In this document: piece by piece, positions 1 through 64,000 of the stretch | How positions within the stretch are numbered: position 1 is the stretch's first letter | Layout: each line of letters starts with the position of its first letter | IMG/VR virus record: IMGVR_UViG_3300024319_000003 | Coordinates: 32,001 to 96,000 of that record | From: a virus | Reading direction: 5' to 3' (one strand) | DNA length: 64,000 bases | Made by a program: the position numbers and the translations under genes | The notes under the pieces: generated by a model | Seen by the model: the letters and a program-made list of their open reading frames with translations, nothing else | The model's database searches: none | What the model was told of the DNA's origin: nothing

Positions 1-797
1 AAGATCAATTAAAAGAAGTTTGCCCATTGGCATTCGCAAAAGAAGCTACTAACCCTAAAGTTAGTGGTAAGTATCTATTCGTCAATACAGAAACAATTGT
101 TGATGACCTAGATAAATTAGGTTGGAAACCAGTCCAAGCTGCTCAAAGAAAAGGTAGAGGAGGTTCTACTATTTTCAGTAAGCATATGGTTGCATTTCAG
201 AACCCAGATATTATGATAAAAGGAGAAAACGGAGACGATTCTTTTCCTAGAATTATTATGACAAACTCTCACGACGGTATGCAAGCTTTTAAGTTTAGTG
301 TAGGTATTTATAGATTAGTTTGTTCAAACGGTTTAGTTGTCGCTGATGAAGAGTTTAGTGATTTCAAAATTAAACATAAAGGATATACCTTTGAAGAGCT
401 TAGAGGAGTAGTAAATCAAGCTGTAGAAGATTTACCTAATAAAGTTGAAGTTTTAAATCAAATGAAAAACAGAGTACTTTCAAAAGAAGAGAAAGATACT
501 TTAGCTTTACATGCTATGTTAATTAGAGCAGGAATTAAAATTGATTCCCCTCAAGCAAAGAAGTTTAACTACGATGATGAAACTATTGAAGATATCCTTG
601 ATCCTAAAAGAGATGAAGATAAGGGTGATGATTTATGGAGAGTCTTTAATGTTATTCAAGAGAAAATTACTCAAGGAGAGTTTAGTGCAGCTTTAAAAGG
701 TGCTAAAGTCCGTAAGGTAAGAAAGATTAAATCTTTTGAAAAAGAGTTAAAAGTAAATAAGCAGTTATTTCAACTAGCTACTGCACTAATAAATTAA
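1..797 (+). CDS. DUF932/DUF945-family protein (5' partial; frame open from window start)
   Basis: Motifs SKHMVAF, PRIIMTNSHDG, GIYRLVCSNGLV, DLWRVFNVIQE are typical of DUF932; no stop upstream of the TTG at 27. Confidence 0.85.
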   Translation, partial: DQLKEVCPLAFAKEATNPKVSGKYLFVNTETIVDDLDKLGWKPVQAAQRKGRGGSTIFSKHMVAFQNPDIMIKGENGDDSFPRIIMTNSHDGMQAFKFSVGIYRLVCSNGLVVADEEFSDFKIKHKGYTFEELRGVVNQAVEDLPNKVEVLNQMKNRVLSKEEKDTLALHAMLIRAGIKIDSPQAKKFNYDDETIEDILDPKRDEDKGDDLWRVFNVIQEKITQGEFSAALKGAKVRKVRKIKSFEKELKVNKQLFQLATALIN

Positions 798-815
798 TAA
801 CCAAAACTAATTAAA

Positions 816-1004
816 ATGACAGAATCATATTATTTTCCAGCGATTAAAGTAAATGCTAAGATAGCAGAAATAATCGACTCAGGACATCACATAGAAATTG
901 CAGGATATATCTATGAGAGGTTAACTAAAAAACCAAGAGGTAGATCAATAGCAAGAAAGCTTTTCAATACCAATACTAACGAGCGTTTTGTAATTTACGG
1001 GTAA
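816..1004 (+). CDS. hypothetical protein
   Basis: ATG ORF; its stop overlaps the next start. Confidence 0.65.
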   Translation: MTESYYFPAIKVNAKIAEIIDSGHHIEIAGYIYERLTKKPRGRSIARKLFNTNTNERFVIYG

Positions 1005-1360
1005 TGGTAGTAGTTAAGGATTTACTAATAGGAGCAGGATTATTCAGCATAGCTCACATACTTACATTTTACCAGCTTAATGGTCAGTTTTTAAAGTCTA
1101 CTGATTGGTTTAAAAACAATGTAACACTCGTAGCTGCAGCAGGAATAATCCTCTCCTTCTTCTACATTTGGGGAACGAAGTATACTGTTTCCGGAATGGA
1201 TGGATTATTATGGCCAGCACGGTTTATGGGGTTTGGAGTTGGTATGATCATATACGCTATATTAGTTAACTATCACTTTAATGAAGGCATAACTCCAAAG
1301 ACAGCAGTTAGTTTAGCGTTAGCGTTACTATTAATTTGTATACAGGTATTGTGGAAGTAG
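1004..1360 (+). CDS. 4-TM membrane protein, SMR/DMT-like
   Basis: Four hydrophobic segments, 118 aa, ...FNEGITPKT... before the last helix as in DMT-family proteins. Confidence 0.6.
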   Translation: MVVVKDLLIGAGLFSIAHILTFYQLNGQFLKSTDWFKNNVTLVAAAGIILSFFYIWGTKYTVSGMDGLLWPARFMGFGVGMIIYAILVNYHFNEGITPKTAVSLALALLLICIQVLWK

Positions 1361-1362
1361 AA

Positions 1363-1370
1363 TATTTATA
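1363..1370 (+). promoter_or_regulatory. putative late promoter TATTTATA
   Basis: Recurrent octamer, 12 nt before ATG 1383. Confidence 0.5.
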
Positions 1371-1382
1371 TAAAAGATAAGA

Positions 1383-1511
1383 ATGAAAAAATCAGAAATT
1401 ATAGCAAAGATTTTAGAACTTAAAGTCAAAAAAGGAGTTAGATCTATAGCAGAAAAGTTAAAGATACAAAAGCTTCAACAAAAATTAGAACAGTTTTATA
1501 ATAAAAAATGA
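1383..1511 (+). CDS. small basic protein (42 aa, MKKSEIIAKILELK...), not in ORF track
   Basis: ATG after TATTTATA; ATGA overlap with 1508. Confidence 0.6.
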   Translation: MKKSEIIAKILELKVKKGVRSIAEKLKIQKLQQKLEQFYNKK

Positions 1512-1699
1512 ATTATATATTAGCATATATAGGATTAGGACTGCTATGGGCAGGCTGGTTAGAGTGGTACTGTACAAGTTACTTAGAAGAACCATATAAT
1601 GTGGATTTCACTCTAAAAGAAAGAATATTTCACAGCTGCTTATGGCCAGTTTCACTTGGAGTCTTCATTTTTAATATAGGTAGAGACTGTTTAAAGTAG
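1508..1699 (+). CDS. small membrane protein
   Basis: Two hydrophobic segments, WP motif. Confidence 0.65.
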   Translation: MNYILAYIGLGLLWAGWLEWYCTSYLEEPYNVDFTLKERIFHSCLWPVSLGVFIFNIGRDCLK

Positions 1700-1750
1700 T
1701 TACTAACTTAAAGATTATTTAGTACTATACGTAAAAATAACTTAGTAAGT

Positions 1751-1783
1751 AGTTGGAGGCTATTGTTATATTTCATATATTTA
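1751..1783 (+). promoter_or_regulatory. early promoter, Bacteroidota -33/-7 type
   Basis: AGTTG-N20-TATATTTA followed by leader ending AAAGGTT-ATG. Confidence 0.8.
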
Positions 1784-1817
1784 GATATAAATGATTAGGT
1801 AATTAAAAATAAAGGTT

Positions 1818-2108
1818 ATGAAAACATTCAAAGACATTAAGTTTAAACAACATAAATTAGGTAAAGGTCACATTCAAGGACTACTTAAACTATCCAACGG
1901 TATTGAATTTTCAGTTGTAGCAGGTAAAGGTATGTACAGCACAGGAAAAGGTGGTGTTAGAGAAGCAATTGATAAAGTTGAAGATGCTTCTTCATTTGAG
2001 GTAGCTGTATTTGATCAAGATGGAAATTTTATTGGTGCCGATAATGACTTAGTTTTAGGATGGCAATCAAGAGAAGATATTGATAAATTAATTCAAATTC
2101 ACTCATAA
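1818..2108 (+). CDS. hypothetical early protein
   Basis: ORF directly behind early cassette. Confidence 0.8.
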   Translation: MKTFKDIKFKQHKLGKGHIQGLLKLSNGIEFSVVAGKGMYSTGKGGVREAIDKVEDASSFEVAVFDQDGNFIGADNDLVLGWQSREDIDKLIQIHS

Positions 2109-2109
2109 G

Positions 2110-2349
2110 ATGGATAAGGAAAACAAAAGGTACGTAGTGCAAATGGAAATGTACGTTTATGCTGATAATGATTATATGGCTAAGAAACGAGCTAATGATT
2201 TAAGATTATCATTAGAGAACAGACGACATTCTCAAGATGTAACTGTTAAAGAGATAGGTGAGCAACCATTTGCTAGTTTTGATTATCGTAAGTTAGATGA
2301 TCCTACCTTTACACCTAAGGATAAGTCTGAAGCACCTCTACCCTTTTAA
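2110..2349 (+). CDS. hypothetical protein
   Basis: Tightly packed ATG ORF. Confidence 0.75.
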   Translation: MDKENKRYVVQMEMYVYADNDYMAKKRANDLRLSLENRRHSQDVTVKEIGEQPFASFDYRKLDDPTFTPKDKSEAPLPF

Positions 2350-2350
2350 A

Positions 2351-2383
2351 AGTTGGTTCTTACAATTATTTTTCGTATATTAA
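2351..2383 (+). promoter_or_regulatory. early promoter
   Basis: AGTTG-N20-TATATTAA. Confidence 0.8.
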
Positions 2384-2409
2384 GGTATATTAATAAAGCA
2401 ATAAAAGTT

Positions 2410-2640
2410 ATGTTTAGAATAGATTTAGATAGAGAAATGGCCTGGGTTACTTTCCTAGGAGATGGATTTGAAAAGATATGGCACCCAGTAACAGATGCTT
2501 CCGGAAAGCAGTTAATGTGGTCAGAAGATATTATGGATTTTTGTAGAGCTCAATTTAATGTAAAGGAATGTTGGGTTTCTTTCGGAATTGCTCCTACTAG
2601 TCAGATGATAGTACAAAATTCAGTAAGAGATAACATGTAA
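2410..2640 (+). CDS. hypothetical early protein (start corrected from 2353)
   Basis: The track's TTG start lies in the promoter; ATG 2410 follows the AAAAGTT leader. Confidence 0.75.
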   Translation: MFRIDLDREMAWVTFLGDGFEKIWHPVTDASGKQLMWSEDIMDFCRAQFNVKECWVSFGIAPTSQMIVQNSVRDNM

Positions 2641-2643
2641 TAT

Positions 2644-2676
2644 AGTTGCTAGTTACAATTATTTTTCTTATATTTA
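2644..2676 (+). promoter_or_regulatory. early promoter
   Basis: AGTTG-N20-TATATTTA. Confidence 0.8.
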
Positions 2677-2718
2677 GATATAAAGTTAGGAAGTTAATTA
2701 TTAATTAAAATAAAGGTT

Positions 2719-3498
2719 ATGACAAAAATTGAAATCATTGAAGAGATTATCGTTAAAAAGCAAGAGGAATTAAAAAAAGCTAATGCTATTGGTAAGAAGC
2801 TAGAACAAGCTAAAGTAGATGTTATGTTCGACGTAATGGAGAAATACTTTGGAGGAGAGTTTACTCTAGACGATGTCTATATTAAGAAGCCAACAGGTGG
2901 GTACTCTGGTACTACTTATGAAGTTAAGAGACCTAACAAAGAGTATAAATACGATAAGGAGTTAATGACTATTAGGTTTAATGAGGATTGGAGAACTAAC
3001 GAGATAGATAGTATAAATACTAGTCTTTACTCTACTACAGATAACTCTCAATGGGAATTAGAACGAATCTTTACTAATGGTGAAATAGCTAAAGTATTAT
3101 TAGATCACGGAGATGATATATTAGCTGAAATGAATGTTGTTAGATTGACTAACAAAAAGGAGATTGATGCTGCTAGAACTGAGATTTATAAAATAGAGGT
3201 TTCTATTACTAACTTAAAGTCTGAGATTAATACTATATATCTTGATGAGGCTACTGAGAAGCTTGAAGGTGAAGGACTAGTATTTGGAGAAGGTAAGAAA
3301 GGTGCTATAGATATTAAATGGGACTGGACTATAAGAAGTATTAACTCTGCTAAGATACTAAGTAAAACTGCTTCAGGTAAGTCTTGTAATATAGAGATTC
3401 AAGCTTATGATTATGAACCAGTAGTATACGAAAAGGTTCGTATGAGTAATGTAGAAGCATTACTATGGCAATATAGAAACTATGCAATTAACGCATAA
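2719..3498 (+). CDS. hypothetical coiled-coil early protein
   Basis: 259-aa ORF after AAAGGTT leader. Confidence 0.8.
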   Translation: MTKIEIIEEIIVKKQEELKKANAIGKKLEQAKVDVMFDVMEKYFGGEFTLDDVYIKKPTGGYSGTTYEVKRPNKEYKYDKELMTIRFNEDWRTNEIDSINTSLYSTTDNSQWELERIFTNGEIAKVLLDHGDDILAEMNVVRLTNKKEIDAARTEIYKIEVSITNLKSEINTIYLDEATEKLEGEGLVFGEGKKGAIDIKWDWTIRSINSAKILSKTASGKSCNIEIQAYDYEPVVYEKVRMSNVEALLWQYRNYAINA

Positions 3499-3508
3499 TG
3501 AAGAAGGA

Positions 3509-3582
3509 GGATCAGTAGCTCAGCTGGATAGAGCATCGCCCTTCTAAGGCGACGGTCGTAGGTTCGAATCCTACCTGGTTCA
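3509..3582 (+). tRNA. tRNA-Arg(TCT)
   Basis: Cloverleaf: acceptor GGATCAG/CTGGTTC, D-arm TAGCTCAGCTGGATAGAGC, anticodon arm TCGCC-CTTCTAA-GGCGA, T-loop GGTTCGAATCC; no encoded CCA. Confidence 0.95.
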
Positions 3583-3585
3583 CAA

Positions 3586-3690
3586 TGTAGGGGAGAAAAA
3601 CGTAAAATCCTAAAGTGTAATCGACGGATTGCACGAAGCTTTAGGTTGGGACTCTGAGTGTGAAAGCCGGCTAAAGAGTGAAGCCCCTCA
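3586..3690 (+). ncRNA. candidate structured ncRNA between two tRNAs
   Basis: Closing AGGGG/CCCCT; stacked CCTAAA/TTTAGG + GTGTAATC-gacg-GATTGCAC; ACTCT/AGAGT; higher GC than flanks; no ORF. Confidence 0.5.
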
Positions 3691-3698
3691 AATATTTT

Positions 3699-3772
3699 GG
3701 ACTTTTAGCTCAGTTGGTTAGAGCACCGCACTCATAATGCGTAGGTCGATGGTTCGAGTCCATCAAGGTCCA
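3699..3772 (+). tRNA. tRNA with CAT anticodon, probably tRNA-Ile2 (lysidine, reads ATA) rather than Met
   Basis: Acceptor GGACTTT/AAGGTCC, loop CTCATAA, GGTTCGAGTCC; body resembles bacterial Ile2 tRNAs; paired first position argues against initiator. Confidence 0.9.
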
Positions 3773-3781
3773 CCGGGAAAA

Positions 3782-3814
3782 AGTTGCTAGTCTGCAGTTT
3801 TTTTCTTATATTTA
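3782..3814 (+). promoter_or_regulatory. early promoter
   Basis: AGTTG-N20-TATATTTA. Confidence 0.8.
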
Positions 3815-3823
3815 GATATAAAG

Positions 3824-4306
3824 ATGAGAGAAATGAATGTTTGGTATTTACACGGTTTAGAGAGTGAGCAAGGAGGCCCTAAAGTAGACTTTTTATATAA
3901 TAAAGCTACTAGAGTTTATGCTCCTAAAATGGATTATAATCATCCTGAGATGTTCAGTAGTCTACTTAAAATGGCTAAGCACAACAAACCAGACTTGATT
4001 ATAGGTTCTTCTATGGGAGGATACTTTGCTGATGCATTAGGTAGTCATCTTGATGTAGAAGTTTTGCTTTTTAATCCTGCTCTTCATAGTAGAATATTTG
4101 AACCAGAAGGCGTTAGTTACGGTGAAAGTAATTGGAAAAGAAATATCGTTGTTGGATCTGAAGATAAAGTTATTCCTCCTGCAATGACTAAAGTGCTTAA
4201 AGGAATAGTTCATACATGGACTGAGATAAAAGGAATGGGGCATAGAACCTCGTTAAATGTTTTTAAAGATATTTATAATAAATTGATATTAAATGAAACT
4301 ATTTAA
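3824..4306 (+). CDS. alpha/beta-hydrolase (YqiA/YcfP-like esterase)
   Basis: YLHG oxyanion motif, GSSMGG nucleophile, FNPAL, GSED and GMGH completing a Ser-Asp-His triad. Confidence 0.85.
   Translation: MREMNVWYLHGLESEQGGPKVDFLYNKATRVYAPKMDYNHPEMFSSLLKMAKHNKPDLIIGSSMGGYFADALGSHLDVEVLLFNPALHSRIFEPEGVSYGESNWKRNIVVGSEDKVIPPAMTKVLKGIVHTWTEIKGMGHRTSLNVFKDIYNKLILNETI
4270..4277 (+). promoter_or_regulatory. putative late promoter TATTTATA
   Basis: 15 nt upstream of ATG 4293. Confidence 0.55.
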
Positions 4307-4829
4307 AATAATAAGCGAGCTATCTGCTTTCAAAAAAAATACCTGGAGGCCATTAACTGCTCCAGAACTAGCACAATCGAAAGAAGAGCTATACGATTTA
4401 ATTAATAATGCTTATGCACCAATAGGTGGACATCCAAACTTAAAAGGACCAGATGATATTCCCAATATAGGGGATACGTTATCTGTTATCGATGTGGATG
4501 CTGATCCAGAAGCAGATGCAGTAGCTGTTACTAAAAATAGAACAGGCGGAACAAAGCACGTAGCAATGGGACATGATGGAGGTAAATCAGCTAAGTCTTC
4601 TGTAGTTAATAAGACAGCTGATGATTTAAAAAAACAAGGTCACTATATAGAGGTTTCCGGAAAAATACTAGATATACTAAAAGCAAAAGGAGTAGAGATA
4701 GTTGATGATGAAGAAATGGTAACTAGCGTACTCAAAGGTAAAAGCATAGTTTGGCACTATGATGGGACATACACCAGAATAATAGGTGGACAGAAACATC
4801 GAAAAGTGCTAATGGGGAAGCCTAAATAA
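4293..4829 (+). CDS. conserved-looking phage protein, putative head-internal cargo (possibly GNAT-like)
   Basis: N-terminus MKLFKIISE; own late-type promoter; AYAPIGG, HDG, YIEVSG motifs. Confidence 0.55.
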   Translation: MKLFKIISELSAFKKNTWRPLTAPELAQSKEELYDLINNAYAPIGGHPNLKGPDDIPNIGDTLSVIDVDADPEADAVAVTKNRTGGTKHVAMGHDGGKSAKSSVVNKTADDLKKQGHYIEVSGKILDILKAKGVEIVDDEEMVTSVLKGKSIVWHYDGTYTRIIGGQKHRKVLMGKPK

Positions 4830-4850
4830 ACCTAAAATAACCAACATAAT

Positions 4851-4883
4851 GGTTGGTTCGTATGTAAATATTTCGTATATTTA
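4851..4883 (+). promoter_or_regulatory. early promoter
   Basis: GGTTG-N20-TATATTTA; downstream ~50 bp nearly identical to 1771-1820. Confidence 0.8.
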
Positions 4884-4916
4884 GATATAAATGATTAGGT
4901 AATTAAAATAAAGGTT

Positions 4917-5657
4917 ATGACAAATGTAAAGACAGTAAAAATGGAGGATCTAAAGTTTGATTCTCAACTATTCCGTCCTATGAAATCTGGACGAGTTATT
5001 GATGCTCACTTCTCTTCTGAAGGAGGGCTTATGAAAGGTACTAATTACGCTATTGTAGGAGATCCAGGAATTGGTAAGACTACGGTAATGTTAGATATGT
5101 TAGCAGACTTAAAAACGAAAGGTCAAAAAGTATTATTTATATCTGGTGAGATGAATCAGATAGATATGTACGGATACGTTAAGCGTTACCCTAAGTTTGG
5201 TAGTTTAGATATTCTATTCATGGGAGACTACTGCGAAGAAAATTGCTTAGATGTAATCAAGAATGTTTTATCAGAAGGATACGATACTGTACTAATTGAT
5301 TCTATGGCAGAGATAGTTAATGGAGTTGTGGATACTGCTAAAGGTTACTACTCTTCAAAGAAAGCTGAGACTGATATCTTAAACTTATTTGAAACTCATA
5401 ATATGGGAGACAATGATTCTAAGATTAATACTTCATTCTTAGTTATTCAACAAGTTACTAAGCAAGGAGAGTTTGCTGGTAGTAATCGATTCAAGCATAT
5501 GATGACTGGAATGGCTCATATGAAATGGACTAAGGAAGGTGATCGAATGTTTTACTTAAGTAAGAATCGTCGAGGAGGAGATATGTCAAAACGTATGTTT
5601 AACCTTAGCACTCATAACCGTATTGGATGGATGGGTACTTATGTTGACCAGGATTAA
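4917..5657 (+). CDS. RadA/Sms-like RecA-superfamily ATPase (ATPase domain only)
   Basis: Walker A GDPGIGKT, VLFISGEM, Walker B VLIDS, QVTKQGEFAGS, KNRRG. Confidence 0.85.
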   Translation: MTNVKTVKMEDLKFDSQLFRPMKSGRVIDAHFSSEGGLMKGTNYAIVGDPGIGKTTVMLDMLADLKTKGQKVLFISGEMNQIDMYGYVKRYPKFGSLDILFMGDYCEENCLDVIKNVLSEGYDTVLIDSMAEIVNGVVDTAKGYYSSKKAETDILNLFETHNMGDNDSKINTSFLVIQQVTKQGEFAGSNRFKHMMTGMAHMKWTKEGDRMFYLSKNRRGGDMSKRMFNLSTHNRIGWMGTYVDQD

Positions 5658-5660
5658 TAA

Positions 5661-5981
5661 ATGAGCAAAACGTATACTATCCCTAGAACTAATGTAGGCA
5701 AAGGAGGATTTTTTCATATAGGAGGTAAAAGGTATCATGGGCCTACTTGGATTGAAGTAGAAGAGGATACAACTTTTGACGATATAAAGTTTGAAGAAAA
5801 ACCTTTTGCCGAGCTATTTAAAGAGGAAGATAAGCAATGGAAGTTTACCTCCGCAAGATCCGGCGAAGAATATATAGTAAGGTATAATATAAGAAAAGAG
5901 CTTAGCTGCAGTTGCTGGGGGTATATAGCTCATAAGAAGTGCAAACATATTAAACAAGTAAAAGAAGAAATAAATGATTGA
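5661..5981 (+). CDS. SWIM zinc-finger protein
   Basis: CSC-x8-CKH motif. Confidence 0.75.
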   Translation: MSKTYTIPRTNVGKGGFFHIGGKRYHGPTWIEVEEDTTFDDIKFEEKPFAELFKEEDKQWKFTSARSGEEYIVRYNIRKELSCSCWGYIAHKKCKHIKQVKEEIND

Positions 5982-6135
5982 AGTAATAAAGCATACATTA
6001 GGAATCTGTGGAGAGCACTGGCACCCAAACGTCATAACCTTGTTAGCCGGCTCTCCATTGATCCTAACTACTTACCACTACATAAAGAGTTGCTGCGGAG
6101 GATGGTTCAAGCATAAGAAAAACTGCAAGAAATAG
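5974..6135 (+). CDS. small Cys/His-rich protein (53 aa, MIEVIKHTLGICGEHWHP...), not in track
   Basis: Fills the gap between 5981 and the next promoter; stop TAG overlaps AGTTG. Confidence 0.6.
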   Translation: MIEVIKHTLGICGEHWHPNVITLLAGSPLILTTYHYIKSCCGGWFKHKKNCKK

Positions 6136-6166
6136 TTGTCTAGGAACTTAATTATTCGTATATTAA
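6134..6166 (+). promoter_or_regulatory. early promoter
   Basis: AGTTG-N20-TATATTAA. Confidence 0.8.
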
Positions 6167-6192
6167 GGTATAATAAGAAAGCAATAAAGGTT

Positions 6193-6582
6193 ATGACATT
6201 ACAGCAAGTTCAAAAAATTATTAAAGAGATTTATCCCAAGATTGAAAAGCATTATGGTTTTTCTAAATTCCTTCCGGAAGAGACTCCTTACGTTGAAACT
6301 CATTACAATATCTATGCTAGACATAGTGGAGAGCCGGAAGCGGAAGGTGAAGAGGATGGATGTCAAGCTGAGTATGATAGAACTGATAACAGTATTGTAA
6401 TATACTGGCCTAACATGAAAAGCAGAAAACATATCATCGAGACTTTAGTTCATGAATATCAGCATTACTTGCAATCTCCATCATGGTTTAAACGTTACTA
6501 TAACATGGGGTATAACTATAATGATCATCCGTATGAAGTTGCAGCATATGCAGAAGAAATTAACTGGAAACTTTTTAACTAA
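6193..6582 (+). CDS. zincin-like metallopeptidase (start corrected from 6136)
   Basis: TLVHEYQHYLQ (HEXXH) and downstream PYEVAA Glu. Confidence 0.75.
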   Translation: MTLQQVQKIIKEIYPKIEKHYGFSKFLPEETPYVETHYNIYARHSGEPEAEGEEDGCQAEYDRTDNSIVIYWPNMKSRKHIIETLVHEYQHYLQSPSWFKRYYNMGYNYNDHPYEVAAYAEEINWKLFN

Positions 6583-6584
6583 AT

Positions 6585-6617
6585 AGTTGCCTAGGAACTT
6601 AATTCTTCTTATATTTA
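6585..6617 (+). promoter_or_regulatory. early promoter
   Basis: AGTTG-N20-TATATTTA; cassette closely matches 2644-2725. Confidence 0.8.
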
Positions 6618-6661
6618 GATATAGAGTTAGGAAGTTAATATTAATTAAATAAATAAAGGTT

Positions 6662-7180
6662 ATGACAAACAAAATTTTAGATTACAGCTACGCATCAAAT
6701 GAAATAAGAGGATACAAAAATTCTCAAATTGCTAAAAACGAAACAAACGATTGTTTTGTAAGAGCGGTAGCTTCTGCTACTGGTTCGAATTATGACAATG
6801 CTCATGAATTTGTTAAGACTAATTTTCATAGAGAAAATAAAAAAGGTACTCAATTTACTTCTGTCATTATGATGAAATTAGAAGACGAAGGATTTAATTT
6901 AGAAGGTAAAAACTTTAACGTAGAAGTTCTTTCTACTAAAAAGATTACTAATCAGTATAAACTTAAAGGAGAGGTTATTAATAGAAAGAAGACAGTTAAG
7001 TCTTTTATGCAAACTTACCCTAAAGGTACTTATATAGTTGGAGTAAGCAATCATGCTTTTACAGTTCAAGATGGCTTACTAATTGATAACGCAGGAGAAG
7101 AATTTAGACCTACTAGAAAGGTAGATTCAGCTTTTAAAATTACTCCTGAGTTTACTACTAACCAATTAAGTTTATTTTAA
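6662..7180 (+). CDS. hypothetical protein, possible papain-like Cys-His-Asp enzyme
   Basis: NDCFVRAVA ... HAFTVQDG..ID. Confidence 0.55.
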   Translation: MTNKILDYSYASNEIRGYKNSQIAKNETNDCFVRAVASATGSNYDNAHEFVKTNFHRENKKGTQFTSVIMMKLEDEGFNLEGKNFNVEVLSTKKITNQYKLKGEVINRKKTVKSFMQTYPKGTYIVGVSNHAFTVQDGLLIDNAGEEFRPTRKVDSAFKITPEFTTNQLSLF

Positions 7181-7181
7181 G

Positions 7182-7385
7182 ATGACAAGAAATTTAAGAA
7201 CAGAAGGGTTTATGAAAGGCATCCGAATAATTAATAGCTGTGTTAAGATAGAGCATTTTAATGCAGCTGCTAATTACATTAAGAACTACGCTACTATGTT
7301 TGGAGATGAAACCTTCGGAAGCGAGTACGCTCGATTATTAACATCTCAACTGAGAGATAGAAAAGAATATTTAGGGAATGCATAG
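7182..7385 (+). CDS. hypothetical protein
   Basis: Operon-like packing. Confidence 0.65.
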   Translation: MTRNLRTEGFMKGIRIINSCVKIEHFNAAANYIKNYATMFGDETFGSEYARLLTSQLRDRKEYLGNA

Positions 7386-7572
7386 AAAAAATATGATAAA
7401 GTACATTGTTACTCTTACCGACGTAGGTACTGGAGCAACTAGTGAATTAGATATTACTACTGATAACTTAGAATGGAGCATGGAGCAATATCAACGTAAT
7501 AGAGATCCATTTACATGGGATGTTATTGCGCAAGATACGGAATTAGAGGAACGTAATGAAATGTCTGAATAA
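7378..7572 (+). CDS. hypothetical protein
   Basis: Operon-like packing. Confidence 0.65.
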   Translation: MHRKNMIKYIVTLTDVGTGATSELDITTDNLEWSMEQYQRNRDPFTWDVIAQDTELEERNEMSE

Positions 7573-7781
7573 TGGCAGCAAGACCAAAACCAACAATAGC
7601 TGTAGCCTATAAGAAGACTAAAGGGCGAAAAGTATATGTAAAGGTATTCACAGACTTAGCTTGTGTAGATCCTATTATAGAGATTAAAAGTAAGCTACTT
7701 CCTCCTAACACAGATATATTAGAGATAGGTGTTGGTAAAGATTATGCTGAAATTTATAAGAAAAAATATAAAGTAAAATGA
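7572..7781 (+). CDS. hypothetical basic protein
   Basis: TAATG coupling. Confidence 0.7.
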   Translation: MAARPKPTIAVAYKKTKGRKVYVKVFTDLACVDPIIEIKSKLLPPNTDILEIGVGKDYAEIYKKKYKVK

Positions 7782-8179
7782 AATACATTACACAACACCC
7801 TATAAAGAAATCTGATTTAGGATTTCACGGAAACTTATTCGGCGGTAAGCTATTAGCATGGTTAGACGCAGCAGCAGCATCATTCGCTTGTGAGTTTTGT
7901 GATACTCCAAGAATGGTAACTAAAGCAATTGATAAATGTATATTCAATAAACCAGCTAAAGAAGGTCAACTACTAAAGATATATGGTGAAGTTGTATCCG
8001 TAGGAGGTTCATCAATAACATTAAAATTGGAAGCTCGCTCTCATAATGTCTATAATGGTAAACAGAATCTAATTTTAAAAACGAATATAACATTCGTAAG
8101 GATAGATGAGATGGGAGATGCAATACCTATTTCAAGTAGAGTTAAAGGGAAGCTACCAAATAATAAAATACTAGACTAA
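7778..8179 (+). CDS. acyl-CoA thioesterase (YciA-like hotdog fold)
   Basis: DLGFHGNLFGGKLLAWLD, MVT, FNKPA, VGGSSI, ITFVRID. Confidence 0.88.
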   Translation: MKYITQHPIKKSDLGFHGNLFGGKLLAWLDAAAASFACEFCDTPRMVTKAIDKCIFNKPAKEGQLLKIYGEVVSVGGSSITLKLEARSHNVYNGKQNLILKTNITFVRIDEMGDAIPISSRVKGKLPNNKILD

Positions 8180-8180
8180 C

Positions 8181-8330
8181 ATGGAAAATAAAAAGAAACA
8201 GAAGTTTGAGTACCAAGGAAGAACTCTTCGTCAAGTAGAGAATTCATATAAGATTATGGAATGGACCTTCCTATCAGCTATAGCATTAGGAGTCCTTTAT
8301 TCAATAGGTAAAGCATTATCAATATGGTAG
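8181..8330 (+). CDS. small membrane protein (49 aa), not in track
   Basis: MENKKKQKFEYQGR...WTFLSAIALGVLYSIG; fills gap. Confidence 0.6.
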   Translation: MENKKKQKFEYQGRTLRQVENSYKIMEWTFLSAIALGVLYSIGKALSIW

Positions 8331-8869
8331 AATATAAGAATAGATACGGAGACGTTTATACGTTTACTAAGCAAGAAGACGAAAGTATATTATGGGAAGG
8401 ACCTTTTGAGCATGTTAGAGTAGGCTTTCCAAACGTATATAAAGTAGCTTATCAACAGTTTCGTAAAGATGGAGGACAATTAAACCAGTATGAATTCGAA
8501 GAGAAGGTACATGAGCAGATATATGATCAAGATGGTAACTGGCTTAGAAAAGGACCTATAACAGAAGATTACGGACCGATGGTATTCTCAGATACTGATA
8601 GTATTAATATGGTTGACCCTTCAGGAGGACCTTTTATTAAAGAGCATAGTGAATTAGGAGCTATGTTTGGTGAAGAGTTAAAAGGGTTATGTGTTAGAAG
8701 CTTTCATTGGAATAAAGATAAGAAAGCATATGAGATACAAACATATGGAGAGTTTGATCATCTAGCAGAGACTGAAATTATAGGTGGTATAATTAATAGG
8801 GCAGCATCACCCTGTACTGCTCATGCAAGTGAATCGGATCGTAATATAGAAGAAGAAGAAAATGCCTAG
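8324..8869 (+). CDS. hypothetical protein
   Basis: YKNRYGD...MVDPSGGPFI; long ORF. Confidence 0.75.
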   Translation: MVEYKNRYGDVYTFTKQEDESILWEGPFEHVRVGFPNVYKVAYQQFRKDGGQLNQYEFEEKVHEQIYDQDGNWLRKGPITEDYGPMVFSDTDSINMVDPSGGPFIKEHSELGAMFGEELKGLCVRSFHWNKDKKAYEIQTYGEFDHLAETEIIGGIINRAASPCTAHASESDRNIEEEENA

Positions 8870-9017
8870 ATCATATTGTGAAGAGACATCAAGCCTTTAT
8901 TGGGAGGTTTACAATGAGATGAATAATAATAAGAAGAAGTTTGTAAGTGAGGCATTTAAGAAGAGGGGGCGTTTTTCTTCCTCGACGAAGTCGCCACGCG
9001 CGAATTTAAATAAGTAA
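8862..9017 (+). CDS. small hypothetical protein (51 aa), not in track
   Basis: Fills the gap 8869-9019 and contains the GC-rich element. Confidence 0.5.
   Translation: MPRSYCEETSSLYWEVYNEMNNNKKKFVSEAFKKRGRFSSSTKSPRANLNK
8960..9001. repeat. GC-rich structured element, copy 1
   Basis: GAGGGGGCGTTT-Yn-CGAC gaa GTCG-CCACGCGC. Confidence 0.7.
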
Positions 9018-9018
9018 T

Positions 9019-9528
9019 ATGATAGAAGAATTTAAACCCATACTAACTCCTAAAGGAATTCTTAATTGTGGTGCCTTTGGAGGATCATACTTCGGTACAA
9101 AAGACTTAGAAGGTGATTATGATTACCAATCTCTATTTCAAGAGACATTAGCAGAAGTATCTCCGGAAAAGTACTTAGGAGATAAGTATCAAGTGAAGAA
9201 GAATATGTTTAAGATTAAGAGCGGCATGCCTTATGACTATTGGAAAGAGAAGGGTTGGATACATAATGATGATCCATATGGTTGGTTTGAATGGTACTTA
9301 AAATATCACAACGGTAGAAGGCATTCAGATGATGCAAGACAGATTCAACGATGGAGAGAGTTTTGTGGAGTGAATGGTAGATGGCGTAAAAGAATCTATA
9401 ACAGGATAGAAGAGACAGGTGATTGGAAAGTAAGTCCAAGGATACAACAATCATTACTACATTGGGGGTATATGGTCAACGAAGTAGACTATCAAAAACA
9501 TATTAAAGAGATGAATCATGGCATATAA
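9019..9528 (+). CDS. conserved Trp-rich hypothetical protein
   Basis: LTP...GAFGGSYF, W..KGWI...DPYGWFEWY, DARQIQRW, SPRIQQSLLHWG. Confidence 0.75.
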   Translation: MIEEFKPILTPKGILNCGAFGGSYFGTKDLEGDYDYQSLFQETLAEVSPEKYLGDKYQVKKNMFKIKSGMPYDYWKEKGWIHNDDPYGWFEWYLKYHNGRRHSDDARQIQRWREFCGVNGRWRKRIYNRIEETGDWKVSPRIQQSLLHWGYMVNEVDYQKHIKEMNHGI

Positions 9529-9748
9529 AATGACCAAAGATAAAACAACGTTGAAGTTAATAGAGGAGTTAAATGAATTAGCTACAGTATTACTTCAGAA
9601 CTATAATAAGCCTAAGAAGGAACATACAATAGAGATACAAGATGAAATAGCAGATGTTAAGCTTTGGTTGAACATTGTAGAGAAACGCTATGACAAAGAG
9701 TATATCGATAAAAGAATAAAGGGTAAGATTAAAAAGTATAAGCTATGA
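9518..9748 (+). CDS. MazG-like NTP pyrophosphohydrolase
   Basis: KLIEELNEL ... IQDEIADV (EExxE...ExxD). Confidence 0.75.
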   Translation: MAYKMTKDKTTLKLIEELNELATVLLQNYNKPKKEHTIEIQDEIADVKLWLNIVEKRYDKEYIDKRIKGKIKKYKL

Positions 9749-9846
9749 TAAAGGCAATAAAAAGAATATTAAGAGATATGTGGATGGGTATAAAGATAGC
9801 AAATGAGAACTATCTTAATGGTAAGACTAATCAAGGTAAATTCTAA
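9745..9846 (+). CDS. micro-ORF (33 aa)
   Basis: ATGA-coupled to MazG. Confidence 0.5.
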   Translation: MIKAIKRILRDMWMGIKIANENYLNGKTNQGKF

Positions 9847-9848
9847 AG

Positions 9849-9959
9849 ATGAGTAACGAAGAACAATATGAAGTTAGCGCAAAAGTAGTATTCATATGCT
9901 GTTCCTTTGTTGGATTAGTTACACTTTTAACACTATTAGCATTAGCAATCAAACCATAA
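9849..9959 (+). CDS. micro-ORF, single TM (36 aa)
   Basis: VVFICCSFVGLVTLLTLLALAI. Confidence 0.55.
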   Translation: MSNEEQYEVSAKVVFICCSFVGLVTLLTLLALAIKP

Positions 9960-9964
9960 CAAAG

Positions 9965-10057
9965 ATGAGTAAAGAATCAATACCGGATTTGATATTAGCT
10001 ATAGTAGTGTTAATGTTATGGAATGGGTACTTAATATATAAAATGCGAAAGAGATGA
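9965..10057 (+). CDS. micro-ORF, single TM (30 aa)
   Basis: LILAIVVLMLWNGYLIY followed by KMRKR. Confidence 0.55.
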   Translation: MSKESIPDLILAIVVLMLWNGYLIYKMRKR

Positions 10058-10167
10058 TCAATAGCGGAAGAGAATGGGATTGGTTAGATGATATAATAGA
10101 AGATGGTATAGATGATTATGTCTCAGTACCTACAGGAAGTAAACCGCCTACATGTATAGAAGATTAA
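10054..10167 (+). CDS. micro-ORF, acidic (37 aa)
   Basis: ATGA overlap; MINSGREWDWLDD. Confidence 0.5.
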   Translation: MINSGREWDWLDDIIEDGIDDYVSVPTGSKPPTCIED

Positions 10168-10168
10168 T

Positions 10169-10300
10169 ATGGAGTTTAAAGTATATGAGTATAAACCTTT
10201 AACAATAGGACTATGGAGACCATTTGTAATAGAGGAAGGCTTTATAAAGGACTATATAAGAAGGACTTCAATAGAGACAGATAATATAATACTATTTTAA
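10169..10300 (+). CDS. micro-ORF (43 aa)
   Basis: Starts 1 nt after previous stop. Confidence 0.5.
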   Translation: MEFKVYEYKPLTIGLWRPFVIEEGFIKDYIRRTSIETDNIILF

Positions 10301-10315
10301 AGTAAAATAAGAGTT

Positions 10316-10513
10316 ATGACAATACAAGAACAATTAAGAGGATGGGGTATGGACGTAGAAGCTTTGAAGGGGGAGGGGGCGTTTCTCTCTCCACCGAAGG
10401 TGCCACGCGCATTTTCGACGAATGTCTCAAATGATCCAACCCAACCCAACAATCTAAAGGAAGAGGAATGGTGTCATTACGGAGGTCTGCCATCACCTAA
10501 AGCATATATGTAA
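10316..10513 (+). CDS. hypothetical protein
   Basis: Leader AAGAGTT-ATG; ends WCHYGGLPSPKAY. Confidence 0.65.
   Translation: MTIQEQLRGWGMDVEALKGEGAFLSPPKVPRAFSTNVSNDPTQPNNLKEEEWCHYGGLPSPKAYM
10366..10410. repeat. GC-rich structured element, copy 2
   Basis: GAGGGGGCGTTT-Yn-CACC gaa GGTG-CCACGCGC. Confidence 0.7.
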
Positions 10514-10822
10514 GCATGCTAAAGCATGTGTCTGAGAGTGTACGACTTTGATCAATACTACATATCATTAGATATAAGATCAATGGAGAGATACCGTGGT
10601 AGTAAGGTAGATAGAGGGTAAACAACCAAGTGTTAGCCTAAAGCATATCAATTAAGTGTAACGTATATATTAATATATTGATATACATATAGTTTTATAT
10701 TGAGATATATTGTTTGTATAGAATAATACCTATAGGATGTATGGAATGAAAGGAAATTATATCAGGCATGCACCCCTCTCCAATATTTTTTTTTCTATAT
10801 AGAGGAAAATAACCCACCAAAC

Positions 10823-10855
10823 AGTTGTCTATATGCGTAAATTTTCTTATATTAA
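10823..10855 (+). promoter_or_regulatory. early promoter
   Basis: AGTTG-N20-TATATTAA. Confidence 0.8.
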
Positions 10856-10883
10856 GGTATATTAATAAAGATAAATAAAGGTT

Positions 10884-11189
10884 ATGACGTATTCAGACAA
10901 AGTTAAGAGTTCAAAAGTAATGTTAGACATCATCAAGTCCATGGAGGATGAAGAGAGTATTAAGTTTACCTACGGCAAAGGTTATAAAGGAGAGCCTGAG
11001 GTATATAAGATCAATTGTTATAAGGATGGTATAGATGGTAAAACGTCTTATAGTATCTGGAATAACTTTAATGGTATGAATGTATCTTCTTTGGGTCCTA
11101 CTACGGTTAAGTGTTATACATTTGATATGATGTCTCAGAGAACTACATATAACTTCCCGTTAAATGAAATGATAATGGTTGAAGGATAG
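10884..11189 (+). CDS. hypothetical early protein
   Basis: AAAGGTT-ATG leader. Confidence 0.8.
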   Translation: MTYSDKVKSSKVMLDIIKSMEDEESIKFTYGKGYKGEPEVYKINCYKDGIDGKTSYSIWNNFNGMNVSSLGPTTVKCYTFDMMSQRTTYNFPLNEMIMVEG

Positions 11190-11208
11190 ATAAATCCTAT
11201 GGGGTATT

Positions 11209-11241
11209 AGTTGCCTCCTAAGGATATTTTTCTTATATTTA
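11209..11241 (+). promoter_or_regulatory. early promoter
   Basis: AGTTG-N20-TATATTTA. Confidence 0.8.
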
Positions 11242-11261
11242 AGTATAAAGCAATAAAGGTT

Positions 11262-11522
11262 ATGAGTAATATAGAGTATTTAAAGAGTTATGTAGGTAAG
11301 ATGTTTAGTGACAATTTTAGTTCTACCGGGACCAGTCTATTGATTAGAGTGGAAGAGGATATGAATAAGGCCTACTACATGGAGTGTTATAGTCAATATG
11401 CCAATGTGTCTGGTAGAAGAGCTGATGGTAGTAAGAGAACAGATAAGTTGTATCATCCTACACCGGGTTTAAATACAATGTCTATCGCTCAGTTAGAGAG
11501 ATGTATAATAGGTGTAGTATAA
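11262..11522 (+). CDS. hypothetical early protein (start corrected from 11211)
   Basis: AAAGGTT-ATG at 11262. Confidence 0.75.
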   Translation: MSNIEYLKSYVGKMFSDNFSSTGTSLLIRVEEDMNKAYYMECYSQYANVSGRRADGSKRTDKLYHPTPGLNTMSIAQLERCIIGVV

Positions 11523-11548
11523 ATTATTAATTAAATTAAATAAAGGTT

Positions 11549-11737
11549 ATGAAGAAGAAGTTAGATTTAAATCCTGCTACTGATTATGTGAAGTACCTCA
11601 ACGGCTATATGCCTAAGATTGAGCATTGGCAAGCAAAGTTTGATGAGGCTAAGAGTAACAATGATTTCGATGGTATGAATGAGGCACTAGATAGTCTTAT
11701 ATACTTTGTTAGTAAACAAAAATTGATCTATGGTTAA
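11549..11737 (+). CDS. hypothetical protein
   Basis: AAAGGTT-ATG leader. Confidence 0.75.
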   Translation: MKKKLDLNPATDYVKYLNGYMPKIEHWQAKFDEAKSNNDFDGMNEALDSLIYFVSKQKLIYG

Positions 11738-11936
11738 TATATTAAGAGCCGTAATGGTAGTAGCTGGTATTATAATAGTATATGGTATAGGTTATGCCTT
11801 TATACAGCTGGTTAATGGTATACTATATCAGATCTTTATACATCCAGAGCGTACATGTGTTATAGTCTTATCTATATTAGGCATATGGGCGGGTATAGAG
11901 TATGTAATCAAACGTATAAACAATTCCAAGGTATAA
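11730..11936 (+). CDS. 2-TM membrane protein
   Basis: Two hydrophobic helices. Confidence 0.65.
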   Translation: MVNILRAVMVVAGIIIVYGIGYAFIQLVNGILYQIFIHPERTCVIVLSILGIWAGIEYVIKRINNSKV

Positions 11937-11952
11937 CCTTACCTTCCTAAGT

Positions 11953-11993
11953 CCTTCGTTAACTCGTCCGGTATCCTGCCGGTCGGGTGAAGG
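11953..11993. other. long GC-rich hairpin at convergence of + and - operons
   Basis: CCTTC/GAAGG, ACTCG/CGGGT, CCGGTA/TGCCGG nested stems. Confidence 0.55.
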
Positions 11994-12125
11994 CATGTAG
12001 ATATCATGGTGATAGAACAGTGACAGTAAAGTTCCCTAAAGGGTTGGTCCTCTGCAAGATTCTACCATACCTAATCGCATACTTCCTATAGAATTTTGGT
12101 ATATAGTAATATATATGTATATATG

Positions 12126-12269
12126 TTAAGCTATTAAACTCCACATAGCACTCACAACACCACCTAATACAAACAAACATAGCATTCCTACTATTAAAGC
12201 AAATACGGTATCTCCTAACATACCTAATACTTGTTTACCTAGTTGTTTATTTTCTTCTCTATTGCTCAT
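12126..12269 (-). CDS. small membrane protein (47 aa), not in track
   Basis: TAATG-coupled to bS21 stop; MSNREENKQLGKQVLGMLGDTVFALIVGMLCLFVLGG... Confidence 0.6.
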   Translation of the reverse strand: MSNREENKQLGKQVLGMLGDTVFALIVGMLCLFVLGGVVSAMWSLIA

Positions 12270-12469
12270 TACTTTAAATCTTCGTGTTTGTCTCTATACT
12301 CACGGGTCTTAATTGTCTTTTGTTTAGACTTACGCTTGGCATCCGAAGGTTTTGTATAGTGTTTACGTTCTCTCTGTTCTTTCAACAGCTTTGTATCCCG
12401 TACCTTACGTTTATACCTCTTTAATGCTCTTGCAATGTCCTCACCTTTCTTTAATAGTATTCTTAACAT
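12269..12469 (-). CDS. rpsU: phage-encoded 30S ribosomal protein bS21
   Basis: K.GE.I.RALKRYKRK ... R.R.HYTKPS..KR is the bS21 signature; Bacteroidota-like N-terminus. Confidence 0.92.
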   Translation of the reverse strand: MLRILLKKGEDIARALKRYKRKVRDTKLLKEQRERKHYTKPSDAKRKSKQKTIKTREYRDKHEDLK

Positions 12470-12496
12470 TTATATGTTTTATAGTACATAGGCTAT

Positions 12497-12679
12497 CTAT
12501 GAGTTGTCTAACTGGATTGTTCCTTCTTTGACTAGCTCTTGATATGCCATATCTATGAGTTCATTCATATCTTTACGTTGTCCTTGCTTGGTCGACCGTA
12601 TTTCTCCGACCCTTTTAAGTAGCTCTACGTTTTTACCTTGAGCGTATGCAATATACAGTAAATCTTCTCCAGTACTCAT
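12497..12679 (-). CDS. hypothetical protein
   Basis: First gene behind the minus-strand early promoter. Confidence 0.7.
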   Translation of the reverse strand: MSTGEDLLYIAYAQGKNVELLKRVGEIRSTKQGQRKDMNELIDMAYQELVKEGTIQLDNS

Positions 12680-12707
12680 CTATATTTTCTATACCTTATT
12701 ATATTAA

Positions 12708-12740
12708 ATAATATAAGAAATTTTTGGGGAAAAAACAACT
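12708..12740 (-). promoter_or_regulatory. early promoter (minus strand) driving the bS21 operon
   Basis: Reverse complement reads AGTTG-N20-TATATTAT. Confidence 0.75.
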
Positions 12741-12797
12741 AATATTGAAATTTTTTTTTTGCAAATTTTTTGATCTATACAAACATGCTATTTATTA

Positions 12798-13238
12798 ATG
12801 ATGGAAAAACTAGACCCACATACGTTATTTAGCATCTTCGAACAAGGAGATGAAGAGGTATATAGAGAGCATGGACACGATGATGTCTTAGATAACCCTT
12901 TTGTCCTTATGGGGATGGTGTTAAGAGGTTTAGAGAACTATAAGCTTATGGTATTAATGTATACTCGTAAGTATCCAGAGCAGTTTAAAGCAGCAGAACC
13001 AGGTATTAAAGGTAAGTACTACGATAAGATGTATGGATATCTTAATAGATTGGATTTAAGAAAGATAGAGACTGCTTTCCGTATAGGCAAAAGCTATTCA
13101 AAGGATGAGATACAATTAGCTTTAGATGATCTAATAGAGCATTATATAAGTGTTGAGCAGTATGAGAAATGCGCTAAAATCGTTCAATACAAAGATCTCT
13201 TTATTTTAGAAGAAGTTTACCAAATAATTAATAAATAA
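12798..13238 (+). CDS. hypothetical protein with C-terminal UVR-like helix
   Basis: EQYEKCAKI; TATTTATT at 12789 upstream. Confidence 0.7.
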   Translation: MMEKLDPHTLFSIFEQGDEEVYREHGHDDVLDNPFVLMGMVLRGLENYKLMVLMYTRKYPEQFKAAEPGIKGKYYDKMYGYLNRLDLRKIETAFRIGKSYSKDEIQLALDDLIEHYISVEQYEKCAKIVQYKDLFILEEVYQIINK

Positions 13239-13248
13239 CTGTCACTTT

Positions 13249-13281
13249 AGTTGCCTAGTAACTTAATTTTTCGTATATTTA
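13249..13281 (+). promoter_or_regulatory. early promoter
   Basis: AGTTG-N20-TATATTTA. Confidence 0.8.
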
Positions 13282-13306
13282 GATATAAGATAAAAAGATA
13301 AAGGTT

Positions 13307-13678
13307 ATGGCAAATTCAAACACACACACAATTTCAAATCAAAGTCAATTCGATGAAACTCTTATGTGGGTCTCAGATCTCTACAAAGACGTTAATGGTT
13401 TCAGACCTAGAGGGTATAACTTCCATAATTGGTCTTTCCAGGAGCTTGCTGATTTCGTTACCGACCTTATGTTAGTAAACTCAAAGCAAGTCGAAGATGA
13501 GAGGGCTTGGGAGAATAAAGCTATTAAGGATGTAATGTCTGTAGGGGCTGATGATAAGGAGACTGCTCTTAGATGGTTAGATCAAGCCGATGCTTACTTT
13601 ATGTACGGTGATGATGAATTCTATGAAGATCATATTGAGAAGTACGGTTGGGTAGCTAAACACTTTGAGGTATGTTAG
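13307..13678 (+). CDS. conserved phage hypothetical protein
   Basis: SDLYKDVNGFRPRG; GA.D.ETALRW. Confidence 0.75.
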   Translation: MANSNTHTISNQSQFDETLMWVSDLYKDVNGFRPRGYNFHNWSFQELADFVTDLMLVNSKQVEDERAWENKAIKDVMSVGADDKETALRWLDQADAYFMYGDDEFYEDHIEKYGWVAKHFEVC

Positions 13679-14310
13679 ATATAAATCTTCGCGGCAACTT
13701 GCGCGCGTTTCGCGCGGCGGCCCTTTTGTTTTTACTCGCCCTCGCCCTTTCTTGTGAGCAAGATGTTTTGATACCTAACACTTGTGTAGGAGGTGATTGT
13801 AATGCATATATGTCTACTCAATTTTACAAAGACAGTAACGGTTATACACACGCTGTCCTTGATTGGACTAGAGAGTATTTACCTTATTTTGCTATAGATG
13901 TAGAGGCATCTCGTACTAATCCTGTTTATTACTATAACGATGTACCTGTTGTTAGTGCTGAATTTGATACAGATACTTACTATGTGTTAGGAGATAGTAT
14001 TGCTTTCACTATTCCACTGTACAACCCTTATACTGGATTAGAGACTTACGATGGTTTTCCAATACCTGTACAGGATACTGTGGTTTATTTAAGTCAGTTT
14101 CAAGGAATGGTACTCCCTATAGTCCAGAATGATACTAGAATTTACTTTGCAGACAATGAAGAAGGTAGATTTACTACAAAAAGGTTAGTTGGTCCAGTCC
14201 CAGAAGTGATGATAGGTGATACTATATCGGTTTATATGAGGGTATTTTGGGATGCCGGTGAGTATTCCGTGTTAAAAGATGAATATTTAGAAAAATATAT
14301 TATAGAATAG
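13672..14310 (+). CDS. putative lipoprotein
   Basis: Signal peptide with lipobox LALSC. Confidence 0.7.
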   Translation: MLDINLRGNLRAFRAAALLFLLALALSCEQDVLIPNTCVGGDCNAYMSTQFYKDSNGYTHAVLDWTREYLPYFAIDVEASRTNPVYYYNDVPVVSAEFDTDTYYVLGDSIAFTIPLYNPYTGLETYDGFPIPVQDTVVYLSQFQGMVLPIVQNDTRIYFADNEEGRFTTKRLVGPVPEVMIGDTISVYMRVFWDAGEYSVLKDEYLEKYIIE

Positions 14311-14341
14311 TTGCTTTTCTGCAAAATTTTTAATACCTTGT
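14309..14341 (+). promoter_or_regulatory. early promoter variant
   Basis: AGTTG-N20-TACCTTGT. Confidence 0.55.
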
Positions 14342-14454
14342 ATATATTATATAAGAAAATTAATAAGGTATAATAAAAAGTATATTTAAATAAATAAAAT
14401 ATTTAATAATAATTTAATTAACTATTAATAAGAATAAATTTAAAAAGGTTACCT

Positions 14455-15186
14455 ATGTTAAATGCTGAACAGATTGCTAAAAACTACGAAAAACACTTAA
14501 AAATCATTGAAACCTATTTAGGTGGACGTGCTATCGCTTGTAAAGAGATGTTAAAACACATGGAGGATAACTATGTAATGGCTCCTGCTAGTGGAAAGAC
14601 TTGGTATCATAATGCTTTTGCTGGAGGATATGTAGATCATGTTAATAGAGTAGTACAATATGCTGTAGAGCAGTCTAGATTATATGAAAAAATGGGTGGT
14701 ACTTTAGATTATACTGAAGAGCAATTAGTATTTGCCGCTCTCTTTCATGATTTAGGTAAGATAGGAGATGGAGATCAACCAAACTATATACCTCAGACTG
14801 ATAAATGGAGACAAGATAAGCTTTCAGAAATGTATACTTATAATCCAGACCTTCAATTTATGTTAATTCCAGATAGATCTTTATTTATTTTACAGAAGTT
14901 CGGTATTAAAGTAGATCAAAAAGAGTTTTTAGGTATAAGATGCCACGATGGAGTGTTTGATAAGGCTAATGAAGCTTACTTTTTCAGTAATGTTGAATCA
15001 TCTAGACAAAAAACAGCTTTAGTATCCGTTTTACATACTGCTGACTTCTTAGCCTCTAAGGTAGAGTACGATATGTGGAAAAGAAACGGAGGATCTTCAC
15101 AACCTAAATCCCAGAAGACTAAATCAACCACAGGTAAAAGAGTTAATTCTTCTCAGGGCTTAACAAATTTACTTAAAAATATATAG
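14455..15186 (+). CDS. HD-domain phosphohydrolase (YhaM-like)
   Basis: APAS...YHNAFAGGYVDH, FHDLGKIG, HDG, LHTAD. Confidence 0.88.
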   Translation: MLNAEQIAKNYEKHLKIIETYLGGRAIACKEMLKHMEDNYVMAPASGKTWYHNAFAGGYVDHVNRVVQYAVEQSRLYEKMGGTLDYTEEQLVFAALFHDLGKIGDGDQPNYIPQTDKWRQDKLSEMYTYNPDLQFMLIPDRSLFILQKFGIKVDQKEFLGIRCHDGVFDKANEAYFFSNVESSRQKTALVSVLHTADFLASKVEYDMWKRNGGSSQPKSQKTKSTTGKRVNSSQGLTNLLKNI

Positions 15187-15187
15187 T

Positions 15188-15508
15188 ATGAACATTAATC
15201 CTACCACTCTATACATAATAGTAACAATTTTAGTTGCTTTTGCCGGAATTTTATCGTATATTACATATAACCTACTAAGAAAGGTAGAGAATTACCAAGA
15301 TATTACTAATAATCAATCAGAATACCTGGTAAAAGTCTCTTCTTTGATAGTAGATACACAAAAGCACCTAAACAATCTTGACGAACGTGGGGTTTTCAAG
15401 TCTGATGATGAGGTCGGTTATTTTTTTGAAAATATAAAACTGATACAAAAAGAGTTGGACAAATACCAACTACCCGAAAACTATGCCAAGAAAGAGATCA
15501 AAAGCTAA
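15188..15508 (+). CDS. N-terminally anchored membrane protein
   Basis: TM helix then coiled coil; F.SDDEVG.FF. Confidence 0.7.
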   Translation: MNINPTTLYIIVTILVAFAGILSYITYNLLRKVENYQDITNNQSEYLVKVSSLIVDTQKHLNNLDERGVFKSDDEVGYFFENIKLIQKELDKYQLPENYAKKEIKS

Positions 15509-16187
15509 TTACTTTACAAAAGAGACAGAAGAATATATAAACAAGTACAACTCTTCAATAGACACCGAATACCGTAATAAGATATTTACAGAACACATCT
15601 ACTACCCGTTCTATAAGCTAGCAGAGAATATAATACATACATTTAAGTTTTACTACACAGATGTTGATAAGATTGAAGACCTTAAACACGAAATAGTCTC
15701 TATGCTCTTAGAAGAAAAGATTATGAAGTTTGATAAGGATAATGGAGCAAAAGCTTATTCATATTTCGGAACTATAGTAAAAAGGTGGTTAATAAATTAT
15801 AATAATAAAAATTATAAGAAGTTAAAGAAAATCGGAAGTTTTGATGATATGGAAGATTCATACGATACTCCATTTTGGAAAAACGAAGAAGACTCTATAT
15901 CACTCAGCCAATTTCTAGATATATACGTAGAAGAAGCATATGTAGATTTAGAAAGTAATTTTACTAAAGAAAGTGAAAGAAAGATAGCGGATGCTATTTT
16001 AACTATATTTAAAACAAGACAGGATTTAGATATATTTAAAAAGAAAGCTCTGTATATATACATAAGGGAAATGACGGATTGTGAAACTCCACACTTAACT
16101 AAAGTGGTAAATAAGTTAAAAACACACTTCTATGTTTTATTCGATAAATATAATGATGTAGGTTTAATTCGCACAAAAGAACTTTAA
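15483..16187 (+). CDS. gp55-like late sigma factor
   Basis: Sigma region-2-like segment KLAENII...KFDKDNGAKAYSYFGTI, resembling T4 gp55 (FD...F.YF.QI); sits before the late structural block. Confidence 0.7.
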   Translation: MPRKRSKANYFTKETEEYINKYNSSIDTEYRNKIFTEHIYYPFYKLAENIIHTFKFYYTDVDKIEDLKHEIVSMLLEEKIMKFDKDNGAKAYSYFGTIVKRWLINYNNKNYKKLKKIGSFDDMEDSYDTPFWKNEEDSISLSQFLDIYVEEAYVDLESNFTKESERKIADAILTIFKTRQDLDIFKKKALYIYIREMTDCETPHLTKVVNKLKTHFYVLFDKYNDVGLIRTKEL

Positions 16188-16190
16188 ATC

Positions 16191-16198
16191 TATTTATA
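16191..16198 (+). promoter_or_regulatory. putative late promoter TATTTATA
   Basis: 11 nt before ATG 16210. Confidence 0.65.
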
Positions 16199-16209
16199 TA
16201 TAAAAACGT

Positions 16210-16581
16210 ATGAGTACTGATAAAGAAATTTTTAAAGGTAAATCATTATCTGATCTTTTTGGTGAAATCTACGATAACTCAAAAGAGACAAAATCTCAAG
16301 TGAAATCCCTTATTGGAGAATTAAAACCTCTAATAGAAAACATTGGCGATGCAACATTAATAGTTCCTATGATTAAAGAGTATATGGAAATAGGTGTTAA
16401 AAATGATGATGCACTAGTAAAACTAGCTACCATTATACAGAGAATGGAAATAGCTCAAACTAAAGGCGGCGGTGAGGATATGTTTAACTTCGAAGACCTT
16501 CAATCACTACTTGAAGAATCAGAAGATATACAAGAAGAGTTAGTAGATAAACAAGAGGATAACGGTAAAGAAGAAGAGTAA
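16210..16581 (+). CDS. helical hypothetical protein (possible terminase small subunit)
   Basis: 123 aa, helical, late promoter; TerS identity unproven. Confidence 0.5.
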   Translation: MSTDKEIFKGKSLSDLFGEIYDNSKETKSQVKSLIGELKPLIENIGDATLIVPMIKEYMEIGVKNDDALVKLATIIQRMEIAQTKGGGEDMFNFEDLQSLLEESEDIQEELVDKQEDNGKEEE

Positions 16582-16585
16582 AGTC

Positions 16586-17746
16586 ATGAGTATAAAAGGA
16601 CCGGACTTAAGAGACGATGAATTTAATACATTAAATAAACCTGTTAGGGTTATAGATGTAATAATAGATAAAGATCATCCTAGATATGAACTCGCTGGTA
16701 AAGCAGCAAGTGTAGGTGGTATATTCTATAGAGAGTTAGGACTGTCCTATGATGATTCTGAATCCGGAGAAGAAGCCTTTACAGGTTTCGCACATCCATT
16801 GAACCCTAATATAAACACACTTCCTCTAAAGAATGAAATAGTATACTTAGTTAAAGGTCCAAATAAGATAATAAGTAACTCCGGAGACATCGATGTAGAT
16901 TATTATCAGACAGTTTATAAGATATTTAACCACCCCCATGTTAACGCCTACCCAGTAAAAGATGACGCAGACGCAGAGGTAGATATTCAAGACGGATTAA
17001 ACTTAAATCCAGAAATTGCCCCTTTACAACCGTACCCAGGTGATACTATAATAGAAGGTAGGTTGGCACAATCGATACGAATGTCAGGAGGTTTTTCAGA
17101 AATTAATCCATTAACAGATGAAGATAACATTAACGATCCGTTTATTCTAATAAGCAACGGTCAGACTAATGTAAACTTAAACAAGAACGGTATATACCAT
17201 ATAGTAGAAAATATAGATAAGGACCCTTCATCTATATACTTAACATCCAACCACATAGTACCAATTACATTAGCTAATCAAAAAAGAGATAGTTACGACG
17301 ATGTACCGGACTTACCAACTAAGTACCAAGGAGAACAGGTAGTACTAAACGCAGGAAGATTAACATTTAATGCTAAGACAGACGATATATTAATATCAAG
17401 CGCTAAATCAGCAGGAATAAACGCAAACACAGTTAACGTAGACGCTAGCGATTACCTCTGTATAGATGCACCTAAAATCTTTTTAGGATCTAAAGCACGT
17501 GAGTATAATAATGAAAAGAAACAACCAGTAATGAAAGGTCACGAGGTTGAGCAATTTCTTAGCGATACTATAGATATACTTAAATCAATGTGTAACGCTA
17601 TGCAAGCAGCTTCAAACGGAGGAGGACCAGTAGTAAGTTTAGTAAAAGAGGGAGCATCTGCTTTAGCAAGATTACAGCAACAACAGGCTCTTATAAATCC
17701 AAGCGGAAAGTCAAATCTTAAATCAACTAAAACCTTCGTAGAATAA
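16586..17746 (+). CDS. baseplate hub/spike protein (gp5-like)
   Basis: OB-fold-like N-terminus (FAHP...LPLKNEIV), PYPGDTIIEGR, beta-repeat region; upstream of gp25/gp6. Confidence 0.65.
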   Translation: MSIKGPDLRDDEFNTLNKPVRVIDVIIDKDHPRYELAGKAASVGGIFYRELGLSYDDSESGEEAFTGFAHPLNPNINTLPLKNEIVYLVKGPNKIISNSGDIDVDYYQTVYKIFNHPHVNAYPVKDDADAEVDIQDGLNLNPEIAPLQPYPGDTIIEGRLAQSIRMSGGFSEINPLTDEDNINDPFILISNGQTNVNLNKNGIYHIVENIDKDPSSIYLTSNHIVPITLANQKRDSYDDVPDLPTKYQGEQVVLNAGRLTFNAKTDDILISSAKSAGINANTVNVDASDYLCIDAPKIFLGSKAREYNNEKKQPVMKGHEVEQFLSDTIDILKSMCNAMQAASNGGGPVVSLVKEGASALARLQQQQALINPSGKSNLKSTKTFVE

Positions 17747-18594
17747 TGCCGTGTACTATCCCTCCATCGCAACTAGGCCTTTTTATAGGTAAATTAATAG
17801 GTAAACTAGAAGGGCTTATTATGGCACAAGTAACTAAGTTAATAGCTAAGGTACTTCAGGAACTACTAGGTAATTTCTGCCCAGATTTATCTATACTGGA
17901 AAATATACTTAAGACAAGAGATTCTCTAATTAATAAGATTACATTAGTCGAAAAGAAGATTGAACCTATAGCAGCATTTGCTGATAAATTAGATCCTCCG
18001 ATAAAAGCAGCAAAAATAATTATAACGTTATTAGAGATGCTACCAGTGCCAGGTACTATCGGTTTACCTCCTGGACCAGGTGGGGGTGTAATATACTCTA
18101 TTTCAGTAGGGAAACAAAACAGACTAGCTCAACTGTTAAACATAGCATGTAAGATAGTAGAGATGCTAGAGCAAGATCAGAAAGCTATCAAATATGTAAC
18201 AAACTCAGCACTAGCAACAATGACACCAGTCAAAGCAAAGCTAATGAGCTTAGATTTTAAATTATTTACATGTGTAGATAAATTACCCCAGGATCAAAAA
18301 GACCATATTATGTCTGTAATAGAAAACCTACCGTCAAATGTAGGTTTACTTGACGAGAAATCCATAGATGATGCAGGCGGAACAGTCTACGGTTACACTA
18401 AACCATCGTCAGGTAAAGAATATACAATAAAAATTGAAGAGGATAAAGATTCACCTAGTTACGCAAAACGTCGTTACGCTGTAGTCTACGATTCTTTTAA
18501 TATAGCAGTACTAAAAGGTCCTAAATCCTTTAGTTCTTCAACAAGAGTGTTGATAGACGAAATAAAATTTAGAATTAATAACCAACTTCCATAA
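17746..18594 (+). CDS. putative baseplate/structural protein
   Basis: Position in baseplate block. Confidence 0.55.
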   Translation: MPCTIPPSQLGLFIGKLIGKLEGLIMAQVTKLIAKVLQELLGNFCPDLSILENILKTRDSLINKITLVEKKIEPIAAFADKLDPPIKAAKIIITLLEMLPVPGTIGLPPGPGGGVIYSISVGKQNRLAQLLNIACKIVEMLEQDQKAIKYVTNSALATMTPVKAKLMSLDFKLFTCVDKLPQDQKDHIMSVIENLPSNVGLLDEKSIDDAGGTVYGYTKPSSGKEYTIKIEEDKDSPSYAKRRYAVVYDSFNIAVLKGPKSFSSSTRVLIDEIKFRINNQLP

Positions 18595-18600
18595 CATAAC

Positions 18601-18608
18601 TATTTATA
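18601..18608 (+). promoter_or_regulatory. putative late promoter TATTTATA
   Basis: 3 nt before ATG 18612. Confidence 0.65.
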
Positions 18609-18611
18609 TAT

Positions 18612-19043
18612 ATGAAACTAGATCAACTAAGAAAAATAATCAGGGAAGAAGTACGATCTGCAGTTAAATCAGAATTACAAGAAGTAATGAATGAGGCAAT
18701 TAAGATCGCAAGCAACCCTAGTGCACCACAGGCAACAGTAAATACTCAGAGAGTACCTGTTAAGAAACCAATAGTAGCACCAAAAACAGGTAAAACATCT
18801 CTAGATGAGATGTTAAGAATGACTAAGTCTACGATGACTAATCAAGAATACAAAAACGTATTCTCTGGAACATCTAACATGGTACAAGGAGGCACTAATA
18901 TGGCTACTAGCATGGCATCTCAAATGGGACTGCAAGGAGGACCAGCACCCGGAATAGATATAAGTTCTCTAGACTTTGTTAAAAAAGCAGGAGAAGTATT
19001 TAAAGCATCTAACAATGTAGATGCAGCAAAACAATTAATATAG
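18612..19043 (+). CDS. hypothetical virion protein
   Basis: MKLDQLRKIIREEV N-terminus; late promoter. Confidence 0.6.
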   Translation: MKLDQLRKIIREEVRSAVKSELQEVMNEAIKIASNPSAPQATVNTQRVPVKKPIVAPKTGKTSLDEMLRMTKSTMTNQEYKNVFSGTSNMVQGGTNMATSMASQMGLQGGPAPGIDISSLDFVKKAGEVFKASNNVDAAKQLI

Positions 19044-19048
19044 AGTAA

Positions 19049-19456
19049 ATGGCATTTGAAGCAAAAAAGATTAATCCGTTAGATTTACAACCTAGAAAAG
19101 CAATAGGTGTAGCGATACCTTTCTCAGGTAATGCTGTATTTAATTCTACATATCAATCTATTGATGCGATCAAAGCAAATTTAATAAATTACCTACTAAC
19201 AGGAAAAGGTGAAAGATATCTTAGACCTACGTTTGGTTCAGGACTTAGAAGTATGCTTTTTGAAAACGCTACTGTTGAAAACTTAGAAGATATTGAAGTA
19301 CTAATAAGAGAAGCATTAGTAAACTATTTCCCTGAACTTAATATTATAGACTTATTTCTAGAAAATAAAACAGAATATAACACAATAGAGTTTGGCTTAA
19401 AGTTTGCCATAGTAGGAACAGACTTAGAGGATGAAATCTTAATTAACATAGTATAA
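19049..19456 (+). CDS. baseplate wedge protein gp25-like
   Basis: IKANLINYLLTGKGERYLRPTFGS. Confidence 0.9.
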   Translation: MAFEAKKINPLDLQPRKAIGVAIPFSGNAVFNSTYQSIDAIKANLINYLLTGKGERYLRPTFGSGLRSMLFENATVENLEDIEVLIREALVNYFPELNIIDLFLENKTEYNTIEFGLKFAIVGTDLEDEILINIV

Positions 19457-19458
19457 AA

Positions 19459-21252
19459 ATGGCTCAAAATATTAGTATAAAATATACAGACAAAGACTTT
19501 AACAGCTTAAGACAGCAGTTAATAGAGATGTCTAAGAACTACTTCCCAGATAGCTATAACGACTTCTCTGCAACATCACCAGGTATGATGTTTATGGAAA
19601 TGTCTGCTTATGTAGGAGACATATTATCTTTCTACCAAGACTCACAACTTCAAGAAACATACCTACAGTACGCTCAAAACCCAAGTAACCTATATACATT
19701 AGCTTACATGATGGGATATCGACCAAGAGCAACAAGAGCATCATCAGTAGAAATCGAAGTATCACAACGTGTAGCCGCATCAGGAGCATCCTATACACCA
19801 GATTGGGATCAAGCCTTATCTGTAAACGGCAATGTTCAATTAGAATACGGTAAACAAAAATTTGTAATTAATCAACCAGTTGATTTTAAATTTTCCAGTT
19901 CTTATGACCCTACAGATGTTACAATTTTTTCATTAATGGGAGATAATCCTTCGGAATTCATACTTACAAAAAAGGCAACAGCATCAGCAGGAGAGATAGC
20001 TACTAAAACAGTAGAAGTAATAGGACACCAGCAAAACTTTACTTTTGAAATAGATGACATTAATATAATAGGAGTACTTGATATAGTAGACAGCAATGGA
20101 GATAAATGGTACGAAGTACCGTACTTAGGTCAAGAAACAGTATATGAAACTACAAACATCACAGGGTCAGAAGACCTATTAACATTAATCAATGTTCCGA
20201 GAAGATTTGTAACAAGATTAAGGTCTAACAACCAAATGCAAGTTCAATTCGGATCAGGAGCACCAACAACAGAGAATACAGCTGTTGTACCTAACCCGAC
20301 AAATATTGGTTCTCCATTCACTGGAGGTATAAGTAGACTAGATTATGCATATGATCCTTCTAACTTCTTATATACAGACAGTTACGGTATAGCACCATCT
20401 AGCACCGTACTGACAGTTAGGTATCTACGAGGTGGAGGAGTTGCATCAAATGTAGAAGCAAACACACTTACAACTTCAACAAATGCTACATATACAGCAA
20501 TAGATAATACCTATTCAGGTACGTTAACTTATAATAATCCAAAACCTGCAACGGGAGGTAAAGACGGAGATTCAGCAGAAGAAGTAAGACAAAACTCTCT
20601 TAAAGCTTTTGCAGAGCAAGGTAGACTAGTAACTAAGCAAGATTATGCATTTAGAGCCTTGACTATGACACCTAATCTAGGAGCAATAGCTAAATCATTT
20701 GTGACAACACCAGACATAGTTACAACAAGTAATGCCAAAAGCTATGATAGAATTGACAGTACTAATGTATGTTTGTATGTTTTAGCGTATGATAAGGATT
20801 ATAAACTAACAGAAGGTTCAACACAACTTAAAAATAATCTAAAAGAATACCTTGCACCGTATATGATGTTAACCGATTCTCTTGATATTAAAGATGCTTA
20901 CATTATAAACATAGGTATTAATTATGATATAATATCACTACCTAATTACAATTCTAGAGAAGTTCTATTCAACTGCTCTTTAGCATTAAAGAATTACTTT
21001 AGAACATCGAATCGATTAATTAATCAACCGATAAACTTATCAACAGTATATACATTATTAGATAGAATAAAAGGAGTTCAAACAATACAGAATATTAAGA
21101 TAACAACTAAAACCGGAGGTAGCTATTCTGAGTACGATTACGATATACCGGGAGCAATGAAAGACAATATTATTTTCCCTTCATTAGATCCTATGATATT
21201 TGAATTAAAATACCCAGACAACGATATTCAAGGTAGAATAACAACATTATAA
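19459..21252 (+). CDS. baseplate wedge protein gp6-like (baseplate J)
   Basis: KDFNSLR, YNDFS..SPGMMF, YVGDILSFY.D, FG.G, GG.DGDS.EEVR, QGRLVT.QDY. Confidence 0.9.
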   Translation: MAQNISIKYTDKDFNSLRQQLIEMSKNYFPDSYNDFSATSPGMMFMEMSAYVGDILSFYQDSQLQETYLQYAQNPSNLYTLAYMMGYRPRATRASSVEIEVSQRVAASGASYTPDWDQALSVNGNVQLEYGKQKFVINQPVDFKFSSSYDPTDVTIFSLMGDNPSEFILTKKATASAGEIATKTVEVIGHQQNFTFEIDDINIIGVLDIVDSNGDKWYEVPYLGQETVYETTNITGSEDLLTLINVPRRFVTRLRSNNQMQVQFGSGAPTTENTAVVPNPTNIGSPFTGGISRLDYAYDPSNFLYTDSYGIAPSSTVLTVRYLRGGGVASNVEANTLTTSTNATYTAIDNTYSGTLTYNNPKPATGGKDGDSAEEVRQNSLKAFAEQGRLVTKQDYAFRALTMTPNLGAIAKSFVTTPDIVTTSNAKSYDRIDSTNVCLYVLAYDKDYKLTEGSTQLKNNLKEYLAPYMMLTDSLDIKDAYIINIGINYDIISLPNYNSREVLFNCSLALKNYFRTSNRLINQPINLSTVYTLLDRIKGVQTIQNIKITTKTGGSYSEYDYDIPGAMKDNIIFPSLDPMIFELKYPDNDIQGRITTL

Positions 21253-21254
21253 AA

Positions 21255-22313
21255 ATGGCACTATACAGAATTTTTCCTACTCAAGACTCAACAATATACT
21301 CTCAATACCCGTATAAGAATACCGGTAGAGATGAGTTACTAGAAATAGGTGGATTTCCATCTTCTGGAACAGGGTTTACTGCTAGAGCATTAATTGAGTT
21401 TAAAACAGAAGATATACAAGAAGTATTAACAGATAAAGCAGGAGGCTCAGACTTTTCTGCTAGCTTAAAATGTTTCTTAAACTTTGCATCTGAAATACCT
21501 AGTAGCTTTAAAGTAGAAAGTCATGTAATTACAAGAGCATGGGGAGAAGGATTAGGTAAGCTTGGAGATAACCCAGAAAGCAAAGGTGGATGCTCTTGGA
21601 CAGCAAGTGACTCAGGTACTAACTGGTCATCTGCAGGAGGAGATTATGTAGGTACAAATAGTGGTGTTATTGTTAGTGCATCTAAGTCATTAGATAAAAC
21701 TACACCTTATGACTTGGATTTAAATATAACTAACGCAGTTAATGAATGGACTAAAGATGTCAGTCCACTAGCTAACAATGGGTTACTACTCAAAGTAGAA
21801 GATGCTTACGAAAACTTTACATCAGCATCTATAAGATTAAAATACTATTCCAGCGACACCAACACAATCTACCCACCATATTTAGAAATAAAATGGGATG
21901 ATTTTAGTCATAATTCTGGTTCACTACCAACATTAACAGATGCAGATGCAGTTATTACTTTAAAAAATAATAAAGGTAAATACGCAGATGAAGGAAAGGT
22001 AAGGTTTAGAGTAAATTCAAGACCAAACTATCCAACTAGAACCTTTACTACATCGTCTGCATATACTGTTAATTATGCTCTACCAACTGCATCGTACTGG
22101 GGACTTAGAGATGAGTTTACAGAGGAAATGATAGTTGACTTTGATACTACGTTTACTAAACTAAGCTGTGATAGTAAATCTAACTATTTTGATATATACT
22201 TAGACGGTCTTCAACCAGAGAGATTTTATAAGGTATTAATAAAATCAGAAATAGACGGAACAGATGTAGTAATAGATAATGACCAAATCTTTAAGATTGT
22301 AAGAAATGGATAG
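21255..22313 (+). CDS. structural protein with DNRLRE/CBM96-like beta domain
   Basis: DSTIY...NTG.D..L, RALI.F, NNGLLLK, YSSDT...PYLEIKWDD. Confidence 0.6.
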   Translation: MALYRIFPTQDSTIYSQYPYKNTGRDELLEIGGFPSSGTGFTARALIEFKTEDIQEVLTDKAGGSDFSASLKCFLNFASEIPSSFKVESHVITRAWGEGLGKLGDNPESKGGCSWTASDSGTNWSSAGGDYVGTNSGVIVSASKSLDKTTPYDLDLNITNAVNEWTKDVSPLANNGLLLKVEDAYENFTSASIRLKYYSSDTNTIYPPYLEIKWDDFSHNSGSLPTLTDADAVITLKNNKGKYADEGKVRFRVNSRPNYPTRTFTTSSAYTVNYALPTASYWGLRDEFTEEMIVDFDTTFTKLSCDSKSNYFDIYLDGLQPERFYKVLIKSEIDGTDVVIDNDQIFKIVRNG

Positions 22314-23295
22314 TAAAAAAGTAAAAATATCAAAAACAGTATTTGATAAGAGTTCATTTAGGAACACTATCGATAGTAAGTTTACTTTTTTTAAAGAACC
22401 CGAACCTATTGTAGACCCTGACACAATAGAAGAGCTCTTTAGACTGTACTCGAAACTATATTTGCTAATACCCGTAGAAGGAGAAAGAGATAGTCATCAG
22501 TACCTAGTAGAAAAAAGTTCAGAACTGTACCAAATTGATAGGCAGTTAGAATCAATTCAACCACTACTTGATGAAGTAGCACAATTGCGACAGCAGATAT
22601 TAGATGGAAATAGACGAATTGCTGAATTAGAAATACAATTAGCAACAGGTAACGAAATATCTTACGAGGATGTAGAAAAAGTTGCTTTATTACAAGCAGA
22701 TCTAGCAGCAGCAAATGCAAATATAGTTGCACTAGAAACTGCAAACACAATAGCTAACAGTGCAGCAGAAGCAGCACAAGAAGCAAACGCCGCCCAAGCA
22801 GAAGCACAAGCTACAGCAGATGCACAAGCAGCAGAAGCAGAAGCACAAGCAGCATCTTCCCAAGCAGATGTAGATGAACTTATTAGTATATTCAAAGACG
22901 GTAACCAGGTATTAGGTCGAGCATATAATTATATGAAACATAACAATACCATTAATATTTTTCACTGGCATAGAGGACCTACATGGGTTAGAGCGATAGC
23001 AAATAACTATAAAAATAAATTCTACTGGATGTTCGGAAAAGATTCATCAGATAAAGGAGACTGGAATTCAAGAAGAGGCGGAGATAGTTCCTACTTTATA
23101 CCTGCAACACCGAGGGAATCAAAGGAAATGACATTAGACTTTTTTGTAGAAGAGTTAAAACAAGCAGGGTATAAAGCTGATGCAATTGTTGAAGCAGCAA
23201 ACAAAACAGGAAGTATGAATAACAAAGTATCTTTTAGGCTTATAACATTTAACGATCCTGATGCTGAAAACGAAGTTGGATATAGGTTATTATAA
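22306..23295 (+). CDS. structural protein with Ala-rich coiled coil
   Basis: Coiled coil plus AEAQA repeats; in tail block. Confidence 0.6.
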   Translation: MDSKKVKISKTVFDKSSFRNTIDSKFTFFKEPEPIVDPDTIEELFRLYSKLYLLIPVEGERDSHQYLVEKSSELYQIDRQLESIQPLLDEVAQLRQQILDGNRRIAELEIQLATGNEISYEDVEKVALLQADLAAANANIVALETANTIANSAAEAAQEANAAQAEAQATADAQAAEAEAQAASSQADVDELISIFKDGNQVLGRAYNYMKHNNTINIFHWHRGPTWVRAIANNYKNKFYWMFGKDSSDKGDWNSRRGGDSSYFIPATPRESKEMTLDFFVEELKQAGYKADAIVEAANKTGSMNNKVSFRLITFNDPDAENEVGYRLL

Positions 23296-23326
23296 AGTAG
23301 TAAATAGATTAAAATAAAAAAAGTAA

Positions 23327-26300
23327 ATGGCTAAAGTAACATACACTTCACAAGATATTATTGCTAATAGCTTACCTGATGTAGAGAAATACTCAAGTAA
23401 GGATCTTAATTTAATAGACAATTTTAAAGTTAACAAGGAGTTTGACTTTAATAAGCATTATATTGAGACTCACTTCTATACGGTAAATAATTATAGACTG
23501 TACTCTTCGTATAACTACTCACTTCCGGTTCCAAACCTAAGTATACCCACAGAAGATCAAAAATCAACAGAAATAGAATTAAAACCTGCTGAACTAGCCA
23601 TACAGCAAGGATTTGCACGTACTAAAGTAAAGGTACTATTTCACTTTTTAAACGATGTATTCACAATAGGTAACGGTAAGCAAGATTTATACATACACAG
23701 TATATCAACAGACCGTAAAGAAGTTTTACTTTATTCCGATAAGATAAAAGTTAACGAGTTAATTAATAGAACAGACGAACTAAAAGAAAAGATAAAGAGT
23801 AAGAGTTACTTTGAAGAACTTTCCCTTAACATGGGAGATAATGATCTTCTGATAGTAACAAATATAGATACATTCCAACTAGATAACAAATACACAGTTG
23901 CACTTAGACTGTATGAACCATTACCTGATAAATATGATATTAAGAGTGATGTTCAACTAGTAGAAAAAGTATCAGATTCAATAGCTACTTTAGTTATACC
24001 TGATATAGAGGAAGAAGAAAGACAGGCTCCAAAGCTAAGACAAGCAAACTTTTCTGTAGAATTAGAGACTCAAGACAGTACACCTACAGAGTACTTTAAA
24101 TTAAATGATTTATTTAGTTATGAATCTAATAACTCTAATAAAGAATTATTTTCACTCATAAATGAAAAGAGTGCCAACATCGGCATAGACCATAGAGAGT
24201 ATGAAAACTTTATTCACTTTTCTTCTGCTGAAGAAAGACTTAGAAACTTTAAATATAAAGTAAGTCTACTAGAAGCATATGAGAGTGACCTACTTACAGA
24301 ACAAGGAATTAACAATCCTAACACAGTAGCAGCAAGCGGAAGTATAGTAGCAACAAGGAACCTAATAGATGGTATAGTAAATAATTTTGATCACTATGAA
24401 AGGTTCCTATACTATGAAAGTGGATCTAAGTCGTGGCCTAAGTCTAATGATGATAAACCTTATGTAAATTTAGAGATAAGTAATACAGCATCGGTAGCGT
24501 GGTTTGACGAACAGATAACATCTGCATCTTCTTATGATGCAAGAAATCTAGATGTATTGACCGGATTTCTACCAGAATATATAGCAGACGATGATAATAA
24601 TAAAGCAGCTATTACATTTACTCATATGCTCGGTCAGCATTACGATAACTTATGGATATACACTAAAGCTCTAACAGATAAGTACGATACAGATAACAGG
24701 TTAGATTACGGTATATCTAAAGACTTAGTACAGGAGGCAGTAAAGAGTATGGGAATAAAACTGTATAATTCTGTTGAAGGCACAAACGACTTATTCAGTT
24801 ACATTATACAGGATACATACGATAGCGGTAGTCAAAGCGAAGTAATAAATCACTACGCAGGTCCTTTTACTGAAGCAGAATTTGCAAGTGGCTTTATAAG
24901 ATTTAGAAGTGATTCAAATACTGCAGATAGTAATATGACAATTACTTTAACTTCTGTACAAGGAACAACAATTACATACCAAGCTACTAACGATGTATCA
25001 AAAACATCTACTATAGATGCAGCAACAGGTAATACATTATTTTATATAGGAAATGCAGGTGTTTACACTGGAGCAGTTGCAAGAGAGTATCGATTTAATA
25101 ATGCTATAAAAAGTAGTAATGGACACGGTGGAGAATTTACTTATGAATCAACATCTATAGCTGGAGAGATAGTAATAAAACAAACAATAGCAGGACCGCA
25201 AGGAAATATAGCATGGATAACAGGTTCTAGCTTTTATGGAGCAGGTCAACTATCCGGAGGAATGTCAACTGCATTTACAGGTGGCACCACTTCTACCGGC
25301 AAATCTATATCTACAAAAGATTATGAAGCAAGTGTATATAAAAGACTCTACCACAACATACCACTTTTACTTAAATCAAAAGGTACAGAACGGGGACTAA
25401 GAGCACTTATAAACTGCTTTGGTATACCTAAAGACTTTTTAACAATTAAAACATTCGGGCAGCATGAAGACTCGATATATTTTGGACCGGAAAATGCCTA
25501 TACATCTTCTTTAAACAGCGTAACAGTAATACCATCCATCCCAGAAGATGGAAAAGTACTAACTGGTAATAGATCAATAACATTAGAAAATCCACAAGGA
25601 AATAGACAATCTACTAACATATATAAGTCAAGAAAAGTAGAAGTAGGGTTTTCACCTTCAACAGTGTTAAATAAGTACATTAATGAACAAGCAGACTTAA
25701 TAAGAGCAAACTACACACAAGCACAGTTTAGTCTAGATCATTGGATTGGAGATCCTAGAGATCTTAATAAAGATGTTTATGAATCACCTGATTATAAGTT
25801 TAAGTATACGCTAGAGAGACTGAAGTACAATATTTTTCCGGATTTAGGAAAAGAGTATTTAAATTACAATCTAAAAGATTTTGTACGTATTTTTAAATTC
25901 TACGATAACGTACTCTTTAAAATGATTAAAGATTTTGTACCCTCTAATGCAAATTTAGATGTAGGTATTATCATACAGCCACATAGTTTAGAACGATCCA
26001 AAATTAAATCACCCTCAGTCGAAGGAACTGATAATACTTACTCAGCAAGTATAGATACAGCTTTTGTAACAGGTTCTTCAGCAGGAGCGTACAATGATAA
26101 GGTATTACCGGAAAATAAACACCTAAAAGGGCTACCTGTTAATTTCAGCCCAGGTAAGGTAGGGGGACATTCAGATATTAATTTTCATATAAATTTTGCT
26201 ACTGGATCAGCAGACTTTGGTGAAATAGTCCCACAGGGTACAGTATTTTACCATCCAGATGGAACTGAGTACAATATAGAAGAAGTATATAAACCAGGTA

Positions 26301-29104
26301 ATGTAATAGGAGTAGATCCAGTTATAAAAGATAAGTTTGTAGGCACACCCTACGAAATACACCCTACAGGTTCTATTGCAAGTCTACATCAAGACTTCTA
26401 CATAATGTTTAGTTCTGAATCAATAGACAATAGGTTCCCAGGGAATACTTCATTTGATGCCGATATACACCACCCGAATTTAGTATGTATAGCTTACAAC
26501 CTACAGAACTCAAGTAGCAGATGGTCTGCTAGATTTAATGACAGTAGCGATTACCACTCTTTTGATCCACTACCGAACGATGTAATTCTATCAGCATTTG
26601 AACAATCAGGTTCTATAGGTGTTAAGAAAGAAATACATAAATTTTACACCCCGTTAAACGGTTTTATTATTGAAGAACCTACAGCAGCATTTGTAGACAT
26701 TACATTTAAATACTCTGACTACTCTCCTACACAGGCTACAACTAGTTTAATTCTTACATCTAATGTACTACCTCTTTTAACAAAACACTACGTAGTACGA
26801 CGCTCAGGAACACCTGGGGATATTTACAGTAGTCAAGTTGGAGTAATAATACCATACAGTAGTTCAGCAGCAACAAAAGCATTAGCATTTAAAGAAGCTA
26901 TAGATAGCCCTAATGGACAGAAGTTTAGATTTAACTTAGATATAGTAACTAAATTTGAAGAAGGAGATACGTTAAGAATATCACAAAAACAGCTAGGAAC
27001 ATCAGGAAACATAGCCTCTAACCCTTCTACACTTAACTCGGTTATGCCGACCTACATGTTAAATAGTAATTCATATCCAATACCTAACTGGAGTGGAGGA
27101 AAGAATAAGTCAAGAACTAATATAAGACATAATGCTACTACGTTCTATAACGAGGAAGTGAAGACTATAAGTGGTTCTGTTACAAAAAACATAGCAGATG
27201 AATCTCCGAAGTATAATGGAGAGCTATCAGGCTCTACTATTACTATAACAGACGGAGAATTAAATGTTAATAACCCATTTAAATACTTATCTCACCCAGT
27301 AACAAAATTTAATATAACCCCAGTAGAGCAAAGTAGTGCTGATGTATTAGAATCACTATTCATAATGGACAGCAGTAATCCTACGGAGTATAACACTAAT
27401 ATTGCTGCGTGTGGTGCTTTTACATTAATATCAGATGCATATCAATTCTACCATGATGGGACTACATCTCCACCTTTAGCAAACGGAAGTGATAAAGTTT
27501 ATTTAGATATCAACGGTGCTACAGTTTTTGCAGGAAATGGAACAGGAGATTTCTATAGTACAGCAATACAAACAGGTAATACAGTTGAAAAATTTGCAAT
27601 GGAGATAGAGACAGATGGAACTATCCTTAGTATAACGAACTGTGGTACACTAGACAGTACCGCTCCTCTTGCTCCTTCATCAGCATGGTATAATTCTTCG
27701 ATAACATCTAATAACGTTTCTGCCGTTCCCTTCAGAGCATATAACTGTGAAGTAGGTACTACAATGATAGTAACTGCATCAGATGAAAGTAGTAATGAAG
27801 CTTATTCTAGCCTTGGCGTTGTTAATACATCCGTTTTTGGAAGTATAAACTGTTCTACCTTATCAGATGGAGACGATATCACACTAAGTGTTAAACTAAG
27901 AGACGCAGTAGGTAATGTATCACCAGAATCAACAGTACACACAGCAGCACACCACCATGGGAAAGTGATTCCTAAACAAGTAGCAGTTCCTTCAGGGTAC
28001 TCAGGATACTTTGCAGTTAAAGAAAGCGCTATGTTACTTCTAACACAGTCTATAAACTACACTGCTGCATACAAAGTACAAGTGCATCACTCTGTAGACT
28101 TTAACGGTACAGTCTCAGTAATTTTTGACGGAAACCACACTGGAGCAACTCAACGAACAGCAACCTCAACATATATAAGTGCTTCATCAGCAACTCCAGG
28201 AACATCAAGTGTCTTTATAAACGACTTTGCAAGTCAAGATTTCTCAAGCCCTACTTACGGTAATACTGTCTATGGATATGTATACCTTACTGACACCTTC
28301 GGTAACGTAGGAGCATACCACACAGCATCTGTAACACATAAACCAGAATATGATTATGATTGGGAAAACGCAACTGGCGCAGGAACCCCACCAACTTATA
28401 TTAATCTAACCGGTTACGCACAAACAGGTTCAACCTATGTAAGAGCAAAACAGAACGGAGGATACGTAGGAAATACTGACTACGAAATGCAATCGCTGTC
28501 ACCTGGTAACTTTCTTCAAGCATATAACCCATACTATTCGTATTTGGGAAATAGAACTTACGGTAAAGGAAATAGTAATGTTTTCACAGCTATCGTTACA
28601 GAAAATTCTGGAACTAACACACGATATGGAGCCTACAGGAAAAAAATTGTTAAAGACGGATACACTTACATAATGGGTCCTAGCCAAGGCTGGTCACAGG
28701 ATGAACTCTGTGTTAGTATGGACACCAATATTCTAATGAAAACCGGTAAACAAAAACTAGCTGAAGAATTACAGGTCGGAGATATTATTAGAACTCAACA
28801 TGAAGATACATTAGAATGGTTTGAAGATATAATTATACGTAAGGAAATCTCATCAGCAGAAAAAGAAACATTAGAAATTGAATTTGAAGATGGGACAGTA
28901 CTTATAGCCACTCCAGGACATAGGGTATATATAGAAGAAGAAAATAAATTTATTGCCTTAAGGGATATAAAAGTAGAACAAAAAGCATCAGGAAAGATAA
29001 TAAGAAGTATAAAAGAAGGGGCGAAACAAAAGGTAGTAAGCCTAACAGTAGAAAAATGTCGTACATATATAAGTAACGGTATACTATCTCATAATACAAA
29101 GTAA
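23327..29104 (+). CDS. large baseplate wedge/tail protein (gp7-like) with C-terminal Hint domain
   Basis: LLKSKGTERGLRALINCFGI and IKDFVPSNA wedge motifs; beta-rich C-terminal domains; Hint at end. Confidence 0.75.
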   Translation: MAKVTYTSQDIIANSLPDVEKYSSKDLNLIDNFKVNKEFDFNKHYIETHFYTVNNYRLYSSYNYSLPVPNLSIPTEDQKSTEIELKPAELAIQQGFARTKVKVLFHFLNDVFTIGNGKQDLYIHSISTDRKEVLLYSDKIKVNELINRTDELKEKIKSKSYFEELSLNMGDNDLLIVTNIDTFQLDNKYTVALRLYEPLPDKYDIKSDVQLVEKVSDSIATLVIPDIEEEERQAPKLRQANFSVELETQDSTPTEYFKLNDLFSYESNNSNKELFSLINEKSANIGIDHREYENFIHFSSAEERLRNFKYKVSLLEAYESDLLTEQGINNPNTVAASGSIVATRNLIDGIVNNFDHYERFLYYESGSKSWPKSNDDKPYVNLEISNTASVAWFDEQITSASSYDARNLDVLTGFLPEYIADDDNNKAAITFTHMLGQHYDNLWIYTKALTDKYDTDNRLDYGISKDLVQEAVKSMGIKLYNSVEGTNDLFSYIIQDTYDSGSQSEVINHYAGPFTEAEFASGFIRFRSDSNTADSNMTITLTSVQGTTITYQATNDVSKTSTIDAATGNTLFYIGNAGVYTGAVAREYRFNNAIKSSNGHGGEFTYESTSIAGEIVIKQTIAGPQGNIAWITGSSFYGAGQLSGGMSTAFTGGTTSTGKSISTKDYEASVYKRLYHNIPLLLKSKGTERGLRALINCFGIPKDFLTIKTFGQHEDSIYFGPENAYTSSLNSVTVIPSIPEDGKVLTGNRSITLENPQGNRQSTNIYKSRKVEVGFSPSTVLNKYINEQADLIRANYTQAQFSLDHWIGDPRDLNKDVYESPDYKFKYTLERLKYNIFPDLGKEYLNYNLKDFVRIFKFYDNVLFKMIKDFVPSNANLDVGIIIQPHSLERSKIKSPSVEGTDNTYSASIDTAFVTGSSAGAYNDKVLPENKHLKGLPVNFSPGKVGGHSDINFHINFATGSADFGEIVPQGTVFYHPDGTEYNIEEVYKPGNVIGVDPVIKDKFVGTPYEIHPTGSIASLHQDFYIMFSSESIDNRFPGNTSFDADIHHPNLVCIAYNLQNSSSRWSARFNDSSDYHSFDPLPNDVILSAFEQSGSIGVKKEIHKFYTPLNGFIIEEPTAAFVDITFKYSDYSPTQATTSLILTSNVLPLLTKHYVVRRSGTPGDIYSSQVGVIIPYSSSAATKALAFKEAIDSPNGQKFRFNLDIVTKFEEGDTLRISQKQLGTSGNIASNPSTLNSVMPTYMLNSNSYPIPNWSGGKNKSRTNIRHNATTFYNEEVKTISGSVTKNIADESPKYNGELSGSTITITDGELNVNNPFKYLSHPVTKFNITPVEQSSADVLESLFIMDSSNPTEYNTNIAACGAFTLISDAYQFYHDGTTSPPLANGSDKVYLDINGATVFAGNGTGDFYSTAIQTGNTVEKFAMEIETDGTILSITNCGTLDSTAPLAPSSAWYNSSITSNNVSAVPFRAYNCEVGTTMIVTASDESSNEAYSSLGVVNTSVFGSINCSTLSDGDDITLSVKLRDAVGNVSPESTVHTAAHHHGKVIPKQVAVPSGYSGYFAVKESAMLLLTQSINYTAAYKVQVHHSVDFNGTVSVIFDGNHTGATQRTATSTYISASSATPGTSSVFINDFASQDFSSPTYGNTVYGYVYLTDTFGNVGAYHTASVTHKPEYDYDWENATGAGTPPTYINLTGYAQTGSTYVRAKQNGGYVGNTDYEMQSLSPGNFLQAYNPYYSYLGNRTYGKGNSNVFTAIVTENSGTNTRYGAYRKKIVKDGYTYIMGPSQGWSQDELCVSMDTNILMKTGKQKLAEELQVGDIIRTQHEDTLEWFEDIIIRKEISSAEKETLEIEFEDGTVLIATPGHRVYIEEENKFIALRDIKVEQKASGKIIRSIKEGAKQKVVSLTVEKCRTYISNGILSHNTK
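28709..29095 (+). other. Hint (intein-like) domain, no homing endonuclease
   Basis: Block A CVSMDTNILM...LQVGD, block B ATPGH, block F/G VVSLTV...YISNGILSHN, then T-K-stop. Confidence 0.88.
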
Positions 29105-29128
29105 AGATAAATAATATAGAATAGTAAT

Positions 29129-30940
29129 ATGGCTAACATAACACAATTTGCAAACACAAACCCAAATAATGGAGAAATTAGAGCATTCTATAATGTAGAT
29201 TCATTGTCTGGAGACCATATAGTACGAGCTCTTACGGTACATGAAAATGCTATTGGAGGGATTGACGTAGTGCCTACACTACAAAACCTACAGAGTTTAA
29301 AAATGAGAATAACAAGCTCAGGAGATTTCAGCTCATTTAAAAAGATATCAGCAACAAAAAAAGGCAATTACTTCTTCATTGATAACGTAGATCTTACGTT
29401 TGCTGATATATCTTCAAGCTTATCATCATCTGTTACATTTGACCCATTTATGTCAGAAAACTTCTATAACAATGATTACAACGTATTAATAAGTAATTCA
29501 GAAGAGATTCGAACAGGTACTAAAAGGTATAAGTTAAATAGATCTGCAGGCACTGTACACCCTTCTAACTTTAACGCTGCAGTCGGAATAGAAGTTAACA
29601 GGATCGGATTTAATGACGAGGATCATAACACATTTCTTAATAACACAGTATTTAGCACAAGTGGAGGCGCAGGTACTGTCGTTACAGCACCAGCTCCATT
29701 TAGAAACGATATAGACATAGAAGTCTCTGTAACTAGGGACTCAATTGTAAACGCACTAGGAAACGTAAACGGTGCAGTAATATTAGAAGACCCCACGGAT
29801 AAGTACAACCACCTTTTTGCAGTTAAACTTGAAATTAACCCAGAAAGTGACTTTACTGGTGTTGGTGTAGCACATACATTAGCACAAGTAGAGTATATTG
29901 ACGGTAGATATTTAAAGACTGTTTTTCCTTATAGACAAGTAATCCCATCTGGTAGCTACGGTGATTTTGTACATACCAGAATAAAAGTAATAAACAATCC
30001 AGGACTTAGTTACCCTGGTCTAACACCACCTAAAAAAATTATAGGAACGTTAACATCGTTAGACAGAACAACAAACTACACCGAAGTAAGATATGCAACA
30101 CCAGAGTTTACACCTTACGCAGAACACGCTGAAGTTCAAGATTCTAACTATACATCAACAGGTATATCTAATGCAAGGTACAGAGGATCTAAAACTTCCA
30201 AAGAAGAATTCAGTGGAATAGATTCTGCTATAAACGCCCAAACTATTAAAGTATTAAGGTTAACTGAAGGTTCCATATCTAGTTCCTTTGATAACACACC
30301 ATCTTACGGTAGATCATGGTTTAATATAAACATGTTATTAAACGGGATATCAGGTTCAGACGGATTAAGAAAAGAGTATGAAAATGCAATTGAAGAGATA
30401 TCATTTACAGGCCTTAGAGATAAACCAGCAACAAGAGTTGGAAACGTAGGTGAGTTTTATACTGGTGGAAACGCTTATGAAATAGAATCGTCTACAACAA
30501 ACCATTTTGATATATGGAAAGAAGGGTACGGTCAAAAAATACTACCAGGAGATCTACTTTCGTTTGTTTCCGAAAGTTCAGCCGGAGCAGATATAAAAGA
30601 GTATATGCAAATTGTATCCGTAGCTACAAAGTACGATGCCGGCGGAACAGTAATAAGGGAAGTATTAACAGTACAGGTGCTAAGAGGTAGAGGACCAGAT
30701 GGAAACGCAAATAACACCGCAGGAAAAGTAGCAAACGGTAACCACATAATTTCACTAGCATCAGGAGATAGGTTAATAGACATAGAAGGGAATAGAGTTA
30801 TACCTTTTTCTAATGCAATATTTGTACTAAACCCAGATAAAGTAAAAGATGCTCCTGATGATATGGTTATAGTAGAAACTAACAACCAAGGGTTTATATT
30901 TAACACATACATATCAGGATCACAAGACGGTACACTTTAA
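29129..30940 (+). CDS. putative tail/baseplate structural protein
   Basis: Beta-rich S/T/G composition; EVQDSNY...NARY.GSK; position. Confidence 0.6.
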   Translation: MANITQFANTNPNNGEIRAFYNVDSLSGDHIVRALTVHENAIGGIDVVPTLQNLQSLKMRITSSGDFSSFKKISATKKGNYFFIDNVDLTFADISSSLSSSVTFDPFMSENFYNNDYNVLISNSEEIRTGTKRYKLNRSAGTVHPSNFNAAVGIEVNRIGFNDEDHNTFLNNTVFSTSGGAGTVVTAPAPFRNDIDIEVSVTRDSIVNALGNVNGAVILEDPTDKYNHLFAVKLEINPESDFTGVGVAHTLAQVEYIDGRYLKTVFPYRQVIPSGSYGDFVHTRIKVINNPGLSYPGLTPPKKIIGTLTSLDRTTNYTEVRYATPEFTPYAEHAEVQDSNYTSTGISNARYRGSKTSKEEFSGIDSAINAQTIKVLRLTEGSISSSFDNTPSYGRSWFNINMLLNGISGSDGLRKEYENAIEEISFTGLRDKPATRVGNVGEFYTGGNAYEIESSTTNHFDIWKEGYGQKILPGDLLSFVSESSAGADIKEYMQIVSVATKYDAGGTVIREVLTVQVLRGRGPDGNANNTAGKVANGNHIISLASGDRLIDIEGNRVIPFSNAIFVLNPDKVKDAPDDMVIVETNNQGFIFNTYISGSQDGTL

Positions 30941-30974
30941 ACATTAAGACTAGGTAGAAAAGATTAAATTAATA

Positions 30975-30982
30975 TATTTATA
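30975..30982 (+). promoter_or_regulatory. putative late promoter TATTTATA
   Basis: 17 nt before ATG 31000. Confidence 0.65.
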
Positions 30983-30999
30983 ATAAACAACATTAACAA

Positions 31000-31659
31000 A
31001 TGGGATATTTAAACAACGGTGTCGTAACAGTCGATGCAATACTTACAAAAAAAGGAAGAGAGTTACTAGCTAGAGGAGATGGCTCTTTTAAAATTACACA
31101 ATTTGCTTTAGCTGATGATGAAATAGATTACACACTTTATAATCCCTCTCATCCATCCGGCTCAGCATTCTACGGTGAAGCAGTAGAAAATATGCCTCTA
31201 CTAGAAGCATTTGCAGATGAAACTCAAGTAATGAAATATAAACTTGCCACTCTACCTAGAGGAACTGCTAAACTGCCGATATTAGAAGCAGGTTTTGCCT
31301 CTATAACATTAAAACAAGGAGCAGCATTAACCATTACTCCACAAACACTTAACTATCTTGGAGCATCACAAGCATTCGAATCTAGCGGTTATACTGTTAC
31401 TATTGCAGATGTTAGACTTCTATCAAACTTTACAGGAGTAGGTATTAATAGTGCAGAAGCAGATAGATTAAATGCGAGTACTACTTTAGGTACTAACGTA
31501 TCTAAAACAGTAGTAGGTACATCGATTAACTTAACTGGTACAACTATAAACACATTATTCGGTACATCCAATTCATCTCTTTCAAGTACTATTTCAATTA
31601 TAGGAAGAGACAGTGGAGCTAGAATTACTATTCCAATAACAATTACTAAAACAAACTAA
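31000..31659 (+). CDS. baseplate/fibre-attachment structural protein
   Basis: DAILTKKGRELLA...ITQFALADDEIDY. Confidence 0.65.
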   Translation: MGYLNNGVVTVDAILTKKGRELLARGDGSFKITQFALADDEIDYTLYNPSHPSGSAFYGEAVENMPLLEAFADETQVMKYKLATLPRGTAKLPILEAGFASITLKQGAALTITPQTLNYLGASQAFESSGYTVTIADVRLLSNFTGVGINSAEADRLNASTTLGTNVSKTVVGTSINLTGTTINTLFGTSNSSLSSTISIIGRDSGARITIPITITKTN

Positions 31660-31665
31660 TAAGAT

Positions 31666-32667
31666 ATGTCATTTAAAAAATTTGATAACGAGGATATAGT
31701 AGTAAGTGCAGATTCTATCTCATCAGTGTTATGGTCAACAGGAACCTACAACCTAACAGCAGCATTTACTTCATCCACCCAAGACTCCTCTACAAGTGGG
31801 GACTACTACTTAAACGTATACCAAACTGGCTCCGACCTTAATAATGCAGAAGTACAGTACTCAATAGCTTATGGACATAAAGATGGAGCAGGAGCATCAC
31901 TATTTAATTCAAACGTATCAGGAAAATCTCCTTCAGCAACAGTCTACGGACAATATCGCTCATTAGTACTAGGAGATGAAGAATTAGACTTTAAATTTGA
32001 CGGAAAAGTTTCACAAAAAGGTATATACGCTATATCGTTAGATAGAGCTAGATACAAAGAAAAGTTACTACCGGGTACATTTAACCTTACTTTAATTTCT
32101 GGATCTTCTACTAGAGTGTTAACAGACAATAGCGGAATGATATCCACAGTAACATATACTGATGCAGGAAGAGAATACGAAATCATATCAGGATCTAACG
32201 GTGTGAGTCACGATGGAGGAACAGGTATCCCAACAGCAGGATCTTACGGTAAGTTTTTACCAGATGTTGGATTAATAATACTAAATGCACAAGTGCTTGA
32301 GTCTGAAATAGTTCCATTAGCAGTTCTAACAGGATCAAATGATAACAATGGAGCAAATAACGGTATACTTTTTGAAGCAATTAGAGCTGGTGGTTCTTTT
32401 AAAATGAATGCGGAAGAAACGGTTTCTTCAAATTACATTTTCGTTAGAGTTAGAAACAGTGAATTTAACTATTCAAATAACCCTTCTAATATATCCGGCT
32501 CAGGAGAACTTAGACATAACTCTATGATAAACAATCCTCAGTCATATATTACAACAGTAGGGTTATACAACGATACAAATGATTGTTTAGGAGTAGCAAA
32601 ACTTTCTAAACCTTTATTAAAAGACTTTACAAAAGAAGCATTGGTTAGAATTAAACTTGATTATTAA
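31666..32667 (+). CDS. baseplate/fibre-attachment structural protein
   Basis: C-terminal YITTVGLYND...LGVAKLSKP. Confidence 0.65.
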   Translation: MSFKKFDNEDIVVSADSISSVLWSTGTYNLTAAFTSSTQDSSTSGDYYLNVYQTGSDLNNAEVQYSIAYGHKDGAGASLFNSNVSGKSPSATVYGQYRSLVLGDEELDFKFDGKVSQKGIYAISLDRARYKEKLLPGTFNLTLISGSSTRVLTDNSGMISTVTYTDAGREYEIISGSNGVSHDGGTGIPTAGSYGKFLPDVGLIILNAQVLESEIVPLAVLTGSNDNNGANNGILFEAIRAGGSFKMNAEETVSSNYIFVRVRNSEFNYSNNPSNISGSGELRHNSMINNPQSYITTVGLYNDTNDCLGVAKLSKPLLKDFTKEALVRIKLDY

Positions 32668-32670
32668 TGA

Positions 32671-33729
32671 ATGAGCGGCTACAAGAAATTAAACAAACAG
32701 GATTCATTTATAACATCCTATACAGCGCATAAACTATTTTTAGCATCTGGTTCACAACACGACGAACTTGGAGTTGAAACATATGTAGGTATATCAGGAT
32801 CAACAGCTTTTAATATTACAGGAAGTAATAAGAGGTTAGTAGGTACCGACTATGAACATTACGAAGATTTAGTTTATAGAAGTATTAAACACCTATATTA
32901 CTCTGGATTTGAAAATGCAGAACCTTCAACCAGTAGCTACGACATATCAGGATCTTCTGTAGAAAATTACTTACAAAGTAGCTATACTTCTCAACAAAGG
33001 AGAGACGAAGGACAATTTACCGTTATCTCTATACCGAGAAACCTTATAGGAACTAATATACAACCCAGCAGTATACTACTACAACCTGGAAACATACCCG
33101 ATTATGCTACGGATAATTACGCTACCGGATCAACACAGAGTAGTGACGCCCAAGGTTATTTTGAAGATAATGATGAAACCTACCAAGGAGGTGACAGTTC
33201 AAACGCTGCACTAGATCCTACAAAGTATAAAGGTACGTATCTAAATAGTACAGATACTGATTTAACATCTTCCGGATCAACATACAACATACCTTGGGGT
33301 GTAGAATTAATTGATGACGGGAATGGAAACATATTATTAAGCGGATCAGCAGGAGACTATAGAAGAGTAGTAGGAAATGTAATATATTCTCACGGATTAA
33401 TTATATTAACTAACCCGACTATAGCAGACTATTACTCTACTTACTTCTCTGGAAGTATAACATGGAGGGCATCGCACCCTATTTATACACATAACTACCA
33501 CTGTAATATAAAAGAGAATGAATTTAACTTTTCACAACATCCATCTGCAAAAAAAGACACATCCGGGTCAATAGCAGATAATGTTTCAGGAAGTGAATTT
33601 CAACCATATTTTACATCAGTAGGGCTATATAATGAGACAAATGAATTAATCGCCATTGCTAAAATGGCCAAACCTGTACCGGTTTCTGAGAATACAGAAA
33701 TGACGGTAGTAGTAAAACTAGATATATAA
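32671..33729 (+). CDS. baseplate structural protein, paralogue of upstream gene
   Basis: C-terminal EFNFS.HPS...YFTSVGLYNE..ELIAIAKMAKP..KLD. Confidence 0.65.
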   Translation: MSGYKKLNKQDSFITSYTAHKLFLASGSQHDELGVETYVGISGSTAFNITGSNKRLVGTDYEHYEDLVYRSIKHLYYSGFENAEPSTSSYDISGSSVENYLQSSYTSQQRRDEGQFTVISIPRNLIGTNIQPSSILLQPGNIPDYATDNYATGSTQSSDAQGYFEDNDETYQGGDSSNAALDPTKYKGTYLNSTDTDLTSSGSTYNIPWGVELIDDGNGNILLSGSAGDYRRVVGNVIYSHGLIILTNPTIADYYSTYFSGSITWRASHPIYTHNYHCNIKENEFNFSQHPSAKKDTSGSIADNVSGSEFQPYFTSVGLYNETNELIAIAKMAKPVPVSENTEMTVVVKLDI

Positions 33730-33730
33730 C

Positions 33731-35452
33731 ATGGCTATAGTATTAAGAGCAGACAAAACAACAGCACTAACATACTCGGAGGTAGATAATAACTTTATCT
33801 CATTTTTTTATTCTGCATCAGTGAGTAGTAACCAAGAGTATTTAAACCTTCATTACACAGGAAGTAGTGGTTTAGGGGTTTCAGCAACACAGATACAAAT
33901 ACCATTGAATCCATACACTGGGTCAACCCCACCAGTAGGAGGTAACTCAAGCACAGTACAGTATAATAACGGTGGATCATTTGGTGGAGATGACGATTTT
34001 AGATGGAATGCAGGTACGAATACAATTCTACTAGGTGCAAATGCTCAACCAGAATCAGATAATAGACTATCAATAAGAGACGGAGGAATTAAAATTCAAA
34101 GAACTTCCGCAGCATCCGAACCAGAATTAACAATACAGTTTGATGATGGAGGTACAAACTACAGCAGCAGTTTTAAGTTAAATGAAACAGGAGACGGTAG
34201 TTTTAATATTACTAACCATCATTCAACACCAACAGCAACACCTCAATCTGCAGGTATACATTTTATAGTAAACAGATACAAAACAACCCCTGCTTTAAGT
34301 ATAAACGGAGATGGATCAATTAGTACAAGAAACGCTAATTCATCTCACGGTGATAATAACCTTTCCGGTTCATTGGTTGTGGATGGTAACAATAATAATA
34401 TAAATGCAAAGTTTAGAGTTGCATATGTTGATTCAAACAATACTACAGTTCCTTTTACTAGCGCAATGAATAACGTAGGTAACCAAAGAGGGTTTATGCT
34501 AGACGGACCAGATAAAGGACACGTAATAGTGGGACTTAAATCATTCGGTACTGCTACTACATCACAAACATTCTCAATACTATCAGGACCACCTACATCA
34601 TCTAACTTCGATGTAACTTACAACAAGTTAGTAGCAATGTTTAAAGGTAATGGACAGGTAGGGATAGGAACAGATGCAGTAGGAGGCGGTACGTATAAAC
34701 TAACAGTTGCAGGAGGAATATCAGGATCTTTTATAGATGTAACAGGAACCGCAACAATAGAAGACGATACAGAAATATCTGGATCTTTATATGTGAGTCA
34801 AAGTACTACACTGGATGATACACTTACTTTAAACAGTGTCGCAAATGCTACTAGTGCTACTAACTATAATTACTTAGTTAGAGAGTCAAACGGTGCAGTA
34901 ACTAAACAAGTAAATGCAGCACCAATACCTCAAGGAGGAATTATAATGTGGTCTGGAGTAGTTCAGACACTTCCTTCAGGATGGGCTTTATGTAATGGAC
35001 AAACTCAAAACTCAATAACAACACCGGATTTAAGGAATAAGTTTGTTATAGGGTCTAATAATACAACAGGTACACCAACCACAACAGTACAAGGCAGCGG
35101 AGCTCAATCTACAGGAGGAAGCATAACTCATAATCACGGAGGAAGCACAGGAGATACAACACTGACAACAAATCAAATACCTTCTCACAAACATGATTAT
35201 AAAGATTCATACTATATTGAGATAAATGACCCAGGAGTAGGTCAACATAAAGCAATATCAGGAGTAGACGGACCGATAGCCGGAGGACCTTATAAAGGAA
35301 GTGGAGATAGCGATAATGATAATCAGTACGTATACTATAGAAACGGAGTATCATACTACACCGGTGGTGCAGGAAGTCATAACCACAGTATTACAACCGA
35401 TAGTAACATACCTCCTTACTTTGCTTTAGCATATATTATGTATACTGGATAG
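33731..35452 (+). CDS. tail fibre with collar domain and HxH tip
   Basis: IPQGGIIMWSG..LPSGWALCNGQ..TPDLRNKFVIG; HNH, HKH, HNH; NIPPYFALAYIM. Confidence 0.88.
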   Translation: MAIVLRADKTTALTYSEVDNNFISFFYSASVSSNQEYLNLHYTGSSGLGVSATQIQIPLNPYTGSTPPVGGNSSTVQYNNGGSFGGDDDFRWNAGTNTILLGANAQPESDNRLSIRDGGIKIQRTSAASEPELTIQFDDGGTNYSSSFKLNETGDGSFNITNHHSTPTATPQSAGIHFIVNRYKTTPALSINGDGSISTRNANSSHGDNNLSGSLVVDGNNNNINAKFRVAYVDSNNTTVPFTSAMNNVGNQRGFMLDGPDKGHVIVGLKSFGTATTSQTFSILSGPPTSSNFDVTYNKLVAMFKGNGQVGIGTDAVGGGTYKLTVAGGISGSFIDVTGTATIEDDTEISGSLYVSQSTTLDDTLTLNSVANATSATNYNYLVRESNGAVTKQVNAAPIPQGGIIMWSGVVQTLPSGWALCNGQTQNSITTPDLRNKFVIGSNNTTGTPTTTVQGSGAQSTGGSITHNHGGSTGDTTLTTNQIPSHKHDYKDSYYIEINDPGVGQHKAISGVDGPIAGGPYKGSGDSDNDNQYVYYRNGVSYYTGGAGSHNHSITTDSNIPPYFALAYIMYTG

Positions 35453-35483
35453 TTGTAATTCTGTAAAATTATTCTTATATTTA
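35451..35483 (+). promoter_or_regulatory. early promoter
   Basis: AGTTG-N20-TATATTTA, 4 nt before ATG. Confidence 0.75.
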
Positions 35484-35487
35484 ACAA

Positions 35488-35967
35488 ATGGTAACAACCC
35501 CAGGCTGGACATACAATTCAAAACTCATTACTGACATAAGCGAAATGCCAACAGGCTCTTATGGGTTTATTTACGAAACATTTCATAAACCTTCGGGTAA
35601 AAAGTACTTAGGTAAAAAAGTTCTATTCTTTGAACGTAATAAAAGACTAGGGAAGAGAGCTTTAGAGGCCTTAAGAGAAGAAAGAAAAGCAAAAGGAATT
35701 GGAGGAAGAACACCGTTAAAACAAAAAATAATAACAGAATCAGATTGGAAGACTTATTACGGATCACATAAAGATATTTTAAAGTACGTTAAAGAAGGTT
35801 CCCCAATGGACTTTGAAAGACGTATACTATGTTTTGTACCCAATAAGAAGTTACTTACATACTATGAATGTAAATACCTATTTATAAACGAAGTACTGGA
35901 GAACCAGGATGCATATATTAATGATAATATCCTAGGAAAATTCTACAGAAAAGACTTTACATTATGA
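35488..35967 (+). CDS. GIY-YIG family endonuclease (T4 endonuclease II-like)
   Basis: GFIY...KKYLGKK, ESDWKTYYGS, YYE, YINDNI. Confidence 0.75.
   Translation: MVTTPGWTYNSKLITDISEMPTGSYGFIYETFHKPSGKKYLGKKVLFFERNKRLGKRALEALREERKAKGIGGRTPLKQKIITESDWKTYYGSHKDILKYVKEGSPMDFERRILCFVPNKKLLTYYECKYLFINEVLENQDAYINDNILGKFYRKDFTL
35879..35886 (+). promoter_or_regulatory. putative late promoter inside endonuclease gene
   Basis: TATTTATA 77 nt before 35964. Confidence 0.5.
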
Positions 35968-36380
35968 AATTAAGAGATATTCTACTTAAAGAGGGTAATG
36001 AATCGTGCCCTGCTGCAACTCAAGATTTAATATTAAACACAAAAAATAGAGACTCAGCAATAAAAGCACCCCATATTCAATACGGTCCGTTAAATGTAAA
36101 CGAACCTGGTAATTACTGGAAAGAAATAGCAAAGTACTGGAATACAGAAGAAAAAGCAGCAAAAGGTACTAACTGTAGTAACTGCGTCGCTTTTGATATC
36201 TCCAAGAGGATGGATGAATGTATGCCTGGAGTTACATCTGATGAGGATGGAAGACTAGGTTACTGTTGGATGCATCATTTTAAATGTCATTCCGCAAGAA
36301 GCTGTAGAACTTGGGCTAAAGGAGGTCCAATTGAAAAAGATTCAATATCACAAGAGTGGCAAGAAAGAAATAAAAAGTAA
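35964..36380 (+). CDS. Cys-rich HiPIP-like protein, putative head cargo
   Basis: CSNCVAF...GYC....FKC...SCRTW; leader MKLRDILLKE. Confidence 0.55.
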   Translation: MKLRDILLKEGNESCPAATQDLILNTKNRDSAIKAPHIQYGPLNVNEPGNYWKEIAKYWNTEEKAAKGTNCSNCVAFDISKRMDECMPGVTSDEDGRLGYCWMHHFKCHSARSCRTWAKGGPIEKDSISQEWQERNKK

Positions 36381-36386
36381 TATAAT

Positions 36387-37556
36387 ATGATTAGATTAAC
36401 TGAAATAATAGGAAAACCATCACTTAAGTACCATATAGATAACAGTCTCTCTTTATATGAGAATGTCTACCGTTATTCTAGCGATAGCTTTATACAATTA
36501 TTTGCTGAAGCAAGAGACGCTTATAGAGACGGTAAAATTCAACTTAACGAAGAAGATTTAAAGTTAATAGAAACAACAGATATAGGGCTATATGGAGTAT
36601 ATGAAGGAATAAAAGTACCATTAGATTTACCTATGTTAGAAGAATCTAAATATGATAAGGAAGAAACTATTCAACAAACAATTGATAGATTAAAAGCGAG
36701 AATAGCCGACCCAAATGATGGAGGGAATGTGCCTTTTTTAACCCAAAAAATAAAAGATTTAGAAAAATCATTAGATGAATCATTTTCTCAAAAAGATTGG
36801 GATGTAAAATGGAAGTTGCCTAAAGACAATTTATTTAATGCAACTAAAACTATAAATGCAACTAATAATAGGTACAAAGCTATACGATCCTTACTAAAGG
36901 CAAAACCTACAGAATTAAAAGCCTTTGATGACACCGATAATCACCCAGCATACGATATGTCTTATGATGAGTTAATGAAATGGTTTAAAAACCTAAAAGA
37001 ACCAGTTAAAGAAGCTAAATCTATACCTGAGTATATTGTAACTAAAGACGATCACCGTAAATCAAAATTCCCTTTCCATAAACTAAGAAACAGTGAATTT
37101 AAAATTAAAATAGCTGGACAAGGTAGAGATCAGGACTACATGATTTTTTGGAAAGAAGGAGACATAGGATACTGGGAATGGGAAGCAGGTAATATGAAAA
37201 GACAGTTAAGAAGCGCTTTGCTGGCCATAGCTAAAAGAAAACTACCTATAAAAGGTCAATTAGATGAAGCAGAATACAAAGGTAAAGATGTACCTCTAAA
37301 TAAACCAAAACGTGGAGGTTCTAAAAAATTCTACGTATACACAAAGAATAAAAAAGGGAATGTTGTAAAAGTATCTTTCGGAGGTACAACAGGTTTAAAT
37401 GTTAAGATAGATGAACCTGGAGCAAGATCATCATTTGCTGCACGTCATAAATGTGCAACTAAAAAAGACAAAACAAAACCAGGATACTGGGCTTGTAATA
37501 TTGGACGTTATTGGAAATCATTAGGTGGAAAAAGAAACTTCTCAGGATATTGGTAG
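36387..37556 (+). CDS. mosaic multi-module protein, putative head cargo
   Basis: Modules separated by MLEE, LDE, VKE, LDE; C-terminal LNKP...KVSFG...FAARHKC...GYWAC domain. Confidence 0.6.
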   Translation: MIRLTEIIGKPSLKYHIDNSLSLYENVYRYSSDSFIQLFAEARDAYRDGKIQLNEEDLKLIETTDIGLYGVYEGIKVPLDLPMLEESKYDKEETIQQTIDRLKARIADPNDGGNVPFLTQKIKDLEKSLDESFSQKDWDVKWKLPKDNLFNATKTINATNNRYKAIRSLLKAKPTELKAFDDTDNHPAYDMSYDELMKWFKNLKEPVKEAKSIPEYIVTKDDHRKSKFPFHKLRNSEFKIKIAGQGRDQDYMIFWKEGDIGYWEWEAGNMKRQLRSALLAIAKRKLPIKGQLDEAEYKGKDVPLNKPKRGGSKKFYVYTKNKKGNVVKVSFGGTTGLNVKIDEPGARSSFAARHKCATKKDKTKPGYWACNIGRYWKSLGGKRNFSGYW

Positions 37557-37800
37557 ACCGTACTTAGATGACGGTGATATTAGATTCTTCAATCAAAACA
37601 CAGATGAAGATGAATTTGTTTGGCACAAAGACCGAGAGGATCGGTATGTTGTAGCAATGCATAAAACAGACTGGCAATTTCAATTTGATAATAACCTTCC
37701 CGTTTCTTTAGATGATAACAAGCTATTTATACCAAAGGAAGTGTACCACCGGCTAATAAAAGGCACAGGAGACTTAACCCTTAAAATAGAACGCAAATGA
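37525..37800 (+). CDS. cupin-like small protein
   Basis: WHKDREDR ... FIPKEVYHRLIKG. Confidence 0.65.
   Translation: MEKETSQDIGRPYLDDGDIRFFNQNTDEDEFVWHKDREDRYVVAMHKTDWQFQFDNNLPVSLDDNKLFIPKEVYHRLIKGTGDLTLKIERK
37724..37731 (+). promoter_or_regulatory. putative late promoter
   Basis: TATTTATA upstream of 37797. Confidence 0.5.
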
Positions 37801-38228
37801 AATTAACTAATATCATATTCGAAGGCTTTAGAGAAGACGCTTCAACTATAAACGGAAAAAAATACTCTGTTAACTGGCTAGGCACAGCTGATACTTTAGA
37901 AGATTTTAAAAAAGCAATAGATAGAATGCCTAGTACTATAAAATCTATAAGTATACCTACTAATACAACCATCTTTAAGACCAGCAAAGATACACAAACA
38001 ATTAAACCGGAAGGTTCTTGGAAAAGTGATGTTATCACAACAGTCGGTAAAGTAGTAAAAGCCCATATGGATAAAGGAGATGATTTAGAAGGTATAAGAA
38101 TTAACTCCTATTACGGAACTGGTCCTAAAGGATCTGACGACCATCCAATTTACATAAGTGTACTTACAAAACAAGCTCGTAAATTTGGAGATGATATGCA
38201 TTCCGGTAAACATGGTTCATTAGATTAA
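37797..38228 (+). CDS. hypothetical protein, putative head cargo
   Basis: Leader MKLTNIIFE. Confidence 0.6.
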   Translation: MKLTNIIFEGFREDASTINGKKYSVNWLGTADTLEDFKKAIDRMPSTIKSISIPTNTTIFKTSKDTQTIKPEGSWKSDVITTVGKVVKAHMDKGDDLEGIRINSYYGTGPKGSDDHPIYISVLTKQARKFGDDMHSGKHGSLD

Positions 38229-38233
38229 AAGAT

Positions 38234-38662
38234 ATGAGACTATCACACGTAATATTAGGAGAGATTCTTTACTACGATCCCGGGTTTGAAAAAGAAGTAG
38301 AGAAAGTAAAAGAACTTGGAGGGAAGTATCTAGGCTCAGGAGATTACGGCTCTGCATATCTTCTAAACGGTAGAGTTTATAAAGTAACAACTGATTCAAT
38401 AGAGTTAGAACATGCACATATACTTAAAGGTAAAAAAACAAATAACTTTGCTTTTATATACGATGTAGAAGAGATTAATGAAAAGTTAGGAATAATTCAA
38501 ATGGAAGTGCTAGGAGAATTTAAAGGAGATATTCCTGAAGAATGGATTGAAGCAACTGAAGCTGAAGCACAAAGGATGGGACTCGACCCAGAAGAACTAG
38601 ATATAAGACCATCAAATGTAATGGTAAATCAAAAAAATAAACTGAAATTAGTTGATATTTAG
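38234..38662 (+). CDS. minimal protein-kinase-like enzyme
   Basis: LGSGDYGSAY Gly loop, VYKVT Lys, helix-C Glu, QME hinge, DIRPSNVM catalytic loop, LVDI. Confidence 0.8.
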   Translation: MRLSHVILGEILYYDPGFEKEVEKVKELGGKYLGSGDYGSAYLLNGRVYKVTTDSIELEHAHILKGKKTNNFAFIYDVEEINEKLGIIQMEVLGEFKGDIPEEWIEATEAEAQRMGLDPEELDIRPSNVMVNQKNKLKLVDI

Positions 38663-38682
38663 AATTATTTTTCTTATATTAT
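38650..38682 (+). promoter_or_regulatory. early promoter
   Basis: AGTTG-N20-TATATTAT before primase. Confidence 0.75.
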
Positions 38683-38706
38683 AAGATAATAGTTACGGAC
38701 AACTAC

Positions 38707-39630
38707 ATGGAATATTCTTTTTTATTAGGTTCTATTGAAAACCTCTTGGGTAAATCTCATAAGAGAGCTAGAGGAAACCACGCTTTTCACTGTCCATTTT
38801 GCAACCATAGAAAACCCAAGTTAGAGATAAACATGGAAACTAACGAGGAGGGACATAACCCTTGGGAGTGCTGGGTATGTCAGACAAGAGGCCGTACTAT
38901 ACGCTCATTACTAAAACAGCTAAGAACACCAAAGGAAGAAGCAGCATTAGTTCTAAAGTACCTACCTAAAGGTTCAAATATAGAATATAAACAGCTATCT
39001 ATAGTAGAGCTACCAAAAGAGTATCAACTACTATATAAAGCATCAAACACATCAGTTGTAGCTAATATAGTTAAAAACTACCTATATGAACGAGGACTTA
39101 CCGACAATGATTTTATTAAATATAGTATTGGATACTGCACAACTGGTGAGTATGGAGGACGAGTTATTTTGCCAAGTTATACTGAGTCCAATAGGCTCAA
39201 CTATTTTGTTGGAAGAAGCTATGATGGAAACTTCTTTAAATACAAAAATCCTGAAGTTTCTAAAGACATAATATTTTACGAAAACCTTATTAACTGGAAT
39301 GCTCCAATCATACTATGTGAAGGAGTGTTTGATGCAATGGCAATTAAAAGAAACGCCATACCGCTTCTTGGTAAAAGTGTATCAACTGAACTATATAAAA
39401 AAATAATAACAAGCCGTCTTACAGACATATATATCGCATTAGACGAAGATGCTCAAGACGCAGCTTTAAAAATAGCTGAAAAATTTATAGCAGCAGGATT
39501 TAAAGTTTATTTAATAGAGCTAAAAGGTAAAGACCCATCACAGTTAGGGTTTAAAAACTTTACTAAATTAGTACAGAACGCAGCAGAACTAGACTTTTCT
39601 AAAATAATGCTGCAAAAATTAAACCTATGA
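38707..39630 (+). CDS. DNA primase (Zn finger + TOPRIM)
   Basis: CPFC...WECWVC, YLYERG, CEGVFDA, ALDEDA, KDP. Confidence 0.9.
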   Translation: MEYSFLLGSIENLLGKSHKRARGNHAFHCPFCNHRKPKLEINMETNEEGHNPWECWVCQTRGRTIRSLLKQLRTPKEEAALVLKYLPKGSNIEYKQLSIVELPKEYQLLYKASNTSVVANIVKNYLYERGLTDNDFIKYSIGYCTTGEYGGRVILPSYTESNRLNYFVGRSYDGNFFKYKNPEVSKDIIFYENLINWNAPIILCEGVFDAMAIKRNAIPLLGKSVSTELYKKIITSRLTDIYIALDEDAQDAALKIAEKFIAAGFKVYLIELKGKDPSQLGFKNFTKLVQNAAELDFSKIMLQKLNL

Positions 39631-40409
39631 TAAAGCAAGGAATGAATATTCTTGAACAGAATGAAAAGAAAAGATTAGATTTTAATCCCCAACTAAAGCA
39701 GATTAATTTCTTAGATAGAAGAGTTTATAAGAGAGGCGAAGGAGTATATTACCCGTCCGTAACAACCATACTTCAGTATATGCCCAAAAACAAATTTTTT
39801 GAGTCTTGGCTCAAGGATGTTGGGCATAACGCCGATCTTATTATGAGACGAGCAGGAAAACAAGGAACACAGGTACATGAAGCATGTGAACAATTAGTTC
39901 TAGGTAAAGAAGTTACCTGGATGGATGATTACGGCAATGCAAAATACTCTCAAATAGTTTGGGAAATGATATTAAAGTTTGCTGATTTCTGGAGAACACA
40001 TAAGCCGGAATTAATATCTGCTGAAGATTTTGTATGGTCAGATGAACACAAATATGCAGGAACAGCAGACTTGGTAGTAAAGATGCACGGAGAAATATGG
40101 CTACTGGATATTAAAACATCCAATTCAGTCCACAAGTCTTTTGATTTACAGCTTTCAGCTTATGCAAAAGGTTTAGAAGAAGCAAAAGGAATAAAAATAC
40201 AACGTACAGGGATAATATGGTTAAAAGCTCATTCTAGAGGTCCATCAAAACAGAAAAACGTAATACAAGGTAAAGGGTGGAAAGTATTACAAATAGATGA
40301 AATAGAGGAAAATTTTGAATTGTTTAAAATGATATATAAACTATATTCATTAGAGAACCCTAATACAGAACCTATTTATAATAGTTACCCTACAACTCTA
40401 AAATTATAA
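39627..40409 (+). CDS. PD-(D/E)XK exonuclease
   Basis: YPSVTTIL, GTQVH, YAGTADL, LLDIKTS, QLSAYA. Confidence 0.88.
   Translation: MIKQGMNILEQNEKKRLDFNPQLKQINFLDRRVYKRGEGVYYPSVTTILQYMPKNKFFESWLKDVGHNADLIMRRAGKQGTQVHEACEQLVLGKEVTWMDDYGNAKYSQIVWEMILKFADFWRTHKPELISAEDFVWSDEHKYAGTADLVVKMHGEIWLLDIKTSNSVHKSFDLQLSAYAKGLEEAKGIKIQRTGIIWLKAHSRGPSKQKNVIQGKGWKVLQIDEIEENFELFKMIYKLYSLENPNTEPIYNSYPTTLKL
40373..40380 (+). promoter_or_regulatory. putative late promoter
   Basis: TATTTATA upstream of 40413. Confidence 0.55.
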
Positions 40410-40412
40410 TGT

Positions 40413-41249
40413 ATGAAAAAGTTATTATTTTTACTAGTATTATTAACAGGATGCTCTTCTTTACAGGTAAGCACCTTAAATCACGATCCTAACTATAGCA
40501 TACAAGGATCAGATGCAGAAATAATAGTAATAGATAATGAGTTTGAACTTCAACGACTATTAAGAACAGATTTTAATTTTAGATTTGACTTTGCTCAATA
40601 TGCGTTAAGTCAACCCATATCATTTGATTGGAATAATCGTATTCTAGGTAACAGGTACAATAGGTATAATCCATACTACGGGTTAGGTTATAGTCCCTAT
40701 TGGAACAGAACTCAAATGTGGAACGATTGGGCATGGGGTATCACACCTCATAGATGGTCACCATTTGGATACGACAGATGGGGGTATAATAACTACGGTT
40801 GGAATAACTACTACGGATGGCACAATTGGAACTATTATCCTAATTATAATAGAGGATGGAATGCAACATACATGTACGGTAGAAGAAGTGTTAATATAGT
40901 TCCTTCAGGTAGAAGATTAAGACAAACTACAAGAAGAACTCAAACAGTAGACGAGATTGCAGATATAATTAAACTAGAAGTAAGAAACCGAAGAACAAAT
41001 AACACGACAGATGATAAAATTATCAACACTAATACTAGAGGACAGATCCGCACCCAAAGCAATAATAATGGCGGGAGGAGCAGGATCAGGGAAAACGTAC
41101 CTACTCAACCAATTAGGACTAGACAGCCTAGTACAATTCAACCCAGACAAGTACGTGGAGGACAAAGACCACCCGTATTACAACAAACTAGGACCAGCAG
41201 CCAATCAAACGTCCAAAGACGCAATGGCAGCAGCAGAAGAAAAAACTAG
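40413..41249 (+). CDS. lipoprotein with W/Y/N/G-rich and Arg-rich low-complexity tail
   Basis: MKKLLFLLVLLTGC lipobox; overlaps next gene by 239 nt. Confidence 0.65.
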   Translation: MKKLLFLLVLLTGCSSLQVSTLNHDPNYSIQGSDAEIIVIDNEFELQRLLRTDFNFRFDFAQYALSQPISFDWNNRILGNRYNRYNPYYGLGYSPYWNRTQMWNDWAWGITPHRWSPFGYDRWGYNNYGWNNYYGWHNWNYYPNYNRGWNATYMYGRRSVNIVPSGRRLRQTTRRTQTVDEIADIIKLEVRNRRTNNTTDDKIINTNTRGQIRTQSNNNGGRSRIRENVPTQPIRTRQPSTIQPRQVRGGQRPPVLQQTRTSSQSNVQRRNGSSRRKN

Positions 41250-41952
41250 CTTTGTTTGGGATACTACTGCATCCGGAGCAGGCTTCCAAAAAAATCTAGA
41301 TAAATTACTTGCAACAGGCTACCAGGTCTATATGGTTATGGTGTATGCTCACCCTATGATTTCTTACGTTTCTAACTTTATGGCTAGGGAAAGAAATATT
41401 CCTGGCGATTCTGTATTTGCTACCTGGAGAAATGTGTATACTAAAATAGAAGACTTTAACAGACAGTTAAAAGGTAACTTATCTATCTTTGTAAGTGATA
41501 GAGGCGGTAAATATAAAAAAGAAGTTGAAGGATTTGATAAAGCTGCTAAAAGTGGCTTAAGTGGAGTAAAAGATTATTTAGAGAAATTTAATCAAGATAA
41601 TAATGTCGGCGGCTCTTCCTTCTTTGTACCAGTAGAGATGACACCTGAAGAAGAGCAACAATTTATAAAAGATGTTGGTAGTATAGATTGGGATAAAGAA
41701 AATAGATCAGAAGACAAAGCAATTAAAACTGCATTTCTAAAAGCTTACAGAAAGAACGGAGCAGGCCCAGGACAGGATAAGCTTAAAGCAGCAGTTCAAA
41801 AGTATAGAGACAGCAATATAAAAAGAAAAGGAAAAGCAGATGAAGTTCTAGATAATATTGTAGATATGATATACAATCCAACATTTCAAGAAAAATTAAA
41901 TCACTCCTCAGTAGGAGAAATAGACTCTAAAGTACAATCATTTTTAGCATGA
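41011..41952 (+). CDS. zeta-toxin-like P-loop kinase, putative head cargo
   Basis: MAGGAGSGKT, FNPDKY, VWDTT, N..RER; leader MIKLSTLILE. Confidence 0.8.
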   Translation: MIKLSTLILEDRSAPKAIIMAGGAGSGKTYLLNQLGLDSLVQFNPDKYVEDKDHPYYNKLGPAANQTSKDAMAAAEEKTSFVWDTTASGAGFQKNLDKLLATGYQVYMVMVYAHPMISYVSNFMARERNIPGDSVFATWRNVYTKIEDFNRQLKGNLSIFVSDRGGKYKKEVEGFDKAAKSGLSGVKDYLEKFNQDNNVGGSSFFVPVEMTPEEEQQFIKDVGSIDWDKENRSEDKAIKTAFLKAYRKNGAGPGQDKLKAAVQKYRDSNIKRKGKADEVLDNIVDMIYNPTFQEKLNHSSVGEIDSKVQSFLA

Positions 41953-43517
41953 TAGCATTATACCCAGGCGCATATAAACCTCCTCATAGAGGACATTACA
42001 ACGTAGTAAAGTCATTATTAGACGGCTCATATAACGGTTCAATATATAATAAAGATAATTACAAAGAAACTGGTGCTTCACTTCTAGGTGGCAGCAACGG
42101 TGAAAAACCGAATATAGACAAGGTTATAGTTTTCGTAGGAGCAGGTGAGAGAAACGGTATATCTAAAGATGAATCAATGTCTATATGGAATACTTATGCT
42201 AAATACTTAGGTAATGTTGAGATAAAAGACGGAGGGAGCAACCCAATGTTTGCAGCCAAAGATTATGCACAAGCTAACCCTGAACAAGAATTCGCATCAG
42301 TAACAGGAATAAGAGGTGAGAAAGATTTTGTAGATTTAAGGAGAGTTACTACTTATAAAAACGCTCCCAATGTTAAAGGATTAGCACTCGCAGCAAAACC
42401 TGGGTCAACAATTAGAGCAACAGATTTTAGAAACAATATACTATCGGGTAACTTAGATAAGATTTTAGATTTTTTCCCTAAAGAGTTATCTAGAGAAGAA
42501 ATACTATCAATACTTACAGGTTTGAAAGATAAAATAGTAGCAGAAGTAATAAGCTCAAGTCTCAGCGGAATTATAGATGAATATTTTGCTCTTAACGAAA
42601 ATAACGAAGTAGAACAATTAGAGGTAGAAATAAATGAAGAAGCAGGTAAGAAACTAGAATTAAAAGATTATATAACATCTTTGACTGAATATATGTTAGA
42701 CCGTAAAATGAACATATTACCTTTACCGGAAATAAAAATTAAAAGGGACCCAATAGAAGCAAGTAACTTTTTCGGCAGAACTGCATATTACAGTCCATCA
42801 TTAAAAGAGATAGTACTTTTCGCAGAAGGAAGACACGATAAAGATATCGTTAGATCTTTTGCTCACGAAATGATTCACCATATTCAGAACATAGAAGGTA
42901 GGTTAGGGCGTATAGGTACTTCAAATACAAATGAAGATGAGTACTTAATGGAGATAGAAAAAGAAGCGTACCTATTAGGCAACATAACTTTCCGTAACTG
43001 GGAGGATAGTTTAAAAGGTTTAGAAGAAGGTCTCTGGGCTAATATTAATGCTAAGAAAAAGAAAGGAAAGAAAGCTTCTCATAAAAACTCAAAAGCGTAT
43101 AAAGCTGCTAAAAAAGCAGGAGACTCTTTAGAAAAGACTAAAAAGGAATCAATTGTAGGTGAAAATATTACAAAAACAGAATTAAACGCAATAGAAAAAT
43201 ACGCAGATAAACTTTTTATAAAGTTAGGGATAGATATAGAGTTTACAAAACACTTTTTGGACAGAGCTAACGATGACCGGAACGGTAAAACAATAACAGT
43301 ACCAGAACTAATTGGTATGTTTAAGAGGTTACATAGAAAACATGGTAAACCTCTTTCAAGATTAGATACGGATATTAACGCAGTAGTAAAAGATTTCAAC
43401 AATGATATTAACGTTCCTTTTGCAATTGATGTTACAGATGATGGTATAGATATGTACGCAAAGACTATAATGAGAAAGAAAGACTTCAAAACATCTACAC
43501 CGGTTTACACTATATAG
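41949..43517 (+). CDS. HIGH-motif nucleotidyltransferase fused to HEXXH module and further modules
   Basis: LYPGAYKPPHRGH, IRATDFR; FAHEMIHH..E; C-terminal FTKHFLDR domain. Confidence 0.8.
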   Translation: MIALYPGAYKPPHRGHYNVVKSLLDGSYNGSIYNKDNYKETGASLLGGSNGEKPNIDKVIVFVGAGERNGISKDESMSIWNTYAKYLGNVEIKDGGSNPMFAAKDYAQANPEQEFASVTGIRGEKDFVDLRRVTTYKNAPNVKGLALAAKPGSTIRATDFRNNILSGNLDKILDFFPKELSREEILSILTGLKDKIVAEVISSSLSGIIDEYFALNENNEVEQLEVEINEEAGKKLELKDYITSLTEYMLDRKMNILPLPEIKIKRDPIEASNFFGRTAYYSPSLKEIVLFAEGRHDKDIVRSFAHEMIHHIQNIEGRLGRIGTSNTNEDEYLMEIEKEAYLLGNITFRNWEDSLKGLEEGLWANINAKKKKGKKASHKNSKAYKAAKKAGDSLEKTKKESIVGENITKTELNAIEKYADKLFIKLGIDIEFTKHFLDRANDDRNGKTITVPELIGMFKRLHRKHGKPLSRLDTDINAVVKDFNNDINVPFAIDVTDDGIDMYAKTIMRKKDFKTSTPVYTI

Positions 43518-43531
43518 AAATAACAGTAAAC

Positions 43532-43564
43532 AGTTGGTAGTTAGAAAAAAAATTCGTATATTAA
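43532..43564 (+). promoter_or_regulatory. early promoter
   Basis: AGTTG-N20-TATATTAA plus AAAGGTT-ATG. Confidence 0.8.
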
Positions 43565-43593
43565 GAAAGAATAGTATAAACTAAAAAAAGGTT

Positions 43594-44184
43594 ATGAATA
43601 CAAGTATAATAGATTTATTAGATGCACACCCACCAACAGTAGCAGAAAAAACATCAAAGTATAAGATATATTGCGATATGGACGGAGTATTAACAGACTT
43701 CGAAAAAAGATTCTTTGATAAAGTAAATGAGGTTGGTCCTGATCACTACCCACTTAAGGACATAAAAAAAGTAATTAAGCCAAAAGATTTTGAGGCAATA
43801 TTCGGCATGACTGAATTCTGGAAATTTATAGACCAAATAGTTGGTGTATCATTCTGGGTAGGAATGGACTGGATGCCAAGAGGAAAAGAACTCTGGAGCT
43901 TTATATCTAAATACAATCCATCGCTTCTTACTTCACCATCAAGAGATAACACATCCAGATTAGGTAAAAACCTCTGGGTTAAGAATCAACTTACTCCAAA
44001 ACCTAAAGTAATATTTGCATACTCAGCATATAAACAAAACTATGCTAACCCTAATGCTATACTCATTGATGATAAAAAGTCAAACATAGAAGAGTGGAGA
44101 GCAAAAGGCGGTATAGCGTTTAGAGTTAAAGGAGGAGACATAACAGAAGCACTAAACGGTCTTAAAGAGTTAGGATATGAGTAA
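43594..44184 (+). CDS. HAD-family 5'(3')-deoxyribonucleotidase
   Basis: IYCDMDGVLTDF, LTSP, K, ILIDD. Confidence 0.88.
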   Translation: MNTSIIDLLDAHPPTVAEKTSKYKIYCDMDGVLTDFEKRFFDKVNEVGPDHYPLKDIKKVIKPKDFEAIFGMTEFWKFIDQIVGVSFWVGMDWMPRGKELWSFISKYNPSLLTSPSRDNTSRLGKNLWVKNQLTPKPKVIFAYSAYKQNYANPNAILIDDKKSNIEEWRAKGGIAFRVKGGDITEALNGLKELGYE

Positions 44185-44752
44185 TAAACTAAAAAAAGAG
44201 TTTAAAAAAGCTGATGTAGAGCGCATGAGAAATCTTATTAAAAAAGATTATACTGCATCTACTAAGTCACAGATAGGGTATAAAAAAACATACACAGTAC
44301 ATAAAGAAGGTGAAGTTTGGGAAGAAAATGGAAAACAATGGGTAATAAAGAACGGGATAAAACAAAACGTTACCAAGTTTGACGCAGCAAAAAAAGCAAT
44401 GCAGACTCCTCTTACCTGTCCTAAATGCAGCGGACCAATGAATTACTACCTGAGTAAAGAGACATATAAGAAATCAAAAATGTGTTTTAACTGTTATATG
44501 ACATATACGGAAGAGCTCAGGAAAAACGGATTATTTGAAGACTACATTAGAAGTGTTAACAAGGGTAATATTAAATACTTTATCAAAGCATTTGAGCAAA
44601 AAATTGAGCATATAAACAACTCATCTAAGCAAACATTTGTAACAGAGCAAGGAGATATAGAGGACTGGAAAAGTAATGAAACGGAAACAAAAAGAAAAAT
44701 TACTAAAGAATTACAGGAGTATATAGAATTTTTAAAACTTAAGCTAGAATAG
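44177..44752 (+). CDS. Zn-ribbon hypothetical protein
   Basis: CPKC...CFNC; GEVWEE.GKQW. Confidence 0.7.
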   Translation: MSNKLKKEFKKADVERMRNLIKKDYTASTKSQIGYKKTYTVHKEGEVWEENGKQWVIKNGIKQNVTKFDAAKKAMQTPLTCPKCSGPMNYYLSKETYKKSKMCFNCYMTYTEELRKNGLFEDYIRSVNKGNIKYFIKAFEQKIEHINNSSKQTFVTEQGDIEDWKSNETETKRKITKELQEYIEFLKLKLE

Positions 44753-44756
44753 ACTA

Positions 44757-44764
44757 TATTTATA
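44757..44764 (+). promoter_or_regulatory. putative late promoter
   Basis: Intergenic TATTTATA. Confidence 0.6.
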
Positions 44765-44795
44765 AGATATATATACAAATTCTAGCATAGTTAAT

Positions 44796-45152
44796 ATGAC
44801 ACAAAAAGATTTACTTGAATCAGTACTTAAAGAATTAGTTCACATAAAAAAGCATATGCCTAACGGTGAACTAAAAATTATGCTGAAAGACGTTAAAGGA
44901 CTGAAAGATGATATGTCGGATCTCAAGTATACATTACTAAACCCAGAAGACGGTACTATAGTTAAAACCAATCAAAACTCAGCTTTCCGTAAAAGGATGG
45001 AAGATAATGAAAAAGATTTTTTCAATAAACTTCAAGAAATACAAGATTTAAAAAAATGGAAAGATAGTGTACAGAAAGCTCTTTGGATTATATTTACAGT
45101 TCTCGCTGGTGTAGTAATTAAACTATTATCAGAAGTAATACGTATACAGTAA
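44796..45152 (+). CDS. coiled-coil protein with C-terminal TM (possible lysis protein)
   Basis: ALWIIFTVLAGVVI after coiled coil; late promoter. Confidence 0.55.
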   Translation: MTQKDLLESVLKELVHIKKHMPNGELKIMLKDVKGLKDDMSDLKYTLLNPEDGTIVKTNQNSAFRKRMEDNEKDFFNKLQEIQDLKKWKDSVQKALWIIFTVLAGVVIKLLSEVIRIQ

Positions 45153-45832
45153 TGAAACAAAGTACAGTAAGAGATATAGTTAAAGAGTCATTAAGAGATT
45201 GGTTTAAAAAAGAAAAATGGGTAAGAATATCATCTTCTGGTAACATAGCAGGAGACTGTGGTACTTCAAAGAATAAAAAAAATCCGGATAGGTGCTTGCC
45301 GAAATCAAAAGCACAGAGTTTAACAAAAGGCCAAAGAGCCGCTACTGCAGCAAAGAAAAAGAAAGCAGGAAGTAAAGGAAAGACAGTCGTGAAGAATACA
45401 AAAAAAGCAAAGGTAACAAAAGAAGATTTAACAAACCTAGTAGTAGGGATGGTAAACGAAATAAAAAACCCTCAAAACTTAATTAGCTTTGGATACGATT
45501 TAGACGCTATTGAGGACGTTGTTAACCACTTAAGAAGTAAATACAAACCTGGCGTAGATTATGAACTCCATATAGGAAGAGGAGACGATTTACCTAACGC
45601 TGTAACTATTTTGAATCCAAAACTTCATAGTGATTACGATTTGAACGATATGTTAAATTATGCACAAAGCGATGAAGATAGATACGATGCTTATACTGAC
45701 GGTAATTTAAACGAGAAGAAAGACGATAGATGTACTAGATTAGCAAAACAGAAATACGACACATGGCCATCAGCTTATGCCTCAGGAGCAGTGGTAAGAT
45801 GTAGACGAGGGGATATATGGAAAGAGAAATAA
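45152..45832 (+). CDS. three-module basic protein (DUF5872-like parts), putative head cargo
   Basis: LRDWF..EKWV...CG...CLP; WPSAYASGAVVRCR; modules after VKE, VNE, LNE. Confidence 0.6.
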   Translation: MKQSTVRDIVKESLRDWFKKEKWVRISSSGNIAGDCGTSKNKKNPDRCLPKSKAQSLTKGQRAATAAKKKKAGSKGKTVVKNTKKAKVTKEDLTNLVVGMVNEIKNPQNLISFGYDLDAIEDVVNHLRSKYKPGVDYELHIGRGDDLPNAVTILNPKLHSDYDLNDMLNYAQSDEDRYDAYTDGNLNEKKDDRCTRLAKQKYDTWPSAYASGAVVRCRRGDIWKEK

Positions 45833-45845
45833 CAGTAATATTAAA

Positions 45846-46043
45846 ATGGCACCAAAACTAAAACCAAGTTCTAAAGAATATAAAAAAGACCGTAACGGTA
45901 GAATGACCAGCAAATGGGAATGGAAGCACTATACAGTTGCAAGTACATCAACAAAGGAGCTGTTAAAGCATCTCGATAGCCCTTCTATGAAGAGAAAAAG
46001 AAAAGTAATTAGTTTGGAACTTAAAAAAAGAAATGCAATATAA
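45846..46043 (+). CDS. small basic protein
   Basis: Lys/Arg-rich ORF. Confidence 0.65.
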   Translation: MAPKLKPSSKEYKKDRNGRMTSKWEWKHYTVASTSTKELLKHLDSPSMKRKRKVISLELKKRNAI

Positions 46044-46048
46044 CTAAC

Positions 46049-46249
46049 ATGAATAGGAACGATTTAAAAGATGTAATACTTGAGGTGCTATATGAAGGTC
46101 CACACGATCCGGTAAAACCGGGTATATTAAAAAAGAGGATTGGAAAACTATCTTGTTCAAAAGTACGTAAAGAAAAAAGTAAATTAAAAGATAAAGGAAC
46201 ACATTTTGCAAAAGCATTACAGAGGTACTTAAACTACCACTGTCAGTAA
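46049..46249 (+). CDS. small basic protein, putative head cargo
   Basis: MNRNDLKDVILEVLYE leader. Confidence 0.6.
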   Translation: MNRNDLKDVILEVLYEGPHDPVKPGILKKRIGKLSCSKVRKEKSKLKDKGTHFAKALQRYLNYHCQ

Positions 46250-46277
46250 TACAGAGATTTAATAAAAAGAATCTATT

Positions 46278-46285
46278 TATTTATA
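46278..46285 (+). promoter_or_regulatory. putative late promoter
   Basis: TATTTATTTATA upstream of 46312. Confidence 0.6.
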
Positions 46286-46311
46286 TAGCTATAAAATTAA
46301 AAAACATTAAC

Positions 46312-48507
46312 ATGACCTATAAAGAGCTTAAAAAACGCTTAATTAAGGTAGAAACTGCTTTAAAAGATTTGAATACAAACACAGATTTAAAGCACTCCAC
46401 TACATTTGTTAAGGAAACAACAGTTAAACTCACAACCCTTAAAGAATCCATTCTTAATAAACTCTCACTACTAAAAGAAGAAGATGGAACAGTCCGCACA
46501 GATGATGAAAGAAAAGCAGAGAAGCTTACTAAACAGGGAGTTAATGTAGACTTAGTAGATAAAATAGAAGAAAACGAAGAGAACAATGTAAACTTCTCAG
46601 TTGACGATATGAGAAGTATGATAACTCAAGTAGGTAGATCACTAACTAAATGTCTAAAAACACTAGGAGATGAAGTTGCAAGAATTAAAGCACATCGTTT
46701 AGAAGAAAATTCATTTGATATACATGTTACATATAAAGGTGAACAAGGAGAAGATGAATTTGCATTTCATATTCAAAACGGTAATCTTCATTTAGCTGAT
46801 TTTTCTTTTAACAAAAAATTAGTTGATATAGGAGTGAAACCATCCGGTGAAGCATTTATAAATCAAGATGTATTAAAAAACGAACTTATTAAACACTTTA
46901 AATCAGTTGCATCGGTAAATGAAACTAAAAATATACTAAAAGAATTTACAGACCACAGCTTTAAAGGATCAGAAGTAATAGATGATGCTAACGAAAGAGG
47001 GCCTGATATGTTCGGTAAAGGTGTATTTGCTGACTTACTTCCTAAAGGAGTAGCAAGTGAAAATGCTGCCGTAGAAGCTTTAAAAGCTCATGATAAGAGT
47101 CCTATTAAAGCTAGAATGGGAAGGTATGCACCAATGTTTGTACACGTTCAGTATCATAATTTAGAGCACGAAGGTGAAAAATACCAAATGCATCAAACAC
47201 AGTACTATAACAGTAACTTTAAAGACAAAGATCCTAACTTTAACCCTGGAGTATCTAAAATTACTTTATTTAAAGACCCAGATGGAGAAGATACTAATCT
47301 AGGTACTATAATTGTTAAGACAGATGAGTACGTTCAAGATCTTAGAAATTTACCTGGATTAGGTAAAAGAGTTAGTGAAAATTTAAACGAATTAGATGCT
47401 GATAACTCAAAAGCTTTAGTAAAGAAAGCAGTAGCAGATATTAATGGAGCAATGTTTAAGTTTAGACATTCAAATCCATTAAAGATGATCGCTGCTAAAG
47501 ATAAAGACTTAAAGGTTAAATTAGATTCAATGCATAATGCTATATTTGACTTAGAAAAAGTATTAAAAGCTAAAGATTTATTCGAAGCTACTAGAAAGGA
47601 CTTAGGAATAGGTTCATCAGTATCTAAACGTAGAGCTAAAGCAGAGCTAAAGAAACCTGGAAATGATGGTTCTAAAGTATACGGATTAGATAAAGACGGT
47701 AAGAGGGTTCATATTAAAAGCATTAATGACGTAGATAAATTTAAGAAGTTTGAATTAGATGCTGATATAGCTGAAGGTAGTATGTTAAAGGAATTTGTAG
47801 GCAAAGAATTAGAAGATAGAAACGAACCTTTATATGATGCATTAGTAGCAGGGCAAGGTAAATCAGAAACAGTAGAAGGTGAAATGCTACGAGCTATAAA
47901 TAGAATAGCTTACCGTTTCTACAATGATGGAGATAAATACTTTCAAGGGTATGGGACAGAAACTGCAGGACCTGCCCACTCATTTTTAGTTAATGCCAAT
48001 CATCCTTTAAAATCAGCAATGATTAAAGTATTAGATGAACCCTCTGGAGATAGTTCTTATGAAAGAATGCTCAAAGATGCTTTAGATATGATTTTAGATT
48101 ATATTGAATCTAGACAAGGTAAATATACTCCTAATAACGTAGGTGATATATTTGATTATGAACCTGAATTTGAAGATGATGAAGATGATTACGATGATGA
48201 TCCTTGGGGATATAATGACGAAGAAGAAGAAGATTACTACAATGAAGTAAAAGGAAAGAAACTAAAAGAGTCTACAGACCTTTATCAAGATTCTTATTTT
48301 ACATTCACAAGATATGCAGGAGGCAAAGTAAACGGACCTAGCTTACAGATTACAGTGCCGAAATTAAATGGCAGTGGTTTTGACTATATACAAATCCCCG
48401 GAAGAGAAGTAAAGAGATTTGCACAAGGTGCAGTAAAATCTGCAATGGAATTCAAAGATATAAACTACCAGGGCATAGACGACAATAAAAATAATACTAG
48501 CAAATAA
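46312..48507 (+). CDS. mosaic polyprotein, putative head-internal
   Basis: Unrelated 50-150 aa blocks separated by LKE/VNE/LNE/LFE/IAE. Confidence 0.6.
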   Translation: MTYKELKKRLIKVETALKDLNTNTDLKHSTTFVKETTVKLTTLKESILNKLSLLKEEDGTVRTDDERKAEKLTKQGVNVDLVDKIEENEENNVNFSVDDMRSMITQVGRSLTKCLKTLGDEVARIKAHRLEENSFDIHVTYKGEQGEDEFAFHIQNGNLHLADFSFNKKLVDIGVKPSGEAFINQDVLKNELIKHFKSVASVNETKNILKEFTDHSFKGSEVIDDANERGPDMFGKGVFADLLPKGVASENAAVEALKAHDKSPIKARMGRYAPMFVHVQYHNLEHEGEKYQMHQTQYYNSNFKDKDPNFNPGVSKITLFKDPDGEDTNLGTIIVKTDEYVQDLRNLPGLGKRVSENLNELDADNSKALVKKAVADINGAMFKFRHSNPLKMIAAKDKDLKVKLDSMHNAIFDLEKVLKAKDLFEATRKDLGIGSSVSKRRAKAELKKPGNDGSKVYGLDKDGKRVHIKSINDVDKFKKFELDADIAEGSMLKEFVGKELEDRNEPLYDALVAGQGKSETVEGEMLRAINRIAYRFYNDGDKYFQGYGTETAGPAHSFLVNANHPLKSAMIKVLDEPSGDSSYERMLKDALDMILDYIESRQGKYTPNNVGDIFDYEPEFEDDEDDYDDDPWGYNDEEEEDYYNEVKGKKLKESTDLYQDSYFTFTRYAGGKVNGPSLQITVPKLNGSGFDYIQIPGREVKRFAQGAVKSAMEFKDINYQGIDDNKNNTSK

Positions 48508-48510
48508 GAT

Positions 48511-50979
48511 ATGCATAAATTAGAAAAACTAATACTAGAAAGCTATGCTGAAGTTTTAAGAGAGGACAAAAAAGTGCTTCGCTTAGACGACTTAACTCCT
48601 GTAATGAGGAAAGCACTAGAAAAGAGATACGGTAAATCGGTAGATCCTGAACAGGATTTTGTTAGTGCAAACTTAGAGACATACTACTTTACTCATAAAA
48701 TTAATAAAGAAACAAACTCGGTTGATCACAAAGTATATGATCTCCCTTCTTTTCAAAGCCTATATTTCGGATACTCAGATATAATAGATGATGTAAGACA
48801 GTTAATGAACAGTGCCGATGTTAGAAGTGATAAAGCTGCAAGAGAGTTATTTGAACTGATCAAATCTAATTTTAGACAGATACAAAAATACCTCAGAACA
48901 GAAAGACCAGATCAATATGAACTTATGAAATCAACTAGGTCTTTAGAGGAGAACATATCAGCTCTAAAGGAATATAGGTTATCAATAGGGAGTAAAGAGG
49001 TAGCTAGAATAAATAAAGTAGGCCTAGACCCCGAAGACTGGACAGTAACTTTTGTAGACGGTACAGAAGAACCTTACATGAACCACTTAAGAGAAGTAAC
49101 TGATATGAATGACCCGGTTATGGTAAAGATAAGGCAAGCTAAGATGCATTCAGATAAAATGAAAAAATTAGATGCTTATTCAAAATCCCCTGAAGGTAGA
49201 GCTGCTGTAAGAACACAAGCTAGTGCAGAAAGAAAAGAACAAAAAGCTAGAGAGATAGTTCGTAAGTTAAAAATCAAAAGAGCACAAGTAGAAAGAGAAA
49301 TGGAAAACGATCCAGGTACCGAACCTCAAGGTGGTCCAGTATCAGATATGTACGGAGATCAATTAAATAAAATTGACAATGCTATTGAAAAAGCAGCAGG
49401 CATATACAATAAGAGAATGACCTACGACCAAGCAGTTGGTAAAGTTACTGAGATATTTGCTGATAGTACGTTTATTGATAAGCATAGAGATAGCGTAGTT
49501 GCTCATATAGAAGAGTTACTAGATGATATGGGAACATCAGAAGTTGCAATGGAATACCTTGGATGGTCTGAGGAAGAAGCAGAAGATGCTGACCACACTG
49601 TAAGAGCAGATGCAGCTAATAAGATTGCTAACGATCCAGCATTAGCTTCAGAGTTCCTAGATAAAGACGATATTGAAAAGATAAAAGCAGCTAACCTAAG
49701 TGAAGGTGAAGGAGATGATCATCACTACATTAAAGTAAAATTACACGATTATAAGAAAGCTATGGCTATCTTAGATCAAAACGTAGATCCAACTTATGTT
49801 AAGATGGAGGTTGTTGACAATGACGGAAACGGTAATGTTATTATCTACTTTATATTTAAACATGAAGCCGGTTTCGACGACATGTATGATGACTCAGAAA
49901 ACCCAGATTCAGAATTTTATCAAGAACCAGACGAAGATCCACAAGCATTCGTTTACGATGTAGTAATGGACTTAGGAGCTAACGATATAACTGTAGTAGA
50001 TTCTTCCACAGAGATGGATGAAATATTAAAGGAAGAAGAAAACAGCGACTCAGGAAAGCTAAATAAAATACAAACTTTTGGAGACCTACAGAAATTTATA
50101 AAACTTACTAAAACTAAAATAGTAGCAAAAAAAGTAGGTGGAGCACTAGATGCAGCAATAGGTTTTATACCTGGGATAGGAAACGTAAAAACAGGTATAG
50201 ATGTTATTAGAGCTTTAGCTAAAAAACAAGATGGTAAAACAACCAATACGTTTTTGGATAAAATGGATGTTGATGATAAAGCATCTGCAATAGTAGACGA
50301 TAAAGTTGAAGCTAACTTTATTAACTACATGCATAAAAGAATAGAAGATCAAGATGCTAATACAAAGTTACCTAGTAACTTTAATATGAACAGTTACTTT
50401 AATGACTTCTTATCAGCTGAATACGATAAGAGAACTATTGACGGAATCAATGAAGAGATAGGATCAGAAACAATTTTAGAAGATGCTACGGATATAATGT
50501 TAGAAAAATTTCCTACACTAAAAGCAGTGTTAATAAGACTTCAAACAGAAGACTTTAAAGAATTTGTTAACAAGATTGATTGGATATCACCGAGACCAAC
50601 GGAATTTAGAATTAACTTAACCAATGGACAGGATTACATTTTGAAGTGGACAGGTAAAGGCTTTGAAGCTCAGATACTGGGTAAAAGATACTTCTTAAAT
50701 AAGATAAATGAATTTCAACAAGCATTGGATAAGTTAGCAATTTTATATAAGGAAGGTCCAATGGGAGAACCAGAAGAACCAGCAGAACCAGCCCCAGAAA
50801 CAGATAGTGGATCATCAAGCGGAAGTGGCGGAGATTTTCCTGGAGAAGAAGGAGGAGGAGATTCCGGAGAAGATACCCCAGATGGAGATGATACAGCAGA
50901 TGCAGGAGAAGAAGAAGGAGCTGATTTAACAGATGAACCTGTTGATTTTGAAGAACCAGCAGAAGAACCAGAAGCATAA
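48511..50979 (+). CDS. mosaic polyprotein with acidic tail, putative head-internal
   Basis: Leader MHKLEKLILE; internal LRE/LKE/VTE/LSE/INE/ILE boundaries. Confidence 0.6.
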   Translation: MHKLEKLILESYAEVLREDKKVLRLDDLTPVMRKALEKRYGKSVDPEQDFVSANLETYYFTHKINKETNSVDHKVYDLPSFQSLYFGYSDIIDDVRQLMNSADVRSDKAARELFELIKSNFRQIQKYLRTERPDQYELMKSTRSLEENISALKEYRLSIGSKEVARINKVGLDPEDWTVTFVDGTEEPYMNHLREVTDMNDPVMVKIRQAKMHSDKMKKLDAYSKSPEGRAAVRTQASAERKEQKAREIVRKLKIKRAQVEREMENDPGTEPQGGPVSDMYGDQLNKIDNAIEKAAGIYNKRMTYDQAVGKVTEIFADSTFIDKHRDSVVAHIEELLDDMGTSEVAMEYLGWSEEEAEDADHTVRADAANKIANDPALASEFLDKDDIEKIKAANLSEGEGDDHHYIKVKLHDYKKAMAILDQNVDPTYVKMEVVDNDGNGNVIIYFIFKHEAGFDDMYDDSENPDSEFYQEPDEDPQAFVYDVVMDLGANDITVVDSSTEMDEILKEEENSDSGKLNKIQTFGDLQKFIKLTKTKIVAKKVGGALDAAIGFIPGIGNVKTGIDVIRALAKKQDGKTTNTFLDKMDVDDKASAIVDDKVEANFINYMHKRIEDQDANTKLPSNFNMNSYFNDFLSAEYDKRTIDGINEEIGSETILEDATDIMLEKFPTLKAVLIRLQTEDFKEFVNKIDWISPRPTEFRINLTNGQDYILKWTGKGFEAQILGKRYFLNKINEFQQALDKLAILYKEGPMGEPEEPAEPAPETDSGSSSGSGGDFPGEEGGGDSGEDTPDGDDTADAGEEEGADLTDEPVDFEEPAEEPEA

Positions 50980-51008
50980 TAAAAAAATAAAAAAATAAAA
51001 CAAATACA

Positions 51009-51371
51009 ATGGACAATTTTGACTTAAGAAAATTTTTAGCTGAAAATAAAAAAACAGTTATTGAAAACCAAGATCATAGTGATGAAGAAGCGTTAGATCT
51101 AGTACCGGACCTTGATAAAGGAGGTAAAAATTATAGCGATAACGGGTACGAATCTTACAAACTGCAAGTTAAAGCAGGCTACCAGATCCCTGAACCTTAC
51201 TCACTGAAGAACTATAAAAATGCTGCCGAGTTAAATAAAGAACAAGCTAAAGACGAAGGACATAGAATAGGTAAATACGTTGTTGAACTTGAAGGTCAAG
51301 AATTAGAACAATTTGTTAACGACTGGATGAAAGCTTGGAATGAAGAAATCTCAGGAGGAGAAAAAGCATAG
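51009..51371 (+). CDS. hypothetical protein, putative head cargo
   Basis: Leader MDNFDLRKFLAE...VIE. Confidence 0.6.
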   Translation: MDNFDLRKFLAENKKTVIENQDHSDEEALDLVPDLDKGGKNYSDNGYESYKLQVKAGYQIPEPYSLKNYKNAAELNKEQAKDEGHRIGKYVVELEGQELEQFVNDWMKAWNEEISGGEKA

Positions 51372-51390
51372 TAATAGTAACTAGCATAGA

Positions 51391-52791
51391 ATGAATCTTA
51401 TAGATAAAGTTTTATTAGAATGGTCCTATAAGACCAAAAAAGGGTATCCTGACATTAACAGTCAAGAGGATATGGATTTGTTTGAATCTATATTCGGTTT
51501 TAACCTTAATGAAACACCTCTTACACCAGCTGAATTAGATAAAGTAAATTCTAATACAAAAGAAAATAGAATTGATATACTAATAAGAAAAATTAAGAAC
51601 AAAGAACCTCTAGCTATAGATGATTCAGAAGATACTTTTTTAGTATATGATCCAAGAGGTGAAAAAGTAAGTGAATTAGAAAAATGGGATGTATCTAAAA
51701 AGGCAGTGACTCTTTTTAACAGAGAAGGAAATTCTATTACAACATCTAAATTAGCAAAATCAGCAGATTTTGGAGGTGGAGCAGGATCTGGAGCAGGATC
51801 AGCACAAACAGATATACAAGAATCAAGTATGTGTGCAGTTTTAGCTTTATACCAGAAACAAGGCAAATTAGAAGAGAAAGATCTTACCTCAGAAAATATA
51901 AAAAGTATTTCCAAAGATATAGAGACTACATCAAGCGTAGAGGAAATAGTAGATTATATTACTAATTCTCCCGGCTGGGCTTCTACATTTGTTAACACAG
52001 CTTCTTTATTATCTGGCTATTTAGATAAAGGGTACGAATTCCATCGAGGTTCATCATTTGTAGATTCTATATACGAAGTGTGGAAAAAAATAAAGAAAAA
52101 AAATAAATGGAGTATCAAAGATGATAAATGGAATCCATCGGATATTTGGGCAGTAAAACCAACAGGAAAAAATATTAAATTAGATAGTGAAACATTAGAA
52201 GAATATAACAACCAACTGTTAGATTTATTCAATAGTAGAACTTTAATAGGTATTTCGCTAAAGAAACTTGGTAAATCTCCAACTGTAAAAACAGTAAATA
52301 AAGAAAGAGTTTCAGAAATAGAAGTTTTAGATAGTATAATTTCTTCAGGCGGTTCTAAAGATGCTTATGTAAACACTAAATCAGGAAAAATATTACAACT
52401 TAGAACAACCGGTGGTAATTCGTTTCAAGGAGAATTGAAAGGTAAAACTGCCGCTCAAGGAAAAATAGGTGGAGGTGTACTCAAAACGTTTTTAGATAAA
52501 CAAGGATTAGGACCTATACCAACTCAGAAAGAATCTGCTAAGTTAGCTATAGAGTACACACCCTCATTTGTTAACGAATTACTCGAATTATGTAATGAAT
52601 ACTTCAGTATAACTGAAGAAGAATTAAATTCAAAAACTACTGATTGGTTAAATTCAAAGTACCAAGCATTAAAAGTAGCAAAGGTTTTAAAAACAGGTAG
52701 CAAGGATAAAGTAGAAGCAGCATTAACAGACATAGTAAATTATGCTGGTTCAAGAAGCTCTATTTCTGCTGTGTACCTAAAAGTAATGTAG
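51391..52791 (+). CDS. putative PD-(D/E)XK-like nuclease, putative head cargo
   Basis: QES..C, KWNPSDIW, LIGISLKK; leader ending LNE. Confidence 0.55.
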   Translation: MNLIDKVLLEWSYKTKKGYPDINSQEDMDLFESIFGFNLNETPLTPAELDKVNSNTKENRIDILIRKIKNKEPLAIDDSEDTFLVYDPRGEKVSELEKWDVSKKAVTLFNREGNSITTSKLAKSADFGGGAGSGAGSAQTDIQESSMCAVLALYQKQGKLEEKDLTSENIKSISKDIETTSSVEEIVDYITNSPGWASTFVNTASLLSGYLDKGYEFHRGSSFVDSIYEVWKKIKKKNKWSIKDDKWNPSDIWAVKPTGKNIKLDSETLEEYNNQLLDLFNSRTLIGISLKKLGKSPTVKTVNKERVSEIEVLDSIISSGGSKDAYVNTKSGKILQLRTTGGNSFQGELKGKTAAQGKIGGGVLKTFLDKQGLGPIPTQKESAKLAIEYTPSFVNELLELCNEYFSITEEELNSKTTDWLNSKYQALKVAKVLKTGSKDKVEAALTDIVNYAGSRSSISAVYLKVM

Positions 52792-52793
52792 TT

Positions 52794-54365
52794 ATGGCAA
52801 AAGACATAAAAAAAATAATAGCACAAGAGTATATCAAGTGTGCTAAAGATCCAGCATACTTTATGCGGAAATATTGTTATATACAGCACCCTACTAGAGG
52901 ACGTATCTTATTTAACCTATACCCATTTCAGGACAAAGTATTACATTTATTTAGAGATCATCAATACTTAATTACTCTTAAGTCTAGACAGTTAGGTATA
53001 TCTACCCTAGCAGCAGGTTACTCTCTGTGGCTTATGTTATTTCATAAAGATAAGAACGTACTTGCTCTAGCAACAACTCAAGCTACTGCAAGAAACTTAG
53101 TTTCTAAAACTATGTTTATGTATGATCAATTGCCAAAATGGTTGAAGCTACCTGCTTTAGAGAAAAATAAACTATCTTTAAGACTGAAGAATGGATCAAA
53201 AATTACAGCTAAATCTTCTAACGCCGATGCTGCAAGGTCAGAGGCAGTATCACTACTGCTTATCGATGAGGCAGCCTTTATTGACAACATTCAAGAAACG
53301 TTTACAGCAGCACAACAAACCTTAGCAACAGGTGGACAGTGTATGGCATTATCAACTCCTAACGGAATAGGTAACTGGTTTCATCAAACATGGGATAAAG
53401 CTGAATCAGGAGAAAACAGTTTTGTACCTATTAGACTACCTTGGACAGTTCACCCTGAAAGGAATGAGGAGTGGAGAATACAGCAAGATGCAGATCTAGG
53501 AGCAAGAATGGCAGGACAGGAATGTGATTGTGATTTCTTGGCATCTGGGGATACAGTATTTGAACCTGATGATATGTTATTTTACGAACAAACATACCAA
53601 AAAGATCCACTGGAAAAAAGAGGAGTCGACGGTAATTTATGGATATGGGAAGGAGTAGATTACTCTAAAACCTATATGGTAGTAGCAGATGTTGCGAGAG
53701 GAGACTCTGCAGATTATTCTGCATTTCATATATTTGATATTGAAAACTGTGTACAAGTAGGAGAATATAAAGGTAAACTTTCACCTAAAGATTACGGAAA
53801 CGTACTAGTAGGTATAGCATCAGAATTCAACGATGCTCTATTAGTAGTAGAAAACGCTAACATAGGTTGGGCTACAATAGAACAGATACTAGAAAGAGAA
53901 TATAAAAACCTATACTACAGCTCTAAATCACAAATGGAAACAGTAGAGTCCTACATGACTAAGTACGAAAGAGATAAACTAGTACCCGGGTTTACAATGT
54001 CGGTAAGAACTAGACCATTAGTAATAGCTAAGATGATTGAATACATCAGAGAAAAAGGAGTTACAATACAGTCTAAAAGGTTAATAGGTGAGATGAGAGT
54101 CTTTGTATGGAAAAATGGTAAACCACAAGCACAAATTAATTACAATGATGACTTACTTATAGCATGTGCTACAGCACTTTATGTAAGAGATACAGCACTA
54201 AGGTTAAGACAGCAAGGAATGGATCTAGCCAGAGCTCAACTATCATCATTCCAAAATTTAAACGCTCAAAACAAAGGAGTCATGAGATCAGTTGGAAACC
54301 AGCAAAATAATCCGTATATTGTAGATAATGGCTATGGACCCGAAGATATTTCTTGGTTACTTTAA
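52794..54365 (+). CDS. terL: terminase large subunit (gp17-like)
   Basis: LYPFQ, LKSRQLGIST, LLIDEAAF, STPNG, VADVARG, DDLL. Confidence 0.95.
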   Translation: MAKDIKKIIAQEYIKCAKDPAYFMRKYCYIQHPTRGRILFNLYPFQDKVLHLFRDHQYLITLKSRQLGISTLAAGYSLWLMLFHKDKNVLALATTQATARNLVSKTMFMYDQLPKWLKLPALEKNKLSLRLKNGSKITAKSSNADAARSEAVSLLLIDEAAFIDNIQETFTAAQQTLATGGQCMALSTPNGIGNWFHQTWDKAESGENSFVPIRLPWTVHPERNEEWRIQQDADLGARMAGQECDCDFLASGDTVFEPDDMLFYEQTYQKDPLEKRGVDGNLWIWEGVDYSKTYMVVADVARGDSADYSAFHIFDIENCVQVGEYKGKLSPKDYGNVLVGIASEFNDALLVVENANIGWATIEQILEREYKNLYYSSKSQMETVESYMTKYERDKLVPGFTMSVRTRPLVIAKMIEYIREKGVTIQSKRLIGEMRVFVWKNGKPQAQINYNDDLLIACATALYVRDTALRLRQQGMDLARAQLSSFQNLNAQNKGVMRSVGNQQNNPYIVDNGYGPEDISWLL

Positions 54366-54371
54366 ACGAGC

Positions 54372-54379
54372 TATTTATA
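54372..54379 (+). promoter_or_regulatory. putative late promoter
   Basis: Intergenic TATTTATA before portal. Confidence 0.65.
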
Positions 54380-54407
54380 ATATAGATACTAATAAAACAG
54401 AGCATTA

Positions 54408-56297
54408 ATGGCTGATACTTCTCTATTTGGGAGATTAAGAACTCTCTTCTCCTCGGACGTAATAATAAGAAATGTAGGTGGCGACCAGCTTAAGGTTGCT
54501 GATATAAACAAGATTCAAACAACAGGAAATTTTGAAACAAACTCACTAGTTGATAGATTTAGTAGGTTGCACATATATAACAATAAAAATATATACAATC
54601 CAAATCTAAATTACCAGACTCTAAGAGTACAGTTATACTCTGATTACGAAGCAATGGATACTGATCCTATAATTGCATCAGCGTTAGATATTTTAGCAGA
54701 TGAAGCAACACTTAAAAGCGATCAAGGAGAAGTTCTATCAATTAAATCATCAGATGAAAATCTACAAAGAGTTCTTTATAATCTATTCTACGATGTACTA
54801 AATATAGAATTTAACTTATGGTCATGGACTAGAAACATGTGTAAATATGGAGACTTTTTCCTAAAACTAGAAGTTGCTGAAACATTTGGAGTATACAACG
54901 TCCTTCCTTATACAGTCTATAATATGGCAAGATACGAAGGATTGGATCCGGAAGACCCAGGAAAAGTTCAATTCGCAATAGACCCAGACGGTATTATGGC
55001 TTCAAATGAACCTACATACGTTCCTAAAAGAGACAGTAATGCGATAGTATTAGACAATTATGAAGTAGCTCACTTTAGGTTACTATCAGATACTAACTAC
55101 CTTCCTTATGGTAGATCATACATCGAACCAGCTAGAAAAATATTTAAACAACTTACATTAATGGAAGATGCGATGTTAATACATCGTATAATGAGAGCAC
55201 CAGAAAAGAGAACTTTCTTTGTAAACGTAGGTTCTATACCTCCTGCAGAAGTTGATCAGTTTATGCAAAAGACTATCAACACAATGAAGAAAACACCTTA
55301 TGTTGACCCTAAAACAGGTCAGTATAATTTAAAGTTCAATATGCAGAATATGATGGAAGACTTCTACGTTCCTGTAAGGGGAGGGGATGCTTCTACTAGA
55401 ATAGAAACAACTAAAGGACTGGATTATGATGGAACAAACGATATAGACTACTTACAGTCTAAAATGTTCGCCGCTCTTAAGGTACCTAAAGCATATTTTG
55501 GATATGAAGGGGATTTACAAGGAAAAGCTACTTTAGCAGCAGAAGATATAAGATTTGCTCGGACTGTAGAAAGAATACAGAGAATATTAGAATCTGAATT
55601 AACTAAGATTGCGTTAGTACATTTATATACACAAGGATTTACTGGAGAAAGTTTAACAAACTTTGAAATATCTTTAACTAATCCGTCTATTATATTTGAA
55701 CAAGAAAAAGTAGCACTGCTTAAAGAGAAGGTTGATTTAGCTAATCAAATGAAAGACTCTAAACTATTTTCAACAGATTATATATACGATAGTATATTTA
55801 ACCTATCAGAAGATAAGTACAACGAAATGAGAGATCTAGTAAGAGAAGACTCTAAACGAATCTTTAGATTAGGTCAATTAGAAGCAGAAGGAAACGATCC
55901 AGCTAAATCTGGACGTTCTTACGGTACTCCTCATGACTTAGCATCTATGTACGGTAGAAGAGCAACATCAACAGAAAAAGGAAACGGCCCAGGAGAAGTA
56001 CCTCCAGGGTATAGCGAAATAGGACCTGAAGGAGGAAGACCAAGAGAAAAAATGTCCGTTTACGGAACTAATAATGACCCATTAGGAGGTAGAGACAGAT
56101 TAGGAGTACATGGAATGCATGGAGGGTATGACTCAGATAATGAAAACGTAATGGAATCTAACAACCTTCTTACACAGAAAGTATACCATCAAATAAAAGA
56201 TTCATTTAAACAAGATAAAGAAATGGTATATGAAACAAAAAATAAAGATGAGTCTAAACTATTAGACGAGAATCAACTTAAAGATTTAGATAACTAG
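54408..56297 (+). CDS. portal protein (gp20-like)
   Basis: LMEDAMLIHRIMRAPEKRTF, EDFYVPVRG, ALKVPK, EDIRFARTVERIQ. Confidence 0.95.
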   Translation: MADTSLFGRLRTLFSSDVIIRNVGGDQLKVADINKIQTTGNFETNSLVDRFSRLHIYNNKNIYNPNLNYQTLRVQLYSDYEAMDTDPIIASALDILADEATLKSDQGEVLSIKSSDENLQRVLYNLFYDVLNIEFNLWSWTRNMCKYGDFFLKLEVAETFGVYNVLPYTVYNMARYEGLDPEDPGKVQFAIDPDGIMASNEPTYVPKRDSNAIVLDNYEVAHFRLLSDTNYLPYGRSYIEPARKIFKQLTLMEDAMLIHRIMRAPEKRTFFVNVGSIPPAEVDQFMQKTINTMKKTPYVDPKTGQYNLKFNMQNMMEDFYVPVRGGDASTRIETTKGLDYDGTNDIDYLQSKMFAALKVPKAYFGYEGDLQGKATLAAEDIRFARTVERIQRILESELTKIALVHLYTQGFTGESLTNFEISLTNPSIIFEQEKVALLKEKVDLANQMKDSKLFSTDYIYDSIFNLSEDKYNEMRDLVREDSKRIFRLGQLEAEGNDPAKSGRSYGTPHDLASMYGRRATSTEKGNGPGEVPPGYSEIGPEGGRPREKMSVYGTNNDPLGGRDRLGVHGMHGGYDSDNENVMESNNLLTQKVYHQIKDSFKQDKEMVYETKNKDESKLLDENQLKDLDN

Positions 56298-56301
56298 CCC
56301 A

Positions 56302-56309
56302 TATTTATA
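56302..56309 (+). promoter_or_regulatory. putative late promoter
   Basis: Intergenic TATTTATA. Confidence 0.65.
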
Positions 56310-56326
56310 TATAGGAACCGTACATT

Positions 56327-57181
56327 ATGAAGATAAAACATTCAAAGTTTAAAAATACCGGCCTGATTTACGAACTATTAGTAAAGCAGATAGCAGCAGA
56401 CACTTTGTCAAAAAGTGAATCACCAGCTTTAGGTATACTCAAAGAGTTTTTTGCAGGTAGCTCTACACTAGCCAAAGAATTGAAACTTTATGAGTATATA
56501 CTTAAAAATACTAATTTAGTTGAAGTAAAAGCTGAAACAGTTTTATCAACTATCACTGAAATTTCTAGAAAGCTAAATCAAAAGGCACTAAAAGAACAGA
56601 AGTATAGATTAATCTCAGAAGTTAAGAAACATTATAATATTGAAGAGTTCTTCGGTATACAAGTTAGAGATTATAAAGCACTAGCAGCTATGTACTGTTT
56701 ATTAGAAGCACAAAATTCTAGCACATTAGTTGCACCAGAATTTTTAATTAATAATAAACTTACTATTCTAGAGCACCTAACTTCTTCTAAAGTAGATAAA
56801 GATGCAGTAAAAGATACACTTATTGAAGAGTATGCTAAATACGATAAGGATTTAAGACTACTTACATATAAAATTCTTTTAGAGAAATTTAATTCCAACT
56901 ATAAAGATTTACTACCAGAACAGAAATACATACTTAAAGAGTTTATAACCTCAGTTGACTCAACTACTAGACTTAGAAACATAGTTAATGAAGAGATAGT
57001 AAAAATTAAAGAGCTTATTAGTGAACTATCTTCTAAAGTAAAGGACGAAGTAGTAAGGATAAAATTAGAGGAAGTAGTTAAATCAATAAAGACTTTAACT
57101 AAGACAGAAAAAATTACAGATAACCACCTTGTTAATCTTATGCAATATTATGATTTGGTAAATGAGATGAAATCAGTATGA
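56327..57181 (+). CDS. conserved head-module hypothetical protein
   Basis: KIKHSKFKNTGLIYELL; between portal and protease. Confidence 0.7.
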   Translation: MKIKHSKFKNTGLIYELLVKQIAADTLSKSESPALGILKEFFAGSSTLAKELKLYEYILKNTNLVEVKAETVLSTITEISRKLNQKALKEQKYRLISEVKKHYNIEEFFGIQVRDYKALAAMYCLLEAQNSSTLVAPEFLINNKLTILEHLTSSKVDKDAVKDTLIEEYAKYDKDLRLLTYKILLEKFNSNYKDLLPEQKYILKEFITSVDSTTRLRNIVNEEIVKIKELISELSSKVKDEVVRIKLEEVVKSIKTLTKTEKITDNHLVNLMQYYDLVNEMKSV

Positions 57182-57408
57182 AAAAAAGCACAATAAGAAA
57201 AGCTATAAAAGAAGTAATAGAAGAACTTAGCACCTCAGCAGCAGTAGGAGGGTATCAAACTCCATTTGCCTTTAGTAAAAAGAAAGGTGATAATAGAGCA
57301 ACAAAGCAAGCTGAAAAGCTAGGTTTTAAAAAAGTTAAAAATAAAAAAAGACCTTATAACACTAAAATGTTTGATTACTTAGATGAAAACAATACAAGAA
57401 AAATATAA
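57178..57408 (+). CDS. small head-module protein
   Basis: IKEVIEE then STSAAVGGYQTPFAF. Confidence 0.65.
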   Translation: MKKSTIRKAIKEVIEELSTSAAVGGYQTPFAFSKKKGDNRATKQAEKLGFKKVKNKKRPYNTKMFDYLDENNTRKI

Positions 57409-59836
57409 CGCAGTTGTAGAGGGTACATTCTCTAAACAACAATTCCTTAAAGATGCTAAGAGAGAGCTATCTCAATTCCTATCTCCCTTTAACGGATTCC
57501 CAGACACAGTATCAATCCTTAAAAGTAAAGGGATTCTTTTTGAAGCTAAAAAAGAAGCTTCATTAGAGTACGAATGCCCAGTATCTCAATACTCGGTAGA
57601 GGACCTAACAAGAGGGGTAGACTTTGAATTAGAAAAAGCTGGAGTAGATTCGGCTGCTACTGTAACCAAAGAGGATAAAGATAAAGCAGAGAAAATTGCA
57701 ATCAAAAACCTTGAAAAAGATAGAATGCACTACCTTAACATACTAGCAGGAGAATCAGCAAAAGTTGATAAGCACGATAAAATGGTAGAACCAACTGATA
57801 AGAATAAAGTAGATACTTTTAACGGCATGAAAAAAGCTGATTTAAAAGAAAACTATACCAAAGAAAAGTTACTGAAAAAATTAGGTGACGCAGACGATGC
57901 TCGTATTCAAACCGGTAACGGAAAAGAATATATAATTTATAATCCTAATTCTAATAATGATGATAATGCTGCAATGTGGCATGACGATACTGTATTTGCT
58001 GTTGACCTAGATGGACAAGAAGAAGAAATAGATTATAGAGATATAGGATTAGTAATGGTAGAAGATATCAAAGAAAGTAATCAAGAAGAATCTATTGCAA
58101 ATTTTATTATAAAGTACTACTCTAACCCCAACACAGGAAAAAGTCTAATAGATGATGATATTATAGGTGACTTTTTCGCAACACACCCTGAATCAAGAGA
58201 TCAAGAACCTCAAGATGCATTAGATAATTTTCAAGAGTTCTTATCAGTAAATTACGAAATGCCTGGGGACTACATGCAAGAAGCAGAAGATTTAACACTA
58301 GAGCCTGAAGATACTGACAATCCAGATGAAACTTTAATAGCTATAGGTAGAGGATATTTAGAGGGTTTTAATAGACCTCATTCTCTAACTAACGGCGATT
58401 TAGAAATTTTAGGGAAAAAAGTAGTAGATAACCTATATAAAGGAGATCTTGAAGCAGCCAAAACACAATTTGTAGCAGAAGCTATGACTGATGATGAAAT
58501 GAAAAAGATTGCTAAGTACGGTAAAGATACAGATATGAAAGCAATTGATAAAATTTATAAATTAGGAGACAAATTTTCAACAGACTTTGACTACGACGGA
58601 ATGCTAAAAGCAGGGCTTAAACTTAAAATAAGTACTCCTTTAGATAAAATGCAAAAACTTTATGACTCTTTTGAAGATGTAAATTACCATAGAGAAAACG
58701 GACATTTAGGTAATGCTATAGACTACATACAAGATGGAGATAAAAAAGGAGCTTTAGATCACTTAAAGATGTTTAGACAAGCAGTACGTAAAACTTTAGG
58801 AGAAATGGACGAAGGAGCTGATAAGGTAAGAAAAGTAGTAGCAGAGGATAGTGATATACAGGAAAGTCGAGGAGCATTTGATTTATGCGTTCAAGGAATT
58901 CAAGATATCGCCACAGATGGAGATGTTAGCGAGAAAGATGCTGCTATGGAAATGATGATAGCAATTGCTGATAAGTATGATTTTAATCTAGCAGGATTAG
59001 AGTCTCAACTGTTCCATGGAGATGATTCAATTAACGAAGGTAGAAGAAGAAAGACTAAAGGAGGTAAAGTAGTAACTGAAAACGACTACGAAACTGGAGG
59101 ATATGTTGAGAGTATGGGACCTTTATTTGATAAAGGAGTTAATATGCTAATCAAGGCTTGGGAAGAATGGAAAATGGGTCCAATGACAGAACCAGGAATG
59201 GTAGAGTTTGCTAAAAAAGATGTATTGACATACCTAGAAACTCAATTTATGGTAGAAAATCTTGAAGAAGCTAAAGGTAAAGATCACGATGGAGATGGAG
59301 ATGTAGATGGAGATGATTATATGGCTAGTAAAGATGCTGCTATTAAAAAAGCAATGGGCAAGGAGAAGGTAGTTAAAGAAAATATTAAATCTATAATTGT
59401 TAAGGTATTAGAAGAAGGGGTAGTAAATGAAGCTGCAACAAATGCATTAGCAGATTTCTCTGAAACATACGGAGGATATGAAGGAATGAAACAATCAATT
59501 ATAAATCTTCAAGATGTTGTAACAGATATTGAAGCATACTACGATAAAACAAGAAGTAAGATTCAGAAAGTATATGACACTTTAGGTGATATTAGGAATG
59601 AAGAAGGTCTAAAAGTAGGAGGATTTTTAGCTCCTGCAATAGAGCAAGCATTTAATAAGGACTTAAGACCAGCAATTAAAGGTGGATTCACAAAAGGACT
59701 AACACAACCTAAAGTAAAAATGATATCACAGAAAGATATTGAAACACAAAATCCTCTAGGAGAAGTAGAAAAAGAAACGGTATACTCAAGACCTACAGTT
59801 AATGGAACTTTACAAGAAAATAAAAAAAGAAAATAA
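57383..59836 (+). CDS. mosaic polyprotein, putative prohead core/internal protein
   Basis: About 10 blocks bounded by [ILVM]xE; DHDGDGDVDGDD Ca-binding-like loop. Confidence 0.6.
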   Translation: MKTIQEKYNAVVEGTFSKQQFLKDAKRELSQFLSPFNGFPDTVSILKSKGILFEAKKEASLEYECPVSQYSVEDLTRGVDFELEKAGVDSAATVTKEDKDKAEKIAIKNLEKDRMHYLNILAGESAKVDKHDKMVEPTDKNKVDTFNGMKKADLKENYTKEKLLKKLGDADDARIQTGNGKEYIIYNPNSNNDDNAAMWHDDTVFAVDLDGQEEEIDYRDIGLVMVEDIKESNQEESIANFIIKYYSNPNTGKSLIDDDIIGDFFATHPESRDQEPQDALDNFQEFLSVNYEMPGDYMQEAEDLTLEPEDTDNPDETLIAIGRGYLEGFNRPHSLTNGDLEILGKKVVDNLYKGDLEAAKTQFVAEAMTDDEMKKIAKYGKDTDMKAIDKIYKLGDKFSTDFDYDGMLKAGLKLKISTPLDKMQKLYDSFEDVNYHRENGHLGNAIDYIQDGDKKGALDHLKMFRQAVRKTLGEMDEGADKVRKVVAEDSDIQESRGAFDLCVQGIQDIATDGDVSEKDAAMEMMIAIADKYDFNLAGLESQLFHGDDSINEGRRRKTKGGKVVTENDYETGGYVESMGPLFDKGVNMLIKAWEEWKMGPMTEPGMVEFAKKDVLTYLETQFMVENLEEAKGKDHDGDGDVDGDDYMASKDAAIKKAMGKEKVVKENIKSIIVKVLEEGVVNEAATNALADFSETYGGYEGMKQSIINLQDVVTDIEAYYDKTRSKIQKVYDTLGDIRNEEGLKVGGFLAPAIEQAFNKDLRPAIKGGFTKGLTQPKVKMISQKDIETQNPLGEVEKETVYSRPTVNGTLQENKKRK

Positions 59837-60462
59837 TGAAAGATAACTTTGACATATATAGTTGGAATCAAAAAAGACGTTTAACAGAAGCACGCAAGCT
59901 AGAAGAAGCACAAGCAGTTAACCTTCCTACAATACCCGACTCAGTACTTAATAACTTTGCAAACCAGATAAAAAACCCACAAACAATGGCATCTGCAGTC
60001 ATTGCTCTGGTAAATAAGTTAGCGGAAAAAGAAAACGAAAATATTCTTAAAAATCCTAAAATAGCAAGAGCAATTGACTTACTAAAAGATATTGATCCTG
60101 CAGATGGAGAAGTTGAAGAAGCTTTAAAAATGACAGCATCAACAGAAACTCTTAGAAAAATAATATTTAAATTATTAGATGACGGACAGATCCAACCAGA
60201 AACAGCTGATGATATACTAAATGCTATTTCAAACTCACCATCAGATAATATATATGAAGCTAGAGTTGATAGAGAAGTAGCGGAACGTATCGAAGGTTTA
60301 TTAAACCAACAATTAAAAGCTAAATTCTTAAACTATTTTCAAGAACTTTACACTGATTTAGTACAGGACGATTTATTTTACGCAGAAGATGTTGTTAACC
60401 ATTTAAATAACGAGATGCATAAAATCATAAAAGTAGCATCTAAAGATGATTTAAATCTTTAA
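59836..60462 (+). CDS. three-module head-internal protein
   Basis: LTE/LEE, VEE, IYE boundaries. Confidence 0.55.
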   Translation: MKDNFDIYSWNQKRRLTEARKLEEAQAVNLPTIPDSVLNNFANQIKNPQTMASAVIALVNKLAEKENENILKNPKIARAIDLLKDIDPADGEVEEALKMTASTETLRKIIFKLLDDGQIQPETADDILNAISNSPSDNIYEARVDREVAERIEGLLNQQLKAKFLNYFQELYTDLVQDDLFYAEDVVNHLNNEMHKIIKVASKDDLNL

Positions 60463-60482
60463 TCTGAAAAAACAAAAATAAC

Positions 60483-61061
60483 ATGGCACAATTACTTATA
60501 GAAGTTACATCATTTAATCCTATTCTAAGAGAATCCAAAGAAAGACCTGGAGTATACGAAGTAGAAGGAGTTATGCAAAGAGCAACTGCAAAGAATCAAA
60601 ATGGTAGAACTTATAGTAAAGCTATTTTAGAAAGAGAAACTAAGAAGTATATCTCTGAATTTGTTTCAAACGGTAATGCATTTGGAGAATTAGATCACCC
60701 TGAGTCTCCCATTGTCTCTCTAAAGAACGCTTCACACATAGTAAAAGACTTATGGTGGAAGGGAAACGACCTTATGGGACGTGTGGAACTACTAAATACA
60801 CCTTCAGGTAATATTGTAAAAGAAATAATTAAAGCAGGACACACTATAGGGATATCATCTAGAGGAACAGGCTCAGTACAACAAACAAATGAAGGAGCAT
60901 TAGAAGTGCAAGATGATTTTGAATTGGTATGTTGGGATTTTGTATCTAATCCTTCTACTCATGGAGCATTTATGAATCCTATTTCACTTAATGAAGGAAA
61001 AGGTAAGGCATCTAAGTTTATTAAGCTGGATGCAATCTTAAACGATATACTAAGAGCTTAA
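60483..61061 (+). CDS. prohead protease (gp21-like)
   Basis: KNQNGRTY, FGELDHP, SHIV, LNTPSG, GISSRGTGS, WDFVSNPS. Confidence 0.95.
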   Translation: MAQLLIEVTSFNPILRESKERPGVYEVEGVMQRATAKNQNGRTYSKAILERETKKYISEFVSNGNAFGELDHPESPIVSLKNASHIVKDLWWKGNDLMGRVELLNTPSGNIVKEIIKAGHTIGISSRGTGSVQQTNEGALEVQDDFELVCWDFVSNPSTHGAFMNPISLNEGKGKASKFIKLDAILNDILRA

Positions 61062-61606
61062 TGAAGTTAGCAAGTATTATTCTAGAAGCAGAAGGTAATG
61101 CTGAACCAGGAATGGGGCAAATGGCAGACCAAATAGCAAAAGCAATAGAAAAAGAGCTAAGACCGCATAAAGGTGAATTAGACGGAGATACAAACGAAGT
61201 CGCTGGAGTAGTAGGTATAATAGGATATATACTTCTATCTAACACAGTAGCACATATGCTTGCTAAGATTGCTAAATCGCTATCTAAGAAATATAATAAA
61301 CCCGGAATACTCAAAAGTGCTGAATGGTGGGAAGACTTCACACATAAGAACGAAGCAGCGTTTATGGCACCTATCAAACGTATAGTGGGCATGTTTACTA
61401 AAGATGAAAAGAAGAAATCAGCAGCAACTAAAATAGTATACGGTATCTTAATTTTCTTAATGGCAGGTCAAGCAGGAGGAGGAGCTCTACAAGCTCTTAA
61501 AACTACTAGATGGGCAGCAGCAGCAGGTCTTTCCGCAAAAGCATTAATTAAAGGCGTGGAAGTAACCTCTCTACTTAAACAGGCAGCATCAGATCTAGTA
61601 TCTTAA
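61061..61606 (+). CDS. hydrophobic protein with cargo-type leader
   Basis: MKLASIILE; two hydrophobic segments. Confidence 0.6.
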   Translation: MKLASIILEAEGNAEPGMGQMADQIAKAIEKELRPHKGELDGDTNEVAGVVGIIGYILLSNTVAHMLAKIAKSLSKKYNKPGILKSAEWWEDFTHKNEAAFMAPIKRIVGMFTKDEKKKSAATKIVYGILIFLMAGQAGGGALQALKTTRWAAAAGLSAKALIKGVEVTSLLKQAASDLVS

Positions 61607-61649
61607 TGTAACGATAATTCCTCGGACGCTACCGACGAGCAGGAAAGTT

Positions 61650-61680
61650 AACCATCTTTTTTAGGTGGTTTTCTTGTTTT
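61650..61680 (+). terminator. intrinsic terminator
   Basis: AACCATCT-loop-AGGTGGTT followed by TTCTTGTTTT. Confidence 0.65.
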
Positions 61681-61694
61681 ATGAAAAAAGTATA

Positions 61695-61702
61695 TATTTA
61701 TA
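61695..61702 (+). promoter_or_regulatory. putative late promoter of scaffold-capsid operon
   Basis: TATTTATA just after the terminator. Confidence 0.7.
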
Positions 61703-61789
61703 TAGGAATATGCAGTTCCTTATACTGCATTAACTTTTTATAATTTCCTATTACGATTTAAATAATCGTAGAAATCCAAAAAATTTATT

Positions 61790-62824
61790 ATGGCAAACAA
61801 AGATTTATTCAAGCAAGCTATTGCTGAAGCAAAATCTATTAGAGAAGCCGCAATAACCAACGCTAAAGAAGCTTTAGAAGAGACTTTAACTCCTCACCTA
61901 AAAGATATGTTAGCTGCTAAACTACAAGAGATGGAAGATTCTACTGTAGAAGAAGTGGTTACCGAATCTGAAGATGTAGAAGAAGAAGTAGCAGAAGCTC
62001 AAGGTAATGTAGATGCTCATGATGAGAATCCACACGATCAACTTGAGGAAGTAGAAGAAGACGTTGCAGAAGGCGACTACAAAAAAATGGAAGAAGCTGA
62101 AGAAGAAGCTGACGATGCTGAGGATGATTCAGAAGAATCTGAAGACGACGCAATCGAAGACGAAGAAGAGGTAGAAGTTAAAGACATGGAAGTCGATGAC
62201 TTAAAAAATCTTATTCGTGACATTATTTCTCAAGAAATGGGAGATGGTGCAGAAGAATTAGACAATGCTGACATGGACGCTGGAGAAGAGATGGATGACA
62301 TCGCTGCTGCAGGATCTGAAGAAGAAATTGATCTAGATGAATTATTAGCAGAACTAGAAGCTACTAATGAAGAAACACTAGAAGAAGAAGAAGTAGAAGA
62401 AGCACACTGTAACACTCCTCACGAGGAAGGTGTAGAAGAAGAAGTTAACGAAGATGACTCTGAGTTAAACGAAGCTTTATCGACTATTGGAACTTTACAA
62501 AGTCAACTTCAAGAAGTAAACCTTCTTAATGCTAAGTTAATGTATGTGAATAAAGTGTTTAAGGCAAATAACCTTAACGAATCACAGAAAGTTAACATAA
62601 TCGCTGCTTTCGACAAAGCCGAAACAGTAAAAGAAGTTAAATTAGTATTTGAAACTGTTTCTGATAGTATTGTAGTTAAAAAACCATCTACTACTATTAA
62701 AGAATCAAAATTAGGTATGGCAAGTAAAGCTACTGGAACTACTGCAAGTAAGCCAGAAGTTATTAGCGAAGTATCTGATGCAGTTAGAAGAATGCAAAAG
62801 TTAGCAGGTATTATAACAAACTAA
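61790..62824 (+). CDS. prohead scaffolding protein (gp22-like)
   Basis: Acidic coiled coil between protease and capsid; many LxE sites; ends RMQKLAGI. Confidence 0.85.
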   Translation: MANKDLFKQAIAEAKSIREAAITNAKEALEETLTPHLKDMLAAKLQEMEDSTVEEVVTESEDVEEEVAEAQGNVDAHDENPHDQLEEVEEDVAEGDYKKMEEAEEEADDAEDDSEESEDDAIEDEEEVEVKDMEVDDLKNLIRDIISQEMGDGAEELDNADMDAGEEMDDIAAAGSEEEIDLDELLAELEATNEETLEEEEVEEAHCNTPHEEGVEEEVNEDDSELNEALSTIGTLQSQLQEVNLLNAKLMYVNKVFKANNLNESQKVNIIAAFDKAETVKEVKLVFETVSDSIVVKKPSTTIKESKLGMASKATGTTASKPEVISEVSDAVRRMQKLAGIITN

Positions 62825-62859
62825 TTATTTAAAAATTAAAATTAAAAAAACAAACAATC

Positions 62860-64000
62860 ATGGAAATTAATTCTCTTTTAGAAAGCGCTAACGGATACAA
62901 AGCACTCGCTGCTGATGCATCACGTTTAGCTGACAAATGGGCTGCTTCTGGATTGCTAGAAGGATTGAACTCTAAAGATTCGGCAAACATGTCGATGATG
63001 TTAGAAAATCAAGCTAAGCAAATCGTAGCAGAACAATCATCTACAGGTACAGGTGCAATCGGTGCAACTGCTTCAGGTAATGAGCAGTGGGCTGGAGTAG
63101 CTTTACCTTTAGTACGTAAGGTATTCGCTCAAATCTCTGCAAAAGACTTTGTATCAGTTCAACCAATGAACTTACCTTCAGGTCTAGTATTTTACTTAGA
63201 CTTTAAATACGGTTCTGCTGATTCAATCGGTAGAGCAGACGGCGACAACATGCACGGTAACGTGACTGAAGCTGGAACAAAAATGGCAAAAGATGTTGAT
63301 GCTGCAGACGGACTTTACGGAGCAGGTCAATTCGGATACTCTATTAAAGCGTTAACTGGAGCAGCAGACGCTCAAGTAACTGGTTCAGCTACTGAAGCAC
63401 TTATCGATTACGATGATGCTAAAGATCCAGCGAACTACAGAAAAGTAACAGTTGCAGCAGCAACTATACCAGGATTTGACGCAGAAGGTGTAAGAGCATT
63501 TAGACTTTTATCTTCTTCAGTAGATATTACACTTAACCCAGAACTTACTAAGTTTGACGGAACAGATGTAACATTCGTAGTAGAAGATGCACCAGCTGGA
63601 AAAACTTTAGTTTCTCCATTCTCTGCATCAGTTAACTATCACGCACAACCAGCAGACAATTCAAGAGGTGACTTTGAAGATTCATCAGCACCTGCAGCAG
63701 GAGCAGTTTCTTCATTAGCTATTCCAGAAATCAACGTAGAGTTGAAATCTGAAGCAGTAGTTGCTAAAACTAGAAAATTGAAAGCACAATGGACTCCAGA
63801 GTTTGCTCAGGATCTTAATGCTTATCATTCAATTGACGCTGAGGCAGAACTTACTTCTTTATTGAGTGAGTACATCTCAATGGAAATTGATCTAGAGATC
63901 TTAGACATGTTGATCAGTGGTGCAGCTACTACTGAAAGATGGTCTGCACAAAACAACAGAGTATGGAACGGTACTGCTTGGGCAGATGCTGGATCAGACT
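62860..64000 (+). CDS. major capsid protein (gp23-like), 3' partial, not in track
   Basis: MEINSLLES..., LPLVRKVF, VSVQPMNLPSGLVF, AKTRKLKAQWTPEFAQDLNAYH, EIDLEIL. Confidence 0.95.
   Translation, partial: MEINSLLESANGYKALAADASRLADKWAASGLLEGLNSKDSANMSMMLENQAKQIVAEQSSTGTGAIGATASGNEQWAGVALPLVRKVFAQISAKDFVSVQPMNLPSGLVFYLDFKYGSADSIGRADGDNMHGNVTEAGTKMAKDVDAADGLYGAGQFGYSIKALTGAADAQVTGSATEALIDYDDAKDPANYRKVTVAAATIPGFDAEGVRAFRLLSSSVDITLNPELTKFDGTDVTFVVEDAPAGKTLVSPFSASVNYHAQPADNSRGDFEDSSAPAAGAVSSLAIPEINVELKSEAVVAKTRKLKAQWTPEFAQDLNAYHSIDAEAELTSLLSEYISMEIDLEILDMLISGAATTERWSAQNNRVWNGTAWADAGSD

Follow-up and report, generated by a model that had tools for sequence, protein, structure and literature searches.

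The 64,000-nt window analysed here belongs to a large T4-like phage whose hosts are marine Flavobacteria or a Flavobacterium-type bacterium, and its sequence suggests that a short removable head-loading tag, akin to that of phage T4, is carried by approximately 15-20 otherwise unrelated proteins. The leaders exist, they are enriched, portable and conserved at the expected positions, and the phage encodes a protease of the gp21 family. Given the T4-like leaders, the gp21-type protease and the exchangeable, unrelated bodies behind the leaders, a cargo of the capsid is the best explanation, and we consider it probable that most N-terminal leaders are T4-type capsid-targeting propeptides whose bodies would be packaged, cleaved and ejected with the DNA. 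If true, this suggests that an unusually large, fast-changing protein set is injected together with the phage DNA.

Leader pattern and enrichment

All pattern counts rest on plus-strand ORFs that were called mechanically. The strict pattern required a Glu at residue 6-14, preceded by I/L/V at P3 and by a hydrophobic residue at either P4 or P2. It was matched by 15 of the 28 ORFs in 35964-61606, with leaders of 8-13 residues ending in hydrophobic-x-Glu, and over 35964-66705 by 18/34 ORFs versus 14/160 elsewhere (Fisher p 3e-8). The rate was approximately 9% in the rest of the genome and approximately 10% in T4, and internal windows taken from the same proteins gave a background of 6.5-8.5%. As the region 35964-66705 had been picked post hoc, a scan statistic was applied, in which the top run of 34 consecutive ORFs contained 18 matches, a number reached by 0/100,000 permutations (p below 1e-5). 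The related cultured phage immuto had 17 matches in the syntenic stretch (p 2e-5). The shared leaders noted by a first-pass annotation of this DNA were confirmed. In the T4 control, the strict pattern recovered the known gp21 substrates and also approximately 10% of the other ORFs; single genes can therefore not be called by the pattern alone.

The same annotation had described early-promoter genes and most baseplate and fibre genes as free of the leader, in agreement with our counts of 1/10 genes behind the early-type ATAAAGGTT leader and only 3/41 ORFs in the tail, baseplate and fibre blocks. The leader-gene block shares a promoter-like motif with the portal and tail genes, and TATTTATA was located upstream of the portal, sheath, tube and baseplate genes as well as of isolated leader genes:

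4293..4829, plus strand: isolated candidate leader gene among early-type genes; TATTTATA 15 nt upstream; no homologue found in immuto
18612..19043, plus strand: isolated leader gene within the baseplate block; TATTTATA 3 nt upstream of the start; leader retained in immuto

Head module

56327..57181, plus strand: probable prohead core protein directly after the portal, without a short leader
57178..57408, plus strand: small (76-aa), basic head-module protein; leader of 12 residues; mature pI 9.9
57383..59836, plus strand: head-module protein of 817 aa; its 13-residue leader begins like T4 MKTYQE
59836..60462, plus strand: weak leader candidate, N-terminus akin to the NFD-type leader, Glu at residue 18
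60483..61061, plus strand: prohead protease of the T4 gp21 family (Pfam Peptidase_S77, E 6.5e-36)
61061..61606, plus strand: 181-aa product of the gene following the protease; MKLxxIILE-type leader of 9 residues
61790..62824, plus strand: acidic, scaffold-like protein encoded between protease and capsid genes, leader ending in AIAE at residue 13
62860..64000 (continues beyond the window end), plus strand: major capsid protein (Pfam Gp23, E 8e-38)

The protease shares 40% identity with T4 gp21 over 156 residues and retains the GELxHP and SSRG motifs (His and Ser), while its N-terminus MAQLLIE matches T4 LIE-9; on the basis of the 40% identity, we assume that it is specific for Glu. The capsid, scaffold-like and protease proteins of the phage themselves carry the hydrophobic-x-Glu motif of the leaders, and the two proteins richest in this motif genome-wide are both in the head module. 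The density is highest in the probable core protein (20 sites versus 8.4 expected, p 4e-4), for which the family search gave no match, and the scaffold-like protein (pI 4.1) has 24 sites versus 14.4 expected and a leader of identical pattern in immuto. Since the latter lacks sequence similarity to T4 gp22, its putative scaffold role is deduced from position and composition; the small head proteins have no sequence similarity to T4 gp67, and both observations count against the cargo reading. In the capsid protein, the Gp23 match begins at residue 75 and is preceded by a propeptide-like N-terminal pre-domain of roughly 60-74 residues with three candidate sites (residues 8, 34 and 59), the first of which is retained in the immuto orthologue.

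Among the relatives, 9/9 distinct N-termini of the 76-aa protein have Glu as the P1 residue and I/V as the P3 residue, with variation at the other positions, the 817-aa protein (no family, PDB or Atlas match) has leaders of 13 or 14 residues, all ending in hydrophobic-x-Glu, and the leader of the 181-aa protein (no family match) is retained in 4/5 distinct relatives.

Leader genes and leader candidates upstream of the head module

35964..36380, plus strand: 138-aa Cys-containing protein, 10-residue leader
36387..37556, plus strand: non-conserved leader candidate from the first-pass list
37797..38228, plus strand: 143-aa protein in a hypervariable slot, 9-residue leader
38234..38662, plus strand: 142-aa protein with a weak protein-kinase-like match (phrog_15752, E 2e-4), 10-residue leader
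39627..40409, plus strand: PD-(D/E)XK exonuclease (phrog_298, E 8e-42; Pfam PDDEXK_1) with a leader-like N-terminus, a moderate case
41011..41952, plus strand: P-loop kinase of the polynucleotide-kinase / zeta-toxin / AvrRxo1 class (Pfam Zeta_toxin, E 4e-12), 10-residue leader
43594..44184, plus strand: NT5C-like nucleotidase (weak Pfam NT5C match, E 0.006) with an N-terminal extension of approximately 20 residues
44796..45152, plus strand: 118-aa protein, sites at residues 8 and 13; a moderate case
45152..45832, plus strand: 226-aa basic protein, ambiguous leader
46049..46249, plus strand: 66-aa basic protein, 12-residue leader
48511..50979, plus strand: 822-aa protein, leader MHKLEKLILE
51009..51371, plus strand: 120-aa protein, leader MDNFDLRKFLAE
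51391..52791, plus strand: protein whose conserved N-terminal module of 41 residues (two helices, L-x-E at its end) precedes an exchangeable body

Glu10 of the P-loop kinase is invariant in 22 sequences with identity down to 29%, and the Zeta_toxin match, accompanied by fold matches, begins at residue 11; positions 11-14 lack a consensus (a hypervariable linker of 4-5 residues), whereas P15 and K16 are invariant. In its AF2 model (pLDDT 88.6), values below 50 are confined to residues 1-9, i.e. the leader. The adjoining NMNAT-like protein carries no tag, which counts against the cargo reading, as does the resemblance of the tagged exonuclease and nucleotidase to cytoplasmic enzymes. In the exonuclease, Glu10 is kept or displaced by one residue in 10/12 distinct N-termini and lost in 3/81 sequences, and the immuto site is preserved via a 1-residue indel. 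Position 4 of the NT5C profile aligns at residue 25 of the nucleotidase, whose P1 is Asp in the phage and Glu in most relatives (DLLE-A); in T4, Asp at P1 stops processing, not targeting (PMC9026906).

The site was found in all distinct N-termini of the proteins at 44796 (28/28), at 38234 (11/11, one variant with the Glu displaced by one residue) and at 46049 (11/11, despite leader lengths of 10 to 14), and in 9/13 of those at 35964, a protein without a family match. The N-terminus at 44796 may belong to the fold, because a weak phrog_937 match spans residues 3-112. Several leaders occur on proteins of differing length: the leader at 46049 is identical on a 252-aa homologue in immuto, MHKLEKLILE occurs in relatives on proteins of 338-397 aa, with hydrophobic-x-Glu retained in divergent ones, and relatives carry MDNFDLRKFLAE on proteins ranging from 99 to 386 aa, with four copies in immuto. 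Between the 37525 homologue and the primase, 80 relatives hold 107 distinct proteins that are non-homologous to 37797..38228, and 76 of the 107 have a MKLSxIILE-type leader.

The 41-residue module precedes at least six unrelated C-terminal bodies, with which its phylogeny is discordant, and an invariant L/I-x-E lies exactly at the start of these bodies. Its profile matched 646 protein clusters, N-terminally in 146 of the top 150, and a site at residue 38-52 was present in 59/62 full-length representatives versus 21% of control windows. The AF2 model consists of helices 3-14 and 25-35, then coil.

Conservation in relatives supported the leaders that the first-pass annotation had listed at 35964, 37797, 38234, 41011, 46049, 48511 and 51009, and the sites at 51391, 57178, 57383 and 61061 and in the protease and capsid proteins, although 51391 bears the 41-residue module and not a 10-residue leader. 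Most of the 16 listed leaders stand, and two or three do not. At 36387 (MIRLTE), residue 6 varies among E, D, N and Q in 41 distinct N-termini, and 3/51 family members have the strict pattern; at 59836, the L016 and immuto counterparts begin with a similar NFD(I/V)xxW but without the Glu; and 45152 is ambiguous, with an invariant Glu yet Thr at P3 in approximately half of the relatives. The list had missed the tagged exonuclease (39627), the nucleotidase (43594), 44796 and the scaffold-like protein (61790). Of the enzymes claimed for the cargo, the P-loop kinase, the PD-(D/E)XK nuclease and, with its weak match, the nucleotidase were confirmed, and none of the others: a putative "kinase" at 38234 is suggested by the weak PHROG match (E 2e-4), and an "Fe-S-like" cargo found no support.

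Residue profile across relatives

In approximately 95 metagenomic relatives, Glu and the hydrophobic P3 are retained while the remaining leader positions vary. The leader is a family-level trait with a bimodal distribution: at least 60% of the members bear it in 35 families and at most 20% in 66, with a single family in between. Among 204 distinct leaders, the hydrophobic frequency was 0.70 at P7 and 0.73 at P4 compared to approximately 0.2 at P5, P6 and P8; P7 lies outside the search pattern. With the hydrophobic P3 and the P1 Glu, this makes the same four positions that were mapped in the T4 capsid-targeting sequence, where residues 4 and 7 of IPIII (P7, P4) direct targeting and residues 8 and 10 (P3, P1) processing (PMC9026906). 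Leader indels in relatives keep the hydrophobic-x-Glu rule, and the use of 13 codons at P3 and of both Glu codons at P1 indicates that the constraint acts on the protein.

Comparison with known systems

In T4, the capsid-targeting sequence (CTS) is present on IPI, IPII, IPIII and Alt and is removed by gp21 (Mullaney and Black 1996; reviewed in PMC9026906, PMC3012670). Both systems combine an N-terminal tag of approximately 10 residues (Glu at P1, I/L at P3, hydrophobic P7 and P4) with a gp21-family protease and unrelated tagged bodies, and the motif is also found on capsid, scaffold and protease. Unlike T4 with its roughly 8-10 gp21 substrates, the phage, which has a Flavobacterium-type host, has approximately 15-20 putatively tagged genes per genome, recognisable enzymes among the bodies and several leader sub-types (9-residue MKLxxIILE, 12-residue MKKSxLxxIIKE, NFD-type and the 41-residue two-helix module). 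[quoted passage not shown] A conserved tag with fast-exchanged bodies in fixed genomic slots is common to both, but here at least 35 tagged families occupy a 30-kb stretch in approximately 95 relatives, more than 600 clusters stand behind one module, and the bodies are not preferentially basic. A pI comparison with the rest of the genome found no excess basicity of the leader proteins, which, in contrast to T4 internal proteins, counts against the cargo reading.

The ejection or inner-body proteins of phiKZ, 201phi2-1 and SPN3US are processed by their own prohead proteases (PMC5694885, PMC10052503). These jumbo phages likewise have many head-internal proteins including enzymes, and N-terminal propeptides cut after Glu, with multiple sites in each; their propeptides, however, are mostly longer than 100 residues and carry S/A/G at P3, whereas the leaders described here are short with I/L/V at P3 as in T4. 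The "far larger" cargo of the first-pass annotation is fair relative to T4, but not in comparison to jumbo phages with about 50 head proteins. By analogy only, the arrangement resembles a further group of proteins. Polymorphic toxin and effector systems combine a conserved N-terminal trafficking domain with swappable C-terminal domains, and thus share the conserved address, the defined junction and the unrelated, exchangeable C-termini; here, the address would be the phage capsid and not a secretion system, and a protease site lies at the junction.

Proposed mechanism and alternative explanations

We infer that the tagged proteins dock, are cut, stay in the head and are ejected. The tagged genes would be transcribed late, alongside the head genes, and the short amphipathic leader (hydrophobic P7, P4 and P3) would dock each protein on the scaffolding core during prohead formation. 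The gp21-type serine protease would then cut after the Glu of hydrophobic-x-Glu and remove the leader, while also fragmenting the core proteins and trimming the capsid protein; the freed bodies would remain in the head and exit with the DNA at infection. A short tag that needs no further sequence would allow one body to be replaced by another behind it, which would account for the hypervariable slots and for the large number of unrelated bodies.

It is unlikely that only the head-module proteins (57178-62860) are protease substrates and that the products of the tagged genes located before the terminase (35964-52791) act in the cytoplasm, their N-terminal helix serving another purpose or being a recombination relic at conserved gene starts. 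Such a division would fit the upstream block, which mixes tagged genes with a primase, the NMNAT-like gene and a homing endonuclease, as well as the ordinary cytoplasmic types of the exonuclease and nucleotidase, the occasional loss of the exonuclease Glu and the Asp of the nucleotidase. However, the 10-residue T4 tag alone suffices to load foreign proteins (PMC9026906), and a matching tag, made late, should therefore load any body. Furthermore, upstream and head-module leaders have the same P7/P4/P3/P1 profile, the Glu of the kinase family is invariant, and most hypervariable slot proteins bear the tag.

The leader could also be a recognition tag for another partner (a modifying enzyme, a chaperone or an export route) instead of the capsid. 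We regard this as quite improbable, since the capsid, scaffold-like and protease proteins share the motif, whose density peaks in head-core proteins, and since the leaders agree both with the rule for gp21 cleavage and with the positions that direct targeting in T4 and are too short and too charged for Sec or lipoprotein signals.

It is very unlikely that the pattern lacks a signal function and arises from the composition of an AT-rich genome or from its translation-start preferences: MK- starts and I/L/K/E-rich helices are frequent in the genome, and 59/204 ORFs match a loose pattern as approximately 10% of T4 ORFs match the strict one, but the scan statistic, its repetition in immuto, the scarcity in late structural tail genes, the bimodality across families and the survival of Glu and P3 through indels and many codons all argue against it. 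The first-pass proposal of a capsid cargo is partly supported, in that independent lines of evidence point to T4-type leaders ending in a head-protease site. Under the looser pattern, internal Met-initiated windows matched in 12-15% of cases, compared to 19/34 of the regional ORFs.

Gene order and enrichment of the leader

The phage genome comprises 167,696 bases, of which the window represents bases 32001-96000, with a G+C content of 33% and nearly all coding on the + strand. Its nearest public record is the Flavobacterium phage vB_FspM_immuto, genus Immutovirus (immuto in the following). Early-type genes are followed by baseplate and fibre genes (approximately 16.5-35.5 kb), and a mixed block (36-52.8 kb) lies 3' of the fibre genes and 5' of the large terminase. 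A homing endonuclease marks the boundary between the fibre genes and the block with tagged genes; its counterpart in immuto is annotated as 'NAD synthetase'. ORFs on the + strand are designated here by their start coordinates.

Main features of the window
35488-35967, SegE-type GIY-YIG homing endonuclease (Pfam, E 1e-23)
52794, + strand, large terminase
54408, + strand, T4-type portal (Pfam Portal_T4, E 2e-69), followed by the head module
60483, + strand, gp21-type protease (Peptidase_S77, E 6.5e-36), in the head module
62860, + strand, Gp23-type capsid protein, in the head module

The first-pass annotation had proposed that many genes of this region share a short N-terminal leader ending in hydrophobic-x-Glu, with the Glu as P1 of a prohead-protease site. 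A loose pattern (any I/L/V-x-E within the first 20 residues) was matched by 59 of the 204 mechanically called ORFs and is uninformative, so we adopted a stricter one, in which a Glu between residues 6 and 14 has I/L/V at P3 and is accompanied by a hydrophobic residue at either P4 or P2. This strict pattern matched 18 of 34 ORFs between 35964 and 66705 and 14 of 160 elsewhere, the background in internal windows of the same proteins being 6.5-8.5%; within 35964-61606, where the leaders had originally been noticed, the count was 15 of 28. Because the region had been picked post hoc, a scan statistic was run, and none of 100,000 permutations attained 18 matches per 34 consecutive ORFs. The same analysis of immuto yielded 17 of 34 ORFs in the syntenic stretch (p 2e-5). 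The proposed enrichment over background was thus confirmed, and the leader cluster in this phage is real.

In a control with 150 kb of T4, the strict pattern found ipII, ipIII, gp68, gp21, gp22, gp24, Inh and Alt; as about 10% of unrelated ORFs matched too, an individual gene cannot be assigned as tagged by the pattern alone. A position matrix trained on T4 leaders gave only a modest contrast between the region and the remaining ORFs (p about 0.001), because the training set of eight leaders was too small; the simple pattern together with conservation is more informative.

Conservation of the leader in relatives

Two IMG/VR searches yielded 95 related loci with 1,130 distinct ORFs. In most tagged genes the Glu and the hydrophobic P3 are retained against variation in the rest of the leader, in its length and in the residues following the Glu; the site is kept in 80-100% of the distinct N-termini for 12 of 17 families. 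Judged from the alignments, the clearest case is the P-loop kinase 41011, whose Glu10 is invariant in an alignment of 22 sequences with identities as low as 29%; there is no consensus at positions 11-14, and the domain begins at an invariant Pro-Lys. One-residue indels respect the rule, with both -IILE and -IILNE endings occurring, and an 817-aa protein carries leaders of 13 and 14 residues among relatives with the site kept. As many as 13 codons are used at P3, and both Glu codons occur at P1; the constraint therefore acts on the protein. After clustering of the ORFs by body, 35 families were at least 60% tagged and 66 at most 20%, with one merged cluster in between. The tag is an all-or-none trait of families. 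Three ORFs initially listed as leader genes fared less well: residue 6 of 36387 varies between E, D, N and Q, the Glu at residue 18 of 59836 is not conserved, and 45152 is retained only in part, its P3 often being Thr.

Architecture of the leader and comparison with known systems

The length of 204 distinct leaders ranged from 6 to 14 residues (chiefly 9, 10 and 12), and a module family described below stretches it to 41. The frequency of hydrophobic residues was 0.70 at P7, a position outside the search pattern used to collect these leaders, and 0.73 at P4, with P3 as a further peak, and about 0.2 at P5, P6 and P8. Mapping in T4 IPIII assigned targeting to residues 4 and 7 (P7 and P4) and processing to residues 8 and 10 (P3 and P1); the 10-residue tag is sufficient by itself to load foreign proteins, and Asp at P1 stops cutting, not loading (PMC9026906). 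With this capsid targeting sequence of T4 the leaders share the extreme N-terminal location and short length (about 7-20 residues expected), the gp21 rule of Glu at P1 and Ile/Leu (Val) at P3, hydrophobic residues at the IPIII targeting positions P7 and P4, portability between unrelated mature proteins and the presence in the genome of a gp21-family serine protease with catalytic His and Ser motifs. In contrast, head propeptides of jumbo phages (phiKZ/SPN3US) are long, often >100 residues, and are cut at S/A/G-x-E (PMC5694885). The leaders here have 8-13 (up to 41) residues and I/L/V at P3 throughout.

Sec or lipoprotein signal peptides have an uninterrupted hydrophobic stretch, some 10 or more residues long, ahead of a signal-peptidase site or a lipobox. 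The leaders were rejected as such signals, their 3-4 hydrophobic residues being broken up by Lys, Ser, Asp or Glu, and true signal peptides in this genome, e.g. that of ORF 40413, look unlike them. A charge comparison gave no support for the tagged proteins being basic as T4 internal proteins are.

Head module

The protease 60483 is 40% identical to T4 gp21, retains GELxHP and SSRG around the catalytic His and Ser, and its N-terminus opens with a counterpart of T4 LIE-9. The densest hydrophobic-x-Glu content in the whole genome was found in 56327, just 3' of the portal, and in the acidic 61790, located between the protease and the capsid gene, a site density as would be expected for core proteins cut to pieces. 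We infer that 61790 is a scaffold-like protein; no similarity was found between it and T4 gp22, nor between ORF 57178 and T4 gp67. The capsid protein carries about 60-74 residues ahead of its Gp23 domain, bearing three candidate sites. In the phage's own head proteins (putative capsid propeptide, scaffold-like 61790), candidate hydrophobic-x-Glu sites are present and enriched.

Identities of the tagged proteins

Of the enzymes suggested for the cargo, the P-loop kinase 41011 and the PD-(D/E)XK exonuclease 39627 could be named. In 41011 a Pfam Zeta_toxin match begins at residue 11; its model (pLDDT 88.6) has residues 1-9 as the only unconfident segment, and its fold neighbours are polynucleotide kinase, zeta/PezT toxins and AvrRxo1. 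For 43594 there is a weak NT5C-type nucleotidase match, with the domain starting about 24 residues in. Two other assignments are weaker: the 'kinase' at 38234 is based on a PHROG match of E 2e-4, and 'Fe-S-like' in 35964 is not supported. Most tagged bodies, including two proteins of about 820 residues, had no match in Pfam, PHROGs, a PDB sequence search or the ESM Atlas. We also considered 46312 (731 aa) and 48511 (822 aa), both within 46312-50979, as protease-jointed polyproteins and rejected this, since hydrophobic-x-Glu is not enriched after composition correction (14 sites vs 11.7 expected and 13 vs 15.7, respectively).

The ORF at 40413-41249 (278 aa, lipoprotein-type signal peptide) overlaps the start of the kinase gene (41011-41952) by 239 nt in another frame. 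The overlap is 206-245 nt in most of the 38 relatives having both genes and exactly 239 nt in 20; five relatives are almost without overlap, and in one contig the two are fused into a single 520-aa ORF. The pair may represent real overlapping genes or a frameshift product. The adjoining 41949-43517 encodes a 522-aa protein with an HxGH-type nucleotidyltransferase motif close to the N-terminus and without a Pfam match, whose fused counterpart in immuto is annotated as NadR/NMNAT. Given that it neighbours a kinase with the NAD kinase AvrRxo1 among its fold neighbours, a link to NAD metabolism is possible.

Portability of the leader

A slot between the homologue of ORF 37525 and the primase contains different small genes in different relatives, and 76 of 107 distinct slot proteins (those without a homologue in this phage) open with an MKLSxIILE-type leader. 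Leaders of the MHKLEKLILE and NFD types occur on proteins of widely differing length. In many relatives (loci L041, L048, L050 and others) the variable tagged genes of the slot are accompanied by an untagged, conserved and very basic 45-aa ORF starting with MAKGLTLGNY and containing KKKRPGVHAKSK; no ORF with this N-terminus was called in the window.

In 51391 the first 41 residues, ending L-x-E, form a conserved module that is followed by at least six unrelated bodies among relatives, and module and body phylogenies conflict. A profile search with the module returned 646 protein clusters, in which it is nearly always N-terminal. Hydrophobic-x-Glu is present at residue 38-52 in 59 of 62 full-length representatives, compared to 21% of control windows, and BLAST groups the bodies of these 62 into 12 clusters. 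The junction combines fixed P3 and P1 with variable P4 and P2; the AlphaFold model consists of two helices with the junction in coil. For a comparison of synonymous and non-synonymous changes in the module the relatives were too close to be informative. The exchangeable bodies likewise had no match in Pfam, PHROGs, a PDB sequence search or the ESM Atlas.

Interpretation

Taken from sequence data, the best explanation, and in our opinion a fairly probable one, is a T4-type capsid-targeting and cleavage tag on an enlarged, fast-changing set of cargo proteins; a main reservation is that some tagged proteins look like ordinary cytoplasmic enzymes. A narrower version, in which the head-module proteins alone are protease substrates, we regard as unlikely, set beside the leader conservation in the kinase 41011. 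That the leader is a tag for some other partner, such as a dedicated modifying enzyme, appears improbable to us next to the hydrophobic P7 and P4 shared with IPIII. Chance or translation-start bias is very hard to reconcile with the permutation result and the recurrence in immuto.

Beyond the cargo tag, we tentatively hypothesize, with somewhat less than even confidence, a plug-in effector system in an abundant clade of marine T4-like Flavobacteria phages. A protein placed behind a short tag or the 41-residue module would be loaded into the head, freed by the head protease and injected. If true, the injected proteins of the clade would make up a rapidly exchanging pan-repertoire, numbering dozens to hundreds, to which a kinase of the zeta/AvrRxo1 class, a nuclease and a nucleotidase would belong; its logic would resemble that of polymorphic effector systems in bacteria. 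Phages of this clade are frequent in marine and estuarine viromes, and IMG/VR contains 390 relatives of one gene.

Should the tags function as they do in T4, they would offer a sequence-only route to listing phage proteins injected with the DNA. Such proteins are the first that host defences meet, and they are nearly invisible to annotation: most tagged bodies here are without a known family. As immuto is in culture, the prediction is directly testable. The short tags and the module are also possible handles to load chosen proteins into such capsids, as already done by tag with T4 capsids. Knowledge of the capsid-targeting mechanism in T4 dates from the 1990s (1996), and variation of internal proteins behind a conserved tag is established for T-even phages. 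Our literature search turned up neither a paper on such tags from Flavobacteria or marine T4-like phages nor a virion proteome of immuto. What appears to be new is the tag use in this clade, how many genes per genome carry a tag, the side-by-side occurrence of several tag types (among them the module on hundreds of protein clusters) and the predicted enzyme-bearing cargo; no paper describing these four features was found in the search.

Promoter-like and start-site motifs

Of 45 + strand copies of the motif TATTTATA genome-wide, 27 are located 3-42 nt upstream of 27 start codons. Since the genes for portal, sheath, tube and baseplate are among those it precedes, the motif is probably a late promoter element. 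It also stands before several genes within the tagged block and before the isolated tagged genes 1383, 4293 and 18612. This distribution would fit late co-expression without proving it.

Motif sites in the window
TATTTATA, + strand, example sites: 16191, 18601, 30975, 40373, 44757, 46278, 54372, 56302
ATAAAGGTT: 1809, 2710, 4908, 6653, 10875, 11540, 13298

A second motif, ATAAAGGTT, directly abuts the ATG of nine genes across the genome, and in a tenth it is 5 nt upstream; these genes lie in early-type regions. Just one of them matches the tag pattern, and the motif is a fixed element, for translation start or as a leader, that belongs to another class of genes.

Follow-up and report, generated by a model that had tools for sequence, protein, structure and literature searches.

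Two adjacent genes of a T4-like marine Flavobacteriia phage encode mosaic proteins in which conserved anchors are combined with exchangeable modules, and these modules meet at [ILVM]-x-E, the motif that prohead proteases of the T4 gp21 type recognise. We consider it likely that both proteins are conserved carriers of swappable cargo, which would be freed by the prohead protease inside the capsid.

Genomic setting and the prohead protease

The window (i.e. the whole stretch of DNA analysed here) is 64,000 nucleotides long. P0001 (46312-48507, 731 aa) and P0002 (48511-50979, 822 aa) both lie on the + strand, are separated by a gap of 3 nt, and adjoin head-assembly genes; they are the class I and class II carrier, respectively. 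We found that the order class I, class II, TerL, portal, and protease is kept in relatives, in which the positional orthologues of P0001 measure 729-1028 aa. Furthermore, leader-type starts cluster in this region (20 of 31 ORFs here vs. 20 of 155 elsewhere, p = 8e-9). Overall, the preliminary description of the two ORFs was confirmed, along with every tripeptide that it listed: LKE45, LKE56, VNE204, LKE211, VSE356, LNE360, LFE425, IAE488, LKE494, YNE645, and LKE653 in P0001, and LRE18, LEE147, LKE154, LRE195, VTE314, LSE398, MDE504, LKE508, INE648, and ILE657 in P0002.

The proposed processing enzyme is a prohead protease of family Peptidase_S77 (T4 gp21 family; 60483-61061, + strand; PF03420, E = 6.5e-36), which is 38% identical to T4 gp21 and has the His/Ser/Asp columns conserved. 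The MCP has a site, VAE57↓Q (the arrow marks the bond after the Glu), whose placement is comparable to that of LTE65↓A in T4 gp23, with 44 and 47 residues, respectively, before the shared VQPMN motif, and the two Glu residues fall in different columns of the pairwise alignment.

Homologues break at the motif

Using all-against-all BLAST of 234 metagenomic homologues, we found 96 module families in 140 architectures. P0001 and P0002 have 4-8 modules, and homologues have up to about 12. Class I proteins invariably open with fam2 and class II proteins with fam6 or fam9; fam0, fam1, fam8, fam10, and fam24 are common to both classes, and in class II there are more than 1000 minimal proteins that have the anchors only. 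The orthologues are not collinear, and their indels begin and end at xE sites, as had been predicted for cassette-like proteins.

The heaviest breakpoint clusters fell on the sites already described, at ~203, ~363, and ~490 in P0001 and at ~19, ~190, ~311, ~392, ~506, and ~651 in P0002. Breakpoints were at most 4 aa from a site in 50% of cases for P0001 (p = 0.006) and in 66% for P0002 (p < 0.0002), compared to 16% with random placement. At two other heavy breakpoints, we found no nearby site (P0001 ~615, closest site 38 aa away) and no conserved site (P0002 ~758, where MGE753, 5 aa off, is kept in 15% of homologues); each is the start of an acidic stretch.

At the level of single residues, [ILVM]xE ends exactly at the break in 14% of distinct HSP ends vs. 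1.9% background. An unbiased tally of P3 and P1 residues at breaks gave L/E, V/E, I/E, and M/E as the commonest four pairs, with A/E far below; at junction sites, which were preselected as [ILVM]xE, P3 is L in 40%, V in 25%, I in 20%, and M in 15%. Exact joints are common to different neighbours, including ...SADMDE↓ATDLNDPV, ...GRPLGE↓GEGDDHHY, VNE↓GEGDDHHY, VTE↓GEGDDHHY, and GKINE↓FVGKELEDRNEPLYD.

Parts of the two carriers

P0001 has the architecture fam2-fam3-fam8-fam10 plus a C-terminal unit (all features + strand). Its N-terminal anchor (aa 1-211, 46312-46944), a helical hairpin plus a folded alpha/beta domain, opens 121 of the 234 proteins and has conserved sites LKE45, LKE56, and LKE211. 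A short T4-type leader was not found in P0001; there is no site before residue 35, and the first conserved ones are at 45 and 56. Cargo module fam3 (aa 212-356, then the doublet VSE356 and LNE360; 46945-47391) has no interior sites, with low-pLDDT linkers at 203-217 and 347-361. The fam8 cargo region (aa 361-488, then the doublet IAE488 and LKE494; 47392-47793) has a conserved internal site, LFE425. Then follow cargo module fam10 (aa 495-620, 47794-48171), which belongs to a widespread family, an acidic linker that ends in YNE645 and LKE653 (aa 621-653, 48172-48270; pLDDT <50 over 625-651), and a C-terminal four-strand-plus-helix unit (aa 654-731, 48271-48504). The fold of this last unit is PUR-repeat-like, with a weak match only to 8chw_A (prob 0.99, TM 0.60 by target, E 0.23).

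P0002 has the architecture leader-fam6-fam33-fam0-fam43-fam1-fam24-fam4-fam22 (all + strand). Its leader, MHKLEKLILE↓SYAEVLRE↓ (48511-48564), has sites ILE10 (100% conserved) and LRE18 (91%), and MHKLEKLILE↓ is near-invariant in homologues. The N-terminal anchor (fam6 and the short fam33 unit, aa 19-195, 48565-49095) ends at LRE195, which is 100% conserved. The first cargo module, fam0 (aa 196-314, 49096-49452), is a basic helical hairpin that ends at VTE314 (90% conserved); it is the commonest module (227 copies) and is often doubled. The next, fam43 (aa 315-398, 49453-49704), is acidic, helical, and rare, and ends at LSE398. Module fam1 (aa 399-504, then the doublet MDE504 and LKE508; 49705-50034) starts with GEGDDHHY and has a ferredoxin-like alpha/beta fold, and fam24 (aa 509-648, then INE648 and ILE657; 50035-50481) has a Gly/hydrophobic stretch and is poorly modelled. 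The protein closes with the C-terminal anchor fam4 (aa 658-753) and the acidic tail fam22 (aa 754-822; together 50482-50976); 102 of the 234 proteins end with this anchor, which is also present in the 841-aa gp191 of the cultured Flavobacterium phage vB_FspM_immuto (immuto).

Sites are better conserved at junctions than inside modules

The number of [ILVM]xE sites is at chance level in both proteins, with 14 in P0001 vs. 12.9 expected from shuffles (z 0.36) and 16 in P0002 vs. 18.1 (z -0.61), so the earlier caveat that LxE is common in acidic proteins holds as far as the raw count goes. Sites are in excess in neighbouring core/scaffold ORFs (20 vs. 8.7 expected in ORF 56327 and 25 vs. 16.6 in ORF 61790); relative to shuffles, the density z values are 4.9 for ORF 56327 and 2.5 for each of ORFs 57383 and 61790. 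On the count alone, the modules could be a reading artefact produced by LxE-type tripeptides, which are common in Glu- and Leu-rich proteins. Such a chance origin has next to no probability in our estimate and is refuted by the coincidence of breakpoints with sites, by the contrast in site conservation, and by the exact fam10 junctions (44 of 56 vs. 1.9% background).

Conservation is 90-100% for junction sites and 7-42% for interior sites. In addition, interior sites of cargo modules are depleted (51 observed vs. 70 expected), for example in fam1 (0.4 vs. 2.1 expected) and in fam10 (0.9 vs. 3.3). The close pairing of sites reported before is real, since 23.5% of the gaps between neighbouring sites span 3-10 aa, compared to 15.5% after shuffling; gaps of 81-150 aa are likewise in excess. 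The blocks are compositionally distinct, as had been stated, with pI values from 4.1 to 9.6, and their lengths are 63-177 aa.

In the AlphaFold model of P0001, 9 of 14 sites are in or beside linkers with pLDDT <50 (p = 3e-4); hence, as the comparison of site positions with predicted domains had been expected to show, the P0001 sites lie in predicted inter-domain linkers and not inside folded domains. The same test was not significant for P0002 (8 of 16 sites, p = 0.13), because large parts of that model are of low confidence. Several conserved junction sites (ILE10, LRE18, LKE45, LRE195, and LKE494) are in predicted helices.

The fam10 module outside the polyproteins

In a wider sample, fam10 has 1604 cluster representatives. 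Among 56 hits with upstream sequence, there are 44 in which the motif ends exactly at P1, one residue before the module. We found the module, which has 29 invariant columns, in three settings: on its own in a 595-kb phage, after a T4-like leader in small proteins, and as a part of polyproteins. The leader that precedes it in the small proteins is MDNFDLKKYLAE↓GKL..LxE↓. A 131-aa ORF of phage LR756511 has no leader and begins at the module start, and the motif is missing before fam10 where the module stands alone in other phages.

These results bear on whether the joints are cut. The proteins could be true mosaics whose junctions are left uncut, or are cut at the leader only, with the motif acting as a linker, helix cap, or docking element and the protein staying intact like classical polyvalent proteins. 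The junction sites in predicted helices favour this, as does the packaging of N4 vRNAP-type polyvalent proteins without processing (PMC5512222), and cleavage is inferred here. We nevertheless regard intact mosaics as improbable, since ~96 unrelated families share one three-residue ending that fits the specificity class of the gp21 homologue encoded by the same phage, since interior copies of the motif are depleted and poorly conserved, and since fam10 lacks the motif when standing alone and follows a T4-CTS-like leader in small proteins. Cleavage in the prohead is therefore strongly suggested by sequence features, namely the gp21-family protease, the conserved junction motifs, the depleted interiors, and the leader-plus-module form.

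Module function

At E ≤ 0.01, neither P0001 nor P0002 matched a Pfam family. Representatives of the 96 module families likewise had no significant match in Pfam or PADLOC, and the precomputed Pfam entry of every listed homologue was '-'. Module fold matches were generic only, and none gave a recognisable function. The cassette-like gain and loss of modules claimed in the preliminary description stands, and its designation of the modules as effector domains is unsupported, as they match no Pfam/PADLOC family and no host protein.

The pieces may instead be cut and serve as structural or core material, i.e. scaffold-like filler or DNA-condensing or charge-balancing proteins, as in the T4 core and the phiKZ inner body, so that their diversity would reflect weak constraint and not an arms race. 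In agreement with a structural role, the genes are in the head module beside core and scaffold ORFs that are rich in sites, the most frequent module (fam0) is a basic helical hairpin while other modules are strongly acidic, no enzymatic or defence-related domain occurs among the 96 module families, and the scaffold protein of immuto itself carries inserted modules bounded by xE. However, 140 architectures among 234 proteins, and modules traded with stand-alone genes of unrelated phages, form a pattern nearer to that of the T4 internal-protein loci, which are hypervariable and act against host defences (PMC3012670), than to that of structural parts, and the modules are folded domains with conserved sequence (29 invariant columns in fam10). 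A structural role is thus possible but rather unlikely.

Proposed mechanism and implications

For the carriers with swappable cargo, we infer packaging, cleavage, delivery, and module action as follows. The fixed anchors are the N-terminal ~210 aa in class I and, in class II, the leader MHKLEKLILE, the N-terminal anchor, and the C-terminal anchor with its acidic tail; between or after them lie autonomous cargo modules of 60-180 aa in a string that varies, each module flanked on both sides by the protease motif. The leader or anchors would bring the whole string into the prohead scaffolding core, where the activated gp21-like protease (60483-61061) would cut after each junction Glu. An inserted module would be released as its own protein because of its flanking sites, and the products would be separate proteins of 7-27 kDa inside the capsid. 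Being too large to escape the shell, the pieces would stay with the DNA and would probably be delivered into the host. By recombination, modules would move from one carrier to the other, from phage to phage, and to or from stand-alone genes.

More tentatively, these abundant marine Flavobacteriia phages may have a plug-and-play system in which any small protein placed between xE sites of a carrier, or behind a leader, is packaged, cut, and injected; the ~100 module families, all without recognisable function, might then be a large and untapped store of early effectors or anti-defence proteins that are injected and are passed among phages as cassettes, a reading to which we give somewhat less than even chances.

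If the joints are cut, this would be a new route by which phages evolve and deliver proteins: one polyprotein would replace the arrangement of one gene per internal protein, and its beads could be exchanged at will, their release being guaranteed by the protease sites on either side. Injected proteins could then be spotted in metagenomes by a sequence rule, namely an anchor or leader combined with an insert between xE sites. The modules would supply about a hundred candidates for early-acting proteins in a marine phage group that is very common, and their arrangement would suggest a natural design by which T4-type capsids could be packed with several foreign proteins. Flavobacterium phage immuto, a relative in culture, would allow a test.

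Relation to known systems

Cut joints would link the T4 internal-protein system to the polyvalent-protein concept. T4 IPI, IPII, IPIII, and Alt are processed by a protease of the same family after a motif of the same class (hydrophobic-x-Glu), and their hypervariable cargo sits behind a conserved targeting part (PMC3012670). The T4 IPII/IPIII leader MKTYQEFIAE↓ ends in IAE, and the 10-aa leader of P0002, of the same length and format, ends in ILE; the small fam10 leader-plus-module proteins share this format. In contrast, T4 has one cargo per gene behind a leader of 10-20 aa, whereas here there are up to about ten cargo modules per polypeptide, large conserved anchors, a site at every joint, and modules that travel from one of the two carrier genes to the other.

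Polyvalent proteins (Iyer et al. 2017, PMC5512222) have 2-15 domains per polypeptide in architectures that are highly variable among relatives. The similarities are the many small domains, the extensive mosaicism (dozens of architectures), the location beside virion genes, and the delivery with DNA proposed for both. However, we did not detect their signature domains here (MPTase, ART, kinases, ParB-like DNase, PBECR, and others), and their peptidase domain is in cis, whereas a trans-acting prohead protease is proposed to act at inter-module sites here. The carriers resemble polyvalent proteins as variable multidomain mosaics, and the suggestion that they are a counterpart of these proteins holds as an analogy only, because the signature domains are missing.

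In the giant phages phiKZ, 201phi2-1, and SPN3US, large internal head proteins are likewise cut after Glu by a gp21-related protease, and there are propeptides with several sites and paralogous families (PMC5694885, PMC10052503). Their motif differs in having a small P3 residue (A/S/G-x-E), compared to L/V/I/M here. All mapped prohead-protease cuts in SPN3US remove an N-terminal propeptide, except for C-terminal self-cleavage of the protease (PMC10052503), whereas the carriers have conserved motif sites at internal joints along their whole length, where we propose cutting. In the literature searched, we found neither an experimental precedent for the release of internal beads nor a description, for giant phages, of modules being shuffled one by one with a site at every joint.

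Finally, T4 gp22, gp67, and gp68, whose equivalents in the window are ORFs 56327, 57383, and 61790, are substrates of the same protease family and have many L/I-x-E sites. These scaffold and core proteins have densely spaced sites and are broken down into small peptides, whereas the sites of P0001 and P0002 occur every ~60-180 aa between folded domains.

Two adjacent proteins are mosaics jointed at [ILVM]-x-E

The adjacent ORFs P0001 (46312-48507, 731 aa) and P0002 (48511-50979, 822 aa) have a motif-delimited mosaic architecture. Searches of metagenomic proteins returned hundreds of relatives that match the queries only in part, with high sequence identity there; in proteins of 1000-1300 aa, for instance, it was 90% across 13% of the length. 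Several relatives match both P0001 and P0002. The joints are exact, with one module standing directly after the Glu of quite different neighbours, as in SADMDE/ATDLNDPV, GRPLGE/GEGDDHHY, SLSE/GEGDDHHY, VNE/GEGDDHHY and VTE/GEGDDHHY (the slash marks the proposed cut). In many relatives, a P0002 module ending in GKVTE is followed by a P0001 module, as in GKINE/FVGKELEDRNEPLYD. We found no paralogues of either ORF elsewhere in their own genome, megablast gave no match to cultured phages, and tblastn against cultured phages gave single-module matches only (LR756511 and Flavobacterium phage vB_FspM_immuto, MW353176, hereafter immuto).

Proteins were cut at supported sites and the pieces clustered into module families. 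The 234 proteins, sampled by word-seeded searches with the best 120 matches taken per search, yielded 96 module families in 140 distinct architectures and, with their exact xE joints, bear out the preliminary description, which had proposed that modules are gained and lost like cassettes. Class I proteins (P0001-like) always begin with family 2 (P0001 residues 1-204/211), class II proteins (P0002-like) begin with family 6 or 9 and finish with family 4, to which an acidic tail may be added, and internal families 0, 1, 8, 10 and 24 are common to both classes. Shorter proteins of 338-450 aa, numbering more than 1000, are minimal class II forms in which the two anchors are separated by little sequence or none, and their leader, MHKLEKLILE, is almost invariant. 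Hence, the cargo inserted in P0002 is ~490 aa. In immuto, a single 841-aa protein, gp191 (locus L001, 9946-12471), starts with the class I N-terminal anchor and finishes with the class II C-terminal anchor; several cargo modules lie between these anchors, and all along the protein the joints are of the xNE/ and xKE/ types. Hence, the window's two carriers are fused or unsplit in immuto. The gp191 cargo includes a CxxC...C zinc-ribbon-like unit.

Site positions, not site numbers, are informative

All tripeptides listed in the preliminary description are present in P0001 and P0002, and its caveat that LxE is common was justified for the raw count, since P0001 has 14 [ILVM]-x-E motifs relative to 12.9 in composition-preserving shuffles and P0002 has 16 relative to 18.1. 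In comparison, scaffold and core proteins are site-dense: enrichment is clear in the putative core/scaffold ORFs at 56327 (z 4.9), 57383 (z 2.5) and 61790 (z 2.5). We rejected raw enrichment as an argument for the sites of P0001 and P0002 because their counts are at the shuffled level; hence, the case rests on where the sites lie.

Homology breakpoints are sharply clustered, at ~203, ~363, ~419, ~490 and ~615 in P0001 and at ~19, ~146, ~190, ~311, ~392, ~506, ~651 and ~758 in P0002. No more than 4 aa separate a breakpoint from a site in 50% of cases for P0001 (p=0.006) and in 66% for P0002 (p<0.0002), relative to 16% when sites are placed at random, so the alignment of relatives that had been suggested as a check does place many homology breaks of both proteins at or near xE sites. 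In an all-against-all comparison of the 234 proteins, [ILVM]xE ends exactly at the break for 14% of distinct internal HSP ends, relative to a background of 1.9% per residue, and with no motif presupposed, the four commonest pairs of P3 and P1 residues at breaks (P1 being the residue before the cut) are L and E, V and E, I and E, and M and E. Module boundaries were set with the motif as the candidate cut; this break tally, like the family 10 test below, is independent of that choice. Gaps between sites are bimodal, with an excess at 3-10 aa (doublets), as the close site pairs reported earlier imply, and at 81-150 aa (module length). At the joints, the P3 and P2 residues are variable, which argues for selection at the protein level.

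Junction sites are retained and interior sites are depleted

Among reliably aligned homologues, LKE45, LKE56, LKE211, LFE425 and LKE494 of P0001 and ILE10, LRE18, LRE195, VTE314, LSE398, MDE504 and ILE657 of P0002 are kept in 90-100%; the non-junction sites VKE35, LEE132, LDE576, LFE115, MLE665, INE734 and MGE753 are kept in 7-42% only. Across 43 families, interior sites are depleted (51 observed relative to 70 expected), most strongly in common cargo (0.4 relative to 2.1 in family 1, 0.9 relative to 3.3 in family 10 and 0 relative to 2.6 in family 19), and the N-terminal anchors have no such depletion. Hence, a surplus at joints and a deficit inside modules make the total count look like chance.

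The motif precedes family 10 in a context-dependent manner

A family 10 profile built from P0001 residues 495-620 and searched against 1.84 billion proteins found 1604 cluster representatives. In the uncultured 595-kb phage LR756511, family 10 alone makes up a leaderless 131-aa ORF (locus L008, 5998-6393; 47% identity to P0001 496-609) whose first residues correspond to those of the module. In many small metagenomic proteins, it stands behind a leader, as MDNFDLKKYLAE/GKLHKPTLNE/FIGG..., the format of T4 internal proteins. Among the 56 matches in which the module start could be recognised and 7 or more upstream residues were present, [ILVM]xE ends exactly one residue before family 10 in 44 (binomial p ~1e-64 relative to the 1.9% background), and the motif is absent where family 10 stands alone in other phages. 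Hence, the motif is a context-dependent signal rather than part of the fold. A PDB search with the family 10 profile returned nothing.

The 120-aa ORF at 51009-51371 starts MDNFDLRKFLAE/NKKTVIE/, and its leader, the same as MDNFDLKKYLAE/, is common to this ORF, immuto gp193 and many small metagenomic proteins bearing family 10. This sequence seems to be a second leader of the capsid-targeting type in wide use.

Predicted structure places most P0001 sites in or near linkers

When fragments of several module families were aligned together, MAFFT stacked unrelated families and the result was unusable, so collinear full-length homologues plus one fragment family were aligned instead. The AlphaFold2 model of P0001 (mean pLDDT 71.7) has low-confidence segments between confident domains at residues 55-58, 84-91, 203-217, 347-361, 422-435, 485-487 and 625-651, and 9 of the 14 sites are in or within 2 residues of these segments, which make up 19% of the chain (p=3e-4). 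The P0002 model is poorer (mean pLDDT 63.4, with 31% of residues below 50), and its linker test was not significant (8 of 16 sites, p=0.13). The expected agreement between domain boundaries and sites was thus found for P0001. Some conserved sites are within predicted helices, which is a caveat for cleavage; T4 gp22 is a helical substrate, so a helical location does not exclude cleavage.

Pfam and PHROGs searches with whole P0001 and P0002 found nothing. The 96 module representatives gave only sub-threshold noise against Pfam and PADLOC, and their PHROGs matches were limited to families of unknown function and one weak 'cytidyltransferase' family. Fold searches used full-length models of moderate quality, with the modules within the whole chain, so a single module may still have a known fold. 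Foldseek of the two models (each >400 residues) against the PDB gave no match at E<=0.001, and at the level of domains it matched generic folds (PUR repeat, ferredoxin-like, helical hairpins), with family 0 resembling a helical hairpin, family 1 a ferredoxin-like fold and P0001 four-strand-plus-helix units PUR-like ones. Scores from a wide VIA-align search peaked at Z 9.4, for helical hairpins and alpha/beta units, which is still in the range that the tool gives as noise; BFVD returned uncharacterised viral proteins only, and an ESM Atlas feature search with two modules gave no usable match. Family 24 has no alignment depth and is poorly modelled.

The motif is probably a prohead-protease site

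The source record (167.7 kb, rated complete; the window is its bases 32001-96000, with G+C ~33%) carries nearly all genes of the window on the + strand. P0002 is followed by ORFs of 120 and 466 aa and then by the large terminase and a T4-type portal. After the portal come four ORFs (284, 76, 817 and 208 aa), the Peptidase_S77 prohead protease (60483-61061) and a 181-aa ORF; next are an acidic 344-aa scaffold-like protein and a gp23-type major capsid protein. Gene order is the same in immuto, the closest cultured relative, whose protease is gp200; two metagenomic relatives retain the order class I, class II, terminase, portal and 284-aa ORF, and in these two the protease is also downstream wherever the compared DNA reaches that far. 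In one of them (locus L003), the class I and class II gene pair encodes 1028 aa and 762 aa.

Between the protease and T4 gp21, identity is 38%, the His, Ser and Asp columns are conserved and an N-terminal LLIE is common to both. T4 gp23 is cut after Glu65. VAE57/QSSTG of the window capsid protein is comparable in position to LTE65/AEIGG of gp23, at 44 and 47 residues, respectively, before the shared VQPMN, with the two Glu residues not in one column of the pairwise alignment; MLE/NQAK of the window capsid protein aligns with T4 IFE/NQEK. T4 IPII and IPIII start MKTYQEFIAE/, and IPI has ITE/ at residue 19. Capsid-targeting sequences of 10-20 residues are used by all T4 internal head proteins (SPN3US papers: PMC5694885, PMC10052503). 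In SPN3US, every mapped cleavage removes an N-terminal propeptide, except the C-terminal self-cleavage of the protease (PMC10052503).

The most economical reading of these sequences, and one we consider likely, is that the motif would be a prohead-protease site as in T4: the leader or anchors would take the P0001 and P0002 strings into the prohead, where the protease would cut them into separate proteins of 7-27 kDa. The evidence throughout is computational. By analogy with T4 IPI and Alt, it is plausible that released modules would enter the host and act there as effectors; that the modules are instead structural or help to pack DNA is a live alternative.

The individual parts of this proposed arrangement are familiar: the gp21 protease and its motif, leaders for capsid targeting, internal proteins that are hypervariable (PMC3012670), and polyvalent proteins built as mosaic strings of domains (PMC5512222). 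In the searchable literature, we did not find a description of their combination, in which strings of several cargoes have a putative trans-protease site at each joint and two anchor-defined carriers exchange modules, the same modules occurring alone, behind leaders or as beads. T4 internal proteins carry a single cargo, whereas P0001 and P0002 are multi-cargo. The proposed likeness to polyvalent proteins holds for the mosaic domain strings and fails for the signature domains, none of which was detected in P0001 or P0002. Giant-phage proteases cut at A/S/G-x-E (PMC5694885), and the junctions here differ from those of giant-phage ejection proteins in having L, V, I or M at P3.

Neighbouring ORFs carry leaders or are rich in sites

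In 35964-66705, 20 of 31 ORFs begin with a stretch of 6-14 residues that closes with [ILVM]xE, relative to 20 of 155 elsewhere (p=8e-9). Upstream of P0001, a run of ORFs at 35964-46249 opens with leaders of 9-12 aa that resemble one another and close with [IL]-x-E (MKLRDILLKE, MKLTNIIFE, MRLSHVILGE, MIKLSTLILE and MNRNDLKDVILE); these ORFs may be single-cargo capsid-targeted proteins.

The 284-aa ORF (56327-57181) is the most site-dense of the genome (20 sites relative to 8.7 expected, z 4.9). It probably belongs to the prohead core and undergoes degradation, and would be the functional counterpart of T4 gp67/gp68. Its length is exactly conserved in immuto and two metagenomic relatives. Between portal and protease, the 817-aa ORF (57383-59836), directly followed by the 208-aa ORF (59836-60462), has 26 [ILVM]xE relative to 17.1 (z 2.5) and starts MKTIQE/KYNAVVE/, close to the T4 IPII/IPIII leader. 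Since its immuto counterpart is only 360 aa, the 817-aa ORF may be a third cargo carrier. Directly after the protease, the 181-aa ORF (61061-61606) starts MKLASIILE/, continues with Ala/Gly-rich hydrophobic stretches and is unusually site-poor (1 relative to 3.3 expected). One possibility is an internal protein that acts on membranes or forms pores.

Immuto gp203 (L001, 21566-22807), annotated as 'DNA polymerase phi-like', is a homologue of the acidic scaffold ORF at 61790, which makes the annotation doubtful; it is probably an artefact of acidic low-complexity sequence. This protein holds a tandem duplicated insert of ~60 aa (GFEQWLDSVSAQMDKFGKNNPTIQAIEKAV...), and xE sites bound each copy.
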